From Alphaproteobacteria bacterium (GTDB lineage: Bacteria; Pseudomonadota; Alphaproteobacteria; UBA9655), in NCBI GenBank assembly GCA_019750035.1, contig JAIEOZ010000074.1, positions 37,543-101,542 on the forward strand: a stretch of DNA of 64,000 nt, in the 5' to 3' direction. This document shows positions 1-64,000 of this stretch, one piece after another. The translations under genes and the position numbers were made by a program. Every line of letters starts with the position of its first letter. Within the stretch, counting starts at the first letter, position 1. The notes beneath the pieces are model-generated. The model was given only the letters and a program-made list of their open reading frames with translations, made no database searches and was not told the origin of the DNA.

Positions 1-205
1 CAAGTGCATTACAAATATCAACTGAATAACCTTGATGTTTGTTTTCCTCTGCTCCTGGAATGACTGCACTGAAAGGTGCTGCACTTACTCTACTTCCAAT
101 AACTAACTCTTTAGTGTCATTAATCTTGCTTGTAACCTGTCCTGCAAATGAAGTTGCTGCTGTCAAAGTTAAAGCAATAGATAAAGCGATATTTTTTAAT
201 TTCAT
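1..205 (-). CDS. N-terminal fragment (68 codons, runs off the window) of a periplasmic solute-binding protein, family-3 amino-acid ABC transporter type
   Basis: Own translation from ATG at 205: MKLKNIALSIALTLTAATSFAGQVTSKINDTKELVIGSRVSAAPFSAVIPG..HQGYSVDICNAL. Signal peptide followed by an SBP_bac_3-like block. RBS AAGGAG. Absent from the ORF track because it is truncated. Confidence 0.5.
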   Translation of the reverse strand, partial: MKLKNIALSIALTLTAATSFAGQVTSKINDTKELVIGSRVSAAPFSAVIPGAEENKHQGYSVDICNAL

Positions 206-223
206 AATTTCTCCTTGATTGTC

Positions 224-257
224 TTATATATATACAAAAATTTAATAAAGAAATCAA
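224..257 (-). promoter_or_regulatory. 22-bp-box promoter, copy 1 (drives the truncated SBP-like gene)
   Basis: Minus strand reads TTGATT-N17-TATATA. The 22-mer TTATATATATACAAAAATTTAA (224-245) is identical in all three copies. Confidence 0.6.
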
Positions 258-266
258 TAGTAAAAA

Positions 267-294
267 TTGATTTTCTTAAAATAAATGATATATT
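267..294 (+). promoter_or_regulatory. ardC promoter
   Basis: TTGATT-N16-TATATT, with TG at the extended -10 position. Confidence 0.55.
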
Positions 295-318
295 TTATTT
301 ATTACAGGAGAAAAAGAA

Positions 319-1602
319 ATGGCTTACAAAAAAGAATATGAAAAAAAAGACCATGAAGAAGAAGCAATCAAAAAGATAAATGAAAGATATGCCCCAATGC
401 TTCGTGACTATATTAAGAACATAGAAGAAGCTGAAGCTAAAAATGAAAAGTTTGAAAAACCTTGGCTCACTATTGGTAGTCCAGCAATGAATCCAGTGAC
501 AGGAACTGTTTATGGTGGAATTAATATGTTCCTTCTTGATAGTTCAAAAAACAATCGTGGTGACAATCGTTGGTTTACCTTCAACAATCTGAAAATGATT
601 GAAGATAAAAGAGTTGGTATTTTGAATGATAAAGAAAAGTTAGAAGAGTACAAAACTTCTAATAAATATAATCAACAAACATACAAAGAAATGTTTGCAA
701 AATTGGATGAAAGAATTACTGAACTTGAAGACTTTGGATTGAATGACATTAATAAACCAATGCATGTTAAAAAAGATTCCAAGGGTGAAGCTGTCTATAA
801 AGCTATTCAAGCATTCGGTTCAGGTGGTAAATCAGCTTCAGAAGGTGCTGATGTAGAAATGGAAGGCACTGACGAAAAAGGGGCTTCTGTGAAGTCCTGG
901 TGGAAGCATCAGTATGCAGGAACTGTGTTTAATGCATGTCAGGTAGAGAACATATCACCACTTCAAGATAGAGGTGTCATACACAACCCTATTCAATCTG
1001 CTGAAGAACATGTTCAAGCAATGGTTGCAAAAACAGGACTAAGAATTGAAGAAGGAAATTCTGATAAAGCTTATTTCAAGCCTTCAGAAAATTTGATTGT
1101 TATGCCTGCAAAATCCTCATTTAAAGACATTACTTCTTACTATGACACTTTGCTTCATGAAATAGCACATTCAACAGGTGAAGCTCTTGGCCGTATTAAA
1201 GGCAAAGTGTTTGGTGATGACTTATATGCTCGTGAAGAACTGACTGCTGAACTTACCAGTGTCATGATGTCAAGAGAATTGGGTGTTCCTCACAATCCAA
1301 TGTGTGACAAAAATCATGCCCTTTATTTAAAATCTTGGTTAGGTGCTATAGACGGTACAGGTGATAGGAAAAATGAAAAATTTCTTATGCAATCTATGAG
1401 TCAGGCTACTCGTTCAGTTGCCTATCAAATGGGTATCAATATGGAACATAAAGCTGAACAATCCCTTGAAAAATCTAAACAACAAGAAGTGGTTCAAGTT
1501 GTAGAAAAGCCTAAAGCTGTTGAGAAGGTAGCTGAAGTAAAAGCCACTGTTGAACAACCTAAGAAAATTCAAAAGAAAAATGAAATTGAATGCACTATGT
1601 AA
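319..1602 (+). CDS. ardC: ArdC-type antirestriction protein (ssDNA-binding N-domain plus zincin-like C-domain)
   Basis: 427 aa. The N-terminal block KPWL..NPVTGTVYGGINMFLL..WFTFNNL fits ArdC_N/DUF1738. C-terminal LLHEIAHSTGE is followed by YAREELTAELTSVMM. RBS AGGAG. Confidence 0.85.
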   Translation: MAYKKEYEKKDHEEEAIKKINERYAPMLRDYIKNIEEAEAKNEKFEKPWLTIGSPAMNPVTGTVYGGINMFLLDSSKNNRGDNRWFTFNNLKMIEDKRVGILNDKEKLEEYKTSNKYNQQTYKEMFAKLDERITELEDFGLNDINKPMHVKKDSKGEAVYKAIQAFGSGGKSASEGADVEMEGTDEKGASVKSWWKHQYAGTVFNACQVENISPLQDRGVIHNPIQSAEEHVQAMVAKTGLRIEEGNSDKAYFKPSENLIVMPAKSSFKDITSYYDTLLHEIAHSTGEALGRIKGKVFGDDLYAREELTAELTSVMMSRELGVPHNPMCDKNHALYLKSWLGAIDGTGDRKNEKFLMQSMSQATRSVAYQMGINMEHKAEQSLEKSKQQEVVQVVEKPKAVEKVAEVKATVEQPKKIQKKNEIECTM

Positions 1603-1610
1603 AAAACAAA

Positions 1611-1627
1611 ATCCCCAAATTGGGGAT
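1611..1627. terminator. bidirectional intrinsic terminator
   Basis: ATCCCCA-aat-TGGGGAT, flanked by A and T runs, between convergent genes. Confidence 0.75.
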
Positions 1628-1631
1628 TTTT

Positions 1632-1970
1632 TTATTTGTGGTTAAGTTGTTTTTCAAACCTGATTTTTCTACATCGTGTGTAAGTAAGTAAAACATTATT
1701 ATAAGAAGTCTCATTTGGAATGAATCCTAATTTAGCCGCTGCTGCTTGAATTGCAATACCAACTATTTTTCTATTTGGTGAGAATTCATAGAGTCCTGTT
1801 TTTTTATTTTGATAGCAGTAAAAAGAACTGAATTCATTTTTGTCAGATTCCTTTACCTTCAATAATTGAACTCCATGAGTAGCTTCTGTTCTTGAAAAAT
1901 AACCGTCCACCATTCTTAGAACTTTTCTCTCAAACTCTGTAAGTGCTTTTAATAAATCATTTTCTTCCAT
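1632..1970 (-). CDS. hypothetical protein
   Basis: 112-aa ORF, last gene of a minus-strand run. Shares the bidirectional terminator at 1611-1627 with ardC. Confidence 0.55.
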   Translation of the reverse strand: MEENDLLKALTEFERKVLRMVDGYFSRTEATHGVQLLKVKESDKNEFSSFYCYQNKKTGLYEFSPNRKIVGIAIQAAAAKLGFIPNETSYNNVLLTYTRCRKIRFEKQLNHK

Positions 1971-1972
1971 TT

Positions 1973-2539
1973 TTAATTTCCTTTCTTTTTAAATTCGTAT
2001 GCTAATTGCTGTGATTGGTCTTTCTGCAAACCTTTTGGAACTGCTGTTTCAACATCCTTATTTCTGAACTTGTTTATTTTTTCTATCATTTCTGCACCAA
2101 GTTTATTAATGAAACTAGGATTAACAGAAACAACAGTGCTCCAAAACTTCTCACTATTTTTTAGATAGTCAGGAAAATGTTTGAATAATTCATCATCGGC
2201 AACAGAGATATAAGCCAAAACACCTTTTTTACATTTATCTTCGTCACTCATAAAGACAAATGATTTTCTGTTATTAAACAAACATGCTGAAATGAAGTCT
2301 GCACTTTTTATTTCTTCAGGAACATGAAGAAAGTTGTATGAATTATTTCTGACTGCATACAATGAAATAATAGGGTCATGCTTAAATTCTTCACTTAAAG
2401 ATAAGTAATTGAAATAGGACTCCATTCTTTCAAAGTATCTTGCATCCTCATGAAGCAACTCATTTTCAGCAACATGATTTCTCAAGTCATCAGAAGTGAA
2501 TTCTAATAATTTTAATTTTCTTTCTTGAACTTCTTCCAT
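1973..2539 (-). CDS. hypothetical protein (weak DUF4116-like repeat pattern)
   Basis: 188 aa, separated by 2 nt from each neighbouring ORF. No secure motif. Confidence 0.55.
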   Translation of the reverse strand: MEEVQERKLKLLEFTSDDLRNHVAENELLHEDARYFERMESYFNYLSLSEEFKHDPIISLYAVRNNSYNFLHVPEEIKSADFISACLFNNRKSFVFMSDEDKCKKGVLAYISVADDELFKHFPDYLKNSEKFWSTVVSVNPSFINKLGAEMIEKINKFRNKDVETAVPKGLQKDQSQQLAYEFKKKGN

Positions 2540-2541
2540 AA

Positions 2542-2835
2542 TTACACTCCTTCTTTGAAAATTACATTTTCTTTTCTTCTTTTCAAAACTTCATAAATAC
2601 TGAAAATTGGAACTGTTAACAATAAAGCCTGAGCTAATAAAAGCAATTTACCCTCTATTCCAAAATACTCAAATATTCCTAGTATTTCAAATATTATGGC
2701 AATTGCAATCTCTGACTTCATAATAAAAGCAAACTCTTCTTTCTTTTTTACATTTTGACGATTTAAAATCAACCAAAATGGAATTGAAACTGCAATGTAT
2801 GCAAAACCAATTCCTAACAACCATAAGTTATTCAT
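2542..2835 (-). CDS. small integral membrane protein
   Basis: 97 aa with about 3 hydrophobic helices. Own promoter at 2860-2887. Confidence 0.55.
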   Translation of the reverse strand: MNNLWLLGIGFAYIAVSIPFWLILNRQNVKKKEEFAFIMKSEIAIAIIFEILGIFEYFGIEGKLLLLAQALLLTVPIFSIYEVLKRRKENVIFKEGV

Positions 2836-2859
2836 TTGTTCTTCTCCTAATATTTAACT

Positions 2860-2887
2860 AATATACGAAAATTAAAAATCAAATCAA
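2860..2887 (-). promoter_or_regulatory. sigma-70-type promoter
   Basis: TTGATT-N16 (ending TTTCG)-TATATT. Confidence 0.55.
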
Positions 2888-2902
2888 GTGACTACAGAAA
2901 CT

Positions 2903-2922
2903 AAAAAAGCCCTTTCGGGCTT
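2903..2922 (-). terminator. intrinsic terminator
   Basis: GCCC-tttc-GGGC with a T run on the minus strand. Confidence 0.6.
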
Positions 2923-2924
2923 AT

Positions 2925-3947
2925 TTATTGTGCAAGTGCTTGTTCATTCTGATTTTGTTTTGGCTGTTGTGCTTGATTTGTATTTGCCTGTGGTTTGGTA
3001 TAGGCACTAGCAATTTTGTTTGCTCTTCCATTTTCATCATAAGCAAAATATTTCATTACACCTGGTTTAATAACTTCACTGTTACCCTCTTTTTTGAAAT
3101 CAGTATCAGACAAACCAAGTCTTGCTTTTACTACTTCATATCTTTGTGCAGGAACTTCATAATCTCCTTTTTTAAAATCAAGAATTTTATTGGTTTCAAG
3201 TTTTCTTAAAATTATTTGGTCTTGTGGAATATTTGGATTGGTGTCTTTTGCTACTACAAAATATTTCCCAACTGCTACTATTTCACCTTTAAAAAATCCT
3301 CCATTTCTCCATTGTGATTTTCCATCTTCATCTCTGAATTCTGTTTTTGGAATTCCTCTACTGTTAATTTTTTTACCTAACATAGCTTCTTCATTCACTG
3401 CAAAGTGTGCAGTCATGTCTAAATTAGCAATTTCGTCATTAATATCTTTTAATGTCACTCTAGTTTGATTAATTTTTCTACTGACTTCTCTTTGTCCTTC
3501 AACACCTTTAACAGCATCAAATGGAATAGCTATTGTGACATTCTGAACTTTTTGTTCTTTATTTTCACTTTTTGAATAACCAATAATTACACCTTCTTTT
3601 GATTTTCCTGCAAGGTCAAAATGTGCATCATAAAAATTTGGTAAAGTAATTTCATATCTACCTTCTTTCTCATTTTTTACAACATTAACACCTTCTTTTT
3701 CACCAAGCATGATTGGTTCATGTTTAGCTTCTACTTTTTGAGAAGTAGCTTTTTTTACTTTCTCTTTTATATCTGCCACACCTTCAGTTAACAAGTTTTG
3801 TTCTTGCTGGTGGTCTGATATTGCAGCAACTACTTTTTTAACAGTTCCTTTTAATTCAGATACACCTTCAGTTAATAACTTTTGTTCTTGTTGATGGTCA
3901 GATATTGCAGCAACCACTTTTTTAATTGTGTCTTTTACTTTTGGCAT
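2925..3947 (-). CDS. hypothetical protein with a tandem 28-aa N-terminal repeat
   Basis: 340 aa. KKVVAAISDHQQEQ.LLTEGV occurs twice (84-bp DNA repeat at 3778-3945). Q/N-rich C-terminus. RBS AGGAG. Confidence 0.65.
   Translation of the reverse strand: MPKVKDTIKKVVAAISDHQQEQKLLTEGVSELKGTVKKVVAAISDHQQEQNLLTEGVADIKEKVKKATSQKVEAKHEPIMLGEKEGVNVVKNEKEGRYEITLPNFYDAHFDLAGKSKEGVIIGYSKSENKEQKVQNVTIAIPFDAVKGVEGQREVSRKINQTRVTLKDINDEIANLDMTAHFAVNEEAMLGKKINSRGIPKTEFRDEDGKSQWRNGGFFKGEIVAVGKYFVVAKDTNPNIPQDQIILRKLETNKILDFKKGDYEVPAQRYEVVKARLGLSDTDFKKEGNSEVIKPGVMKYFAYDENGRANKIASAYTKPQANTNQAQQPKQNQNEQALAQ
3778..3945 (-). repeat. two imperfect tandem 84-bp coding repeats
   Basis: ACACCTTCAGTTAA.AA.TTTTGTTCTTG.TG.TGGTC.GATATTGCAGCAAC.ACTTTTTTAA occurs at 3778 and again at 3862. 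Confidence 0.8.
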
Positions 3948-4010
3948 TTTAATTCTCCTATTATTATATTAATAATTAATATATTGCCGAAAGCTAAAGT
4001 CAACAAAAAA

Positions 4011-4024
4011 GCCCCTTTCGGGGC
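4011..4024 (-). terminator. intrinsic terminator
   Basis: GCCCC-tttc-GGGGC with a T run on the minus strand, after the 787-aa gene. Confidence 0.7.
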
Positions 4025-4044
4025 TTCTTTTTTTACTTCTTTAT

Positions 4045-6408
4045 TTATTCTAAAATATTTCCATTTTCATCAATACCTCTCATTTTGCAAACATCAGTTC
4101 TAAAATACCCTGCTCTTTTTATTTGAACGACTGCAAAACCTCTATTGGAAATTTTTTCATAATCAGCATGGGTCAATACATTTACAGGTGTATCACCAAC
4201 CTGGAAGAAGGTAGCCATTAATCCATCATTATCATTTTTCTGAGCAACCCTGAAAGCAAACAAAGTATCTTGAATGAAGTTTCTCTTGAATTTACCCAAC
4301 AATGACATACTTCCTAATTGTGACATTGCTTTAGCTTCAGGGTGATTCACATCAAACTCTGCACTACCTGAAAGTATATTTGCAGACAAATTGAAATCAA
4401 TTGGTTGTCCTGATTTATTGCTACTTCTAATTAAGTTTGTTTTTCCACAAGCTTCAATCAAAGCTTCTGTAGATTCTTTATCATCCACAAAATACCAAAC
4501 TTTATTAGAAAACTGTGCCTTGAAAGTTTCTTTTAAATCTTTACCTAATTTCAACATTAAACCTGATTCAGTTTGTGTAGAAATAATGTATGCAAAACCC
4601 AAGCTTCTTGTAATTGCTGCTTTATCCACAATGAATTCAGTAAGAACATCTTGTGCTTCGTCACATATAAAATAAACCTGTTTTTGATTTGGGTCTTTTC
4701 TCCAACCTTTTTTTCTTTTCTCAATCTCTTTTAGAACTCTAGCAATTATAAATCTTAAGATAAGAACACCAGCTTTAGCATATTTCTTATCAATGGTAAT
4801 ACCAATCTTTTTACCAAGTAAAACATTAGTCACTAATGTGTCACTTTTTACTGAAGCTGCCCAACCTAATAAATCTTCTGATTGAGTAAGTAAGCTATTC
4901 CATGTATCAACAGTGAATTCAACAGAAGAATTTATTTTATCTTTACCTGCATTTCCTTTATTTTTAATATAGGAAACACATTGTTCAATATATGCTGCTC
5001 TGTTTGTTGGTTTACCTTTTTTATCAACTTCACCATATTTTGCATGGCACTCTAAAATCTGAACAATCTGATGTTTAGATTTTGACTCAGGGTCAGGAGT
5101 CTCAAGGATTTGAACACCAATATTTTTGTAAGTTATGAATGACTCGTCATAACCGTATATCTCAGAAAAACCACTCCAAGGTTTGTCTGTAGATTCTGCA
5201 AAATGCTTCAATACACCTTGTTTAACATGTGCAGGATTAGCCATCTCTATGATTAAGTCCTGGATAGCACCTGCATAGTACAAGTTCAATCCACCTGCAC
5301 TATCCCAAATGTCTTTCTTGGCATTAGCTGAACCTGTTACTGTCAAGATTTGCTCTGCTCTTTCTTCAGGACTCAATCCTTCCAATATTGCAAAGTTTTT
5401 GGTTCTCTCTACAGAAATAATTTCGTCCAAAATGCCATTAGGATTTTCTGCACTTTTAACACCTAATTCTTCAGCAAGCATTTGCTTTCCATCTACTACA
5501 AGCATTCCACAATCTGTATCTGCAAGTTGGTCTGCAACACTTCTTATAAAGGTAGTTTTACCAAAACCTGATTTTCCAAGAACTTGTAAATGTCCTTCTT
5601 GAATATCATAAGCAGTAGCAATCATTTTGTTACCCGCAACTGGTGAATTGCTCTTACCGTTGAATCTCAAACGACCTGTTGTAGTTCCAAAAATAATTGG
5701 TTTGGATTTATCTCTAATTGCTGCATCAATTTGAAGAATTTTTTCGTTGTCTGTAAAGAAGGATGCATGAGTAAAACCTAATGTATGACTATGTTTAAAT
5801 TCTTGGTCTACTAATGCTCTTGCATAATTAATATTGATAGTTTCATTACACAAGTACATATAGATAACAGGACTCATAAATGCAAACAACATTCCGAAAA
5901 ATTGAGCTTCCGGTTTCATGTGAGAAAAGTATGCTGAACATGCAACACCTCCAATCCATACAAACGGCTTTATGAATGCTTTAAACTGAAATCCTTTTAG
6001 TCCATTAATTAAAAAATAAGTTATACCAATCATTGAAAGTGCAACCATAAGTGGTATATACATAAAGCTCATATCACCACCATTTGATACTAATCGTTGA
6101 GGTATTCCACTCATCAATGCAATATTCAATAATAAATTGAACAACATAACGAATAGTGGATAGAACAAAGTTTGTGTCATAACAAAACTGTCACTCAACA
6201 ACATCATTCCTGAGAATTTTTTACCTGATGCAGTAAAGATTGTTCTATCAAGTGGCTCTCTTAAATCCTGTGGCACATGTGGACCATTTAATGCTCTAGA
6301 ACCACTTGTTAATTCATTCGCCCATGCCATAGCTTCTGTATGTGCCTTCTTTGGATTCAACAATAATCCTAAAAATCTCCAACCAATTTCTTTTCCTAAA
6401 ATTTTCAT
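4045..6408 (-). CDS. type IV coupling protein-family ATPase (TrwB/TraD/DotL-like), multi-TM N-terminus
   Basis: 787 aa. Several N-terminal TM helices. Walker A LQVLGKSGFGKTTF. Walker B VYFICDEAQD. Follows a membrane-protein gene, in the same order as dotM-dotL. Confidence 0.7.
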   Translation of the reverse strand: MKILGKEIGWRFLGLLLNPKKAHTEAMAWANELTSGSRALNGPHVPQDLREPLDRTIFTASGKKFSGMMLLSDSFVMTQTLFYPLFVMLFNLLLNIALMSGIPQRLVSNGGDMSFMYIPLMVALSMIGITYFLINGLKGFQFKAFIKPFVWIGGVACSAYFSHMKPEAQFFGMLFAFMSPVIYMYLCNETININYARALVDQEFKHSHTLGFTHASFFTDNEKILQIDAAIRDKSKPIIFGTTTGRLRFNGKSNSPVAGNKMIATAYDIQEGHLQVLGKSGFGKTTFIRSVADQLADTDCGMLVVDGKQMLAEELGVKSAENPNGILDEIISVERTKNFAILEGLSPEERAEQILTVTGSANAKKDIWDSAGGLNLYYAGAIQDLIIEMANPAHVKQGVLKHFAESTDKPWSGFSEIYGYDESFITYKNIGVQILETPDPESKSKHQIVQILECHAKYGEVDKKGKPTNRAAYIEQCVSYIKNKGNAGKDKINSSVEFTVDTWNSLLTQSEDLLGWAASVKSDTLVTNVLLGKKIGITIDKKYAKAGVLILRFIIARVLKEIEKRKKGWRKDPNQKQVYFICDEAQDVLTEFIVDKAAITRSLGFAYIISTQTESGLMLKLGKDLKETFKAQFSNKVWYFVDDKESTEALIEACGKTNLIRSSNKSGQPIDFNLSANILSGSAEFDVNHPEAKAMSQLGSMSLLGKFKRNFIQDTLFAFRVAQKNDNDGLMATFFQVGDTPVNVLTHADYEKISNRGFAVVQIKRAGYFRTDVCKMRGIDENGNILE

Positions 6409-6432
6409 AATATTTTTCCTTTAGTTTAGTTT

Positions 6433-7503
6433 TTATAATTTGCCTAACTGCTCATTTACTTTCTGCTGTATTGCTACTGCATCACTCTGTTGAATGATTC
6501 CGTCAGCAACAAGCTTCTTAATTACAGGTGTGTCCTCTGAAATGACATCTACTAGCTTTTTAACTTGTGAATCGTAATCAGCACCCAAGTCTTGCTTGTT
6601 ATCCAAAATAGTCTTCACAAGTGGCTCTAATTCGCTGTTTAAGAACACATTGAGTTTGCTTGCTACTGCTGTTTTATTTGAGTCATAAGCACTAACTAAA
6701 TTTTTATTGTTGTTAGCCAATGAATTTAAAATTGCACTGACATTGGTAACTGCAACATCATGTTTAGCACCTGCCATTACTTTTTCTGCTTCAGCTTTCT
6801 TCTGCTTGTCCAGGTAGAGCCCATGACCATACTGTCCAACCATTAATGCAATAGTTGAGAAAATAAGGGCTTGTTTTATTCTTCCAAAGAAAGGCACTCT
6901 GTTTTGTAAAACACCTTTAAATAAGGTGAAAACGATTGAAGAAATAAACAATATGAAAGTTGTTTTTCCTAATGGACTCATACCAATGAAAGACCTAACT
7001 CCAAAAATGGAAAATACCAAAGCTACTACTCCACCAATTGCAAGACCAAACAATCTATCAACAAATTGATTTCTGTAAATTTTCATTTTTTGAGTGGTAG
7101 CAAATATTAAATTCTTATTTGTTTCTTTAGCTCTTGATTGAGATTTCATGATGGGTAAACAAAGATTCTTGTCTCTATCAGTCCACCAAGCCCATTTTGC
7201 AAGCAACAATGAATCAGATGTTGCAACCAAAGTTGTAGCAAGAAATTCCATGAATTTTGATTGAGGACTCAAAAATTCAAAATGTGCTTCGTTGTATGTC
7301 TTTTCTGCCCACTTCTTATAAAGCATTTCTGAATCAAGTTCTTGTAATTTATCCAATTCAGAAATTCTTTTAAATGCTTCCTTAGCTTCCTTTTCTAAAT
7401 CAATCTTTTTCTCTAGCTCTTCTTCTGCAAGAAGTTCATCAATAATGTCTTCGTTATCAATAATAACTTCTGCTTTATTAAATTTATCTTTTAGTGAATT
7501 CAT
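6433..7503 (-). CDS. membrane protein, possible T4CP partner (DotM/IcmP-like position only)
   Basis: 356 aa. Coiled-coil N-terminus, 3 central TM helices, directly upstream of the 787-aa ATPase gene. Confidence 0.5.
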   Translation of the reverse strand: MNSLKDKFNKAEVIIDNEDIIDELLAEEELEKKIDLEKEAKEAFKRISELDKLQELDSEMLYKKWAEKTYNEAHFEFLSPQSKFMEFLATTLVATSDSLLLAKWAWWTDRDKNLCLPIMKSQSRAKETNKNLIFATTQKMKIYRNQFVDRLFGLAIGGVVALVFSIFGVRSFIGMSPLGKTTFILFISSIVFTLFKGVLQNRVPFFGRIKQALIFSTIALMVGQYGHGLYLDKQKKAEAEKVMAGAKHDVAVTNVSAILNSLANNNKNLVSAYDSNKTAVASKLNVFLNSELEPLVKTILDNKQDLGADYDSQVKKLVDVISEDTPVIKKLVADGIIQQSDAVAIQQKVNEQLGKL

Positions 7504-7532
7504 AATATCTCCTGTAGTTTTTATTTTTTAAA

Positions 7533-7910
7533 TTACTTATTGAACTCATCCAAGTCACCAAAAGGATTATCAATATCTTCAGTCTTTGATTTGGTAGCTG
7601 CTGTGGTTGTAGATACAGGTTTCACATCATCAGAAAAATTGTAAAAGCCATGTTCATTTAATTTCAATACAAGTTCATGTTTGAAATCCATACATGCTTT
7701 TCTTTCTGATTTATTTGTATCTTCAAATTTTTTACCTTTAACTTTTACTGATACTCGAAAGTTTCCATCTTTATTTGAATAAATAGAAACTGTATAACCT
7801 TTAAACTTTTTATCATTGAAATAAATACCGTTATATTTTTCAAGATATACACAATCTTCTTTGTGTGCTACAAGCTCAACTACTAAATCACCTAAATTAT
7901 TTAATTCCAT
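7533..7910 (-). CDS. hypothetical protein, C-terminal NPFGD motif
   Basis: 125 aa. RBS AGGAG. First gene downstream of the 22-bp box promoter at 7954-7987. Confidence 0.6.
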   Translation of the reverse strand: MELNNLGDLVVELVAHKEDCVYLEKYNGIYFNDKKFKGYTVSIYSNKDGNFRVSVKVKGKKFEDTNKSERKACMDFKHELVLKLNEHGFYNFSDDVKPVSTTTAATKSKTEDIDNPFGDLDEFNK

Positions 7911-7924
7911 TTTTATATCTCCTA

Positions 7925-7952
7925 TTGATTAATTTAATTATTTTCATATACT
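7925..7952 (+). promoter_or_regulatory. promoter of 8006-8734, back to back with 22-bp box copy 2
   Basis: TTGATT-N16-TATACT. Confidence 0.5.
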
Positions 7953-7953
7953 C

Positions 7954-7987
7954 TTATATATATACAAAAATTTAATTATTAAGTCAA
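7954..7987 (-). promoter_or_regulatory. 22-bp-box promoter, copy 2 (drives the 7910-to-4045 operon)
   Basis: Minus strand reads TTGACT-N17-TATATA. Exact 22-mer at 7954-7975. Confidence 0.6.
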
Positions 7988-8005
7988 CAAACAGGAGAAC
8001 AATAA

Positions 8006-8734
8006 ATGAATGAATTAGATAAAAAGTTTCAAGATATTTTATTAACGGATGATAAGATTGGTTATATTGTTTCTCAATTACCAAATATTGAAACACAAAA
8101 CGCATTCTTGAATTACCTAAAAACTTCAGGGACAAAAGGCAATAAGGATTTAGAATACATGTTTGTTCTTTACTACCTTAATGCAACTTCTATTAATGAA
8201 TTCGTAGAATTAATAAGAAGTCTAATGGACAACCTTGATTTAAAGGTTGATATGATTGATTCAAAAATGAATGAACTCGAAGCAAAACTTGAAGAGTTTG
8301 GCTTTACATTTGAATTAAGCGTAAAAGGAACTATTGATGAAGGAATCACAAAGATTGTTCATCATATAAATTCACTTTCTAACTATGTTATTGAACTATC
8401 TGAAAAGCAATCTATATCAGAAGAAGAAGTTCTTTCAAAAGCTGCTAATCATGCAACTAAATTGATTGATAATGTTTTCAAAGGTGTTGACGAAAGAATG
8501 GATACAAAATTTCTTGGGCTTGATGCAAGAATCGATGAGGCTGTTGCTGTAGTTTTAGCAAAAAGAGTTCCTGAATCATCTGTTCCTGCAATAAATTCAA
8601 CTTATAAAAGAGTAAAAGCATTGGGTGAAAAAACAGGTTGGGAACCAAAAGAGGTAATTAGAAATGTTGTTATTAATGGCTCTACCATGTTGGGTGTTCT
8701 TCTTATCTACCATTTCATTACAAAATTCATATAA
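8006..8734 (+). CDS. hypothetical coiled-coil protein with C-terminal TM anchor
   Basis: 242 aa. RBS CAGGAG. Promoter TTGATT-N16-TATACT at 7925-7952. Confidence 0.6.
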   Translation: MNELDKKFQDILLTDDKIGYIVSQLPNIETQNAFLNYLKTSGTKGNKDLEYMFVLYYLNATSINEFVELIRSLMDNLDLKVDMIDSKMNELEAKLEEFGFTFELSVKGTIDEGITKIVHHINSLSNYVIELSEKQSISEEEVLSKAANHATKLIDNVFKGVDERMDTKFLGLDARIDEAVAVVLAKRVPESSVPAINSTYKRVKALGEKTGWEPKEVIRNVVINGSTMLGVLLIYHFITKFI

Positions 8735-8741
8735 TAAAAAA

Positions 8742-8755
8742 GCCCCTTTCGGGGC
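8742..8755. terminator. bidirectional intrinsic terminator
   Basis: GCCCC-tttc-GGGGC between convergent genes. Confidence 0.75.
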
Positions 8756-8764
8756 TTTTCTTAT

Positions 8765-10831
8765 TTACAGTCCAATTCCTGTTTCTTGATTAAGTTGTTT
8801 TTTTCTTTTTTCTTCAACAATGTCAGGCATTTGATTTTCACTAAACATTTTATCTCTCATATTATTCATATTTCCTAAGATTTGTTTCTTATCATCTGTT
8901 ACTTCAGGTTTTGACTGAACACTTTTGATAGCTTGCATTTCAGCAGAACCTCCTATTTCTTGATTAGCAACTTTTGTAGCTTGTTGCTTCTGAGAAGTTT
9001 CAGCCCAAATTTGCTTCATGCTTTTAGCTTTACCACTCTGAAAACCTGTTGAATCTTCACCAAACTGAACATCAAGTGGTTTTGTTCCATACTCTGATTG
9101 CATCTTTTGGTCTGCTCTCATAATAATGGCTTGAAGTTCAGGAGAATAATCTTTGAATTTTGCAGGTTGCTTAACATTATTCAAATTAATTTTATTTTCT
9201 GGCTTTTTCTCTTGAAATGGGTCATTAGGTCTTACTGTAGTTGCTGAACCAATGGATTTATCCTTAAGCTCATGTTTCCAAGTTTCACCTAACTCATTAG
9301 ATTTAAAATCTCTGAAAGAATTTTGTGTTCTTTCTTTTTCCATATCACTGACAGTAGTTTTTAATCCTTTATTATGTTCATAAGCAGGTTTAACTTCTTT
9401 ATTGCCAAAATTGTAATCTTTATCATTTGATTTTTCCATCATCTTGAAATAATTCTTTTCAAAATTTGACTCAAGTTTGTTAGCAATTCTGCTCTCTTTG
9501 TTGTCAGTAATTGTTTCACCTTTATAGATTTTTCTTTCTTTATCAAACTCTTTATAAGCATTCAACCACTCAAGTTTTTCTTCAGCAGAAATAGGATTTA
9601 ATTTCACAGATTTTTTTGCTTCAACACTAGCATTAGTATTTGAAATTGTTTCCATACCCAAGCGGTTATTATTAGCTTTATCTCTTAAATTGAAATCAAT
9701 TTTTTCAAAAGATTGTTTTTTATCAACCATAGAAACTGCTTCAGGATTGAATTTTTCAGTGAATTCAAGTTCTGATTTATGTTTTGTTTGCATAAACATT
9801 TTTGAATTACCATAAGCAGCATCGTTTAATTCCTTCTCGTTGGACTTGCCTTGTGATTCTTCTCTTAACTGATTACCTGTTTTTGTAGTTAAGTGAGATA
9901 AAGCACCATTCGCAGAATGTTCATAATAATTATTTAATTTTTCAGGTTTACGGTTATCAAAGAAATCAACTGAAGCTTTACCATGACTCATTTCTTCATG
10001 GATATTATTTTCTTTCTCTGCCATGTGTTTATGCATACCATTAGGATTGATACGGTCGTCAGTTTTGGCAATTGTTGACCACTTCTCCACATTACTTTCA
10101 ACCACAAAATCAGGCTCAACCTTCTGTGGCTGTTTTTCCTTTTCGAGAATCTCTTGGAATACTGAAGAGGACACACCTGCCTCTCTCATCATTGCAGCAT
10201 TAACTACACCTGGTTGCACCTGGTCAGCTTCTGCAACCTCTTGTGGTGCTTCTGGAGTGGGTTCTACCTGTGCAATAGTAGGTTTAACTGCACCTTTAGA
10301 TTTGTTGCCAAATGGGTTTACTCGTGCTGTTTTAGGTGCTTCTTGACTGTTCATGTTCTGGAAGATTGAAGAAGATTTTTCTGCTTCAGCAAACATTTCA
10401 GCAGTCACACTATCTTGTGTATTTTGAGAATTAGTATCTCTAAATAAAGAATTCACTTTACTTATATTGGCTTTAGCTTTTTCTTTAGAATCATCAACAT
10501 TAGACACTGATTTACCAAAGCGAAGTTTATTATTCACTTCAGCAATATTTTGTTGAACTACTTGTTTATTAAAATCAGTAGCAACTTCTTTTGGTGCAGG
10601 TATATTTCCTTCGTCATTTTCAATTGCATAAAATTCGTCAGAAAATGGATTAAGATTTTCCTCTTTCTCTACTGCTTGAACAACTGGTGATTGAACAGGT
10701 GCAACTTCTTTTTTTGCAATCTCATTTTCAAAGTCTTGTTCTTTAACCTCATAATCAGAAAATGGGTCAAAGTTTATATCTTCATTATTTTCCTGATTTA
10801 ACTCTTTCTTTTTATTTATAGAAAAATCCAT
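8765..10831 (-). CDS. large low-complexity charged protein with repeated [DN]PF[SGQ] motifs
   Basis: 688 aa. Contains FDPFSD, LNPFSD, VNPFGN and NDPFQE. RBS AAGGAG. No catalytic motif recognised. Confidence 0.6.
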   Translation of the reverse strand: MDFSINKKKELNQENNEDINFDPFSDYEVKEQDFENEIAKKEVAPVQSPVVQAVEKEENLNPFSDEFYAIENDEGNIPAPKEVATDFNKQVVQQNIAEVNNKLRFGKSVSNVDDSKEKAKANISKVNSLFRDTNSQNTQDSVTAEMFAEAEKSSSIFQNMNSQEAPKTARVNPFGNKSKGAVKPTIAQVEPTPEAPQEVAEADQVQPGVVNAAMMREAGVSSSVFQEILEKEKQPQKVEPDFVVESNVEKWSTIAKTDDRINPNGMHKHMAEKENNIHEEMSHGKASVDFFDNRKPEKLNNYYEHSANGALSHLTTKTGNQLREESQGKSNEKELNDAAYGNSKMFMQTKHKSELEFTEKFNPEAVSMVDKKQSFEKIDFNLRDKANNNRLGMETISNTNASVEAKKSVKLNPISAEEKLEWLNAYKEFDKERKIYKGETITDNKESRIANKLESNFEKNYFKMMEKSNDKDYNFGNKEVKPAYEHNKGLKTTVSDMEKERTQNSFRDFKSNELGETWKHELKDKSIGSATTVRPNDPFQEKKPENKINLNNVKQPAKFKDYSPELQAIIMRADQKMQSEYGTKPLDVQFGEDSTGFQSGKAKSMKQIWAETSQKQQATKVANQEIGGSAEMQAIKSVQSKPEVTDDKKQILGNMNNMRDKMFSENQMPDIVEEKRKKQLNQETGIGL

Positions 10832-10904
10832 AGTATTCTCCTTTTTAAGTAACTATGGATTTATCATACAAAAATAATAAATTTAATCAATGTTTTATGG
10901 ATAT

Positions 10905-13352
10905 CTATTTACCTTCTTTTGCTAAAGATAAAGTATTTTCTTTATTTTCAAATCTTTTTGCAAGTTGTTCTCTTTTATGATTTTCAAACTTTGATTTACT
11001 TGTTGTTATATTTTTATATGGAGTAGCCATTGATTGAGCCATTCCTATTAACATTGAAATTCCATGAGAATCAAAAATAGTTTCTAGCACTTTATCTTTT
11101 ATAGCATCACCAAAAACTTCTTCAGCATCTTCAACATCCATTAAATTATAAATATGTTTATTTACTTCAGTTTTTTTATTGAATTCAAACACTTCTAATT
11201 CTTCGTCTGTTGGTTCACCTTCAATATTTGAAACTAGAGCCACTTCACCATTATTTCTTTTAAGTTCAGCAATTTTTGTTTCTGCTGCCAATTCTTCTTT
11301 CTTAAGAATTTCCTCTTCTCTTTTAGAATTCATTTCTCTAAGTTTTAAAGCAATTCTACTTTTATCGTCATACTTGAATATGTTTGAAGGTCTAATATGA
11401 ATTGGATAATTATCTTTTCTTGGTTTCAAATTAGCCCAAGGTTTTTCAAGAATAAATGCATCACCTGTAAAAGAAGGCTTGTAATAATAGCGAATTCCTA
11501 CATTGTCATTTCTTTCTAACATAGATGAAAGTTGTGCAGGTATAAGAACTTTCTCTGTATGTGTTTGCCAATTTCCTGATTTATTTACTCCATCAGCTTG
11601 GTAACTTATAGACTCATGCCACTTATCAACATCTCTATCACCTAAACGGTCACAGATAGTTTGTAAAGTTTCTCCATTAGCTCCACAACATACAAAATTA
11701 CAAGTAGTTCCTAACCAACCATTCACATCTTCTTTTGTGTAGTGTTTCCATAATTGATTAATGTCCTGAACTGCAATGTATGCAGCCCAACCTTTTGAAC
11801 GACCTCTATCAATCAACTTGTCAAGAATTGGCATATTGCTTTGATTTACCAATTTTCCAGGTGCATGGAATTCGTCCATGATAAATGTGCCAATTGGTTT
11901 GTCAGGGTCAGCAATTACTCTTGAACTATCAATAAATGTAATTAAATAAGAAAGAATTAAACTTATAAATGGTTTTGAAATTGTTTCTACTTCAGCATTT
12001 GGATAAAGAAAAAGAACCTTAACTTCATAGTCTGGGTCTGTCATGAATTTTTCTAAAGATATTTTTCTGGCTTTAGGATTTAGAGCAAGGAATTTAGCAA
12101 CACCATTGAACATTTCAGACTTAGCAAACATATTTATCATAATGCCGGCTGTTGTCACATTCTGTTGAAGTGTTCCATCTGCTTGTAATTCACCAACCAA
12201 TCTTCTTGCTTCTGGATAGACTTCAAAAATGGCATAAGCAATATCTGCATTACTTGCCAAAAGAAGTTGAGCCATATCTACAATTCCTGCATCTGTTGTT
12301 CCGTTCTCTCTTCTAAATGCTTCTTGTAAATAGACAATCAAACCTCTTGCAACTGCTTGTGCTGCATCTGTCCACATAGAACCATTACCTGCACCATCGG
12401 GTGGAATTAAACCTGCCACAACTGCTGAAAGAAGTCCAGGTCCGTCTATATCATTAAAAATATCGGGAATACTAGATAACATGTCAGTGAAATCAATCAG
12501 TGCATGTGAAGGGTTGTTTGGGTCAAAGAATGCATTGGCAAACTCTCGTTTAGGGTCAAATATGACTGTTCTTAAACAAGTGGCCATAGAAGCTCTAATG
12601 TGAGATTCCAACCACTGAGATTTACCTGAACCTGTTGTTCCAAAAATTACTGTGTGAGTTCTTCTATCGTTTTCACCATAATGCAAATGGTGAGAGATAC
12701 GGGCAAACTGTGCATACTCGCCATGTTTAGAAGAACGCTTTTTAAATAAATCTTCAAGTATTAATTCAGCATCAGCTAATTGATGAACCATTGCACCTCT
12801 TCTATGAACTATTTGTTCAGGATTAATCTTTAAACTCATTCCATATTTAAAGCCTTTATATGTTGCATAAGGTGCTGCCAACATTCCGAGCATGATTCTG
12901 ATAGCTAGAGCATTGGAATATGTTTCGCCAAATTGTTCTTTTAATTTATGCATATAAGCAAAGTAATGGTCTACTTTGCTTGGAAAGAAAAACGGAAGAA
13001 TTTTATTTATAAAGATAGTTACCCAATCAATCAAATGTTCAAAGTAGTTATCTGAAATTCCACCTGCAATCCAAGGTAAAGGTCTAGGAAAGATTGAGAC
13101 GTTAACTAACCACAATAAAGCAGTTAAACCAACAAATGCTGCTATTCCCATTCCTACCGTATAAAGTGCCACATCATCTATATAGACAACAAGTTTTGAA
13201 CCATCAGGCATTGCAGCCTTACTTGAGCGAAAACGATATAAAACCGGCTTCTTCTTTTGAGTCTGTACATTGATTTCATCATTCTTCTGATTCTTACCTG
13301 CTAGTGAATCAATAAGTGAATACACCTTTTGTATTTTTGTTCTATCTGCCAT
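10905..13352 (-). CDS. VirD4/TraG-family type IV coupling protein
   Basis: 815 aa. N-terminal TM helices. Walker A VIFGTTGSGKSQ. Walker B FIMDEFHAPG. RGRSKGWAAYIAVQDINQL block. Confidence 0.8.
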   Translation of the reverse strand: MADRTKIQKVYSLIDSLAGKNQKNDEINVQTQKKKPVLYRFRSSKAAMPDGSKLVVYIDDVALYTVGMGIAAFVGLTALLWLVNVSIFPRPLPWIAGGISDNYFEHLIDWVTIFINKILPFFFPSKVDHYFAYMHKLKEQFGETYSNALAIRIMLGMLAAPYATYKGFKYGMSLKINPEQIVHRRGAMVHQLADAELILEDLFKKRSSKHGEYAQFARISHHLHYGENDRRTHTVIFGTTGSGKSQWLESHIRASMATCLRTVIFDPKREFANAFFDPNNPSHALIDFTDMLSSIPDIFNDIDGPGLLSAVVAGLIPPDGAGNGSMWTDAAQAVARGLIVYLQEAFRRENGTTDAGIVDMAQLLLASNADIAYAIFEVYPEARRLVGELQADGTLQQNVTTAGIMINMFAKSEMFNGVAKFLALNPKARKISLEKFMTDPDYEVKVLFLYPNAEVETISKPFISLILSYLITFIDSSRVIADPDKPIGTFIMDEFHAPGKLVNQSNMPILDKLIDRGRSKGWAAYIAVQDINQLWKHYTKEDVNGWLGTTCNFVCCGANGETLQTICDRLGDRDVDKWHESISYQADGVNKSGNWQTHTEKVLIPAQLSSMLERNDNVGIRYYYKPSFTGDAFILEKPWANLKPRKDNYPIHIRPSNIFKYDDKSRIALKLREMNSKREEEILKKEELAAETKIAELKRNNGEVALVSNIEGEPTDEELEVFEFNKKTEVNKHIYNLMDVEDAEEVFGDAIKDKVLETIFDSHGISMLIGMAQSMATPYKNITTSKSKFENHKREQLAKRFENKENTLSLAKEGK

Positions 13353-13397
13353 ATAAACATCCTCTTATTATTATTGTTTTATTAGGATGAATATTTA

Positions 13398-13643
13398 TTA
13401 GATTAAGCCACTGGTCAAGAAATAGACAACACCAACTGACGCAGCAAAAACTACTCCACCAAAGTTATCTACTGCTTTTCCGAATAATTTTGATAATTTT
13501 GATTTAACGGGAGTTGAGTGATTTACTTCTTCATATCCGTCTAAAAGCAATCCATTATTTTCTTCCATATTTTTTTGGTAAGCCAAAAGTGCAATTGTTG
13601 CTTCTTCGTCTGTTACTATTTTTTTGATTTCGTTTGTGCTCAT
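13398..13643 (-). CDS. small protein with C-terminal TM helix
   Basis: The track ORF is 13398-13655. I prefer the ATG at 13643, which has GGAGA 5 nt upstream. Promoter at 13675-13702. Confidence 0.5.
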   Translation of the reverse strand: MSTNEIKKIVTDEEATIALLAYQKNMEENNGLLLDGYEEVNHSTPVKSKLSKLFGKAVDNFGGVVFAASVGVVYFLTSGLI

Positions 13644-13674
13644 GATTTTCTCCATTCATTTAGTTTATATTTAC

Positions 13675-13702
13675 ATCCTATGATATTGATTTATGTTGTC
13701 AA
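13675..13702 (-). promoter_or_regulatory. sigma-70-type promoter
   Basis: TTGACA-N16-TAGGAT. TCGATATC at 13728-13735 upstream. Confidence 0.55.
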
Positions 13703-13740
13703 TCAAACACTCTTAATTCGATATCTTTGAACATAAAAAA

Positions 13741-13757
13741 AGCCACTTTAAGTGGCT
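13741..13757 (-). terminator. intrinsic terminator
   Basis: AGCCACT-tta-AGTGGCT with a T run on the minus strand. Confidence 0.65.
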
Positions 13758-14140
13758 TTTTTATTGAATGAATAAAGGTTTTCTATTCTGCTTTTTACTC
13801 TTTCATATTTTCTACCACTCTTTGATAAAAATTTACTTTTCACATAATAGAAAACTTCTGACTTAAAGCAGTTATTGAATCTCTGAAATTCTTCAATCAA
13901 AAATGTATCAAAAACAAAATTGAAAACTTCACTGCCTTCATCAAATATTTTAATCTCATGTTGAGGAAAAACTATGTCAATTATTTCCAAGTTTGTATCT
14001 TCATAAAGTTTCACTTTTGTAATTATTGCTTTCATTTTTAATGAAGTCACTTTTTTATTAAAATAAACTATATAACTAGAAAATGCTTTTTCCTCCAATA
14101 TTTCAAAGACTACTTTTTCAATAGGTGTTTTAATTTCCAT
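13748..14140 (-). CDS. hypothetical protein
   Basis: 130-aa ORF. Its stop codon lies in the loop of the terminator at 13741-13757. Confidence 0.5.
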   Translation of the reverse strand: MEIKTPIEKVVFEILEEKAFSSYIVYFNKKVTSLKMKAIITKVKLYEDTNLEIIDIVFPQHEIKIFDEGSEVFNFVFDTFLIEEFQRFNNCFKSEVFYYVKSKFLSKSGRKYERVKSRIENLYSFNKKAT

Positions 14141-14351
14141 TTAATACCTCTTGTTTGTGAAATGTTTTTGCCATAATGACAGATAACAACATGACTCCAC
14201 AACCTAGACCAGAATGAAAATTAAATGAGAACATCAATATTCCAACTGTAAAAAGCAAAACAACTAATGCAGGCTTGAAATAATCTTCTTTCTTTATTTC
14301 TCTGAATTTAACAACTTCAAACATATTATTTCTATTTTCTAATTTTTTCAT
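14130..14351 (-). CDS. small membrane protein
   Basis: 73 aa with two hydrophobic helices. Overlaps the next gene by 11 nt. Confidence 0.45.
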   Translation of the reverse strand: MKKLENRNNMFEVVKFREIKKEDYFKPALVVLLFTVGILMFSFNFHSGLGCGVMLLSVIMAKTFHKQEVLNGN

Positions 14352-14353
14352 AA

Positions 14354-14665
14354 TTATTTTCCTTTCGCGTCAAATACGATTTTTGAACAAATAAAATTTC
14401 CACAAATTGTAGTATTTAAGATTTCTTCATTTTCTTTTAAAACCTCATGGACTTCTTTTATCAAACCGTTTAATGTATCTGAAGATTTTATTACTTTCAT
14501 ATTTAATGAAGGAAAGTATTTCCCAAGCTTTCTTAAAATAACATTTCCATTGTCTTTATATTTCATTAAATAATAAATTGTTTGTACTTCAGAATTAATT
14601 GAAACAATTCCATAGCCAACTTTTTTCAAAAGCTCATTGTGTTTTTCAAAATCTATATTTTTCAT
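14354..14665 (-). CDS. hypothetical protein
   Basis: 103 aa. First gene after the iteron region. Degenerate cassette promoter at 14698-14731. Confidence 0.5.
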   Translation of the reverse strand: MKNIDFEKHNELLKKVGYGIVSINSEVQTIYYLMKYKDNGNVILRKLGKYFPSLNMKVIKSSDTLNGLIKEVHEVLKENEEILNTTICGNFICSKIVFDAKGK

Positions 14666-14697
14666 AGTATTTACCTTCTTAATTTATGTATATATAA

Positions 14698-14731
14698 GTT
14701 ATACAATATTTAGAAGTAAACACAATAGTCA
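14698..14731 (-). promoter_or_regulatory. cassette promoter box (degenerate copy)
   Basis: TTGTGT-N16-TATAAC, with GGATATC upstream. Confidence 0.45.
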
Positions 14732-14776
14732 ACCAAAATAATGGATATCTTTGTTTAAAATTCACTCTAGTCATTT

Positions 14777-15090
14777 GTCAAGGGTGACTAGGGTTGTCAA
14801 GGGTGGATTTTTTTCACCCTTGACACTGGAAACCCTTATAAACAAAGGCTTTATAAAGTTTGTCAAGGGTGACTAGGGTAAAAATGAATATTTAGGAGTA
14901 CAAAAATCTTTTTTCTATTTATTTATGTATTTCACTAATTACTTTAAACAGTACACACTGAGTGTTTGTAAATTTTGCTAGTTCACCCTAGTCACCCTAG
15001 ACACTTATTGATTAAGTCAATGAAATCAATGCTTTCTACTGTCAAGGGTGGACTTTTTTCACCCTTGACAACTCTAGACAACCCTAGACA
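14777..15090. repeat. iteron/palindrome cluster (possible oriV, centromere or operator array)
   Basis: GTCAAGGGTG at 14777, 14796, 14862 and 15041. Two 29-bp palindromes, GTCAAGGGTG-N9-CACCCTTGAC, at 14796-14824 and 15041-15069. ACTAGGGT/ACCCTAG units and CTAGACAA x2. AT-rich core at 14880-14960. Confidence 0.7.
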
Positions 15091-15106
15091 AATAGACGAA
15101 AAAAAA

Positions 15107-15120
15107 GCTCCTTTTGGAGC
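15107..15120 (-). terminator. intrinsic terminator after the TA operon
   Basis: GCTCC-tttt-GGAGC followed by T8 on the minus strand. Confidence 0.7.
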
Positions 15121-15128
15121 TAATTTGT

Positions 15129-15458
15129 TTATTGACTGAGTAATCTTCTCATTAAATGTGTTCGGAAATCTCTCATACTTGGAATAAACATTCGTATGTA
15201 AATGTTTTCTTCATTAAAGGAATAGACCATATAAACATTCTTATGGTGATATTTCTTAAAATTTACAAAACCTGTTCCATCAAGTTCCACAATTTTTGAA
15301 CCTATTAATGGATTTTTAGAAATAAACTTTACTATTTCATTCCATTCATTATTTATATTATTCCAATCAAGAACACTAAATTTATTTACAACATAAGATT
15401 GAATTTCTTTGTAATCACCTTTTGAGAATTTAAGAAATTTAATTTTTCTTGTTGTCAT
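15129..15458 (-). CDS. RelE/ParE-family type II toxin
   Basis: 109 aa. Its start makes a 4-nt ATGA overlap with the upstream antitoxin gene. Size and the C-terminal pattern (YMVYSF..IYIRMFIPSMRD) fit RelE/ParE. Confidence 0.65.
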   Translation of the reverse strand: MTTRKIKFLKFSKGDYKEIQSYVVNKFSVLDWNNINNEWNEIVKFISKNPLIGSKIVELDGTGFVNFKKYHHKNVYMVYSFNEENIYIRMFIPSMRDFRTHLMRRLLSQ

Positions 15459-15721
15459 TCTTCAATCCTCATTTCAGCAAAGAATGATTCAGCATCTTGA
15501 AATTCACCTTTTTCAATTTCTTTGTTTCCAATTGCAATTAATTTAAGAAGGGCAAAAGTTTCTTGTTGCTTTTCATATTCGTGAATATCCATCACAACCA
15601 TTTTTGCTTCACCATTCTGAGTAATTATTAGAGTCTCAGGATTGACCTCAAAGTTTTTAATAATGTCTGCTGCATTCTGTTTAAGATAAGAAATTGGCTT
15701 GATTTGTTCGGCTAGGGACAT
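15455..15721 (-). CDS. Phd/YefM-family antitoxin
   Basis: MSLAEQIKPISYLKQNAADIIKN..ETLIITQNGEAKMVVMDIHEYE fits the Phd/YefM N-domain. Start moved to 15721, which is preceded by AAGGAG (the track ORF starts at 15748). Confidence 0.75.
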   Translation of the reverse strand: MSLAEQIKPISYLKQNAADIIKNFEVNPETLIITQNGEAKMVVMDIHEYEKQQETFALLKLIAIGNKEIEKGEFQDAESFFAEMRIEE

Positions 15722-15797
15722 GATAGCTCCTTGGTTGCAGTGGTACAAATATAGTCTAAATTTGTATTGATGTCCATCTGTTTTTTTGGTGGTGAAG

Positions 15798-15990
15798 TTG
15801 CTTAAAAATACAGCAAATGCTCAGTAAGGCACTTTAAACGCCCTACAGCCAAAAAACCTGCTCTGTAGTACCTAACCCATAGCCAAGTCATTTTTGTGAG
15901 CTTCTAGGTGTGTTTCTGATGGTCATTTTTTCAGCAAAACAACTCAAAAATTTGGCTCTACCTGGTGCGATACCTGGAACAACACACCAT
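15798..15990 (-). repeat. structured repeat, copy 1 (inverted relative to copies 2 and 3)
   Basis: The reverse complement shares the blocks TTGCTGAAAAA, GACCaTCAGAAA, CCTAGAAGCTC, GCGTTTAAAGT and TTTTTAAGCAA with copy 2. Followed by ACCTGG-N6-ACCTGGAAC. Confidence 0.7.
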
Positions 15991-16017
15991 GAAAAAAAGC
16001 CCATATAGGCTTTTGTT

Positions 16018-16359
16018 TTACTTCTCTTCAGGTTCGTCATAGATACCTTCACAGTCAAGCATTATGTCTTCCTCTAGGGTGTTCATCATGCTGTAGGACA
16101 CATAGAACCTCATCTTGCACCAACACTCTGTATCTGCTTGAGTCTTCTGAAACTTCGCATACATACAGTTTAGACAAGAAAGTTTTTGTGGTGGCTGTGG
16201 CTCTTCATAAGGTATGTTGTTGATGACTCTACTTGTTGAAACTACTCTGATTACTTTACCTTCTTCATCTTTTAAGACTTCAGGTTTTTTATTTTCTTCT
16301 TCATTAGCAAGTTCATTTATTAAATCAGCTTCATTTTTCTTATTGTTTATTTTTGGCAT
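16018..16359 (-). CDS. hypothetical Cys-rich protein
   Basis: 113 aa. CLNC..ECWC..C pattern. Function unknown. Confidence 0.5.
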   Translation of the reverse strand: MPKINNKKNEADLINELANEEENKKPEVLKDEEGKVIRVVSTSRVINNIPYEEPQPPQKLSCLNCMYAKFQKTQADTECWCKMRFYVSYSMMNTLEEDIMLDCEGIYDEPEEK

Positions 16360-16513
16360 ATATTTTCCTTTAGTTTTAATTATTATATGAAAATGCCAAA
16401 GATAATCAATAGAATGCTTTGACTTTAAGAAACAAATAATTTATTCATTATTTGTTTTCATATATTATTCTAGTTATAGTTAAGCAATCCATAGAAATAT
16501 TGGAAATAAAAAG

Positions 16514-16527
16514 CCACTTTTCAGTGG
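16514..16527 (-). terminator. intrinsic terminator after the relaxase gene
   Basis: CCACT-tttc-AGTGG with a T run. Confidence 0.6.
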
Positions 16528-16544
16528 TTTTTATTTTGTCTTCA

Positions 16545-19500
16545 TTACATTGATAAGCCATCGTCTTTTTGAATTTGTTTTTTCTTTTTATTTTGTTCAA
16601 ATGGATTAAGTTTGACTTCAACATTTTTCTTAACTTCAGGTTTTGTAATCTCAACAGCTTTTTCAACTTGTTTAGTTTTCTTAATTGAATGAACAGGCAA
16701 TTCCTGAGTAGCAACCTGTTTCTTAATTGCTTCTGGAATTTCAATTTTGTTAGAAGCTTTTTTAATTTTATCTGACAACATTGCAGCAATACCAGAATTT
16801 AAGAATGCTCCATTTTTCTCTAAACCTCTGCATCTTGCATTCAACTCTTCAGCAACTTCAACTGTTCTTTTTAAACTATCAACTTCAGGATTCATTTCTT
16901 TAGATACATATCTTTTATACATATCAATTAAATCTTCCTTACCGTTCTCTCTCATGAATTCACCTTTGATTTTCATGTATTCACTTTCAACACCATAAAG
17001 TTTGCAAAATAATTTATTACGAGTAACAAATACATTGAAAATTTCTTGGCAATTAATATTGGAACTCTCCATATTTCCATAAATAGAGTTTAAGGAACAT
17101 CCTTGAGATTTATTTATTGACATTGCATAACCTAATCTTGTAGTGGCTAAGTCTTCAATAATTTTCTCTTTACCGTTGTCAAAGGAAACAACTAAAGCAC
17201 CATTTACGATTGCCTTAACCATTCCTATATCTCCATTGGAATACTGTTCTTTATTGTTGTTTTCTTCAAGAATAACTCTATCGCCAACATAAAATCTTTC
17301 TTTATTATTCTCAACATAATCACCTGCTATTTCACCACGAATCAATCTTTTGTCTTGTGCAATATTATTTAAGCGGTCAATAGTTCCATTCAAAGAAGTA
17401 AGCATGGCTTTCTCTTTAAATTTATTCATATCATTAAGATAGTCTTCAACTAATTTTTCATGTTTCTCAACAGAAGTAGTAAATTTCTCTACTCTTCCTT
17501 CAACTTCCATAATGTCAAGTCCACCAGTCTTTTGTTCATTAGAGATATGAGAACCTTCTTTTTTAATGGCATTAACAACTTCATCACCTTCACGATAGAC
17601 ACTAGAAAGTGAAGTAGCTTTAGCAACCTTCAATCCAACTTCATCATTTTTTTGTCTTCTGATTTCTGTTAAATATTTAATATTAGGTTGAATAGTTTCT
17701 TCTTTAGCAAAAGCTTTTAATGTATTACCTGCTGCTACTGAAGCTATTTGGTTATGGTCGCCTAAAGCTACAATTTTTGCACCATTAAGATTCTTCAATA
17801 AATTATTCCAATGCTTTGTTCCAACCATAGAACTTTCATCTAAAAATAAAATATCGTTAGGTGTAAGTTTTGTTTTACCTGCTTCAATATCAAGAAGAAG
17901 TTTATCTAAGGTGTATGCATGATTGACTGAAGTTTCATCATTTAATGCACCTTTCACTTTTCCCATTATTGCAATACCAAAGGTTCTATAACCATAAGCA
18001 TTTCCTATATCAGTGGCTTTTGAAACTGCAAAAGTTTTTCCTGCTCCTGGTACACCAATAGCAATTGTTGCTTGTTTAGGGTCAAAAATAGCTCTAATAA
18101 AATCGAGTTGTTCTTGTTCAGGTTTTTTACCTTCAGGAGAATTATCAAGAATTCCTTGGATTTCAAAATCTATTCTGTTATGAACTCTAGATTTCCATGT
18201 GCTATTACATGCCTTACTCATTAATTGGACATTTTCATATTCTTTTTCCATTAATTCAAAGGTAGTGAAATTTTCTTGTCCTTTTTCATTCGCACCTGTT
18301 GATACGATTAAACCTTTATCTTTCCATTCCTGAAGTTTTGCTTTTGCCAAATCTTGTGCTTTAGCTCCAAGTCCTAAAGATTGGTCAAGCTGAATAATTA
18401 ATTGGCTTTCACTAAAAAATGGTGAATTATTAGTTAGTGTATTTATTATTTCTTGTTCTTTTTTAGGAACAAATTTAATTCCAACTTTACTTAATTCTTT
18501 TTTCTTCAAATTCATTTCAGAAGCTGTAGCTTGAATATCTAAATCTTTAAATGCTTTTGCTTTTGTTTCTTTAGGTGCTTTTATCATTCCCCAAACATAT
18601 TGTTTATGCTTGTTAGATTCTAAATCTTTTACTTGAATACTGTAGTCCTTATTCAATTGAAATACTTCTGATTGCTTATCTTTTATTTTTGAACTGATTT
18701 CTTTTTTCTGTTCAATAATAAGTTTTCTTTCAGCTACTACTTCATCTCTGTTTTGGTTACTTTTGACACATTTCCATTGATTTTTAAGAACCTCTTTTTC
18801 AACCCATACTTTTTTACCTGTCTTCTCATCGATGACTGGCAGATTAACTTTTACAGGAACTTTTCCAAGGTGAGTAAGTTCAATTTTTTCACCGGCTTGC
18901 ACCTTGCCTGATTGAACTGCTTCTTTAAGTGCCTTACTCCAAAGGGTGTGTTCGTTACCATATTCATCTTTATAAGTAACAAAATAAGAGTCTCTTTTTT
19001 GACCTTCAATTTTTACTTCACCTTCTTTTAATGGCAATTCACCTGCACCATGAGAAAGTAAAACTCCCCATTTTGTATTGGGTTGAACTTGAGATTTAAA
19101 GCTGTCTAAAATTTCTTTTTTGGTGTCAATCTTCGCATCAAGACCTTTGACTTCAATATTTAATTCCTCAACTTCTTTTGTAATCGCTTGTCTTTTGATT
19201 TCTATTTTTTGAAATAAGGACAATTTTTCTTGAGAAATATGGTCATCAATCATTTCCTTTGCTTTGGTAGATTTTCTTATTTTTTCAAGTGATTCATCAT
19301 CAAAAGCAATTCTCCAATCTTTTATTTCTGCACCTAAACTATCAGCTTTTATTGAACGATTTTTTTTGTCATAAGCTTCAATAGCCCATTCATCACCAAA
19401 AGCTTCAGACCACAATTGAACAAGTCTTGTTTTTCTCATGGTGTCCAATTTTTTATGGAAATCTCTTTCTTTAATTTCTGGAATTTCAATGGCTCTAAAT

Positions 19501-20435
19501 TCACCATTAGGTAATTTAACTAAATTTGGCACATTAAGGTGAATGTGTGAAAAAGGTAAATTTTGACGTGAGTCATTATGATAAAACATGTAATAACCTG
19601 TTTTACCTTCATTACCTGCATGGTCTTTAAGATACTGTTTGAATAAATTTTCATAAGCTTCTTTTGCACTTTGCATCATAATTTCTTCTGCAACTTTTCT
19701 TTGTTCATCAGACATTAAAGCAATTGCAAAACTAAATGTATGGTCTTGAGTAAGAACAAATTCAATAGCAGTTTTCTTTTTTTGCTCAACTACTTCTTTT
19801 ACATCTTCAGGCTTAAATTCTATTTTCTTACCTGTTTTACTTATGTAATATCCTTTGGCAACATCCTTTTTAGTTATATTGATATAAAAGTTTTTCTTAT
19901 CAGCGACACACTGAACACCATCTCTGGTTTTCAAATCAGCTTTTTTGAAATTTACTTGTTCACCACCGTTATTTAGATAGAAGCCATGTTTAATGTCTTC
20001 CTGGCTGACTTTGTGGAAAGTTGCTTCAGGATTTTGCACTGAATAGATTGTTCTAGTGACAGGCTTAACATCCTTTTTTGTTCTTGGGTCTTGTCCAAGT
20101 TCAATGTTTGAGATAGTGGTTAAGGACTCTATTGATAAAGCACCTTTTAATCCAAACTCTTCCATAAGTTCACCACCTGCATAAGTGTATTTTTCTAATG
20201 CAGATTGAGTGACAACCAAATCAGCAGCATCATATTTAATGTTTGGATTTGCTTCATTCATTAAATCAGCAGCATCATATTTAATGTTTGGATTTGCTTC
20301 ATTCATTAAATCAGCAGCATTGTATTTATGACTTGCTGATAAAGTATTGTCTTGAATTTCTGCAAGTTGGTCTAAAAGATATTTCTTATAATCAAATCCA
20401 ACATGGTTATCTTTATTTTGTATTCCTAATCCCAT
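16545..20435 (-). CDS. MOBF-type conjugative relaxase fused to a RecD-like SF1 helicase (TrwC/TraI/TraA family)
   Basis: 1296 aa. Relaxase His-triad region YHNDSRQNLPFSHIHLNVPN. Central LPD7-like segment DSYFVTYKDEYGNEHTLWSKAL. Helicase motifs GVPGAGKT, LFLDESSMV, ALGDHNQ and SINKSQG. Strong RBS AAGGAGG. Confidence 0.88.
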   Translation of the reverse strand: MGLGIQNKDNHVGFDYKKYLLDQLAEIQDNTLSASHKYNAADLMNEANPNIKYDAADLMNEANPNIKYDAADLVVTQSALEKYTYAGGELMEEFGLKGALSIESLTTISNIELGQDPRTKKDVKPVTRTIYSVQNPEATFHKVSQEDIKHGFYLNNGGEQVNFKKADLKTRDGVQCVADKKNFYINITKKDVAKGYYISKTGKKIEFKPEDVKEVVEQKKKTAIEFVLTQDHTFSFAIALMSDEQRKVAEEIMMQSAKEAYENLFKQYLKDHAGNEGKTGYYMFYHNDSRQNLPFSHIHLNVPNLVKLPNGEFRAIEIPEIKERDFHKKLDTMRKTRLVQLWSEAFGDEWAIEAYDKKNRSIKADSLGAEIKDWRIAFDDESLEKIRKSTKAKEMIDDHISQEKLSLFQKIEIKRQAITKEVEELNIEVKGLDAKIDTKKEILDSFKSQVQPNTKWGVLLSHGAGELPLKEGEVKIEGQKRDSYFVTYKDEYGNEHTLWSKALKEAVQSGKVQAGEKIELTHLGKVPVKVNLPVIDEKTGKKVWVEKEVLKNQWKCVKSNQNRDEVVAERKLIIEQKKEISSKIKDKQSEVFQLNKDYSIQVKDLESNKHKQYVWGMIKAPKETKAKAFKDLDIQATASEMNLKKKELSKVGIKFVPKKEQEIINTLTNNSPFFSESQLIIQLDQSLGLGAKAQDLAKAKLQEWKDKGLIVSTGANEKGQENFTTFELMEKEYENVQLMSKACNSTWKSRVHNRIDFEIQGILDNSPEGKKPEQEQLDFIRAIFDPKQATIAIGVPGAGKTFAVSKATDIGNAYGYRTFGIAIMGKVKGALNDETSVNHAYTLDKLLLDIEAGKTKLTPNDILFLDESSMVGTKHWNNLLKNLNGAKIVALGDHNQIASVAAGNTLKAFAKEETIQPNIKYLTEIRRQKNDEVGLKVAKATSLSSVYREGDEVVNAIKKEGSHISNEQKTGGLDIMEVEGRVEKFTTSVEKHEKLVEDYLNDMNKFKEKAMLTSLNGTIDRLNNIAQDKRLIRGEIAGDYVENNKERFYVGDRVILEENNNKEQYSNGDIGMVKAIVNGALVVSFDNGKEKIIEDLATTRLGYAMSINKSQGCSLNSIYGNMESSNINCQEIFNVFVTRNKLFCKLYGVESEYMKIKGEFMRENGKEDLIDMYKRYVSKEMNPEVDSLKRTVEVAEELNARCRGLEKNGAFLNSGIAAMLSDKIKKASNKIEIPEAIKKQVATQELPVHSIKKTKQVEKAVEITKPEVKKNVEVKLNPFEQNKKKKQIQKDDGLSM
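20220..20320 (-). repeat. perfect 45-bp tandem duplication (2.2 copies) in the relaxase 5' region
   Basis: 20220-20264 is identical to 20265-20309, and the next 11 nt repeat again. Encodes DAADLMNEANPNIKY twice. Confidence 0.9.
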
Positions 20436-20444
20436 AATTCCTCC

Positions 20445-20768
20445 TTATCTTTTAGTGATAGCTTTTGTAAATACAGCAGTAAGTTTTTCTACTGAGTCAG
20501 TTAAAGAATTCATTCTTTGTTCTTGTAATTTAACTGTCTTAAAAAGACTATCCACTAAATTTCTATCAGATTTTCTTTGTTCATTCATTGCATGAATAAC
20601 ACCTTGAAGTTCTTTTATTTTTTCAAGTTCTTTTTCTGAAATCTTTAATTTACCATCAAGATTAGCTTGTTCTAATTCACCATGATATTGATTAAACGTT
20701 TTTCCTGATACTTTTGATTTTAAAAAGTATTCATTATTAACTTTTACTGTTTTCATTTCATTTGCCAT
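20445..20768 (-). CDS. putative relaxosome accessory protein (by position only)
   Basis: 107-aa coiled-coil protein lying between the candidate oriT and the relaxase gene. Confidence 0.4.
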   Translation of the reverse strand: MANEMKTVKVNNEYFLKSKVSGKTFNQYHGELEQANLDGKLKISEKELEKIKELQGVIHAMNEQRKSDRNLVDSLFKTVKLQEQRMNSLTDSVEKLTAVFTKAITKR

Positions 20769-20793
20769 TTTCTTTCCTTATTCTTCTTGTTTA

Positions 20794-20821
20794 CTTATAA
20801 CAAAATAAAATGAAATAGCAA
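20794..20821 (-). promoter_or_regulatory. promoter of the accessory-relaxase operon
   Basis: TTGCTA-N16-TATAAG, 25 nt before the ATG at 20768. Confidence 0.55.
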
Positions 20822-21028
20822 GAGTAACCTTGCTGAACCCTTAATAAACACGAGATAAGGTATTACCAGAACACGCAGTGTTCGATTAGTTCTTTATCTT
20901 ATTTTTCTAAGTAAAACAGTGAAAAAATAAACAAACAATCCAAAAAGTACACAAACAATCCTAATTAATCATTTTCAATCCAAATAAATCCTTAAACTTA
21001 CATTATTAAGTCTAAATAATCACAAATA
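20822..21028. other. candidate oriT
   Basis: Intergenic region upstream of the accessory-relaxase operon. Inverted repeat GAACAC-gca-GTGTTC at 20869-20883, flanked by GATAAGG/CTTTATC. ACAAACAATCC occurs twice, and further ATCC repeats are spaced at multiples of 10 bp (20931-21001). Confidence 0.45.
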
Positions 21029-21056
21029 TTGACTTTATCTGTTAATTTCGTAATAT
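21029..21056 (+). promoter_or_regulatory. sigma-70-type promoter
   Basis: TTGACT-N16 (ending TTTCG)-TAATAT. Confidence 0.55.
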
Positions 21057-21084
21057 AACAAATATGACTTTAAAGGAAATTAAA

Positions 21085-21363
21085 ATGAATGAAATTGAAT
21101 TACTGACTGAACAAAAGTTAAATGAATTATCTGAACTCATGGTTAAAAATAAGGCTTCTTCTAAATTAATGGATTCAATAAGAAGTAATATTAAAGTGTG
21201 GGATAAAAAACTGTATCCGTTGTGCAGGACTTTGGATTTGAACTTTATTGATGTTGTTGCTGAAATTTTGGGTCGTGGTGGTTTTGAAGTAGATAAATTA
21301 AAGTTGGCTACTTATTTGAGTCGTGCAAGAAAATCTAAAGGTGGAAGAAATGAACAAGAATGA
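21085..21363 (+). CDS. hypothetical protein, paralogue of the N-terminus of the next gene
   Basis: The track ORF starts at 21064. The promoter -10 at 21051-21056 favours the ATG at 21085, which has AAGGAAA upstream. Confidence 0.5.
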   Translation: MNEIELLTEQKLNELSELMVKNKASSKLMDSIRSNIKVWDKKLYPLCRTLDLNFIDVVAEILGRGGFEVDKLKLATYLSRARKSKGGRNEQE

Positions 21364-22117
21364 TTTGATTATTGGTTTATCAAATGAGTTCTTGATTGAA
21401 CTTGGTAAAACTAAACCTTCAAATCTTCAAAATGCTGTTAATAAACACTATGACTTGTGGAATAAGGATGGTGGATTGATTCAAATGCTGACTGAAAGAG
21501 ATTTGGGTGTGTACAAGGTGTTGGCTTCAATCCTTGTGTCTGGTGGGTATGAACATGCAAATGAAATGAATGTGGGTCGTTGTGTTCGCAGGTTACTTAA
21601 TACCCGTAATGACGACATATCTAGTTATGTAGATACACAAACAAAGGGTAATCCCTCCCTTGTTAAACCTGGTGGCGTTGTTCCAGGTTCAGCCGTTACT
21701 CTTATGACTGACAAGGTGGTTAAATCCCCTGTAGTGCAAGAGAAAAATGAAGGTGTAGGTTTGGTGGTGTACTCCCCTAGAAGTAGCACAGAGAACCATA
21801 CGAGCAGTGGTAGTGTTAGTGTTAGTTGGTGGGATGAAGTGGCTCAATCACTAGGTATAGAAATTAAAAAAGTTCCTGAAGGTTTCAATTGGAATAATGT
21901 TGATGCAAATCTCACATATCAGCGAGATAGAGAATATTCAAAAACTTATAATGAAAATGAATTGTTATTGTTTGGTCATGTTCTTTTCAATGCTAGAAAA
22001 GAAAAAATACCAATGTCCAATGTTTTTAAAGCAACAACTTTTATTATAAAAAGTCAAGGTGATATTGCTTATGAGTTAATGACTAAAGCAATGATGATTG
22101 AAACAATAACTGTCTAA
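21350..22117 (+). CDS. hypothetical protein
   Basis: Start moved to MNKNDLIIG, which is preceded by GGTGGA. The N-terminal ~75 aa align by eye with the preceding ORF. Confidence 0.55.
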   Translation: MNKNDLIIGLSNEFLIELGKTKPSNLQNAVNKHYDLWNKDGGLIQMLTERDLGVYKVLASILVSGGYEHANEMNVGRCVRRLLNTRNDDISSYVDTQTKGNPSLVKPGGVVPGSAVTLMTDKVVKSPVVQEKNEGVGLVVYSPRSSTENHTSSGSVSVSWWDEVAQSLGIEIKKVPEGFNWNNVDANLTYQRDREYSKTYNENELLLFGHVLFNARKEKIPMSNVFKATTFIIKSQGDIAYELMTKAMMIETITV

Positions 22118-22124
22118 TGAAAAA

Positions 22125-22138
22125 GCCCCTTTCGGGGC
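22125..22138. terminator. bidirectional intrinsic terminator
   Basis: GCCCC-tttc-GGGGC between convergent genes. Confidence 0.75.
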
Positions 22139-22145
22139 TTCTTCT

Positions 22146-22982
22146 TTACTCTGCACTAATTTGATTATCTACATATAGCTCAACAAGGTTTGCTGCATCA
22201 GCTTTATGCTTGTTAAGTAATCTTCTTATATTAGTTGCTCTGTCTTCCATAGAAGAAATTGCATCACCAAAGTTTGTTACTTCCAACATGTTCTTCATGT
22301 GGTTTTGGTCATCAAAAGAACCTTTTAAAACAACTTCCTTGAAATCAAATCTTTTATCTTTGTTCATTAGATTAATGAATTTATCTTGACCATATAAACC
22401 CATTGTTTTATCTAAAAGGGCTTCATCATTTTTCATGAAACCTTCATTAATAATGGAAACAACTCTGATTGGGTGTACTACTTCGTCTGCATCAACACCT
22501 TTAACCCAAGAATAAGCAACAGTGAATGTTCTTAAGCATTTGTCATTAGATACAGGAATTGATAGAACAAGGTCTGCTGTACTCAATTCATCAGAAAATG
22601 AAAGAAAGAAATCTTGAATGTCTTTTAATCCTGATACAGCTTCTTCAAATTTGTTTGCTCCAAGGTCAAAAACAACATAGTCAGCAGGAATATCAGAAGC
22701 ATTAATGATTAAAGTAGCTTCTTTAGCTAAGTTTAATTTTTTGCAACCAATGAATTCATTGTCATCAACAATATTTCCTTTTGAGTCTTTTGTTTGATAC
22801 TTTTTATAGTTGCTGTATTTGTTCTCAGGGTCTGCATCATAAAATGCAACCTTGTAACCACTAGCTCTTGCTTGAGATACGAATTTATCAGCGGAAGTTG
22901 ATTTGAGTACACCCCCTTCTATGCTGACAAAAAGCACTACCTTTTTTCTGTTTAATGTTTCATGTAATTTATATTTACTCAT
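22146..22982 (-). CDS. ParA/MinD-fold partition-like ATPase with a degenerate Walker A (StbB-like position)
   Basis: KKVVLFVSIEGGVLKSTSA..VAFYDADPEN. Start moved to 22982 (MSKYKL), with RBS AAGGAG. Follows an RHH gene after a 1-nt gap. Confidence 0.6.
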   Translation of the reverse strand: MSKYKLHETLNRKKVVLFVSIEGGVLKSTSADKFVSQARASGYKVAFYDADPENKYSNYKKYQTKDSKGNIVDDNEFIGCKKLNLAKEATLIINASDIPADYVVFDLGANKFEEAVSGLKDIQDFFLSFSDELSTADLVLSIPVSNDKCLRTFTVAYSWVKGVDADEVVHPIRVVSIINEGFMKNDEALLDKTMGLYGQDKFINLMNKDKRFDFKEVVLKGSFDDQNHMKNMLEVTNFGDAISSMEDRATNIRRLLNKHKADAANLVELYVDNQISAE

Positions 22983-22983
22983 T

Positions 22984-23160
22984 TTATTTTTCTCCTTTAG
23001 TTGTAGTAAATTTCTCGTGTTCATTTTTAACTGCTAATCTAATAGCTGCTGATTCACTCATATTGTATTCTTTAGAAAGTTTTGCAATCTGTTGATTGAA
23101 TACTTTATCTGAACGAATTAGCTTAACCTTTCTATTTTCTTTTTCTTCATCTTCATCCAT
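22984..23160 (-). CDS. ribbon-helix-helix (ParG/CopG-like) DNA-binding protein
   Basis: Own translation, 58 aa (too short for the track): MDEDEEKENRKVKLIRSDKVFNQQIAKLSKEYNMSESAAIRLAVKNEHEKFTTTKGEK. Beta-strand followed by a two-helix pattern. Confidence 0.55.
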   Translation of the reverse strand: MDEDEEKENRKVKLIRSDKVFNQQIAKLSKEYNMSESAAIRLAVKNEHEKFTTTKGEK

Positions 23161-23178
23161 ATTATTTTCTCCTTTACT

Positions 23179-23212
23179 TTATATATATACAAAAATTTAA
23201 AGAAGAAAGCAA
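23179..23212 (-). promoter_or_regulatory. 22-bp-box promoter, copy 3 (drives the RHH-ParA-like operon)
   Basis: Minus strand reads TTGCTT-N17-TATATA. Exact 22-mer at 23179-23200. Confidence 0.6.
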
Positions 23213-23232
23213 TATGTAACAAGTTATATATA

Positions 23233-23589
23233 TTAAGAATTAGCTCTTTTTGCTCCAAGAACATTGAAATAAAATGTTCTTTCTTTAAATACATAACCAA
23301 TCAAGCTATCAATATCAGCTTTTGTCATGTATTCAAAATCTTCTTCCATTTTCAAGATTTCATTTTTTGAATAACCATCTTCTTGCAAGTAGATTACATA
23401 TTCAAGCACTTCCATTCTTTCAATTCTTCCAATCATTGCTTCAAATTTTTCATTGATTGTTGGAGATAGAGATTTTGGTGTGTTCTCAATAATTTCTTTC
23501 TTTACAAGCTGAATGTTTTTTAAGCCTTCTAAAACTTCAGGTGCAAATTCTACTGTTTCTAAATATTGGTCTAAATTTAATGTGTTCAT
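23233..23589 (-). CDS. hypothetical protein
   Basis: 118-aa acidic ORF. Confidence 0.55.
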   Translation of the reverse strand: MNTLNLDQYLETVEFAPEVLEGLKNIQLVKKEIIENTPKSLSPTINEKFEAMIGRIERMEVLEYVIYLQEDGYSKNEILKMEEDFEYMTKADIDSLIGYVFKERTFYFNVLGAKRANS

Positions 23590-23632
23590 GGTTTTCTTCC
23601 TATTTATTATTATTGTTGGATTAATTGATTGA

Positions 23633-23755
23633 TTATTTGTTGGTTAATTTTGTGTAAGTAGAATGGACAACATCAAGAAAAGCCCATATTGTGTTTTCTA
23701 TTCTGTCTAATCCTAAAACTGTTAAACCTATTATTGCTAAAATTAAGAATATCAT
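23633..23755 (-). CDS. 40-aa hydrophobic peptide (possible small membrane toxin-like peptide)
   Basis: Own translation: MIFLILAIIGLTVLGLDRIENTIWAFLDVVHSTYTKLTNK. Strong RBS TAGGAG. Cassette promoter directly upstream. Confidence 0.45.
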   Translation of the reverse strand: MIFLILAIIGLTVLGLDRIENTIWAFLDVVHSTYTKLTNK

Positions 23756-23790
23756 TTTTTATCTCCTAGTTAATTTATGTATATACTTTT

Positions 23791-23824
23791 ATTATTGCAG
23801 GAATAATGCAAAACACAATAGCAA
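23791..23824 (-). promoter_or_regulatory. cassette promoter box
   Basis: Minus strand reads TTGCTATTGTGTTTTGCATTATT.., with -35 TTGTGT, N16, -10 AATAAT. TCGATATC at 23854-23861. Confidence 0.6.
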
Positions 23825-23981
23825 AACTAATTTAATTTCATTTATTTATAAAGTCGATATCATTGGTTAATTAAAATAATTTGTATTTGTATTTTTGTGA
23901 AAATATTTTCACTTGTTTTTTAATATCATTCAATTGCAAGACAAAAAAAAGACTTCGCTAGGAAGTCTCTTGTGTTGTTTC

Positions 23982-24209
23982 TTATTTATCTTGGATATAT
24001 GCAAATCTGAGATATTCTTTAAGTTCTTCAAGGTCATTATTTGTAATTTTGTTGTATTCGTCTGTATATAAATTTCTGAATTCTTCAGGCATGTCAGACT
24101 TTATGAAAGGTAAGTAATAACCATCAATTACTGCTTTAGGATTCCTCCATTCTTCAATATCATCTCTATTGATGCTTGGATAAACAATTTCTTCTAATAT
24201 TTTATTCAT
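23982..24209 (-). CDS. hypothetical protein
   Basis: 75-aa acidic ORF. Confidence 0.5.
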   Translation of the reverse strand: MNKILEEIVYPSINRDDIEEWRNPKAVIDGYYLPFIKSDMPEEFRNLYTDEYNKITNNDLEELKEYLRFAYIQDK

Positions 24210-24226
24210 AAATTTTTTCCTTTGTT

Positions 24227-24496
24227 TTACATTGTGTTTGGATTTATCGCATCTTCTTTTGAAGACTCAATAAATTTACGTTTTCCAGGTGTGGTGTCTT
24301 CTTGGTACATCTCAATAGCAATTTGTATGCAGTCTAATTTTTCCAAACCTACTTGTCTGAACAAGTGATAAATTTTTGTGAACTGCTCTAAAAGATTTTT
24401 CTGAAGAACCTCTTCAATGACTTCATTTTTATTTTGTGGTGATTGAAGTATTTTTTTAAGTTCTTTTGTAGATTTATTTAATGTATGTTTTCTCAT
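24227..24496 (-). CDS. hypothetical protein
   Basis: 89-aa ORF preceded by a GGAG-type RBS. Confidence 0.5.
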   Translation of the reverse strand: MRKHTLNKSTKELKKILQSPQNKNEVIEEVLQKNLLEQFTKIYHLFRQVGLEKLDCIQIAIEMYQEDTTPGKRKFIESSKEDAINPNTM

Positions 24497-24516
24497 ATTT
24501 TTCTCCTTGGTTATTT

Positions 24517-24834
24517 TTATATTTTATTTTTATTATTTTCTTTGATGCCTTTTGGTGGCAACTTCATATCTAGTTTGGCTGTAAAAATTGCCTTGTAAAT
24601 CAATTTGTAGTGTTCGTAGTCTTCTGTCAGCTTCAACCTGGTTGGCACTCCCCTAGCAATAGCTTCAAGAACAGAATCAAGGTTGAACATTTTTAGTTCT
24701 ACTTTAAAGTTTTCACAATGCAATCTTGTGGTGTGATAAAAGTCAGGTTCAGGGAAGTTCTTATTAATATGCTTCTGAGTGAAGATATTTTTCAAGGTGC
24801 TTAAAGTGACATATTTTTCTTTTTTCATGGTCAT
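24517..24834 (-). CDS. hypothetical protein
   Basis: 105-aa ORF. Confidence 0.5.
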   Translation of the reverse strand: MTMKKEKYVTLSTLKNIFTQKHINKNFPEPDFYHTTRLHCENFKVELKMFNLDSVLEAIARGVPTRLKLTEDYEHYKLIYKAIFTAKLDMKLPPKGIKENNKNKI

Positions 24835-24852
24835 TCCTTATTTTTCTTATTA

Positions 24853-25182
24853 TTAAAATGAGTTATAGATTATGGTTTTCTTGACTTCTAAGCCGTGTAA
24901 TTTTTCATAATAAGCACGAATTTCTTTTAATTCAGGATTGAAGATAGCAAAGCTAGTTCTACGGTGTGCATCAAGGATATTGTCTTTTCTTGTTACTTCT
25001 TCAAGATACTTTTTGACTAATTTTTTATCATTCAACTCTTCTGCACTCCATAGTGCTTCTAATGATTCTTTGAAACTGGCATAGTGTTTAGTCTGTGTTT
25101 CGTTAATTGTTGGGTCAAGGTGCAATGTGACTGTAAGGCTATCGTTTTCTATTTCAACTGAGCTACTTGTAATTATTTTCAT
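24853..25182 (-). CDS. hypothetical protein
   Basis: Start moved to MKIITSS (25182), preceded by AAAGGAG. Confidence 0.5.
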   Translation of the reverse strand: MKIITSSSVEIENDSLTVTLHLDPTINETQTKHYASFKESLEALWSAEELNDKKLVKKYLEEVTRKDNILDAHRRTSFAIFNPELKEIRAYYEKLHGLEVKKTIIYNSF

Positions 25183-25231
25183 GGAATCTCCTTTATTATT
25201 ATTTTTCATGAAAAGGGGTTTCGCCCTTTTG

Positions 25232-25465
25232 TTAATTTAATCCGTTTGTTTTTGCTTCTTCTAGGATTGCAGAGTATTTATCAACTGTGCCATCTGCTCT
25301 TTGCCATACTGACACTGTGTACCAATATCCATCCTCACAAGCTGAAGTTTCTCTAAAGTTTTTTCTACCTTCTGCATTGATTACAACATCAATGATTTCA
25401 AAACCTGCATATCCTGAATTTCCAAAAGTTTTATTTATTTTTATTTTTACTGATTGAGTTTTCAT
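25232..25465 (-). CDS. hypothetical protein
   Basis: 77 aa. Single-gene cassette with promoter at 25493-25526. Confidence 0.55.
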   Translation of the reverse strand: MKTQSVKIKINKTFGNSGYAGFEIIDVVINAEGRKNFRETSACEDGYWYTVSVWQRADGTVDKYSAILEEAKTNGLN

Positions 25466-25492
25466 TTCTTATTTTCCTTTAGTTATATAATA

Positions 25493-25526
25493 ATTTTAGT
25501 AAAAATAATGCAAAACACAATAGCAA
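25493..25526 (-). promoter_or_regulatory. cassette promoter box
   Basis: TTGCTATTGTGTTTTGCATTATTTTT. -35 TTGTGT, N16, -10 TAAAAT. TCGATATC at 25536-25543. Confidence 0.65.
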
Positions 25527-25561
25527 GATTAAAAGTCGATATCTTTATGTAGAAATAAAAA

Positions 25562-25581
25562 AAGGACTCATTTGAGTCCTT
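25562..25581 (-). terminator. GGACTC-family cassette terminator
   Basis: AAGGACTC-attt-GAGTCCTT followed by a T run on the minus strand. Confidence 0.7.
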
Positions 25582-25599
25582 AGTTTTTTATTCTTCATG

Positions 25600-26022
25600 T
25601 TATTTATTTTCTATTTCAACCAAGTGTAAAAAATAATTTATTCCACTAATGAATGCTTGGGTTGTCTCGTCAATTTCTTCAAAAGAAAATCTTGTTGTAT
25701 AGCAGTCTTCCAAACCATCAGCCACATCAATTTCAATGCTTCCTGAGTCCTTAAGAAACTTAAAAAGCAATATTTGGGTGTAAGTTTGTTCGTTATTAAT
25801 TTCAGCACTTAATATGACTTTAATAGCTTTAAAACGACCTTCTTTGTCATGAGTAGCTGAATATATTTCCCAATCCAAATCTACATTTTCAAAAATGTCT
25901 TTGTTTAAGAAATTTTCAATATTATTTAATGCAAGATTGAATTTTCCATCTTGAGCTAATGAAATCATTTTATTTATTGCAACTTCACATTCTGCAAAAC
26001 CTATATAATTCTTATTATCCAT
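25600..26022 (-). CDS. hypothetical acidic protein
   Basis: 140 aa. Cassette with promoter at 26050-26083 and terminator at 25562-25581. Confidence 0.55.
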   Translation of the reverse strand: MDNKNYIGFAECEVAINKMISLAQDGKFNLALNNIENFLNKDIFENVDLDWEIYSATHDKEGRFKAIKVILSAEINNEQTYTQILLFKFLKDSGSIEIDVADGLEDCYTTRFSFEEIDETTQAFISGINYFLHLVEIENK

Positions 26023-26049
26023 TTTATTTTCCTTTATAGTTATTGATTA

Positions 26050-26083
26050 ATTTTAAGAAAAATAAAGCAAAACACAATAGAAA
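26050..26083 (-). promoter_or_regulatory. cassette promoter box
   Basis: Variant TTTCTATTGTGTTTTGCTTTATT. -10 TAAAAT. TCGATATC at 26092-26099. Confidence 0.6.
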
Positions 26084-26130
26084 ACTAAAAGTCGATATCT
26101 TCTTCTTTGGATAAATTGCGATAGCAAAAA

Positions 26131-26149
26131 AAACAAGCTCGTCTTGTTT
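26131..26149 (-). terminator. intrinsic terminator
   Basis: AAACAAG-N5-CTTGTTT followed by T8 on the minus strand. A GC-rich hairpin GCCCCTTGAGGGGC lies just upstream. Confidence 0.65.
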
Positions 26150-26214
26150 CTTAATACATGAGCCCCTTGAGGGGCGGCGCAAGCCAGGGTGAATGCAGGA
26201 ATAAAAGCAATTTC

Positions 26215-34058: not shown

Positions 34059-34078
34059 AAGGACCCAAACGAGTCCTT
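34059..34078 (-). terminator. GGACTC-family cassette terminator (variant)
   Basis: AAGGAC-N8-GTCCTT. Confidence 0.6.
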
Positions 34079-34082
34079 TAAT

Positions 34083-34691
34083 TTAATAAGATTCTTTCTT
34101 TATACATCTGCTTCTTTCGTCATTAGTCATTTTTCTTAATTCAGCTAATCTATATTTTTTTTGGTTTAAGTAGGTTAAATCTAACTTATATCCACTGCCT
34201 CCATTCCTGGCTAACCTGGTCAATCGGGCTGCTTCTTCCTGTGCTGAAGTCATCTTGTTTTGAAGAGTATCAACACTCCAATGATTCACTTTAAGAAGGT
34301 GTTTGGTGATACGGGCTGCATCTGCTCTATCCTTGCTGTGTATGGTGTGTCCATAGTGAATTCCACCGTGGCACTCATGGCATAAGGCAACCATGCCAAC
34401 AAGTTTTTGAGTAAATGTGTTGGTGTCAAAATTCCATAGCTCATGGCATTCCATGCGGGCTTTCTTACTGCAAATTTCACAGTGTCCTTTAGCTTCTCTG
34501 TAGTGAGTTTTGGCTATAGCTTCCCATTGTGGAACTTCTACTGCTGCTCTTACATTAAGAAAATATTGAGTAGCAGGGATGAATTCTAGTTTTATTCTTT
34601 CTTTTCCAAATGAAGAGAAAAAGCTTTTTATCTTAAATGATATTAAAATAATTACACTGACTACTACTACGAAAATATATAAGTTAAACAT
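34083..34691 (-). CDS. Cys/His zinc-binding (HNH-like) protein with N-terminal TM helix
   Basis: 202 aa. HCEIC..ECHELW..LCHECHGGIH. Confidence 0.5.
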   Translation of the reverse strand: MFNLYIFVVVVSVIILISFKIKSFFSSFGKERIKLEFIPATQYFLNVRAAVEVPQWEAIAKTHYREAKGHCEICSKKARMECHELWNFDTNTFTQKLVGMVALCHECHGGIHYGHTIHSKDRADAARITKHLLKVNHWSVDTLQNKMTSAQEEAARLTRLARNGGSGYKLDLTYLNQKKYRLAELRKMTNDERSRCIKKESY

Positions 34692-34719
34692 AAGTATCCT
34701 TTTTAGTTGTTATTGGATA

Positions 34720-34747
34720 CTTATACGAAATATAAAACTTAAATCAA
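34720..34747 (-). promoter_or_regulatory. sigma-70-type promoter
   Basis: TTGATT-N16 (ending TTTCG)-TATAAG. Confidence 0.55.
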
Positions 34748-34852
34748 TATTTCATAGATAGAAGAACTGGAAATTAATATGATTTTTTTATTCATCTTGT
34801 TGCATACATAAAAATGTACGCTAAGATTGAATAATCTCAAATAAAGGAATTC

Positions 34853-35278
34853 ATGATGAAATTTATTACTTGTATTGCTGTTTCTATTTCTATTTTTCTT
34901 TCTGCATGTGCAACTGTTAAACCTGAAGATAAGAATGTGTTCTATGGAAAAGTGATTTCTGTTCGTCCTTTCATTGGTCAAGAATCACAACCTAATTTGA
35001 CAGGTGCTTTAGTTGGTGCAACTGCTGGTGGTGTTGTTGGTCATCAGTTTGGTGGTGGCAATGGAAAAACTGCCTTAACTGTTTTGGGTGTTCTTGGTGG
35101 TGCAGTAGCAGGAAGTCAAATTAATCAAACTTTGGTAAATATTCCAATGACTGAACTGCAAATTCAAATGCAAAATGGTTCTTCTTTTAATGTGAATGTG
35201 AAAGACTCAGGTTTCAGAATTGGACAAACAGTAGAAATTATTCAAGAAGGAAAAACTGCACAAATAAAAGGAATGTGA
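34853..35278 (+). CDS. glycine-zipper outer-membrane lipoprotein (SlyB/Pcp, 17-kDa antigen family)
   Basis: Lipobox FLSAC. GALVGATAGGVVGHQFGGGNGKTALTVLGVLGGAVAGSQ. Confidence 0.8.
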   Translation: MMKFITCIAVSISIFLSACATVKPEDKNVFYGKVISVRPFIGQESQPNLTGALVGATAGGVVGHQFGGGNGKTALTVLGVLGGAVAGSQINQTLVNIPMTELQIQMQNGSSFNVNVKDSGFRIGQTVEIIQEGKTAQIKGM

Positions 35279-35311
35279 TTTTTAGGGGATGATGTAATCC
35301 CCTTGTCTTTC

Positions 35312-35358
35312 ATATCCTTCAAATGCCAAACAGAAAAAAAGCCACTGAATAGTGGCTT
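35312..35358. repeat. 47-bp perfect direct repeat, copy 1 (contains a terminator hairpin)
   Basis: ATATCCTTCAAATGCCAAACAGAAAAAAAGCCACTGAATAGTGGCTT is identical to 61253-61299. Confidence 0.9.
35341..35356. terminator. terminator inside 47-bp repeat copy 1
   Basis: GCCACT-gaat-AGTGGC with an A7 run before and a T run after. Confidence 0.7.
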
Positions 35359-35367
35359 TTGGTTTTA

Positions 35368-35395
35368 TTGACTTAGTTTTGAAATTTCGTATTAT
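35368..35395 (+). promoter_or_regulatory. sigma-70-type promoter
   Basis: TTGACT-N16 (ending TTTCG)-TATTAT. Confidence 0.6.
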
Positions 35396-35418
35396 TAAAA
35401 TAACTAAAAGGAGAATTT

Positions 35419-35730
35419 ATGGAAAAAAAGATTAATAGTGCTGTTAAAGGTTTAGGTAATGCTTCAGCAATTGGCATGGTTGCACTAGCAGGAATGAAAA
35501 AAGAAAAACGAGTAGCAGTAGTAAAGTTTATTTGTTACTTATTTATTGGTTTTCTATGCTTGATTTCAACTATGGTAGCTTTTGGAATTTTGTCTGAATT
35601 AAATAAGGTTTCTGATAATGAAAAGAACATGGCTGTTGGAAGTGTTTTTTTATTTGCACTTCCACAATTTCTATACACCATTTATACAATCAAATGGTTA
35701 ATCAAAAAATTCTTCTTCAGTAAAAAATAA
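35419..35730 (+). CDS. small membrane protein
   Basis: 103 aa with 2-3 TM helices. Promoter at 35368-35395. Confidence 0.55.
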   Translation: MEKKINSAVKGLGNASAIGMVALAGMKKEKRVAVVKFICYLFIGFLCLISTMVAFGILSELNKVSDNEKNMAVGSVFLFALPQFLYTIYTIKWLIKKFFFSKK

Positions 35731-35745
35731 CTTGAAAATAAAAAA

Positions 35746-35762
35746 GCCACTTTTTCAGTGGC
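35746..35762. terminator. bidirectional intrinsic terminator
   Basis: GCCACT-N5-AGTGGC between convergent genes. Confidence 0.7.
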
Positions 35763-35770
35763 TTTAATTT

Positions 35771-36994
35771 TTATTGAAGTTCAGGTGGTATGACTCCTGC
35801 GGGACATTTCCAAACTTGCTGATTAACTTTTACACATCCATTGTTAGGAAGTGCTTTTGCTTGCTGTTGTGGTTTCACTTCAAGTTTTTGTTCTTCAAAA
35901 GTAGGAATGATTGGTTTTTCATTCACCATTGGTTGATACTCTACTTTTTTTCCTTCAGCTTCCATTTGTGTAATTAATTTTTCTAACTCATCTTGTTCGT
36001 CAAGTTGTTGACTTACTGATTTGGTTGTATCAATTTTTAAATTACTATAAGAAGCAACTTTTTGAAGTGTTTGACTTGCACTTGCTGAAATTGGTTTGTT
36101 ACTCAACATTGAAGAAAATGCTTCAGGATTCAACCATAAAGAACCAAGTAAAGCTGTAGCTCTCTTATCCTGTTTAACCTGCCATTCTTCACCGATTTTT
36201 ATACGATATTTGTAAACAAAAGTTTGTGCAACTTTCTGTGAATTCTCTTCTGTTGGATTGACTGCATAAGCTTTAACTGCTTTTTGCATGGTGGTGTATT
36301 GTTTAGCTCCACCTCCACCAAGTCTATAAAAATGGTCTACAAGCACTGCATGTTGGTTTGGTTTTAACTTGTCCCATGTAGAAGCTCCTAACCATGCAAT
36401 AGCTGCTGCTTCACTTGGTTTCTTCATCTCATCTACGATTACTAAACCTTGCTGTGGATTGATATTTATACCTGGTTGTGGTGTTGCTTCAAGATTAGGT
36501 TTTCCACCTTTAGCAATACTGATTTGAGCTATTTTTTCAACAGTGGATTTGTCCAATCCTGCTTTGGTTGCATAAGCTCTATTGGCACTTTGGCCGTTCA
36601 TAGTAATGTTCCAGCCGTAAGCTAAAGCCCAACCCATGTTGTCACGGTATGGACGGTTTACGAACCCTTCTGAGGTCATCACAAGAGAGTGAAAGTAGTT
36701 GCCATTATTGAACTCGGTGAGTGCTGAAGCTGTTGAAGTGCCTCTATCTCTTCTGCCCTTCTGTGGTGTTTGTTCGGGTGCTACTACAGGCGGTTGAACC
36801 TGACTTGGTGCAGGTGTTTCAACTGGTGGTGTTGGTGTAGGTGCTGAAGCAGGAATTACGGTAGGTGGTGCAGGTTCTGGCTTGGATAAATCTATTGAAT
36901 ATTTAGGTTTATTCTGTTCAGTCTTTTTATCTTCATTACATGCCGTTAAAACAAAACAAGCAGATATTGCTAATACTATTATTTTTATCTTCAT
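35771..36994 (-). CDS. lipoprotein with Pro-rich linker and lysozyme-like (GH24-type) domain
   Basis: Lipobox LTAC. Pro-rich linker PTPTPPVETPAPSQVQPP. SEGFVNRPYRDNMGWALAYGWN resembles the EG..Y.D..G..TiGyG muramidase motif. Confidence 0.55.
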   Translation of the reverse strand: MKIKIIVLAISACFVLTACNEDKKTEQNKPKYSIDLSKPEPAPPTVIPASAPTPTPPVETPAPSQVQPPVVAPEQTPQKGRRDRGTSTASALTEFNNGNYFHSLVMTSEGFVNRPYRDNMGWALAYGWNITMNGQSANRAYATKAGLDKSTVEKIAQISIAKGGKPNLEATPQPGININPQQGLVIVDEMKKPSEAAAIAWLGASTWDKLKPNQHAVLVDHFYRLGGGGAKQYTTMQKAVKAYAVNPTEENSQKVAQTFVYKYRIKIGEEWQVKQDKRATALLGSLWLNPEAFSSMLSNKPISASASQTLQKVASYSNLKIDTTKSVSQQLDEQDELEKLITQMEAEGKKVEYQPMVNEKPIIPTFEEQKLEVKPQQQAKALPNNGCVKVNQQVWKCPAGVIPPELQ

Positions 36995-37020
36995 ATTATT
37001 TTCCTTTTAGTTGTTTTATT

Positions 37021-37054
37021 AGTATAAGAAAAATAATGCAAAACACAATAACAA
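37021..37054 (-). promoter_or_regulatory. cassette promoter box (drives the lysozyme-like lipoprotein gene)
   Basis: TTGTTATTGTGTTTTGCATTATTTTT. -10 TATACT. Confidence 0.6.
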
Positions 37055-37056
37055 AA

Positions 37057-37072
37057 GCCACTAAAAAGTGGC
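37057..37072 (-). terminator. intrinsic terminator
   Basis: GCCACT-aaaa-AGTGGC after the 676-aa gene. Confidence 0.6.
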
Positions 37073-37080
37073 TTTATGTT

Positions 37081-39111
37081 TTATATCTTAAGTTTTTTAA
37101 TTTTAACTGCATCATTCTTTTGAACAAGCTTTTTAGATAAATTAATAAAATTTTTTGCTTTATCAAATGCTTTAACATTGTCCAAACCACAAACCAAAAC
37201 ATCATTAGTGAATTTAAACTCTATAATTCCTTTTTTGAATAAATAGTCTTTAATGACATATTCAGGCATTAATGATTTCAACTTTGAGATACTTCCTTTT
37301 GTTAAATGTGTGTTGTGATTTTTTGCACTATCAATGAATTCCTTAACTATTTTTTCACGATAAATTTCAAATACTTCATCTCTGTAATCTTCATAACAAA
37401 CATTGTTTTTATTTATTTCAATCATGAAGTCTTCAGCAACAAAATTTGCTCCTTCATTCCAATCCCAAGAGTGTGTATTTCTTGGTTGCAAATATGCCTT
37501 CCCTTTTCTTTTGTAGATAACATAGCTTGGATGTACAAATACTTCTCTTGGATTAAATTTTAATGGAGTATTTTTTTCTATCAATTCACAACCTGATTCA
37601 AGCATAAAATCTTTTACATGCTCTTTATTTTTCAATGGAACATAGATACTGGCAGAAGTTTCTGATTTAGCTTTGTCATTAGCCCATGCTTTTAGATAGT
37701 CCTCTAAAGTAATATCATTCACTTCATCAATACATCTATAGTATGTTTCAGGACTTCTTATAAAAGACATTGCTATGCTTTGTTTTAGATTTGAATTTCT
37801 TTTTAGTGCTTCATTAATAATCTCAACAGATACCTTTTCAGGGCATTCCCATAAAACATGATGTGCATTTTCTATTTTTGCTTCTTTTGATAATCTTTCA
37901 TAAAGAAATACATCATCGCTAGAATATCTGCTAGAAAGTCTTCCACCAAAACCAAAGTCAATATCTTCATCGTCAGATTTTGAACCATTGGCATGACTCA
38001 TATAACTTGGCACATTTTTTAGATTTTTTATGTCTTTATGAATCATTTCCTCATTAGACAAATTCATGTAGTAATCTGGGTTGACTTGTTTTTCGTATGA
38101 TAGTGACTGATAAATGTTATCAATACTTATAGAAGTTCCATGTGATTTAATATCATATAAATCTTCTCTTTCAAAATACATTATTGCTTCAGGCTTTTCT
38201 TTTGCAATATCTAATATATCTTCAACACCAAAAGAAATCCATTTGTTCATAGGGATTAAGGAAAGTGGAATTATTGAGTTTGTTTTAAATAATTCAACCC
38301 AATGACTTGTACTGAGTGTTTCAAGATTCACACATGCAAGAACAGAGTAATCAACGGCAACTTTTGGCAACACTCCATATTTAAACCAATCCAAGTTTTC
38401 ATTGTGTTCTCTTAAATAATCTTCAATATCTTCTTCTTCACTTGGAAGATTGAAAGATAAATCCAATCCATTTTTATAAATTGTTTTTGTTCTGTAGTTC
38501 CATTCAATTGTGTCAGAAAAGATTTTACAAATTAAAAAGTCATGGTCAATATCCCATTTTCCATATTGGTCAAATAAATCAATTAGTCTGTGATTTATAG
38601 AAGGTTGTTTTCCAAAGACTGATTGAAATTTTTCTTCATACTTTGTGTAAAATTCTTCATTCTTTATTTTATAGTTACTGTACTCATTCACGAAATATTC
38701 AAATTCTTGAATTGACTCTTCATTTTTAAGTGCTTTAAAATATTTTCTTATATTATTTATAGACTCAGTTGTTGACCTATCAAGAACATTTGCTCTTTTT
38801 GTGTTTTTTAATTTTCCAATAACATATTTTGAAACTTCATTGTTTCTTAACTCTTTTTTTGCACATCTTGAATTATCTTCAACAATAACTGCTTGGATAA
38901 TAAAAGGTTGAGAAATGCAAATGCCATCTACTACAACTTTATTTATCTTGTCATAGAATTTTATTTTTATAGTTCCTAACTTCAAATGTCGCATCATTTG
39001 TTTTTCAATATCTAAAAAACTTTTATTCACAGAAGACCATTCTGAAAACTTCATATCCATGTAGTTTTTCTTTTCTTGATATTCCTTTCTTTTTTCTAAC
39101 CATGTGCTCAT
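37081..39111 (-). CDS. large hypothetical protein (676 aa), no recognisable motif
   Basis: Last gene of a 3-gene unit driven by the cassette promoter at 39729-39762. Confidence 0.65.
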   Translation of the reverse strand: MSTWLEKRKEYQEKKNYMDMKFSEWSSVNKSFLDIEKQMMRHLKLGTIKIKFYDKINKVVVDGICISQPFIIQAVIVEDNSRCAKKELRNNEVSKYVIGKLKNTKRANVLDRSTTESINNIRKYFKALKNEESIQEFEYFVNEYSNYKIKNEEFYTKYEEKFQSVFGKQPSINHRLIDLFDQYGKWDIDHDFLICKIFSDTIEWNYRTKTIYKNGLDLSFNLPSEEEDIEDYLREHNENLDWFKYGVLPKVAVDYSVLACVNLETLSTSHWVELFKTNSIIPLSLIPMNKWISFGVEDILDIAKEKPEAIMYFEREDLYDIKSHGTSISIDNIYQSLSYEKQVNPDYYMNLSNEEMIHKDIKNLKNVPSYMSHANGSKSDDEDIDFGFGGRLSSRYSSDDVFLYERLSKEAKIENAHHVLWECPEKVSVEIINEALKRNSNLKQSIAMSFIRSPETYYRCIDEVNDITLEDYLKAWANDKAKSETSASIYVPLKNKEHVKDFMLESGCELIEKNTPLKFNPREVFVHPSYVIYKRKGKAYLQPRNTHSWDWNEGANFVAEDFMIEINKNNVCYEDYRDEVFEIYREKIVKEFIDSAKNHNTHLTKGSISKLKSLMPEYVIKDYLFKKGIIEFKFTNDVLVCGLDNVKAFDKAKNFINLSKKLVQKNDAVKIKKLKI

Positions 39112-39122
39112 AAATTATCCTT

Positions 39123-39500
39123 TTAGTTATTTTTATTTTTCTTGCAGTGTGGGCAGACTGCATAGCTGTACTTCATTTTTCTGATAGAGCATGTGAATTC
39201 ATGTCCTTCAGAACACTTCCAGGTGATTGATTGTGAAGTGTTGGTTATGAACTGCTCTACAGAAGGAGAAAAGCCTTTGGTGCTTCCTGCTTGACTTGCT
39301 TCAGCCCATAATTCATTACTTTTCTGTTGCTTCAAATAATCAGTGAATACAAGAAATTTAGCTCTTGCTCGTTGTTCTGAGAAACCAACAATCTTTCCAA
39401 TACTTGACCAAGAAACTTTCATTTCTTGCTTATGGATTCGGTTCAATATATTGGTTAATTCATCAAATAATTCAGGTGTTGTTTTGTTTTTAGTTGTCAT
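39123..39500 (-). CDS. HTH plus C-terminal zinc-ribbon protein
   Basis: Start moved to MTTKNK (39500), preceded by AGAGGA. WKCSEGHEF..CPHCKK zinc ribbon. Confidence 0.5.
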   Translation of the reverse strand: MTTKNKTTPELFDELTNILNRIHKQEMKVSWSSIGKIVGFSEQRARAKFLVFTDYLKQQKSNELWAEASQAGSTKGFSPSVEQFITNTSQSITWKCSEGHEFTCSIRKMKYSYAVCPHCKKNKNN

Positions 39501-39510
39501 TATTTCCTCT

Positions 39511-39702
39511 TTATATTTTGTTTTCAATTTTAATAAAGTGAGAATCATCAATGGCAGACACAAAACCATGAACAACAAAATTTTCTAATTTCATTGATTG
39601 AACCATTTCTTTGATTGCTCTTAATGTTTTTGAATCAAGAACATTAACAAAGAAAAATCCAACATTTTCACAGACAGTTATTAATAGGTTTTGATTTTTC
39701 AT
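39511..39702 (-). CDS. hypothetical small protein
   Basis: 63 aa. RBS GTGGAG. First ORF after the promoter at 39729-39762. Confidence 0.45.
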   Translation of the reverse strand: MKNQNLLITVCENVGFFFVNVLDSKTLRAIKEMVQSMKLENFVVHGFVSAIDDSHFIKIENKI

Positions 39703-39728
39703 TTTTACTCCACTTTAGTTATGTTTTA

Positions 39729-39762
39729 ATAATACGAAAAATAATGCAAAACACAATAGAGG
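39729..39762 (-). promoter_or_regulatory. cassette promoter box (drives 39702-to-37081)
   Basis: CTCTATTGTGTTTTGCATTATTTTTCG followed by -10 TATTAT. Confidence 0.6.
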
Positions 39763-39805
39763 AAATAAATCTTTTATATTAATTGGATATCTGCTTTTTA
39801 ATCTA

Positions 39806-39834
39806 TTGCTTTATTGTTTCTTTTTTCATATATT
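39806..39834 (+). promoter_or_regulatory. OMP gene promoter
   Basis: TTGCTT-N17-TATATT. Confidence 0.45.
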
Positions 39835-39868
39835 ATTTAGACAACTACTACAACTAAAGGAGATATAT

Positions 39869-40432
39869 ATGAAGAAGTTGATTTTATTAGGATTGGTTTT
39901 AGGTTCAATTGGTGTTGCTCAAGCTGATACTAATCCTTGGGCAGTTATTCCAATTAACAAGAGTGACTATCAAGGAATTGAACAAGTAAAAGAAAAAGTA
40001 CCTGCAAATAATTTTGATGTATCTGTTGGTGTGAGTTCTTCAGAAACTTCTAAAGGTGATTCAGGAACAGGTTATAAGTTAGGTGCTTCATACACTACCT
40101 ATCAAAATGAACATGTGTTCTTGCAACCTTCTGTGCAATACATCACTTCAGGTAATTCTTATGGTGATAAATACTTGCTTGGAAACTTGGATATTGGCTA
40201 CAAATACGACATTCAAAATAGTTTTGTGAAATCTATCAGCCCAAAAATTGGTGTTGGTGTTTACAAAGCTATTTATGATGGTGGTAGCAACTATGGGATT
40301 GCATACAATGCAGGTGTTGAAGTTGGAATTACTGAAAGAACTTCCATTGATGTTTCTTATAATTACTTGAAAGGACAGAATTCAGGAAGTCATATTGATT
40401 TAACAACCGTCAGTTTGAAATATAAGTTCTAA
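39869..40432 (+). CDS. small outer-membrane beta-barrel protein (OmpX/OmpW/Ail-like size class)
   Basis: Start at MKKLILLGLVLGSIGVAQA (signal peptide), preceded by AAAGGAG. Alternating beta pattern. C-terminal SLKYKF. Confidence 0.75.
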   Translation: MKKLILLGLVLGSIGVAQADTNPWAVIPINKSDYQGIEQVKEKVPANNFDVSVGVSSSETSKGDSGTGYKLGASYTTYQNEHVFLQPSVQYITSGNSYGDKYLLGNLDIGYKYDIQNSFVKSISPKIGVGVYKAIYDGGSNYGIAYNAGVEVGITERTSIDVSYNYLKGQNSGSHIDLTTVSLKYKF

Positions 40433-40450
40433 ACTTAATTACCAATAAAA

Positions 40451-40470
40451 AAGGACTCTTGCGAGTCCTT
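40451..40470. terminator. bidirectional GGACTC-family terminator
   Basis: AAGGACTC-ttgc-GAGTCCTT between convergent genes. Confidence 0.75.
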
Positions 40471-40472
40471 TT

Positions 40473-40778
40473 TTATTTATCACTTCTTAATAGTCTATTT
40501 ATTTCACAATTGAGAGTTTCATGCTTTCTGAAAACATAATCAGGCATAAATGCTTTCTTCTTGTGTGCTTGGAGTGTTAAACAGACTGTATTCATAAAAT
40601 CAAAGCTGTCCAGGTGCTGAACTTGACTCAATATTTTTTGGTACTCATCTAAAGCCCAAGGGTTATTCAAATACATATCTGCAACATAATTTATGTACTC
40701 CTTTTCAGTAGTGAAGTCTTCAAGGTGTTTGATTTCAAAATTCTGAAATAAACCAGAAATTTTATTTATTATTTTCAT
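40473..40778 (-). CDS. hypothetical protein
   Basis: 101 aa, 2 nt after the upstream ORF. Confidence 0.5.
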   Translation of the reverse strand: MKIINKISGLFQNFEIKHLEDFTTEKEYINYVADMYLNNPWALDEYQKILSQVQHLDSFDFMNTVCLTLQAHKKKAFMPDYVFRKHETLNCEINRLLRSDK

Positions 40779-40780
40779 TT

Positions 40781-41137
40781 TTATCCTTTTCTCTTTTCAA
40801 TGATTGCACTGAAGAATTGACTGAATTCCTTATGTTTTTTTTCTTCTTCTTCAAAAACTTCTTTATCTCTTGCAAAATAGAAACCATTGATTCCATGAAC
40901 AATACTTTTATTTTCTAAAATTTCCAATTCAGTTAAATTATTATTTCTCTCTTTCAAGAATTCAAAAAGCATTACTACATATTCTTTGAATAATTTATGA
41001 TTATTCAAATATATTTCAACTAGATAAGTTGAGAATATTCTAGGATGGTCAAAATCTGAAGAAATCAGAAATTTGACTTCATCATTCAATCCTGTTCTTG
41101 GATTGGTCATACTTACTTTGTCACCTCGTTTTATCAT
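40781..41137 (-). CDS. hypothetical protein
   Basis: 118 aa. Promoter TTGAAA-N16-TATAAG at 41166-41193. Confidence 0.5.
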   Translation of the reverse strand: MIKRGDKVSMTNPRTGLNDEVKFLISSDFDHPRIFSTYLVEIYLNNHKLFKEYVVMLFEFLKERNNNLTELEILENKSIVHGINGFYFARDKEVFEEEEKKHKEFSQFFSAIIEKRKG

Positions 41138-41165
41138 TTCAGTTCCTTTTTCTGTTCCCTATTTA

Positions 41166-41193
41166 CTTATACGATATTTTTATTGTTTTTCAA
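41166..41193 (-). promoter_or_regulatory. sigma-70-type promoter
   Basis: TTGAAA-N16 (ending ATATCG)-TATAAG. Confidence 0.55.
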
Positions 41194-41235
41194 TAGACAT
41201 TATTTAGTTTAAAAAAATAGAGTTCAATAAAAAAA

Positions 41236-41251
41236 GCCACTTTGCAGTGGC
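41236..41251 (-). terminator. intrinsic terminator after the primase-helicase gene
   Basis: GCCACT-ttgc-AGTGGC followed by a T run on the minus strand. Confidence 0.7.
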
Positions 41252-41256
41252 TTATC

Positions 41257-43008
41257 TTATTTTTCTTTTGCATGTTTTTCGTATGCTTTCTTTAACATGA
41301 TTGCATATTCATTGATTGAAATTGTTTTCCTAGATAAAGACCTGTCAAGAATTTCAATTTCTTCTTCAAGTTTCATATCTATAGTTTTTCTTTCTATGTC
41401 TGAATCATCGGTTGCTTGTGACATATCAAAGAATAAGTTGCAATAAAGTTTTCTACCTGAAAGCTCTCTCTTTTGAAGAGTCTGTAAATTTGGAAATCTT
41501 TGTTTTACAATTTTCCAAAACTGAACTTCACCAAAAGCATTCCAACTTTTTTCCTCACAATACAGTTTATATTTATTGTAAAAGTCGTCTTTTCTAATAT
41601 TGCATTCCTCAGAAATTTCAACATACATATCATCAATATAAACTAAAGGGTTTTTACTGTTTTTCTTTTCAGCTTCCTTATTTTGTTTAACACTTTCAGG
41701 AATTGAGAAGTCACCACTTTTCAATAAATCAACCAAACCTGCTAAAGCCCAATCAACAAAAACATTCATTTCTTCTGCAATAATTCTCTTTGAAAGATTT
41801 TTGATAATTTTGTCAGGAGTAATGACATTATCAAATCTCATCATAATAAGTCTTCTCCATACACCATTGGACTCATCTTCAATTTTTGGAAAACTATTGC
41901 AGCAGATTATCCATTTTGCTATTGGTTCATAAGTGAACATGTCTTTATTTTTGACATTGATAACAACCTTATCACCTGAAATTAATTTTTTAAGTTCTTG
42001 CTCATTAATACTTCTTTTTGGTGTTTCAGGAACTACAACAAGGCTTGCATCAACAAGTTCTGCTTTACCAAATCCTCTCAAATCGTCCAAATCAACAGAA
42101 GCTACCTTTTGGTGCATTCCTGAAGTGATATTGGCATATTCACTTTTACCGTTTAATCCTGGTCCTTCAATCACTGCTGCACTTTGATAACGAGTATCAG
42201 GAATAAGAGTTGAACCTGTATATTGTGCTAATAGCTTTTGGTCTTCTGCTTTAGGAACAGAATTATTAAGAAAATGTGCAGTTAACGATTTTTTAGGAAC
42301 TGCTTTAGGGATATAGATTTCAAATTCATTTCCAAAATCATCAACCATGCAACCATTTTGAAAAATCAATTCATTGCCATAGTCATCTGCTGTATTGGTT
42401 GGATGGTTGCTTCCCAATGTTCCATTAATTTGATAAGTAACACCCAAGTTTTTATTTGGTTGTATTTTAAAAATAGTACCGTTCTCACTAACTTCTAACC
42501 ATGTATCCTTCATAGGAATAATGATTGAAGTAGGTCTTACAGGAAGAATTCTGTCTTCACTATGTAATGTCTGTAATGCTGTCAAATGGCATGTACGGGC
42601 AAGATATGCAGTTGCTTCAGACTTGTTGTAATCTCTCAACCATTTCATAGCCAATGATTCACCATTAATCTTATTGATTTGATTCCAATAGCCTGTTTTC
42701 CAGACATAAAGATTAATGTTTTCACCAAAAGCACAAACAGAATAGTCTTCGTTTGCTAGTGCTGAATCTGCATAAATTGGTTCAAGCTTTTCTTTTTCAT
42801 GTTTTACATTAGACTTGAATGCAGATTTCCAATTTGTCTTTTTAGAATTAGCTTTCTTGTCTGATTTTTCAGTCAATGAGTCACCGAAAATATCCATTTC
42901 AGCATCATATTTTTCTTGTTTTAAAACAGCACTTTCAAATCCAAAAATATCAGTTTTGTTGCTTTTCTTTTCCTTTGTTTTTTCTACACCAAAAAAATTC
43001 ATATTCAT
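41257..43008 (-). CDS. P4/D5-family primase-helicase (SF3 NTPase C-terminal domain)
   Basis: 583 aa. Walker A EGPGLNGKSE. Walker B LVVVPE. IAKWIICCNSFPKIEDESNGVWRRLIMMRFDN matches the P4-primase C-terminal pattern. The start could instead be the ATG at 43002. Confidence 0.75.
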   Translation of the reverse strand: MNMNFFGVEKTKEKKSNKTDIFGFESAVLKQEKYDAEMDIFGDSLTEKSDKKANSKKTNWKSAFKSNVKHEKEKLEPIYADSALANEDYSVCAFGENINLYVWKTGYWNQINKINGESLAMKWLRDYNKSEATAYLARTCHLTALQTLHSEDRILPVRPTSIIIPMKDTWLEVSENGTIFKIQPNKNLGVTYQINGTLGSNHPTNTADDYGNELIFQNGCMVDDFGNEFEIYIPKAVPKKSLTAHFLNNSVPKAEDQKLLAQYTGSTLIPDTRYQSAAVIEGPGLNGKSEYANITSGMHQKVASVDLDDLRGFGKAELVDASLVVVPETPKRSINEQELKKLISGDKVVINVKNKDMFTYEPIAKWIICCNSFPKIEDESNGVWRRLIMMRFDNVITPDKIIKNLSKRIIAEEMNVFVDWALAGLVDLLKSGDFSIPESVKQNKEAEKKNSKNPLVYIDDMYVEISEECNIRKDDFYNKYKLYCEEKSWNAFGEVQFWKIVKQRFPNLQTLQKRELSGRKLYCNLFFDMSQATDDSDIERKTIDMKLEEEIEILDRSLSRKTISINEYAIMLKKAYEKHAKEK

Positions 43009-43068
43009 TCCTTTATAGTTGTTTTCTTTTTTGGCTCTCCTTTCATTATTGAAGTAGCCTAACTTACA

Positions 43069-43242
43069 TTAATTAAATAATTTTTCTTCTTGAAGTCTTT
43101 TAACTTCTTCTTTTAAAAACTTCGTTACTTTCTTTGACCATTTAATATCATGTTGTTTTCCTAACTCATTAAGCAACTTCTGAAAGTCATCATCAATTCT
43201 GCAATGAAAACTTTTTGTTTTAGGTTTTTCTACTTTATACAT
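43069..43242 (-). CDS. RHH/CopG-like small protein
   Basis: Start moved to MYKVEKPKTKSFHCRIDDDFQKLLNELGK, preceded by AAGGAAA. Confidence 0.45.
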   Translation of the reverse strand: MYKVEKPKTKSFHCRIDDDFQKLLNELGKQHDIKWSKKVTKFLKEEVKRLQEEKLFN

Positions 43243-43306
43243 TTTATTTTCCTTATTAATTTGTAGCCACAATTTAATTAAAGCAAAATAAAATACATTG
43301 TCAATA

Positions 43307-43663
43307 CTATCTATCAAAACTAATTTTAGAAATCATTTCAATAAATTTATTTGTTGAATAAGGAAATCTATTGCCTGTTTCTTCTTCAATTGCAACAATA
43401 GAAACGAGTTTATCTTTTGAAACAATCCGTTTAATTTCTTTTGTTTTTTCACCAAAAAATCTTACCTGTTCAATCACATTAATAAATGAAGTGGTCAAAA
43501 GAGGTTTAGCACGATATTTTGAAATAATTAGTTCAAGTTCTCTTTTCTGACGCATTTCACCTGCACAATGTCTATATTTTGGTTCTTTAAAAAGCTCATT
43601 CAAACAAATAATTTCATTAATAAAACGAATTTGTTTATTCAGTGACTTGAGTTCATTATTCAT
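43307..43663 (-). CDS. hypothetical protein
   Basis: 118 aa. 4-nt overlap with the upstream gene. Confidence 0.5.
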   Translation of the reverse strand: MNNELKSLNKQIRFINEIICLNELFKEPKYRHCAGEMRQKRELELIISKYRAKPLLTTSFINVIEQVRFFGEKTKEIKRIVSKDKLVSIVAIEEETGNRFPYSTNKFIEMISKISFDR

Positions 43664-44496
43664 ACGGTTTCCACCTCTTTAATTGGTTGAGTGTTTTTAA
43701 TTTTTGCAGTGACTTCACTAAAGACTTCAAGCATTTTTAAAGCCATATCCATTTCTTCATTTCCAATAATATTCATATACATTTCCATTGGAGAATTCGG
43801 AATCCACCAAAAACCAACTTTCTGATTAGTCAAAATTTCTTGGTATTCAGAAATAGTGTTGGCATGATGAACCTTAAAAGAAGCTAAAGGTATTTGGTGA
43901 AGAATTGAATGCATGACAATTTGAACGGTCGTCATTCGCACCATATTAATATCCAAATCAACAGCTTCTACATGCACCTTTGCTAATGCTTCTTTGCCGT
44001 GTGTTTCATAGATACACCTGAGAGTTCCAAGCAATAATGAACCTGCACCACAACCGCATGGGTCTGAAATACTTCGTTCCTGGCTGAAGTCTGCTCCTAC
44101 CAGGTTGATAGCTGCCAAGGTATAGGCAACATCAGGTGGTGTTAGAAACTGTCCTAATACTTGCCCTAAATGTTCGTCATACAGCATTCCAACAGTGTCA
44201 GAAAACGGCTCAGAACACTTTATTAGAGTAATGAAATCCTGACATAGCTCCTTCATGATTTCGTGTGCTTTAGGCTCTTCCTTGTAGTGTTTAAGCCGTG
44301 GTACGAAACTACTGCTGTATTGGTACAGGGTTCTAGGAAAAACACCTGTAATGAACTGTTTATTCATTAGAGGTAAGCAAACATGACCGATGACATCTTC
44401 AATCGCTTGTTTAGGACTCAAATTCATACGATTAGTGGAATTGCAAATTAATTTAATTTTCTTGCTGAATTCCTTTCTTCTTTCTGATAATTTCAT
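43660..44496 (-). CDS. HsdM/N6_Mtase-fold protein with degenerate motif IV (NSPM instead of NPPF/Y)
   Basis: 278 aa. GQFLTPPDVA, motif I SDPCGCGAGSLL and VDLDINMVRMT are present, but the expected NPPF position reads IPNSPM and the protein ends soon after. Confidence 0.6.
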   Translation of the reverse strand: MKLSERRKEFSKKIKLICNSTNRMNLSPKQAIEDVIGHVCLPLMNKQFITGVFPRTLYQYSSSFVPRLKHYKEEPKAHEIMKELCQDFITLIKCSEPFSDTVGMLYDEHLGQVLGQFLTPPDVAYTLAAINLVGADFSQERSISDPCGCGAGSLLLGTLRCIYETHGKEALAKVHVEAVDLDINMVRMTTVQIVMHSILHQIPLASFKVHHANTISEYQEILTNQKVGFWWIPNSPMEMYMNIIGNEEMDMALKMLEVFSEVTAKIKNTQPIKEVETV

Positions 44497-44702
44497 TTAC
44501 TAGCTCCAAATAATTGTTGATACATTTCGTTGTGTGACAATTTTTCATAACTGAATTCATTTGAAAAATTACTTTTAAAGGACTTATCAAGTTGCTGTTG
44601 TGTTAGCTGAACCTCCTGTGCCTTTTCAAATGAATCTGCCTTTATTGCCACATGTCCATAAGTGATTGTTTTTTTCAAAACAGGAAATATGAAAGTATTC
44701 AT
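44493..44702 (-). CDS. hypothetical protein
   Basis: Start moved to 44702, giving an ATGA overlap with the upstream gene. Confidence 0.45.
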   Translation of the reverse strand: MNTFIFPVLKKTITYGHVAIKADSFEKAQEVQLTQQQLDKSFKSNFSNEFSYEKLSHNEMYQQLFGASK

Positions 44703-45034
44703 GTTGGATAATGAACTGAGGTCCATCCCCTTTGTCCGTCCTTAAATACCTTCACTTTCACAAGCTCAATGGTTTGAATATTGTTCAACTCAATGTGATA
44801 CTGAATAATATAGTGAGCAAAATTCGCTACAAACTGAATGTCTTCTGGTTTTCCATCCACAGTGCCAAACCTTCTTTTTGTATTTGCTTCAACATTAGGT
44901 AGACTTCCAAGGACCTCATAAATTCTTTCATCTGTATCGCAAATCTCAAAAGACTTTAATTCACGGATTTGATTAAGAAAATCATTCACAATAATGCAGG
45001 CCGCTTGACCAATGTTCATTTTTTTGTTTTTCAT
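44699..45034 (-). CDS. hypothetical protein
   Basis: 111-aa ORF inside a tightly coupled operon. Confidence 0.5.
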   Translation of the reverse strand: MKNKKMNIGQAACIIVNDFLNQIRELKSFEICDTDERIYEVLGSLPNVEANTKRRFGTVDGKPEDIQFVANFAHYIIQYHIELNNIQTIELVKVKVFKDGQRGWTSVHYPT

Positions 45035-45046
45035 AATAATTTTCCT

Positions 45047-45403
45047 TTATTTGGTTTTTGTAAATTTGTAATGTGAATAAAGCCTGTATTGTTCGCATCG
45101 GTTATTCATAAAGTTCTCAAGCTTTTTCATATCTTTATCAACAAAGAACATTTCAATTGCTCGTTCTCCATCAATGAATTCTTCGTAAGCAATTCTGTAA
45201 TGGTCATCTGCAACATCAAGCCTTCCATTCTGTGGCTTTAGTTTTGCTTTCTTGTATTCACTCAAGAAGATTTCTTGAGTATTAAGAAGGCAATGAATAG
45301 CAAGTTCATCAAGTGTTTTGAACTTCTTCTTTGTTGTTTTCACACTATTAAACTTTCCAAGAAAGTATTGTGATTCTGTTTTTTCAGCTAAGTACATATT
45401 CAT
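45047..45403 (-). CDS. hypothetical protein
   Basis: 118-aa ORF. Confidence 0.5.
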   Translation of the reverse strand: MNMYLAEKTESQYFLGKFNSVKTTKKKFKTLDELAIHCLLNTQEIFLSEYKKAKLKPQNGRLDVADDHYRIAYEEFIDGERAIEMFFVDKDMKKLENFMNNRCEQYRLYSHYKFTKTK

Positions 45404-45638
45404 TCCTTTCTTTCAGTTCTTTTTCATCGAGTGCCATTTGAACAATCAATCTCACACCAAACATGACACTTTCAATTTCTTCATTTTCAAGAAATGGATA
45501 ATCACGAATTACGATGAAGTTTAAAATTGCATCATCACAATCAAATTCATACCTGTTGAACTTAACCATTTCGTCAACAAATTTTTTGGCAATTTGAAAG
45601 CTGAAGTTCATCCTTTCCAAAACTGTTCTTGTAGTCAT
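45384..45638 (-). CDS. hypothetical protein
   Basis: 84-aa ORF. Confidence 0.45.
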   Translation of the reverse strand: MTTRTVLERMNFSFQIAKKFVDEMVKFNRYEFDCDDAILNFIVIRDYPFLENEEIESVMFGVRLIVQMALDEKELKERNEYVLS

Positions 45639-45656
45639 AAAATCTCCTTAATTATT

Positions 45657-46196
45657 TTAATAAACTAAATTAATAACACTATCAAAATCAAACTTCCCGT
45701 TTTCTTTGATATATTCTTTTGCCTTCAAAGAGAATTCTTTATATTTACTCGTGAAGTGTCCTGACATAAAATAAGTTGCGTAATCAACTTGTTTTTGTCC
45801 TTTAAACTTATAAATTAAATCCTTATAAGAATCGCAGTCATTATTTAAAAAATCTAAAATCACTTCTTTTTCAATATTTGCAAACTTAGCCATTGCCAAC
45901 ACAACTGCAAAAAAATAAGTATTCTTGTTAAATACTCCTTTCTTATATTTTTCATCTATAAGTACAAAGTCATGGTAGGTTGCATAAATTACTGAAACCA
46001 TTCCTGATGCAGTAACTAGCTTTTGAAAGTATTTATCTTTCATAACTGCTTCAGAATCCAAGCCAAGTTCTTTTGCATATTTAGATGCAATGTATTCATA
46101 AGCAGGTTGCATGACTGATTTCAATACATCAGAAATATCTGAAACCATTTGCTCAGGAACTTCCACAATCGTAGTTTTCAATTTATTTTTCTTCAT
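45657..46196 (-). CDS. hypothetical protein
   Basis: 179 aa. First gene of the operon that runs to the primase gene. RBS AAAGG. Confidence 0.55.
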   Translation of the reverse strand: MKKNKLKTTIVEVPEQMVSDISDVLKSVMQPAYEYIASKYAKELGLDSEAVMKDKYFQKLVTASGMVSVIYATYHDFVLIDEKYKKGVFNKNTYFFAVVLAMAKFANIEKEVILDFLNNDCDSYKDLIYKFKGQKQVDYATYFMSGHFTSKYKEFSLKAKEYIKENGKFDFDSVINLVY

Positions 46197-46222
46197 TTTT
46201 TATTACCTTTCGTTTTGTTGTT

Positions 46223-46294
46223 CAGTATGTGTATCTTAAATTTTTCACTCTTTTTTCTCTGTACAGGTCGGAAGCCAAAACCTGTATTGACAAG
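46223..46294. promoter_or_regulatory. conserved intergenic module A: AGTATGTGTAT..TTCTCTG-TACAGGT-N11-ACCTGTA-TTGACAA
   Basis: 7-bp inverted repeat at 46262-46268 / 46280-46286, abutting TTGACA at 46287-46292. Homologous to 47440-47510. Confidence 0.6.
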
Positions 46295-46308
46295 CTATTT
46301 TTAGTGTG

Positions 46309-46494
46309 CTAGGCACTCACTTCTTCAATTGAGTGCAAGCTGTAGCCGTGGCTCATGATTGAGTCCATGCAAAATCCTTCACCTTCCATTTCTTCAAATG
46401 CTTGGTTAATAGCTTCAGTTTCTGTGTCTGTTTCAACCTCAAAAGAAACATTGTTTCCAATTGAATTTTTGAAATAAACTTCAAATGTTTTCAT
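46309..46494 (-). CDS. hypothetical small acidic protein
   Basis: 61 aa. Confidence 0.45.
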   Translation of the reverse strand: MKTFEVYFKNSIGNNVSFEVETDTETEAINQAFEEMEGEGFCMDSIMSHGYSLHSIEEVSA

Positions 46495-46506
46495 AATCTA
46501 TTCCTT

Positions 46507-46872
46507 TCAAAATGGCACTTCATCGTTTTCAAACATTTCAGTGATTGATTGTTTTGTGATTTTTTGAAGTTTTAATTTCTCATTCCAATTAGAAACAACC
46601 AAATAAGCAAACCTTTGATTGAACTTTAAATTCTCTTGAACACATTTATTAATTCCATCTAATGTGCAATCAATCTCAAATCGCACATGCTTTTCTTTTT
46701 CAGAAGAATAAATAACTTTTATTTTTTTATTCTTCAATGAAATTTCAAATTTGTGTTCAGGAAAAATTAAAGCAAATGCAATGTAAAAGGCATTAACCAA
46801 ACTTTTTGCTTTTAGTTGGATAAGTCCATTTCCATGAACCTTGAAACCAACTTCATAATATTTTTTATTCAT
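46507..46872 (-). CDS. hypothetical protein
   Basis: 121 aa. Confidence 0.5.
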   Translation of the reverse strand: MNKKYYEVGFKVHGNGLIQLKAKSLVNAFYIAFALIFPEHKFEISLKNKKIKVIYSSEKEKHVRFEIDCTLDGINKCVQENLKFNQRFAYLVVSNWNEKLKLQKITKQSITEMFENDEVPF

Positions 46873-46884
46873 ATTTTTTCCTTC

Positions 46885-47409
46885 TTAAGCATTTGAAGAA
46901 AATGAAGTGAAATTACAGTCATAAAGTTCTTCTTGTTTATGCCAATCAACAGGAAAGATTTTCTTTCCCTCTACAATTGCTTGTCCAAAATAGACTTCGC
47001 CATTTGCTTTAACATTGATATTCAAAATATCTAATGCTTCAGGATGCTTTCCAATACTTCCATATTGCTTAACAACCTCGTTGATGTCATAACCATTTAG
47101 TGAGAAAGCTTCACTAACAGAAATCATGTATTCAGGTTGTTGAACTGTTTCAATAACATGAACAAAGTGGAAATACATTTCCTTGCTATTTCCATTTTGT
47201 GAATAGGTACTTACTTTTGTAATGTCTGCACCTTGTTTTTCTTTATGAACAAAAAAGGTTTTAGGCACTACAACACCTTTTTTCTTATGTTCTTTTTTTG
47301 CTTTGTTAAGAACCTCTTGAATGAAGAAAATCAACTTTTTATCATTAGTTAATTCACTAATTGATTTTTGGTTATTTTTTAACTTATTAATTTCTTGCTG
47401 TTTTTTCAT
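46885..47409 (-). CDS. hypothetical protein
   Basis: 174 aa. RBS AAAGGA. Confidence 0.55.
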   Translation of the reverse strand: MKKQQEINKLKNNQKSISELTNDKKLIFFIQEVLNKAKKEHKKKGVVVPKTFFVHKEKQGADITKVSTYSQNGNSKEMYFHFVHVIETVQQPEYMISVSEAFSLNGYDINEVVKQYGSIGKHPEALDILNINVKANGEVYFGQAIVEGKKIFPVDWHKQEELYDCNFTSFSSNA

Positions 47410-47439
47410 ACTTAATTCCTTTCTTTGTTTGTTTGATTA

Positions 47440-47510
47440 AGTATGTGTATGATAGAAAAATGACTAAAATTTCTCTGTACAGGTCTGAACCTCAAACCTG
47501 CATTGACAAA
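47440..47510. promoter_or_regulatory. conserved intergenic module B (same family as 46223-46294)
   Basis: TACAGGT at 47478-47484, ACCTGCA at 47496-47502, TTGACA at 47503-47508. Lies between divergent genes. A partial third copy, CCTGTATTGACA..GCTAGGCA, is at 50361-50395. Confidence 0.6.
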
Positions 47511-47527
47511 CAACATGGGCTTGTGGT

Positions 47528-48406
47528 ATGCAAGATGAACTAAAGCAACTGAGAATCACAACCTGGCTGAATGCCTGTTTTCAGGTAGCAGGTAGCACCT
47601 CCCTTGGTGTTCTCTATGAGAAGACAGGGGTTAGCTCTGGTGAGTGGAGTAGATATAAGAGTGGCTATAAGGATGGTGCCAAACAGGAAGGTGTAGAGCT
47701 TGAAAAACGGGTCTACAGTCCTTCAGAATCCACTGTTAAAAGGGTCGGTATTGACCTGCCAAACACTGCACAAGTGTTTGTTCATGGGATTGGTGGATTG
47801 CCCTTGTGGGCTGTTCTAGACGGTGATTTAAAGGCTTGTGAAGAAGTTTTGAACAACTGCCTTTTAAAGTATATGAACAAGCAAATACCTTGGATGCTTC
47901 TATCTAAAAAGGTATTTCCTGATATGACACTTAAAGAAAAGTGTCAGGCACTTCTAGAAGGTAGTATTCCCTCTTCATGGTTTGAAAAACCTTCTGAAGA
48001 TATGCCTAATGACTTACCTGAATATTGGTGGGCAGATGAAGACAATCCACCAAAGAAAATTGATTTAAGATTTACTAATACAGCAAAGTTATATTTCACT
48101 CTTTCAGAACTTCTTGAAAAAGATAAAAATATAATTTCAAAAGCTTATGGCAAATCCAATAAAAATAAATCTGTTCAACTTGGAAAAACCATCATTAATC
48201 ATGTTGGTGAATTTAAGATTGCTCGCCCTCAAAATTTAATAGGATTTCTTGCTGCTGCTGTTTTGTGTGTAGTCAATTCAAAAACCAAAGGTGATGGTGA
48301 ATTAGCAGACATTGCTTTCTATTTCTTTTCAGGACTTGAAGAAGCAATTAAAAAAGAATTTGGTGAAGATATTTTTAATTACATTGAAGAATATTGGAAT
48401 TTATAA
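47528..48406 (+). CDS. hypothetical protein, possible N-terminal HTH regulator
   Basis: 292 aa. LGVLYEKTGVSSGEWSRYKSG looks HTH-like. Divergent from the minus-strand genes across the hairpin/TTGACA repeat. Confidence 0.5.
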   Translation: MQDELKQLRITTWLNACFQVAGSTSLGVLYEKTGVSSGEWSRYKSGYKDGAKQEGVELEKRVYSPSESTVKRVGIDLPNTAQVFVHGIGGLPLWAVLDGDLKACEEVLNNCLLKYMNKQIPWMLLSKKVFPDMTLKEKCQALLEGSIPSSWFEKPSEDMPNDLPEYWWADEDNPPKKIDLRFTNTAKLYFTLSELLEKDKNIISKAYGKSNKNKSVQLGKTIINHVGEFKIARPQNLIGFLAAAVLCVVNSKTKGDGELADIAFYFFSGLEEAIKKEFGEDIFNYIEEYWNL

Positions 48407-48426
48407 TTATAGAAACTTGATTAAAT

Positions 48427-48454
48427 TATAAATTTTCGTATGATAGTTTCACAA
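48427..48454 (+). promoter_or_regulatory. sigma-70-type promoter
   Basis: TTGATT-N16 (ending TTTCG)-TATGAT. Confidence 0.55.
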
Positions 48455-48469
48455 CTAAAAGGAACTATC

Positions 48470-48823
48470 ATGAAAAAAACTATTACTTTATCTATATTAT
48501 TACTATCTTTAACCGGCTGTGCTTCAGTTCAGACTACAACTGACAAACTTTCAACTAGCTTTGGTAAAGCTATTCAGAATGTTGTTAATCCAAATCAACC
48601 TGCTACAAGTTCTGTAGCTCCTGCTGTCCAGGCTGAACCTATCAATGTCATGTATGGAAAAATATTGGCATTGAAGAAAAAACCTGATGGTGTGAGTTTG
48701 GTTGTTCAGTTAGCTAATGGTGCAACTTTCTCTTTACCTGCTAGTGCAGACAAAGGATTTAAAGTGAACCAAAATGTCAAGATTAATCAGCAAGGAAAAA
48801 ATGTTTCTATTGAAGCTATTTAA
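48470..48823 (+). CDS. lipoprotein (C-terminal region paralogous to the SlyB-like gene at 34853)
   Basis: Start at MKKTITLSILLLSLTGCAS (lipobox). Promoter at 48427-48454. Confidence 0.65.
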   Translation: MKKTITLSILLLSLTGCASVQTTTDKLSTSFGKAIQNVVNPNQPATSSVAPAVQAEPINVMYGKILALKKKPDGVSLVVQLANGATFSLPASADKGFKVNQNVKINQQGKNVSIEAI

Positions 48824-48841
48824 TAAAAGCACAAACAAGAA

Positions 48842-48860
48842 AGCCACTCATTGAGTGGCT
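48842..48860. terminator. bidirectional intrinsic terminator
   Basis: AGCCACTC-att-GAGTGGCT. Confidence 0.7.
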
Positions 48861-48864
48861 TTCT

Positions 48865-49395
48865 TTATATCTTACTTGGTTTTGATTTTCCTTTTTCTGG
48901 AAGTTTTGCCTGAAGTTCTTTGTGCAATTTCTGCTTAACAAGAATTTTCTTAATTTCATCATGAATCCAATCATTATTAAGTAAGTCTGTATAGTCAAAA
49001 TACTGAGTAAGGATTTTTGAAGCTTGCCCATCTCTTTCATGGTCAAAAAAATCATAGGCTTTTTCAGTGTAGTAAAAAGAATTTTCTTTTAAACTTCTTT
49101 CTTCCACATATTTTATTATTTCAGATATGACTTCATGGTTATTGAACTTGTCAGCATAATACAAACATCTTCCAATAAAACACCAATCTTTACCATAATC
49201 TAGTTTTCTGATTAATAGAAAAATATGATTAAACATTTTAATATTGCCATGTGCTCCAACTTCTGAAGAAATATTTGACAACTCACTTGCATAAAGATTT
49301 TTTTCGTTTTCTTTAAGAAATTCTTCAGTATTTTTTTCTTTTGCAAATTTGCACATCCTATGCATTTTTGTTGTGCTTCTTTCTTTAGCCATCAT
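48865..49395 (-). CDS. hypothetical protein
   Basis: 176 aa. Overlaps the upstream gene by 11 nt. Confidence 0.5.
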   Translation of the reverse strand: MMAKERSTTKMHRMCKFAKEKNTEEFLKENEKNLYASELSNISSEVGAHGNIKMFNHIFLLIRKLDYGKDWCFIGRCLYYADKFNNHEVISEIIKYVEERSLKENSFYYTEKAYDFFDHERDGQASKILTQYFDYTDLLNNDWIHDEIKKILVKQKLHKELQAKLPEKGKSKPSKI

Positions 49396-50287
49396 TCCTC
49401 CTATTCCAAAATTCTAAGAACTCTTTTTTGAATTCATAATATTTTAGTTTTGAACAACTCCAATAATAGGTGCAGTTTTTTTTGTGCATTTCTTCAAAAG
49501 CTCTACAATTTTTATTGTAAAACTTATCTATCTCGTCAAGCATTTCAACCTGATAAGCAAATAGGAAAGGTTTTTTAGGTATGTATCCTGTTTCTCTATC
49601 ATAAAAACTGTATGGGAATCGGTGATAGTCATATTCAAGCTCTTTTCCATGAAAACAATCCTCATGAAGTGCAGAATACATAGTTAAATATTTGTTTATA
49701 TCAGCAATTCTGTTTCCTGAATGCTCTTTCCATTTCAATAATAAATAATCAGAAAAGTTTGATAGAAGGTGAGTTTCCCTTGTCTCAAATCCTTTATTTA
49801 GGAATTCACCAAGTCTAAATTCACACCAATTATCAAACTTCGTTTTGTAGTGAGTCATCCTTTTGGCAAGTGTTCCAGGTAGAGTGTCAATTGAAAAACC
49901 GGTTCTATTCTCAAACAGTTCCTGATTTTCATTAACATAACTTTCCATAACTCTTATTTTTGTATGATAAGTCCTTGGTTGTTGGATTTGAAAAATACTT
50001 ATGGTTAGTGCTTTCTGTGTAACCATATCAACATGAGTAAATGTAAAGTCAGGTGATAGGTTCATATCTACCTCTAAAAGCATAGTTTCGTTATTTATAC
50101 CTGTTCTTTTCTCTTCATTATTTTTATATCTGTAGGCAACACGATAAACAACATCTAATTTTTTATCTCTCTTAAAAGCATGTTCCTCATCTCTAACAGT
50201 AAATTGCTTTATAAAAGGTTTTTGTCTTGGGTAAAGTTCAATTGGCTGTGAAGTGGCTCCATAGTTTTTTAGTGCAAACTGATTCAT
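49385..50287 (-). CDS. hypothetical protein
   Basis: 300 aa, rich in aromatic residues and Cys. No motif recognised. Confidence 0.55.
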   Translation of the reverse strand: MNQFALKNYGATSQPIELYPRQKPFIKQFTVRDEEHAFKRDKKLDVVYRVAYRYKNNEEKRTGINNETMLLEVDMNLSPDFTFTHVDMVTQKALTISIFQIQQPRTYHTKIRVMESYVNENQELFENRTGFSIDTLPGTLAKRMTHYKTKFDNWCEFRLGEFLNKGFETRETHLLSNFSDYLLLKWKEHSGNRIADINKYLTMYSALHEDCFHGKELEYDYHRFPYSFYDRETGYIPKKPFLFAYQVEMLDEIDKFYNKNCRAFEEMHKKNCTYYWSCSKLKYYEFKKEFLEFWNRRNDG

Positions 50288-50398
50288 TCATATCTCCTAA
50301 TTTAATTTTTTAAATGATAAAGGAACTACTTTTTTATTTATATGCAGTTCCTTTATTTGTTCCTGTATTGACATTGAATACAAAGTTATGCTAGGCAA

Positions 50399-50785
50399 TC
50401 ACTTCATGTATTTTTTGTCTTTCACAATGAATGTGCAGGCTTTAGAAGTTTTATTGAAAGTCACTTCTGCACCTTGGCTGATGTAGTCAGCAACAGTCAA
50501 TAAAAGTGCATCTCCTTGAACTCCAAATGCTGTTGGTGCTTCAATTTCAAGTCTATAAGCTCCATCTTCACCAATTACATATTCAGTAACGATAGAAGTT
50601 TTAACTGCTTCTACTTGTGCTTTTGTTGGCTTGAAGTATTCACGATAGAAGTAATTCACTGATTTGCATTCATTCCCATTCAAAAATACTTTTCCTTCTT
50701 GTAAGGTTGGCTTGTAAGTTGGCTCTGCTTGTGCAAATGTGTTTCCTAATAAAGCCATACTTAATACTAATAATAATTTTTTCAT
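50399..50785 (-). CDS. secreted protein (signal peptide)
   Basis: MKKLLLVLSMALLGNTFA. Cassette promoter at 50814-50847. Confidence 0.6.
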   Translation of the reverse strand: MKKLLLVLSMALLGNTFAQAEPTYKPTLQEGKVFLNGNECKSVNYFYREYFKPTKAQVEAVKTSIVTEYVIGEDGAYRLEIEAPTAFGVQGDALLLTVADYISQGAEVTFNKTSKACTFIVKDKKYMK

Positions 50786-50813
50786 TTCTATTCTCCGTTG
50801 TAGTTATATTTCA

Positions 50814-50847
50814 ATCTTACGAAAAATAAAGCAAAACACAATAGCAA
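50814..50847 (-). promoter_or_regulatory. cassette promoter box (drives 50785-to-50399)
   Basis: TTGCTATTGTGTTTTGCTTTATTTTTCG followed by -10 TAAGAT. Confidence 0.65.
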
Positions 50848-50873
50848 AACTTTTAATTAGATATCTTCTTTCA

Positions 50874-50901
50874 TTGATTTCTTTTTATATTTTCGTATTC
50901 T
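50874..50901 (+). promoter_or_regulatory. sigma-70-type promoter
   Basis: TTGATT-N16 (ending TTTCG)-TATTCT. Confidence 0.55.
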
Positions 50902-50931
50902 TTAGTTATTGCTTAACTACAAGGAGAAAAT

Positions 50932-51324
50932 ATGAAAGCAAATTTTGGACAATTTACAAATAGAAATGAATACAACGAAACTAGAGATTTTTCCATGAAT
51001 TTATTTAACAACACACTTAATGCATTTCATGATTGTGTTCTTAAAATGATTGGAAATGGATTATCATTAAATTTAGCATTCTGCAAAGCAGTTGGTGAAG
51101 CAATGCCAAGTTTTGAAAAAGATGAAATTATTAGACATTACTGCAAAAATTTAAGTGAAGAACAAATAGAAGTCCATGTTCAGCTATATTCTTCAATTAC
51201 TTTAGTTGTGCTTGATACCTATCTTGAATTAATTAAATCAGATGGAAATAATGTTTCAACTTATAAATCATTGAAAGGGTCATTCAATGAAAATAATGGA
51301 ACATTCAGCATAGTAGCCAAATAA
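50932..51324 (+). CDS. hypothetical protein
   Basis: 130 aa. RBS AAGGAG. Promoter at 50874-50901. Confidence 0.55.
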   Translation: MKANFGQFTNRNEYNETRDFSMNLFNNTLNAFHDCVLKMIGNGLSLNLAFCKAVGEAMPSFEKDEIIRHYCKNLSEEQIEVHVQLYSSITLVVLDTYLELIKSDGNNVSTYKSLKGSFNENNGTFSIVAK

Positions 51325-51329
51325 AAAAA

Positions 51330-51344
51330 GCCCCAAATCGGGGC
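51330..51344. terminator. bidirectional intrinsic terminator
   Basis: GCCCC-aaatc-GGGGC. Confidence 0.75.
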
Positions 51345-51351
51345 TTTTTCT

Positions 51352-51957
51352 TTATCTGTATTTTCTGTATTCAATTCCTGCTAAATCTAGAACATATCGT
51401 AATGAAGAATGTGTTTTATTGAAATCAATCATTGCTGAAAGCTCAGACAATGAATGATTTTTTGTTTCTTCACCCATTTCCTTTAACTTAACAATATATT
51501 CTAAATTTCTTCTCATTGATAAATGTCTATTTTGAGATTTTATTGAACAAACATTGACAGTCTTTTCATTTTTATCAACATTGCCTGTGTATCTCTCTAT
51601 TCTCTTGAGAGTTTTTTCTATTTTTTCATTAATAAGAAAACCTTCCTCATGAATTCTAATTTCTTCATTTGCAGTAAAGTCATTTTTCATTCTCAAAATC
51701 AATTTTGAAAATATTATAAACAATGGCTCACTATTTACATAGATTTCATTCATGTTGTTGAAATTTTGTTTTTCTACTGTGAAAGCAATATCACTAACTA
51801 ATGAAACAGAATTATTTATTCCTTCCTCTTTTGGAATTTTTGATTTTATTTCATCAAATAATTTCATCAAATTTTTGTAAGTTGATTTATGCATGTCAAT
51901 TTCATGAGTTGAAACAACATTATTTTTTATTTTTAAATGCAATTTGTAATTTCTCAT
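51352..51957 (-). CDS. hypothetical protein
   Basis: 201 aa. Confidence 0.5.
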   Translation of the reverse strand: MRNYKLHLKIKNNVVSTHEIDMHKSTYKNLMKLFDEIKSKIPKEEGINNSVSLVSDIAFTVEKQNFNNMNEIYVNSEPLFIIFSKLILRMKNDFTANEEIRIHEEGFLINEKIEKTLKRIERYTGNVDKNEKTVNVCSIKSQNRHLSMRRNLEYIVKLKEMGEETKNHSLSELSAMIDFNKTHSSLRYVLDLAGIEYRKYR

Positions 51958-52051
51958 ATTATTCCTTTTTTATAGTTGTTCTTAAATAATATGAAATTAA
52001 AGAAACAAATCAAGAACTCTTAATAAATGTATATATAGATATCCGTTATTG

Positions 52052-52079
52052 TTGACTTGAACTTTTGATTTCGTAAGAT
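52052..52079 (+). promoter_or_regulatory. dotA-like gene promoter
   Basis: TTGACT-N16 (ending TTTCG)-TAAGAT. Confidence 0.6.
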
Positions 52080-52126
52080 AAAAATGTATCTCAAAAAAAG
52101 AAAAATAATTACAGGAGAATAATAAT

Positions 52127-54886
52127 ATGAGAAGAATACTTTTGTTTATGTCTATGATGTTGCTTGCTCAAACAGCATTTGCTTCACCATTAGGACTTGG
52201 AAACCTTTTTGAACCTGCTGCAAACGATGTGAGTATAAAAATACTTACTTCAATGTTTGGTGATTTGATTGGTTCAGGTGGTGTAGATTTATTGAGTGGT
52301 CCAATTAGTGTGCTTAATAAAGCAGTTTTAATAGTAGGTGGCATTTTGGCTACCTATACCCTATTAGCAGGAACAATAGGCACTGCACATGATGGTGAAG
52401 TCCTTGGAAAATCTTTTTCCAGTGTTTGGACTCCAATTAGATATGCTTTAGGAACAGCAATGATTATTCCCGTTTGGAATGGCTACTGCACTGTTCAACT
52501 ATTAATTGGTTGGTTAGTGATTCAATCAGTAGGAATGGCTGATGGTGTTTGGAATGCTTTTACTTCAACTTCAAACATGGCAAAAATGGTTGTAGTTGGT
52601 TACAACGCACCTGACTTAAAAAATGCTGCCTGGAACACATTCCAAAGCTTTACTTGTGTAGAAGGTTACAAAGCTGCTCTTGGTCCTGCTGATGAAGTAT
52701 TGGTTGGAAAAAATGCAGGTTCTAACATGGGTATCACTACAGAAGAAACTACAGACAATCTTATTTATAGTTTTGGCGACAAAACAGGTGCTTTATTTGA
52801 TAAAGATATTTGTGGAACTGTGACTGTTCCAAAATTAAAAGCTCCAACAATTACAACTTCAAAAACTTTTGACCAAGCTTTAGAAATTGATTTTTCTGCT
52901 GCACCTGCTTTAACTGCACAAATTCAAACAGTTCAGAAAGCACAAGTGGCTAAATTATTTACATCATTAAATGCTGAAGCTGTGAAAGTTATTTCTACTA
53001 ATGCAGCAATTGACCCATCAGGTGTGAATTTAGTCATTAAGTCTTATCAACAAGCATTGTCCGATGCTGCTCAATCTGCTGTAGCTTCAATTGACGGTTT
53101 AAGCACATTACAAAAGAATGCTCAAAAAGGTGGTTGGATTTCTCAGTTCTATTACTTCATGCAGTATTCATACTTATATGACAATATTTCTACTGCTCTT
53201 TCTTCTACACCTTCAGCAACAGGACCAGTGAATGCAGGTAATGGAAAATATTCTGATGATTTTTCTAAATACATTAAACCAATTGCTGACACTGTAACTC
53301 GTGGTGGTGGAACATTAGTTTTTGGTGGTTCTTCAGACCAAGCTGATTCTAAAACTTCTGATGAAAAAGGATTCTTCAGTAAAGTAAAAGAAATGTGGAA
53401 TAAATTCAAAGCTGAAGAAGTAGCAAAAAGAATCTTCATGGGTGCTGAATCTCACTTCCAAGCTAGTCCAGGTGAACACCCTGTCTATACGATGAAAAGA
53501 CTTGGTGACAACTTAGTAGCTGTTTCTTCAGGTGCTTTGGTTGCAGGTGGTGGATTAATGTTCACATTGGGTGCTCATCCCGGAATATCAGCATTTGTTC
53601 AAACTTTAATGATGATTGTTCTTGTTCCAATGTTAGTAACAGGCTTCATGTTGAAATATTTCCTTCCATTCATGCCTTTCTTATTAGGTGTTGGTGTGAT
53701 TGCAGGTTGGTTAATGGGTGTTGCTATTGCAATTATTGCTGCTCCTTTATGGGTTGTAGGTCATTTAAACCCTCATGCAGATGATATGGTTGGTTCTTCA
53801 GGACAAGGCTATAGATTAGTTTTAAGTATGACATTAAGACCTTCTTTAATCACAATAGGTATGTGTGTTGTGTTTGCAGGAATTATTGTAGTAGGTGGAT
53901 TTATTAATGAAACATTCTTACTTGCTTTCAATCTTGCTCAATCAGGTTCAGGAATATTTGGTTGGTTAATGGCTATTCTTGCTGCTCCATTACTTTACTT
54001 TGTTACTATGTTTAAGTTCATTCAAAGCATGTTCCAATACATTCATAAAATTGCTGATGAAGTTCTTGAATTCATTGGTGGTGGTGGTCATTCAGTTGGT
54101 GGAACTGCTGATGCAATGGCTGACCATTCTTCACATAATGCAGGTGCTGCTGCTGCCGGTGGTGCTGCTGGAAGTCTTTTATCTAATATGAGAGGTCGTA
54201 ATGGCGGTGGTGGTGACGGTGGTGGTGCTAAATCTCCAGAAATTTCAAGTGGTAAAGGTGATAGCAAACCATCATTAATGGACAAAGTTCTTTCAAGAGA
54301 AAAACAAAATCCTGGTATGTCTGACAGTCAAAATAAAGTGAATTCTTTGGCGACAAATGGCATATTAAAAGACACTCAAGAAAATCACATGATGAAATCA
54401 GAATACGGTTCTATGATGAAATCTGTTGGTGGTGAAGATAGTAAATTAGGTCAAAGATTTGCTGAAACAATGAAAAGTAATGCTTCTAAATCTGAATTTT
54501 CAAATCAATCTCCTTCTGAAATCATGCAAGCTTCTATGGGTTCGGTTCTTGAAGGTTCTTATGGTAAAAATGCACTTGAAGCAATTAAAGAACATACAGG
54601 TGGAGAAATGTCAGGTGATAAATTTGACTTTGCAATGTCTGAAATGACTACTGCAAAAGACAATATTTTTAATAATGCAGATTTGTCTAATGATGAAAAA
54701 AGAAAAACATTTTCTGATTCTTCTCGTTCATTGAAAAATGACTTGAAAGAAAATTCAAAAGGATTGGCAGAAGGAACAGTAACTGCTCAACAGTTATTTA
54801 CAAAAAATCTTGGTGAATTTACAGGTAAAACAATGCCAGAAAATCCAAAAACACCAACTGAACCTGCTCCACAAATTAACGGTTAA
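52127..54886 (+). CDS. dotA: DotA/TraY-family type IVB secretion membrane protein
   Basis: 919 aa. Signal peptide. The block DVSIKILTSMFGDLIG...GEVLGKSFSSVWTPIRYALGTAMIIPVWNGYCTVQ..GMADGVWN matches the DotA/TraY N-terminal signature as I remember it. About 6 TM helices around residues 470-620. Gly-rich tail. Confidence 0.75.
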   Translation: MRRILLFMSMMLLAQTAFASPLGLGNLFEPAANDVSIKILTSMFGDLIGSGGVDLLSGPISVLNKAVLIVGGILATYTLLAGTIGTAHDGEVLGKSFSSVWTPIRYALGTAMIIPVWNGYCTVQLLIGWLVIQSVGMADGVWNAFTSTSNMAKMVVVGYNAPDLKNAAWNTFQSFTCVEGYKAALGPADEVLVGKNAGSNMGITTEETTDNLIYSFGDKTGALFDKDICGTVTVPKLKAPTITTSKTFDQALEIDFSAAPALTAQIQTVQKAQVAKLFTSLNAEAVKVISTNAAIDPSGVNLVIKSYQQALSDAAQSAVASIDGLSTLQKNAQKGGWISQFYYFMQYSYLYDNISTALSSTPSATGPVNAGNGKYSDDFSKYIKPIADTVTRGGGTLVFGGSSDQADSKTSDEKGFFSKVKEMWNKFKAEEVAKRIFMGAESHFQASPGEHPVYTMKRLGDNLVAVSSGALVAGGGLMFTLGAHPGISAFVQTLMMIVLVPMLVTGFMLKYFLPFMPFLLGVGVIAGWLMGVAIAIIAAPLWVVGHLNPHADDMVGSSGQGYRLVLSMTLRPSLITIGMCVVFAGIIVVGGFINETFLLAFNLAQSGSGIFGWLMAILAAPLLYFVTMFKFIQSMFQYIHKIADEVLEFIGGGGHSVGGTADAMADHSSHNAGAAAAGGAAGSLLSNMRGRNGGGGDGGGAKSPEISSGKGDSKPSLMDKVLSREKQNPGMSDSQNKVNSLATNGILKDTQENHMMKSEYGSMMKSVGGEDSKLGQRFAETMKSNASKSEFSNQSPSEIMQASMGSVLEGSYGKNALEAIKEHTGGEMSGDKFDFAMSEMTTAKDNIFNNADLSNDEKRKTFSDSSRSLKNDLKENSKGLAEGTVTAQQLFTKNLGEFTGKTMPENPKTPTEPAPQING

Positions 54887-54907
54887 ATTAGTGATTAAAT
54901 AAAAAAA

Positions 54908-54922
54908 GCCCCATTATGGGGC
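54908..54922. terminator. bidirectional intrinsic terminator
   Basis: GCCCC-attat-GGGGC after dotA and after the 108-aa ORF. Confidence 0.75.
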
Positions 54923-54948
54923 TTTTTGATTTGGTGAATGAAATATTA

Positions 54949-55275
54949 TCACTCATTCATTTTCTTTAAAATTTCTTCAGGACTTTGCTTCACACTTCTA
55001 ATGGCTGTTTTTCCGTCTTCTGAAATTTTTATTTCTCCAGTTTTAACTAGATACTCAAAATAAAGTGTTTCTGAAAAAGGCTTGTTATCAATTTTTTCCT
55101 TAAAATACCTTTTCATTATTCCCTTTGGGGAAATTACTTGTTCAACGATATTTTTAATTTCAGATTCAGACATTTGGGTGTGTCTACTAAAAAATTCTTT
55201 AGTAGCCCACTCAACAATGTTTGACATTTCTTCTACCATTTCAAATGCCTGAGAAACAGATATTTGACCATCCAT
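54949..55275 (-). CDS. hypothetical protein immediately downstream of res
   Basis: 108 aa, starting 45 nt after the res stop. No terminator seen in between. Confidence 0.5.
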   Translation of the reverse strand: MDGQISVSQAFEMVEEMSNIVEWATKEFFSRHTQMSESEIKNIVEQVISPKGIMKRYFKEKIDNKPFSETLYFEYLVKTGEIKISEDGKTAIRSVKQSPEEILKKMNE

Positions 55276-55319
55276 GTTTAAGTTCCTTATTCAGTGAGTT
55301 ACTTATTATTTAATAAATG

Positions 55320-57935
55320 TTATGACAACATAGTTTCAAATGCTTCTTCAAACTCTGGCATACGTTCTGTGCTGTTATAAAATGGAAGACCCCAAACAAT
55401 GTATTTCTTGTTTGAAAAAAGCTGTTCAACTTCAAAATGGTCCTTAATGGATATAAGGAACTTTTCTTTCCACTCATCAGCCTTCAAAAGATGTGTGCCT
55501 TTTGGTTCAACAAAAACTTGGTAATGCATTGTGTCTGTTTTTTCCTTACCAATCATGTAAAGAATAAAATCAGGTTCAAAAGGTCTTCCATCTTCAAAAG
55601 CATAAATTTTGAAATGTTTTTCATTCCGAATTAAATATGCTTCTGAATACATTTTTGAAAGCTCCTTGTATCTCTTATCAATATATTGAATAAGAAGCTT
55701 TTCTTCAGAAGTGCCAAAACAGTCATCAAAAGCAAACCATGCTCTTGTAGTCAAATCCAAATGATATGCTGTTTCAATTGCATTATTCATGGATTTTCCA
55801 AACTCCTTATCTTCACCATCATCGAGCATAAAATTCAAACTCTTATCGGTGAAAACTTCACGAATCATTCGTGGTGAAAACTTTTTACTACCCTTGTATT
55901 CAAGTTTATCAGAAGCAATTACACTACTGATTTCATTGAGTACCTGTATTGTTGCATCAAGCATTTCTTCAGGTTTGAGATTGTTGACCTGGTCTGCCAA
56001 TCCTGTGATTTCAACCTTCACTTTTCCAAGATAATTATCAGATATTATGAATTCTTGGATGGATTTCAAATTAGGTAAATATTTTTTCAAAGAAGAAAAT
56101 TCATAAAATTCAATTCGTTGAATAGCCTTCCTAACAATGGCAGTTCCAAAGTCTTTTATAATGAAATCTTTACCTTCTTTATTAGCTCCCTTGTCATTAT
56201 TTTGAGTATCAAAGGCAACTACACTTTTTGTGTATCCAGTTCTCAAAGAAACACGGTGAGTTTGGCTGATGATGCTACTTTCAAGCCCTTTAATTTCTTC
56301 CCTTGTGTACTTCAATCTGTCATTTAAAAATAAATGACCTGCCTTGTATAAAGCAGTTTCCTTGAAACTATTTTTCAGGTTGACTTTCCGTTCCTTAGTT
56401 TCCTTTGCCTTCATACCGATTTCTTGAAGTGCAGTATTTAGCTCTTGGATGTACTTTGGATTGTAAGCACTGTGATAGTAAAGTTCTTCACAGATTCGCA
56501 TTTCATTATCTAGGTCAGAATCAAATTTCCGTCCAAACAATGGTTGGTCATTAGCTGTTTGAAATGGGCAATAGCGAGCGCCACGACCAATCAACTGTGC
56601 TTCACTCATCGTTGTTTTTCCTATTTTTCCACCCTTACTATCACGAGTGTCATATAGGCGAACGATGTCAAAAAGATTGAGAACATCCCAACCTTCATTC
56701 AGTTTATCAACTGCAAACACTACCCTGTACTCATTACTTTCTAATGAGTTGACTGCAAGTTGTTTTGCATCAGAATCTTCTTTACTATTAACTGAAATTA
56801 ATTTTTCTTCAGAAAAATCTTCTTTCAATTCAATAATAAGATTCTCAAGTGTAATATTGTTTTTTTCTAGATAATTAAATACAGTAAGAATTGTTTCTTC
56901 ACTGCTTCTGATTTTGATTGCTTCCAATGTTTCAGGTTTCAGTGCCTTGATACATGCCTTGAACTCATCAAAAAAAGCTTGACTATCTTTGATAGTTTTA
57001 GATTTAAGTAAGATAACAGGCTTGATATGCAACTTGTTTTTTTCAAAAATCTTTCTTCTGTATTGACTTAAAAGAACTGCTTGAATTGCTCTATCAATTG
57101 GTGACAAGTCTGCTTGTAATACCTTCACTTCCTTTGAATAACCATCTTTTCTAAATTCTTTTAGTGGATAGTCAAAGATAAGTTTTGGCTTATATTTTTC
57201 ATTGAGATTTTCATCACTGAAATCAACAGTTGCAGTGAACTCAAGCAAAACATTAGAAGGATTTGCACGAAAAATTCTTTCAACTGTTCCTTCCCAAGAA
57301 ATAACTTCAAAAAGCTCATCTTGGTCTACTGCTTTACCTTTTTTGGTATCTGCATTTATGTGGTGTGCTTCATCTGAAATAAGAACAATCTTCTGGTCTT
57401 CAAAATCATCATAAGTTAGACTGTTTTCTCTTGGAACATTCAAAGCCATGTGCAAACCTTGAATGGTAGAAAATACTATATTAATATCATCAGGATTAAC
57501 ACTCTGAAAATTATCAACTTCACGAATAGCAACTCTTTTATCACCAAAGCTTATTGTTTCAGAAAATAAATATTTTCTTGAAAATGAATTCAAAAAATTA
57601 TCTCTTGTTTTCTCAATGATGTTGCTATTATTAACAAAGAACAAAAAGTTCCTGTATCCCTTTTCATAGAGATATGCAATTAAACCTGCCATCATTAAAG
57701 TCTTACCACTGCCTGTTGCCATGTGGAAGAGAAGTTGATGGTTTTGCCGTGGTTTTCCGTCAAATGCTTCTTGCCAATAATTCAGAAAGAACTTAAAAGC
57801 TCGTTCCTGATATGGTCGCATTGGGAAATTAGGGTTCAGATTACCAATGATTGAATCTGGTAACTTGGTTGCTTCAATCGTTCTTTTTCCAAGTTCTTCA
57901 ATAAGAATTTGAAATAAAGTTTTTGTATCAGCCAT
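55320..57935 (-). CDS. res: type III restriction enzyme, Res subunit
   Basis: 871 aa. SF2 motifs MATGSGKT, SDEAHH, FTAT and QLIGRGAR. C-terminal PD-(D/E)xK-like EPDF...VEPKG. Confidence 0.88.
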   Translation of the reverse strand: MADTKTLFQILIEELGKRTIEATKLPDSIIGNLNPNFPMRPYQERAFKFFLNYWQEAFDGKPRQNHQLLFHMATGSGKTLMMAGLIAYLYEKGYRNFLFFVNNSNIIEKTRDNFLNSFSRKYLFSETISFGDKRVAIREVDNFQSVNPDDINIVFSTIQGLHMALNVPRENSLTYDDFEDQKIVLISDEAHHINADTKKGKAVDQDELFEVISWEGTVERIFRANPSNVLLEFTATVDFSDENLNEKYKPKLIFDYPLKEFRKDGYSKEVKVLQADLSPIDRAIQAVLLSQYRRKIFEKNKLHIKPVILLKSKTIKDSQAFFDEFKACIKALKPETLEAIKIRSSEETILTVFNYLEKNNITLENLIIELKEDFSEEKLISVNSKEDSDAKQLAVNSLESNEYRVVFAVDKLNEGWDVLNLFDIVRLYDTRDSKGGKIGKTTMSEAQLIGRGARYCPFQTANDQPLFGRKFDSDLDNEMRICEELYYHSAYNPKYIQELNTALQEIGMKAKETKERKVNLKNSFKETALYKAGHLFLNDRLKYTREEIKGLESSIISQTHRVSLRTGYTKSVVAFDTQNNDKGANKEGKDFIIKDFGTAIVRKAIQRIEFYEFSSLKKYLPNLKSIQEFIISDNYLGKVKVEITGLADQVNNLKPEEMLDATIQVLNEISSVIASDKLEYKGSKKFSPRMIREVFTDKSLNFMLDDGEDKEFGKSMNNAIETAYHLDLTTRAWFAFDDCFGTSEEKLLIQYIDKRYKELSKMYSEAYLIRNEKHFKIYAFEDGRPFEPDFILYMIGKEKTDTMHYQVFVEPKGTHLLKADEWKEKFLISIKDHFEVEQLFSNKKYIVWGLPFYNSTERMPEFEEAFETMLS

Positions 57936-57938
57936 TCT

Positions 57939-59789
57939 TTATCCTTGACCAAAGAATTTTTTATTTAATGCTTTATCAGCATCAGAAATGGAATATGTCA
58001 CATCATCAATCTCTGATAATGGAACATAAAGCATGTTCTTATCAAGAGTTTCAATAAGAAACTTTCTTTGGTCTTCAAGGCTGAGTTCTACAAAATCACT
58101 TTTTGATTCATCAAATAACTTTGGATTAACACGATAAGAAAGAAATGCCTTGTTTTGCATTTCATTCCAAATATTTAAAAGCACTTCTGATGTTTTGGCT
58201 GATTGAATCAAATCAACAAAAACTTGATTTGCTCTAGCAAGTTCACAGTAAATAAATTCACCACCACCTATCCAATTGACAGCCTTACTAATTCCATATT
58301 GTTCACCCTTAACAACTTCAGCAAGTCTTGGACATGTAATTTCATTAATATAATCTAATTGTTCAACACCTACCCATTTACGATTTAATTTATGTGCAGT
58401 TGCTAATGTTGAACCTGAACCTGAAAAGAAGTCCATAACCCAATCACCTTCATCTGAAGCCAAACGAATAACTTCAGCAAGGTACTTTTCATTCTTTGCA
58501 GTCTTAAATCCGTGGTCACTGTTTGCAATTGGAACACCACTCCAAACAGTATCCCCAATTCTTCTTTCTGCTGGTGCTCTCCAATATTGTGGTTTCCCAT
58601 CATCAGATTTACGAATGAAAGAAAGTGCTTCACCTGTATCTCTCCAATATTCAGCAAGAGTTCTTCCACCACCTTCTTCTTGAAACCGTTCATAGTTAGC
58701 TATAGCTTGAAGTGCTCTTTCTTCACCCCATACCCATTGACCTTTATCAATTTTTGTTCCAAGAAGTTCATATTGCATGGTCTTTCTTTCTTCTGTACTC
58801 CATGCATGATGCCAATGTCCTTCAACATTTCCAAGGTCATGTTTATCTACCCAATAAGGTTTAAAACTAACTTCAGGATTTTTGGTGTACCAAAACAATG
58901 TGTCATGTCTAACTTGTAGCTTCTTGATTGTTTTAAATTGTTTCTGAAGTCCTTTAACAGCACGACCTGGAAGAATGATTTCATTTCTAAAATTCTCTCT
59001 TCCATAAATTTCATCTAACAACATTTTTATAGGATGATTGTTGTCATGGTCAATATGAACAAAAATAGAACCATCGGTTGCAAGCAATAATTTTGCAACT
59101 TCAAGCCTGTTTTTCAGGAATGTGAACCATGTTGATTGTGTGAATGTGTCGTTATATTGAAAGCTATCATTATCAGTGTTAAATGGTGGGTCAATAAATA
59201 TGACCTTGAACCTGCCTTGATGTGTCTTCAACAAAGTATGAAGAGCAAGTAGGTTATTCCCTTTTATCAATAAATTATCTTGAGAAGAAACTGATGTAGG
59301 AATAGTTTCACCATCCTTGGTGAATTTCTTCCAATTATAAAAAGCTTTAGGTGCAAGTAATCTATCAATTTGGTCAGGTGCAAGAACTTCATTCCAAAAC
59401 ACTTCATCCCTTTTAGCTTCAGCCCTATCTTGTCCACCTTCAAGAATACAATCCTTGTACGGCCAAGCAAGCACAACTTCTTTAGAGTCGTTCAAATACT
59501 CATCATCTGCAACAAGTCCAATCTTGTTTTTGAAAGCTGTGAAACTGTCAGGTAAGAATTTTTTATTACTGACAAATTTTTGAAATTTAATTTTATCAAA
59601 AACCGTAACACTTTCTACTTCAACAAAAAAATGCTTTCGCAATGATTTATTTTTTAATAAATGAGAAATAAGAAGTGGGTCAAGGTTTAAGGCAAGTTCA
59701 ACAACTTTATTTTTCATCAACTTACCTTCAGAAACCAAACGGTCATCTACTGAAAGTAAATCTATGAGTTCTTGGAATAGGTTTTGCAT
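57939..59789 (-). CDS. mod: type III R-M methyltransferase, Mod subunit
   Basis: 616 aa. Motif IV FIDPPFNT comes before motif I DFFSGSGST (beta-class order). 3-nt gap to res. Confidence 0.88.
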   Translation of the reverse strand: MQNLFQELIDLLSVDDRLVSEGKLMKNKVVELALNLDPLLISHLLKNKSLRKHFFVEVESVTVFDKIKFQKFVSNKKFLPDSFTAFKNKIGLVADDEYLNDSKEVVLAWPYKDCILEGGQDRAEAKRDEVFWNEVLAPDQIDRLLAPKAFYNWKKFTKDGETIPTSVSSQDNLLIKGNNLLALHTLLKTHQGRFKVIFIDPPFNTDNDSFQYNDTFTQSTWFTFLKNRLEVAKLLLATDGSIFVHIDHDNNHPIKMLLDEIYGRENFRNEIILPGRAVKGLQKQFKTIKKLQVRHDTLFWYTKNPEVSFKPYWVDKHDLGNVEGHWHHAWSTEERKTMQYELLGTKIDKGQWVWGEERALQAIANYERFQEEGGGRTLAEYWRDTGEALSFIRKSDDGKPQYWRAPAERRIGDTVWSGVPIANSDHGFKTAKNEKYLAEVIRLASDEGDWVMDFFSGSGSTLATAHKLNRKWVGVEQLDYINEITCPRLAEVVKGEQYGISKAVNWIGGGEFIYCELARANQVFVDLIQSAKTSEVLLNIWNEMQNKAFLSYRVNPKLFDESKSDFVELSLEDQRKFLIETLDKNMLYVPLSEIDDVTYSISDADKALNKKFFGQG

Positions 59790-59984
59790 GGAATTATCTT
59801 TTCCTTATCTCGCTTATGCGATTTTTAATTAGTGCTACAAAGCACATAAGCCAGAAGACAAAACTGCATTCTGGCTTATAAACTCTGTCAACGAGAAAAG
59901 CCCCTTTCGGGGTTTTTTCATTATCAACTTAATTCAATTTTGTTTGAATTAATTCAGAATATTCATACTTATTTAAAATGAAAA

Positions 59985-60008
59985 AAGAGCCACTATAAAG
60001 TGACTCTT
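59985..60008 (-). terminator. intrinsic terminator after the 245-aa gene
   Basis: AAGAGcCACT-ataa-AGTGaCTCTT followed by a T run. Confidence 0.6.
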
Positions 60009-60019
60009 TTTCAAGTGCT

Positions 60020-60757
60020 TCACACTGTTGCTGCTTCAGGTTGTGCAGTAGTTTCAGCAGGTGCAGCTTTTGCATCAATAACTGCTTGAATTTCTGCATC
60101 AGTTGGGAACTTACCACCCAATTTCTTAACCCAATCTTTAGTTACCTTTTGGGTTTTATCATCATTAATGCCAAACATAGCAAAGAATTTTTCAAGCAAA
60201 TGGAATTTGGCTTTTACACCCCTGTCCATTGGTTCCCATTTAACCAATTCAGCCTTAACTTCCTTAGTCAGTTTAGGAAAAACCTTTTCAACATCCTTCT
60301 TAAAGTCACCAACAAACTTGGCTTCCCAAGATTGACCTTTTGGAGTTGCACCAATAACTACAGTGTAGCTATCAACACCTTCAGGCTTATTTTTATATAC
60401 ACCTGCACCAAAATCTTTCAGCTTGAAAGTGCCAAGTGCCAAAGTCAAACCTGCTTTTTTAACTACTGCACCAGAAATCAATTTGCTCAATTCAGCAGGT
60501 TTGAAACCCAAAGATTTCATAACCTCAATCATATTAATGAATTCTTGTTTCTTCGGTTCTTTTTGCTTCAGAACACGAGCTTCAGAAATTTTCTTTTGAA
60601 AATCGCCCAAGATTTTTTGCTCTTCCTTATTCAAAGGCATTGCAAACATAGTGCTCTTTTGAATCAGTGCATTATATTGGGCAAAACCTTCTTGACCCAA
60701 AGCTTCTTGATTCAGTTGTTGGGCAGCTTGCATTTGTTCAACAGAAAACATTTCCAT
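60020..60757 (-). CDS. hypothetical protein
   Basis: 245 aa. RBS TGGAG. Near-consensus promoter at 60836-60864. The antisense ORF 60041-60790 looks like junk. Confidence 0.6.
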   Translation of the reverse strand: MEMFSVEQMQAAQQLNQEALGQEGFAQYNALIQKSTMFAMPLNKEEQKILGDFQKKISEARVLKQKEPKKQEFINMIEVMKSLGFKPAELSKLISGAVVKKAGLTLALGTFKLKDFGAGVYKNKPEGVDSYTVVIGATPKGQSWEAKFVGDFKKDVEKVFPKLTKEVKAELVKWEPMDRGVKAKFHLLEKFFAMFGINDDKTQKVTKDWVKKLGGKFPTDAEIQAVIDAKAAPAETTAQPEAATV

Positions 60758-60835
60758 TATAAATCTCCAGAAAAATTAAAAGTAAGTTAGAAGTCACTCA
60801 ACACATTTAACTTAGTTCTCTGTGCTGATGTATGT

Positions 60836-60864
60836 ACTATAGATGGGTGCTAGTAGTGCGTCAA
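60836..60864 (-). promoter_or_regulatory. near-consensus promoter of the 245-aa gene
   Basis: TTGACG-N17-TATAGT, with a leader of about 78 nt. Confidence 0.6.
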
Positions 60865-61016
60865 CAACTTTTGAAGAAATAAATTATCTTTTTTATGCGT
60901 TGCGCTAATCATACATCACAATTCCACAATGTAGAAATGAAACAGTGCTTTATATAAGTTAAAACTATAAGAAATGCTTTTCATTAGAAAAAACTTATCT
61001 TAGGAAGTTGTTCTTT

Positions 61017-61196
61017 TACCTGGTCTTCACCTGGAACGCCCTAGTAAACAACCACACCTTCTAAAAAACGACCTTCAGAAACATACCTAGAAGCTCTTGA
61101 AACCACCTTGCCTATAGTAACAGTGCTTGAAGCTACTCTATGCTGTTATAGAGCCTATAAATCAATCTTACTGACGATTGTTCAACATTTAAGCAG
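61017..61196 (+). repeat. structured repeat, copy 3 (more diverged)
   Basis: ACCTGG-N6-ACCTGGAAC, then AAAAAACGACCTTCAGAAACATACCTAGAAGCTC, GTGCTTGAAG, inner hairpin CTCTAT-N6-ATAGAG, and ..TTTAAGCAG. Confidence 0.65.
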
Positions 61197-61252
61197 ATAG
61201 ACAACCAACAACCACAAACAAAAAATGCTTCATATAGAAGCATGGTCTTTAA

Positions 61253-61299
61253 ATATCCTTCAAATGCCAAACAGAAAAAAAGCCACTGAATAGTGGCTT
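61253..61299. repeat. 47-bp perfect direct repeat, copy 2
   Basis: Identical to 35312-35358, 25.9 kb away. Confidence 0.9.
61282..61297 (-). terminator. terminator inside 47-bp repeat copy 2
   Basis: GCCACT-gaat-AGTGGC followed by T7 on the minus strand, after 61329-61724. Confidence 0.7.
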
Positions 61300-61328
61300 A
61301 TATATTTTTGTTTTTATTATTAATTTAT

Positions 61329-61724
61329 TTAACTCAATAAATCTTCTTTAATTGCCTTCATAAATGGGTGAAGTGTTTTATCACTTTCCTTTCTCAGTCT
61401 GCCTAACTGAGTGGCAACCTTTTTAATATATTCAGCAACAGACAAAGTTTGATAAATTGGAATAATGTCTTTAAGTGAACGAATGCAATAAACGACATTA
61501 TATAAATTTAACTTATTATCTTTTTCTTGCTGACTCAAATGAACAGCACAGGAAATAAGGACAGTTTTGAAAACAAGATTTTCAACTTCTGGAAATTTTT
61601 CTTTATGAGATTTAATGAAATCAGTAAGATATTTTTCATCCAAATCAAGATTGTTTTCATGAAGTCTTTTAACAGACTCACTATTTTGAAATGATTTTGC
61701 AATATCAAGAAAAACTTCATTCAT
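61329..61724 (-). CDS. hypothetical protein
   Basis: 131 aa. Confidence 0.5.
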   Translation of the reverse strand: MNEVFLDIAKSFQNSESVKRLHENNLDLDEKYLTDFIKSHKEKFPEVENLVFKTVLISCAVHLSQQEKDNKLNLYNVVYCIRSLKDIIPIYQTLSVAEYIKKVATQLGRLRKESDKTLHPFMKAIKEDLLS

Positions 61725-61749
61725 AAAAAATTACCAAAAAACTTTTAAA

Positions 61750-62016
61750 TTAATTATTTTCAGCCAAATACTTTTTCATATCACTTACAACAACATTATA
61801 TTCTTCTTGTTTTTCTTCAATACTGAAAGGAAATAATTCTTTGGCATCTGTCAACCTTTTTATTGACCTAGCCAAATTTCCTTCAAACTTTAGAAATAAT
61901 TTGAACCTTTGCTCAATTTCTTGCAGTCTAATTTTTGCTTCAGACTCTTCATTCTTTAACCTATCCATCATTGTAGACCGTTCGTCAATGAGAATGTATT
62001 TGTAATCTTCACTCAT
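61750..62016 (-). CDS. hypothetical coiled-coil protein
   Basis: 88 aa. First island gene after the tRNA terminator. Confidence 0.5.
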   Translation of the reverse strand: MSEDYKYILIDERSTMMDRLKNEESEAKIRLQEIEQRFKLFLKFEGNLARSIKRLTDAKELFPFSIEEKQEEYNVVVSDMKKYLAENN

Positions 62017-62050
62017 ATTTTTCTTTCAAAAAGAACGGAAACAACAAAAA

Positions 62051-62072
62051 AAGCCACTCCGAAGAATGGCTT
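62051..62072 (-). terminator. terminator of the tRNA gene
   Basis: AAGCCA-N10-TGGCTT followed by T7 on the minus strand, 10 nt after the tRNA 3' end. Confidence 0.6.
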
Positions 62073-62081
62073 TTGAAAATT

Positions 62082-62158
62082 TGGTGGGCCCAACTGGGCT
62101 TGAACCAGTGACCATCCGATTATGAGTCGGGTGCTCTAACCAACTGAGCTATGGGCCC
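62082..62158 (-). tRNA. tRNA with CAT anticodon, most likely tRNA-Ile2 (lysidine type) rather than elongator Met
   Basis: Hand fold: GGGCCCA/TGGGCCC acceptor stem, GCTC-AGTTGGTTA-GAGC D arm, anticodon loop CTCATAA, variable TGGTC, T arm ACTGG-TTCAAGC-CCAGT, ACCA encoded. C4 and C5 in the acceptor stem and the rpoD-ileX synteny known from E. coli favour Ile2. Confidence 0.85.
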
Positions 62159-62180
62159 TAAAACTGTATTTTACTGCATT

Positions 62181-62216
62181 TGTAGCCTATGTGTAGCCTT
62201 TTTAAAAATGTAGCCT
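62181..62216. repeat. three direct TGTAGCCT repeats between the tRNA and its 5'-half remnant
   Basis: TGTAGCCT at 62181, 62192 and 62209. On the tRNA strand these read AGGCTACA, upstream of a TAAAAT -10-like box 9 nt before the tRNA 5' end. Confidence 0.6.
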
Positions 62217-62269
62217 TTTATCTGCTTCTAAGTTGTTGATTTCAAAGGACTTTTTAAAAATGAACAGTA

Positions 62270-62311
62270 GATTATGAGTCCGCTGCTCTAACCAACATGA
62301 GCTAGAGGCCC
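62270..62311 (-). pseudogene. diverged 5' half of a tRNA(CAT) gene, ending just past the anticodon loop
   Basis: GGGCCTCTAGCTCATGTTGGTTAGAGCAGCGGACTCATAATC aligns with the intact tRNA 5' half, with differences in the acceptor and anticodon stems and a 1-nt D-loop indel. There is no matching 3' half. Confidence 0.7.
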
Positions 62312-62476
62312 ATTTTTTGTCAGCACAACGCTTGTACACATTTGGCAAAGAATCTATCCAACTGCATCAATTGTTTTTTCGTGCCGATAAAAATTAAACG
62401 GCGATTGTATTACTTTGGGCACCGCAATACAAGTTTGAAAGTTTCGCTAGTGAGGGGTTTCACTGAAATTCGGGAC

Positions 62477-62502
62477 GCAAACACGGCAATTGCCGTGTTT
62501 GC
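62477..62502 (-). terminator. rpoD terminator hairpin (perfect 26-bp palindrome)
   Basis: GCAAACACGGCAA/TTGCCGTGTTTGC, 12 nt after the rpoD stop. Confidence 0.65.
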
Positions 62503-62513
62503 AAACCTGATTT

Positions 62514-64000
62514 TTAGTTACCTTCCAGGAAGCTCTTTAATTTATCGGAGCGCGATGGATGACGTAGTTTACGCAAGGCCTTTGCTTCGATTTGGCGGAT
62601 ACGCTCACGTGTAACATCGAACTGTTTGCCGACTTCTTCCAGCGTGTGATCGGTCGACATTTCAACACCAAAACGCATACGCAATACTTTGGCTTCGCGT
62701 GGCGTTAAAGAATCAAGCACGTCTTTTACAACGTTGCGCATCGATGCATGCAAGGCCGCATCGGCTGGCGCTAAGGTGTGGTTATCTTCGATAAAGTCAC
62801 CTAAATGCGAATCATCGTCGTCACCAATTGGCGTTTCCATCGAAATTGGCTCTTTGGCGATTTTCATGATTTTGCGGATTTTATCTTCCGGCATTTCCAT
62901 TTTTATCGCCAAGGTTGCTGGGTCTGGCTCAGCGCCCGTTTCTTGCAAAATTTGACGTGATATACGATTCATTTTATTGATCGTTTCTATCATGTGCACA
63001 GGAATACGAATCGTGCGGGCTTGATCTGCAATTGAACGCGTAATTGCTTGGCGAATCCACCATGTTGCATAAGTGGAGAATTTGTACCCGCGGCGGTATT
63101 CAAACTTATCAACCGCCTTCATCAAGCCAATATTACCTTCTTGAATTAAGTCGAGAAATTGCAAGCCACGATTTGTGTACTTCTTCGCGATCGAGATGAC
63201 CAACCGTAAGTTCGCTTCAGTCATTTCGCGCTTTGCTTTGCGCGCTTTCATTTCACCGGCAGACATCTTTTTATTGATACCGCGTAAATCTGGCAAAGGC
63301 AATACAACACGCGCCTGCAAATCAATCAGCTTTTGTTGAAGTTGTTGAACTGCGGGGATATTGCGCCCCAAAACAGCGCTATACGCGTGTCCCGCATTCA
63401 CTTCAGATTCAACCCAATGTAAGTTCGTTTCATTGCCCGGGAAAACTTTGATGAAATGCGAGCGCGGCATATTGCAGCGGTTCACCACCACTTCGAGGAT
63501 TTGCTTCTCGACATGACGTACTTCATCGACTTGTCCACGCAATGTGTCACACAATTTTTCGACGACCTTGGCAGTGAAACGAATACCGAGTAATTCAGTC
63601 GAAATCGTTTCTTGCGCTTTCACATAGGCTTTTGAGTTGTAACCTTCCTTCTCAAAAGCTTTGCGCATTTTGTCAAAATTAGTTGAGATGATGTCGAACT
63701 TGGCGAGCGCGTCGCGTTTTAGCTGCTCAAGTTGTTCTGCCGAAATTCCAGCAGCAACTGCGGCGCTGTCTTCGTCATCTTCTTCCTCTTCTTCGTCGTC
63801 CTCTTCGTCGTCTTCTTCGACAGCAGCAGCTACAACAGGAAGGGGTTTGACTTCATCAACTTGATTCAGATCGACCAAACCGTCGACGATATCGTCAACC
63901 TTAATTTCGTCATTAGCAATACGGTCTGCTGCGCTTAAAATTTCAGCGATTGTAGTTGGACAGGCTGAGATTGCCTGAATCATGTCCTTCAGGCCTTCTT
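62514..64000 (-). CDS. rpoD: RNA polymerase sigma-70 RpoD, C-terminal ~495 codons (5' end outside the window)
   Basis: Region 2: [39 protein letters not shown]. Region 4.2: [30 protein letters not shown]. The frame stays open upstream of the track start (..[10 protein letters not shown]). Confidence 0.95.

What the first reader, a model, noticed from the sequence alone, without database searches (positions are those of the whole stretch)
20769..62081. Leading-region architecture: about 40 kb of genes almost uniformly oriented toward the candidate oriT
The relaxase operon is transcribed away from the 20.8-21.0 kb intergenic region.

On the other side, roughly 50 of about 60 ORFs up to the tRNA are on the minus strand, so they are transcribed toward that region. 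If nicking occurs there and the plus strand is transferred 5' to 3', these genes use the incoming strand as template. That is the arrangement known for leading-region genes in F-like and IncI plasmids.

The content fits an establishment or anti-defence role:
- an RHH/ParA-like pair next to oriT, as with stbA-stbB in R388;
- an HsdM-like pseudo-methylase;
- a primase-helicase;
- many tiny acidic orphans;
- a tRNA-like RNA;
- hairpin repeats.
No ssb, psiB or ardA homologue was recognised, so the repertoire may be largely undescribed.
Basis: inference. Interest (0 to 1): 0.68.

Follow-up and report, generated by a model that had tools for sequence, protein, structure and literature searches.

The report
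Leading region of a rare ICE
This is the DNA that a rare, AT-rich chromosomal conjugative element should inject first into a new host, and it consists of about a dozen short gene cassettes with nearly identical promoters, almost all encoding proteins of unknown function.

Summary
Between the relaxase operon and the tRNA, 49 of 58 ORFs lie on the minus strand. The bias is element-wide, though: the relaxase/T4SS side is 18 of 20.

The candidate oriT is well supported. A 13-nt sequence (20882-20894) is identical and single-copy in all 11 related loci fetched, even where relaxases share only 38% identity. A short hairpin with compensatory changes precedes it on the + strand. By the TrwC/R388 model the + strand is nicked and 20.9 kb onward enters first, so minus-strand genes use the incoming strand as template.

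New here: 11 same-orientation copies of a conserved sigma-70-type promoter/operator (chance expectation 0.11) sit 39-50 nt upstream of start codons between 23.8 and 50.9 kb. Each unit ends in an intrinsic terminator (the "hairpin repeats"). Relatives carry lineage-specific versions. This resembles the IncN CUP/ArdK regulon.

No known anti-defence, ssb or psiB gene was found, and no Frpo-like single-strand promoter. The only known anti-restriction homologue (ArdC) lies outside the region on the other strand. The distal third holds a DotA/TraY T4SS gene and a type III R-M system.

Verdict: a real leading region of a known kind, in an undescribed ICE family. The functions remain unproven.

The parts
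20869..20883 (+). oriT hairpin (GAACAC-GCA-GTGTTC) on the presumed transferred strand, directly 5' of the invariant nic-region sequence
   Evidence: The stem is kept through compensatory changes in relatives: GACCGT/GCGGTC, GACAC/GTGTC, GAAACC/GGTTTC.
20882..20894 (+). Invariant 13-mer TCGATTAGTTCTT, the presumed relaxase recognition and nic region. By analogy with R388, nic is expected about 9 nt after the hairpin, near 20892/20893.
   Evidence: Exact and single-copy in all 11 related loci, always about 450 nt upstream of the relaxase gene. Relaxase identity in these loci goes down to 38%.
20922..20993 (.). Array of 3-4 direct repeats (GGATTG core read on the minus strand) with a 20-bp period, between nic and the divergent StbA-like gene
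   Evidence: Every relative has an array with a 20-21-bp period at the same place but with a different sequence.
21085..21363 (+). StbA-like 92-aa helical DNA-binding protein, divergent from the relaxase operon (the ORF can be read from 21064)
   Evidence: Conserved in all relatives. AF2 pLDDT 81. The best PDB fold match is the R388 StbA DNA-binding domain 7pc1 (prob 0.75, E 0.69, not significant). The profile search against PDB sequences also lists 7pc1 (E 0.56).
21323..22117 (+). Conserved protein of about 255 aa, co-transcribed with the StbA-like gene. No family match.
22146..23024 (-). ParA/StbB-like ATPase with Walker A motif GGVLKST, convergent with the StbA-like pair
   Evidence: Pfam CbiA E 3e-6, above the cut-off. 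Sequence. Conserved in relatives.
23233..23589 (-). Conserved acidic 118-aa protein (pI 4.6), function unknown
   Evidence: Present in all relatives. No family, PDB sequence or fold match.
23806..23824 (-). Promoter/operator copy 1, upstream of the 40-aa / 118-aa / ParA-like unit
25508..25526 (-). Promoter/operator copy 2, upstream of the five small genes at 25465-23982
26065..26083 (-). Promoter/operator copy 3, upstream of the acidic 140-aa gene
28134..28152 (-). Promoter/operator copy 4
29308..29326 (-). Promoter/operator copy 5, upstream of the 351-aa membrane protein
30377..30395 (-). Promoter/operator copy 6
31841..31859 (-). Promoter/operator copy 7
32914..33022 (-). tRNA-like, Y-RNA-like (YrlA-like) non-coding RNA cassette. 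A variant promoter copy near 33044 precedes it and the terminator at 32877-32915 follows it.
   Evidence: Rfam RF02553, 48.1 bits (gathering score 69), E 2.5e-9. Fold z-score -4.45. Absent at the equivalent place in the Aquitalea relative.
34006..34024 (-). Promoter/operator copy 8
37036..37054 (-). Promoter/operator copy 9, upstream of the 407-aa lipoprotein
39744..39762 (-). Promoter/operator copy 10, upstream of the 63-aa / 151-aa / 676-aa unit
41257..43008 (-). P4-family primase-helicase (DUF5906 plus a winged helix), inside a long operon that lacks the promoter motif (47409-40473)
   Evidence: Pfam DUF5906 E 1.8e-14. TIGR01613 E 2.7e-33.
43660..44496 (-). Short HsdM-like protein with the SAM-binding motif but no catalytic NPPY/F motif
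   Evidence: Pfam N6_Mtase E 3e-10. TIGR00497 partial match. Sequence. Homologue in Klebsiella plasmid pINF019_3.
50829..50847 (-). Promoter/operator copy 11, upstream of the 50785-48865 unit
52127..54886 (+). DotA/TraY-family T4SS membrane protein, lying inside the supposed leading region on the opposite strand
   Evidence: TIGR04346 E 1.4e-109. Nine predicted TM segments. 28% identity to plasmid DotA/TraY proteins.
55320..59789 (-). Type III restriction-modification system (res 55320-57935, mod 57939-59789), a cargo defence system
   Evidence: Pfam ResIII E 1e-33, N6_N4_Mtase E 1.5e-36, TypeIII_RM_meth E 4.6e-23.
62082..62158 (-). tRNA with CAT anticodon at the island boundary, downstream of rpoD. 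A partial 5'-half copy lies at 62270-62311.
   Evidence: ARAGORN, Rfam, sequence, self-BLAST. rpoD at 62514-63983. GC rises from 0.33 to 0.45.
16545..20768 (-). Relaxase operon: a 107-aa accessory protein and a 1296-aa MOBF (TrwC-type) relaxase-helicase
   Evidence: Pfam TrwC, AAA_30, SH3_13. Invariant Y19 and H286-x-D-x-R...P-x-x-H297-x-H299.
319..1602 (+). ArdC-like anti-restriction homologue. It lies outside the leading side and on the strand that is not T-strand-templated.
   Evidence: Pfam ArdcN E 1.6e-8 and MPTase-PolyVal E 6e-28.

Best explanation
The window is most of an AT-rich (about 31% GC) integrative conjugative element. It is inserted next to a CAT-anticodon tRNA downstream of rpoD. 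It belongs to a rare, undescribed family found mainly in Betaproteobacteria.

Its MOBF relaxase most likely nicks the + strand a few nucleotides after the hairpin at 20869-20883, within or just beyond the invariant TCGATTAGTTCTT. The DNA from about 20.9 kb upward would then enter the recipient first.

The first 30 kb of that side is built as a regulon. It starts with an StbA-like/ParA-like module next to oriT. At least 11-13 short transcription units follow, each starting with a nearly identical promoter and most ending in a strong intrinsic terminator. The promoter layout is: GATATCGA box, 8-11 nt in most copies, TTGCTA-TTGTGT(-35)-TTTGCATTATTTTTNN-TAnnnT(-10), about 25 nt, Shine-Dalgarno, ATG.

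I infer that these are double-strand sigma-70 promoters sharing one element-encoded regulator that binds the invariant -35/spacer block. They would fire together in a naive recipient once the complementary strand is made (zygotic induction, or transcriptional overshoot) and then be shut off. This is the behaviour described for the ArdK/CUP regulon of IncN plasmids and the R388 establishment network.

The orientation toward oriT makes the incoming strand the template, and it is co-directional with complementary-strand synthesis. Nothing found here shows transcription from single-stranded DNA.

The products (about 35 small, mostly cytoplasmic orphans, a tRNA-like RNA, and a catalytically incomplete HsdM-like protein) are candidate establishment or anti-defence factors. 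Their functions are not shown.

Shown by computation: element type, relaxase motifs, the invariant nic-region with its covarying hairpin, strand counts, promoter copies and terminators, and conservation in relatives.
Inferred: which strand is transferred, the exact nic position, the common regulator, the timing of expression, and the function of the products.
For: - Element and boundary: GC 0.27-0.36 across 1-62 kb against 0.45 in the rpoD flank. tRNA. rpoD.
- Relaxase: TrwC plus RecD-like helicase domains. Invariant tyrosine and histidine-triad motif across 10 homologues.
- T4CP at 10905-13352. DotA/TraY.
- oriT: the 13-mer is exact and single-copy in all 11 loci and unique in the window. The hairpin lies 5' of it on the + strand with compensatory changes. 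This matches the TrwC nic-site layout of hairpin, about 9 nt of invariant single strand, then the cleavage site (PMC4176350).
- Direct-repeat arrays between nic and the StbA-like gene in every relative, as with the stbDRs of R388 (PMC3098194).
- Orientation: 49 minus to 9 plus. Relatives give 17/3, 6/2, 16/3, 10/2, 16/5, 16/2 and 7/1 in the first 10 kb.
- Promoter copies: 11 hits, all in one orientation, against 0.11 expected. They sit 39-50 nt from the start codon in 8 of the 11 copies; two more fit after start-codon re-annotation, and copy 1 (23806) precedes a short uncalled ORF. The -10 is TAnnnT in 10 of 11 copies.
- nhmmer finds 5 more copies in L005 and 7 in L001, all in the sense orientation. 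Lineage-specific versions occur in L004, L006 and L007.
- Terminators: 25 found against 7.1 +/- 2.7 expected.
- Cassette mosaicism between the window, L005 and L001.
- Five of the seven plus-strand genes beyond the StbA-like pair are predicted envelope proteins (two lipoproteins, an OMP, a TM protein and DotA), which are not expected early cytoplasmic factors.
- Precedents: T-strand orientation of leading-region genes (PMC11541004) and the CUP/ArdK regulon (PMC6289460).
Against: - The strand bias is the same on the T4SS side (18/2; Fisher p 0.72). Orientation alone does not single out this region.
- No homologue of any known anti-defence, SOS-inhibition or ssb family was found in 21-62 kb.
- The only known anti-restriction homologue (ArdC) is outside the region and on the + strand.
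- No regulator has been identified. The oriT repeats do not covary with the promoter box: L001 has the same promoter box as the window but different oriT repeats. The StbA-like protein is therefore probably not the regulator.
- No integrase was found in the window, so the ends and mobility of the element are unverified.
- The distal 15 kb contains T4SS and R-M genes. One promoter-like variant lies on the T4SS side near 14716.
- Nothing here measures expression or transfer.
Confidence: 0.58

Rival explanations
1. The co-orientation is simply how this element family is built. Nearly every gene, T4SS genes included, points the same way. The 22-51 kb cassettes are accessory, maintenance or cargo genes driven by copies of a strong constitutive promoter, with no special role early after transfer.
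For: - The bias is the same on both sides of oriT.
- No known establishment or anti-defence family was detected.
- Envelope proteins, a replication-type primase-helicase, a T4SS gene and an R-M system all lie in the region.
- Cassette content varies between close relatives, as accessory genes do.
Against: - A 26-nt block spanning the -35 and the spacer is conserved far beyond what RNA polymerase needs.
- That block diverges in concert between lineages. This argues for a dedicated regulator rather than constitutive promoters.
- All 11 copies lie on the leading side, within 3-30 kb of nic.
- The arrangement is the one documented for leading regions (PMC11541004) and for the IncN CUP regulon (PMC6289460).
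Confidence: 0.27
2. This is the mechanism the first reader implied. The minus-strand genes are transcribed directly from the incoming single strand, before complementary-strand synthesis, from Frpo/ssi-like hairpin promoters as in F and IncI plasmids.
For: - The orientation is right for this: the T-strand is the template.
- The mechanism is known (PMC11541004).
Against: - A sliding 200-nt single-strand DNA fold of the whole window shows no long imperfect duplex on the + strand in the leading side. The most stable windows are the GC-richer host flank and terminators.
- Per-intergenic folding gives modest z-scores, explained by terminator hairpins.
- The one outlier (59790-60019, z -8.5, -6.9 on refolding) is a string of short independent hairpins 39 kb from nic.
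- The repeated promoters have their -35 and -10 on one linear stretch with no complementary partner. They need double-stranded DNA.
Confidence: 0.08
3. The island is a decayed or composite, no longer self-transmissible element, for example a tandem accretion at the tRNA. In that case 'leading region' has no current functional meaning.
For: - No integrase in the 64-kb window.
- A truncated tRNA copy at 62270-62311 and a 47-nt perfect internal direct repeat at 35312/61253 hint at past rearrangements.
- Most T4SS proteins are unrecognisable to Pfam and NCBIfam.
Against: - The long ORFs are intact. Relaxase catalytic motifs are invariant. T4CP and DotA/TraY are full length.
- Synteny around oriT is kept in nine independent loci from different genera.
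- A 96%-identical copy exists in another sample, which implies recent spread.
- Promoter copies on both sides of the internal repeat are of the same family.
- The window ends inside the element, so the integrase may lie beyond position 1.
Confidence: 0.07

Closest known systems
Leading regions of F-like and IncI plasmids, and the 'anti-defence islands' of Samuel et al. 2024 (PMC11541004)
   Same: - It lies on the side of oriT opposite the relaxase operon.
- Genes are oriented so that the transferred strand is the template.
- It holds many small genes, an orphan methyltransferase-like gene, and an adjacent partition-like module.
   Different: - No ssb, psiB, ardA, anti-CRISPR or other known anti-defence family.
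- No Frpo/ssi-like single-strand promoter.
- The element is chromosomal (an ICE).
- The same orientation extends over the T4SS side.
- The distal part holds T4SS and R-M genes.
CUP (conserved upstream) / ArdK regulon of the IncN plasmid pKM101/R46 leading region (Delver & Belogurov 1997, as cited in PMC6289460)
   Same: Several copies of one conserved upstream sequence carrying a promoter and a regulator site. Each precedes a gene or small operon in the leading region of a MOBF-type conjugative element.
   Different: - No ArdK, ArdA or ArdB homologue was detected.
- Sequence similarity to the CUP sequence was not tested.
- More copies here (11-13 in the window).
- Each lineage of the family has its own version.
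- The regulator is unidentified.
R388 (IncW) oriT-stbABC module and its establishment network (PMC3098194, PMC3937220, PMC4176350)
   Same: - MOBF relaxase-helicase.
- nic-region made of a hairpin followed by an invariant single-stranded stretch.
- A small helical DNA-binding protein gene divergent from the relaxase operon, with a direct-repeat array between it and nic.
- A ParA-like ATPase nearby.
- Establishment genes controlled through repeated operator motifs.
   Different: - The StbA similarity is not statistically significant (Foldseek E 0.69, HMM E 0.56).
- The repeat period is 20-21 bp, not 11 bp.
- The ParA-like gene is in a separate, convergent operon.
- The relaxase N-terminal domain has no tblastn match (E <= 1e-5) among 72,556 plasmids.
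- The T4SS includes a DotA/TraY protein, whereas R388's T4SS is, from my own knowledge, VirB-like.
YrlA / bacterial Y-RNA-like RNAs (Rfam RF02553)
   Same: A closing stem enclosing a tRNA-like module with T-arm and D-arm sequences. Strongly structured (z -4.45).
   Different: - The score is 48 bits, below the gathering score of 69.
- The Ro-binding stem is not matched.
- No Rsr/Ro60 (TROVE) gene was found in the window.
- It sits in a conjugative-element cassette behind the regulon promoter.
- It is absent from the Aquitalea relative.

Membership tests
Conjugative leading region (F/IncI type; Samuel et al. 2024) | Lies immediately 3' of nic on the transferred strand, on the side of oriT away from the relaxase gene | tested here: met
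   An invariant 13-mer with a covarying hairpin 5' of it on the + strand. The relaxase operon is on the other side. Polarity is inferred from the TrwC model (PMC4176350) and was not measured.
Conjugative leading region (F/IncI type; Samuel et al. 2024) | Genes oriented so that the T-strand is the template | tested here: met
   49 of 58 ORFs, and the same pattern in seven relatives. The T4SS side shows the same bias (18/2).
Conjugative leading region (F/IncI type; Samuel et al. 2024) | Enrichment in known anti-defence, SOS-inhibitor, ssb, methyltransferase or toxin-antitoxin genes | tested here: not met
   Pfam, NCBIfam, PHROGs and PDB searches find only a truncated HsdM-like protein. ArdC and Phd/ParE lie on the other side of oriT. 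No dedicated anti-defence HMM set was available.
Conjugative leading region (F/IncI type; Samuel et al. 2024) | Frpo/ssi-type single-strand promoters | tested here: not met
   No long imperfect hairpin carrying -35 and -10 boxes on the + strand. Sequence comparison with known Frpo elements could not be run.
Conjugative leading region (F/IncI type; Samuel et al. 2024) | Early expression in the recipient | not testable with these tools
   Needs time-resolved RNA-seq or reporter assays in matings.
MOBF (TrwC/TraI-type) relaxase and oriT | N-terminal HUH relaxase domain with catalytic tyrosine(s) and a histidine triad | tested here: met
   Pfam TrwC at 34 bits, above the cut-off of 25. Y19 invariant and Y16 nearly so. 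H286-x-D288-x-R290...P294-x-x-H297-x-H299 invariant in 10 homologues.
MOBF (TrwC/TraI-type) relaxase and oriT | C-terminal RecD-like helicase domain | tested here: met
   AAA_30 E 4e-29, AAA_19, SH3_13. tblastn matches to the TraA helicase parts.
MOBF (TrwC/TraI-type) relaxase and oriT | nic-site made of an inverted repeat followed by a conserved single-stranded stretch on the nicked strand | tested here: met
   Cleavage itself was not tested.
StbA-StbB module of R388 | StbA-type helix-turn-helix DNA-binding domain | tested here: inconclusive
   7pc1 is the top Foldseek hit (prob 0.75, TM 0.46/0.56, E 0.69). It is also listed by the PDB profile search (E 0.56). Neither result is significant.
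StbA-StbB module of R388 | Array of direct repeats between the gene and nic | tested here: met
   3-4 repeats with a 20-21-bp period in all nine lineages, each with its own sequence. R388 has 9-bp repeats every 11 bp (PMC3098194).
StbA-StbB module of R388 | stbA and the ParA-like stbB in one operon | tested here: not met
   The StbA-like gene (+) is followed by an unrelated protein of about 255 aa. The ParA-like gene is on the minus strand in a separate, convergent unit.
IncN CUP/ArdK regulon | Multiple copies of a conserved upstream promoter/operator element in the leading region | tested here: met
   11 copies against 0.11 expected, at a near-fixed distance (39-50 nt) from start codons.
IncN CUP/ArdK regulon | ArdK/ArdR regulator and ArdA/ArdB targets | tested here: not met
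   No Pfam or NCBIfam match of that kind on any scanned ORF.
Integrative conjugative element | Chromosomal insertion at a tRNA, with compositional contrast | tested here: met
   Relatives sit in contigs or chromosomes of 0.4-4.2 Mb.
Integrative conjugative element | Integrase/recombinase and att repeats | tested here: not met
   None found in the 64-kb window, and no repeat of the tRNA 3' end. The element runs off the left end of the window, so the integrase may lie beyond it.
YrlA (Rfam RF02553) | Score at or above the Rfam gathering threshold | tested here: not met
   48.1 bits against a threshold of 69, E 2.5e-9. Only the tRNA-like module aligns well.

The most novel reading that the evidence does not exclude
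The 11-13 promoter-terminator cassettes could form a dedicated, repressor-gated 'entry programme' encoding an essentially undescribed set of establishment and anti-defence factors. That set would include an orphan tRNA-like Y-RNA-type decoy and a catalytically dead HsdM-like protein. The near-identical promoter and terminator repeats could double as recombination points for swapping cassettes between elements, an integron-like platform without an integrase. The family would then be a compact natural library of new counter-defence genes from an AT-rich ICE lineage that invades GC-rich Betaproteobacteria.
Probability: 0.25. Interest if true: 0.75.

Novelty: new member of a known kind. Interest (0 to 1): 0.5.

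Why it matters
Leading regions are now known to be where conjugative elements keep the genes that defeat recipient defences. So far they have been studied mostly in enterobacterial plasmids.

This example comes from a very rare ICE family: 10 relaxase relatives among 5.8 billion proteins. It has a sharply defined nic-region and a cleanly modular, single-promoter regulon. About 84% of its genes match nothing known.

If the cassettes are early establishment genes, each one is a small, separately testable candidate for a new counter-defence or host-takeover function. The invariant promoter box gives a direct handle for finding the regulator.

If they are not, the case is a useful warning. Orientation toward oriT can be an element-wide trait, and on its own it should not be read as evidence of transcription from the T-strand.

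Tried and rejected
- Megablast of 50 kb of the window against 72,556 plasmids: no match.
- tblastn of the relaxase against plasmids: only the helicase half matches Ti-type TraA, at 26% identity.
- Exact search for the promoter box in GTDB genomes and JGI metagenomes: no hit.
- Rfam at gathering thresholds: only the tRNA.
- Pfam, NCBIfam and PHROGs on almost all ORFs: 49 of 58 leading-side ORFs have no family.
- PDB sequence searches for seven orphans or profiles: nothing significant.
- AF2 plus Foldseek for the conserved 118-aa acidic protein: no match.
- Frpo-like single-strand promoters: rejected after whole-window and per-intergenic single-strand DNA folding.
- The idea that the StbA-like protein regulates the promoter boxes: rejected. 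The window's oriT repeats share an ATTGT core with its promoter box. However, L001 keeps the promoter box with different oriT repeats, and L006 shows no shared core.
- The idea that the 47-nt perfect repeat (35312/61253) bounds an inserted foreign element: rejected. The same promoter family occurs inside and outside it.
- The conserved GC-richer non-coding element (15793-15951 and 31932-32091): tested for RNA structure, with no covariation support. It is left unexplained.
- Host identity and the element's left end and integrase could not be determined.

Full report
**What the window is**

Positions 1 to about 62,080 are uniformly AT-rich (GC 0.27-0.36). The last 2 kb rise to GC 0.45 and encode the C-terminal 489 residues of a sigma-70 protein with its non-essential region (rpoD). 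A tRNA with a CAT anticodon (62082-62158, minus strand) sits at the junction.

The AT-rich part encodes:
- a 1296-aa TrwC-type (MOBF) relaxase fused to a RecD-like helicase (16545-20435, minus);
- a type IV coupling protein (10905-13352);
- a further 787-aa ATPase;
- a DotA/TraY-family T4SS protein (52127-54886, plus; TIGR04346, E 1.4e-109).

It is therefore a chromosomally integrated conjugative element (ICE). No integrase was found in the window. The element runs off the left end, so its full extent is unknown.

**The observation**

With a curated ORF list, the stretch from the StbA-like gene to the tRNA has 49 minus-strand and 9 plus-strand ORFs (binomial p = 9e-8). That is 28.6 kb against 6.9 kb of coding sequence.

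The relaxase/T4SS side is just as biased, at 18 to 2. A Fisher test between the two sides gives p = 0.72. The orientation is a property of the whole element and does not by itself single out this side.

Two of the nine plus-strand genes are the StbA-like pair. Five of the other seven are predicted envelope proteins: two lipoproteins, an outer-membrane beta-barrel, a small TM protein and DotA/TraY.

**Is the intergenic region the oriT, and which way does transfer go?**

The relaxase family is very rare. Only 10 proteins with E <= 1e-10 were found among 5.8 billion. I fetched loci around nine independent relatives:
- Aquitalea pelogenes;
- Cupriavidus sp. H19C3;
- Methylophilus rhizosphaerae;
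- a Methylophilaceae MAG;
- a 'Dadabacteria' MAG;
- four metagenome or SRA contigs.

Aligning the regions upstream of the relaxase operon showed one block that never changes. The 13-mer AAGAACTAATCGA (relaxase-sense strand) is exact and single-copy in all 11 loci held. It always lies about 450 nt upstream of the relaxase gene, although relaxase identity falls to 38%. In the window it occurs once, at 20882-20894.

Read on the window's + strand it is TCGATTAGTTCTT. A short hairpin directly precedes it, and its stem is kept through compensatory changes:
- GAACAC/GTGTTC in the window;
- GACCGT/GCGGTC in L004;
- GACAC/GTGTC in L008 and L009;
- GAAACC/GGTTTC in L007.

This is the anatomy of the TrwC/R388 nic site. 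There, a hairpin is followed by about 9 nt of invariant single strand and then the cleavage site, all on the strand that is nicked and transferred 5' to 3' (PMC4176350).

By that model the + strand is the T-strand and nic lies near 20892/20893. The DNA from 20.9 kb upward would enter first, and minus-strand genes would have the incoming strand as template.

**The module next to oriT**

Between nic and the first plus-strand gene lie 3-4 direct repeats with a 20-bp period (GGATTG core; 20922-20993). Every relative has an array with a 20-21-bp period at the same place, each with its own sequence.

The adjacent 92-aa protein is conserved throughout the family. It models as four helices (pLDDT 81). 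Its best structural match in the whole PDB is the DNA-binding domain of R388 StbA, entry 7pc1 (prob 0.75, TM 0.46/0.56, E 0.69). A profile search of PDB sequences also lists 7pc1 (E 0.56).

Neither score is significant. Together with the position and the repeat array, they make 'StbA-like' a reasonable working label (compare PMC3098194). The fold is helical, not ribbon-helix-helix.

The ParA-like ATPase (22146-23024; CbiA, E 3e-6) is not in the same operon. It is convergent, in a minus-strand unit together with a conserved acidic 118-aa protein. That protein has no family, PDB or fold match.

**The main new finding: a multi-copy promoter/operator**

Repeat analysis showed a 70-95-nt unit recurring upstream of minus-strand genes. 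Its core (+ strand ATGCAAAACACAATAGCAA) occurs 11 times with at most 3 mismatches. All copies are in one orientation and all lie between 23.8 and 50.9 kb. Chance expectation is 0.11.

In gene sense, the unit reads as follows:
- an RGATATCGA box;
- 8-11 nt in most copies (longer in copies 1 and 10, absent in two);
- TTGCTA-TTGTGT-TTTGCATTATTTTTNN-TAnnnT;
- about 25 nt, then a Shine-Dalgarno sequence and ATG.

The core sits 39-50 nt from the start codon in 8 of the 11 copies. Two more fit once the start codon is re-annotated, and copy 1 (23806) precedes a short uncalled ORF.

Taking TTGTGT as the -35 with a 16-nt spacer gives a TAnnnT -10 in 10 of 11 copies. These are ordinary double-strand sigma-70-type promoters. 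Their -35 and spacer are conserved far beyond what RNA polymerase needs, which is the signature of a shared operator.

Most units end in a strong intrinsic terminator: GGACTC-N4-GAGTCC, GCCCC-TTTC-GGGGC or GCCACT-N-AGTGGC stems flanked by A and T runs. There are 25 terminator-like sites in 22-41.5 kb against 7.1 +/- 2.7 expected.

A profile of the 11 copies finds 5 more in the 96%-identical relative L005 and 7 in Aquitalea. All are in the sense orientation on the leading side. More distant relatives carry their own versions at the same kind of place:
- L004: GTGTCAATTTTGTTGACTATTACTTTGCATTT;
- Cupriavidus: CCTATTGATTTTAGATTTTATTTTCTTATACT;
- Methylophilus: TTTGCTATTGACTATTGA.

Cassette content differs between the window, L005 and L001, and some differences are bounded by promoter copies.

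The closest precedent is the CUP (conserved upstream) / ArdK regulon of the IncN pKM101 leading region (PMC6289460). Another is the repeated operator motifs of the R388 establishment region (PMC3098194, PMC3937220).

**What the cassettes encode**

Of 58 leading-side ORFs, only nine have a family assignment:
- the ParA-like protein;
- a glycine-zipper lipoprotein;
- an OMP beta-barrel;
- a DUF4379 zinc finger;
- the P4-type primase-helicase;
- the HsdM-like protein;
- DotA/TraY;
- type III Res;
- type III Mod.

PHROGs, PDB sequence searches and one further structure prediction added nothing.

The HsdM-like protein keeps the SAM-binding motif DPCGCGAG but ends without an NPPY/F motif. A homologue lies in Klebsiella plasmid pINF019_3, which also has DotA/TraY and ArdC-like genes.

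The tRNA-like RNA (32914-33022, minus) matches Rfam YrlA at 48 bits, below the gathering score of 69 (E 2.5e-9). It folds with z = -4.45. It lies between a variant promoter copy and a terminator. It is missing from the equivalent place in Aquitalea, so it is an accessory cassette.

'Many tiny acidic orphans' is only half right. 28 of 59 ORFs are under 130 aa, but only 4 of those have pI below 5.

No ssb, psiB or ardA homologue is present. The only known anti-restriction homologue, ArdC-like, is at 319-1602 on the + strand. It would be transferred late, and it is in the orientation that is not T-strand-templated.

**Single-strand promoters**

F and IncI leading genes are expressed early from Frpo/ssi hairpin promoters on the T-strand (PMC11541004). 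I folded the whole window as single-stranded DNA in 200-nt windows, and every leading-side intergenic region with shuffled controls.

The most stable windows are the GC-richer host flank and the terminators. The one strong outlier (59790-60019, z -8.5, -6.9 on refolding) is a chain of short, separate hairpins 39 kb from nic. Nothing resembles a long imperfect duplex carrying -35 and -10 boxes.

Early transcription from single-stranded DNA is therefore not supported, though a novel type cannot be excluded.

**Heterogeneity of the 40 kb**

- The promoter cassettes occupy 23.8-39.8 kb, with one more at 50.8 kb.
- 40.5-47.4 kb is one long operon without the motif. It contains the primase-helicase and the HsdM-like gene and looks like a replication/maintenance module.
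- 52-60 kb holds DotA/TraY (plus strand) and a type III R-M system.

'Leading region' in the functional sense fits the first 20-30 kb better than the whole interval.

**Conclusion**

The region is best described as the leading region of a new ICE family. It is organised as a repeated-promoter regulon of the CUP/ArdK kind and filled with unknown genes.

The establishment or anti-defence role is a reasonable hypothesis, but no homology and no expression data support it. The strand bias alone is not evidence for it.

I rate it a new member of a known kind, of moderate interest. Its main value is as a compact, well-delimited source of testable candidate genes.

Noticed in passing
window 32914-33022 (-): A Y-RNA-like, tRNA-like non-coding RNA. 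It matches Rfam YrlA at 48 bits, below the gathering score of 69 (E 2.5e-9), and folds with z = -4.45. A variant promoter copy precedes it and a terminator follows. No Ro60/Rsr gene was found in the window. It is absent at the syntenic place in the Aquitalea relative (L013).
   Followed up: partly
window 15793-15951 (+) and 31932-32091 (-); also L001 14350-14647, L005 11424-11720, L013 3355-3545: A conserved, GC-richer non-coding element of about 150-190 nt occurs twice in the element in inverted orientation. One copy is upstream of the Phd/ParE operon. The other is downstream of a conserved 65-aa gene in the leading region. RNAalifold gives no covariation support. It may be a DNA site, for example a priming or single-strand initiation signal. 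Unexplained.
   Followed up: partly
window 62270-62311 (-): A truncated 5' half of a second CAT-anticodon tRNA, 88% identical to the intact one. It breaks right after the anticodon loop. An AT-rich spacer of about 110 nt separates it from the intact tRNA. It suggests an earlier integration or rearrangement at this site and leaves the exact island boundary uncertain.
   Followed up: partly
window 35312-35358 and 61253-61299: A 47-nt perfect direct repeat (55 nt at 96%) that includes a terminator hairpin, 25.9 kb apart. The same promoter family occurs inside and outside the interval, so it is probably not the boundary of a foreign insertion.
   Followed up: partly
L001/L013 (Aquitalea pelogenes), L006 (Cupriavidus sp. 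H19C3), L007 (Methylophilus): The element family stays at 30-38% GC in hosts that, from my own knowledge, are GC-rich (Cupriavidus and Aquitalea, roughly 60% or more). That is an unusually large compositional gap for a chromosomal element.
   Followed up: no
window 1632-16359 and 52127-54886: Apart from the coupling protein, a 787-aa ATPase and DotA/TraY, no T4SS component is recognised by Pfam or NCBIfam. The pairing of a MOBF relaxase with a DotA/TraY (type IVB-like) protein is unusual. The mating-pair apparatus may be a divergent or undescribed type.
   Followed up: partly
window 203-259, 7933-7989, 23158-23214: A second repeated promoter-like element (TTG-N-TATATATATAAG, an extended -10 type) lies upstream of three minus-strand units: a gene cut off by the left end of the window, a T4SS operon, and the ParA-like operon. 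It suggests a second co-regulated set.
   Followed up: no
window 15129-15748 (-): A Phd/YefM-ParE toxin-antitoxin pair sits between the relaxase and the coupling-protein operons. It is conserved in L001 and L005 but absent from L003 and L004.
   Followed up: partly
window 32631-32888 (+); L013 2596-2850 (-): A small opposite-strand gene with a weak RepB-RCR_reg match (E 0.0015 in the window; a precomputed Pfam hit in the Aquitalea homologue). It is conserved in position and orientation, and is one of the few conserved genes that run against the general direction.
   Followed up: partly
window 20300-20250 (relaxase residues 39-60): The window's relaxase carries a 15-residue tandem duplication (NAADLMNEA.PNIKYD) relative to the 96%-identical homologue P0001.
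   Followed up: no
window 29954-30053 and 30881-30978: A 100-nt stretch is 95% identical in two places. It covers the upstream region and 5' end of two neighbouring genes (29395-29958 and 30460-30885), which points to a recent local duplication or recombination between cassettes.
   Followed up: no
L012 (Klebsiella pneumoniae plasmid pINF019_3, NZ_CP083799.1): A 34-kb plasmid shares three protein families with the element, at 28-31% identity: DotA/TraY, a short HsdM-like 'N-6 DNA methylase', and an ArdC-like metallopeptidase. It also has a primase-helicase and a ParA. It may be a distant plasmid counterpart.
   Followed up: partly
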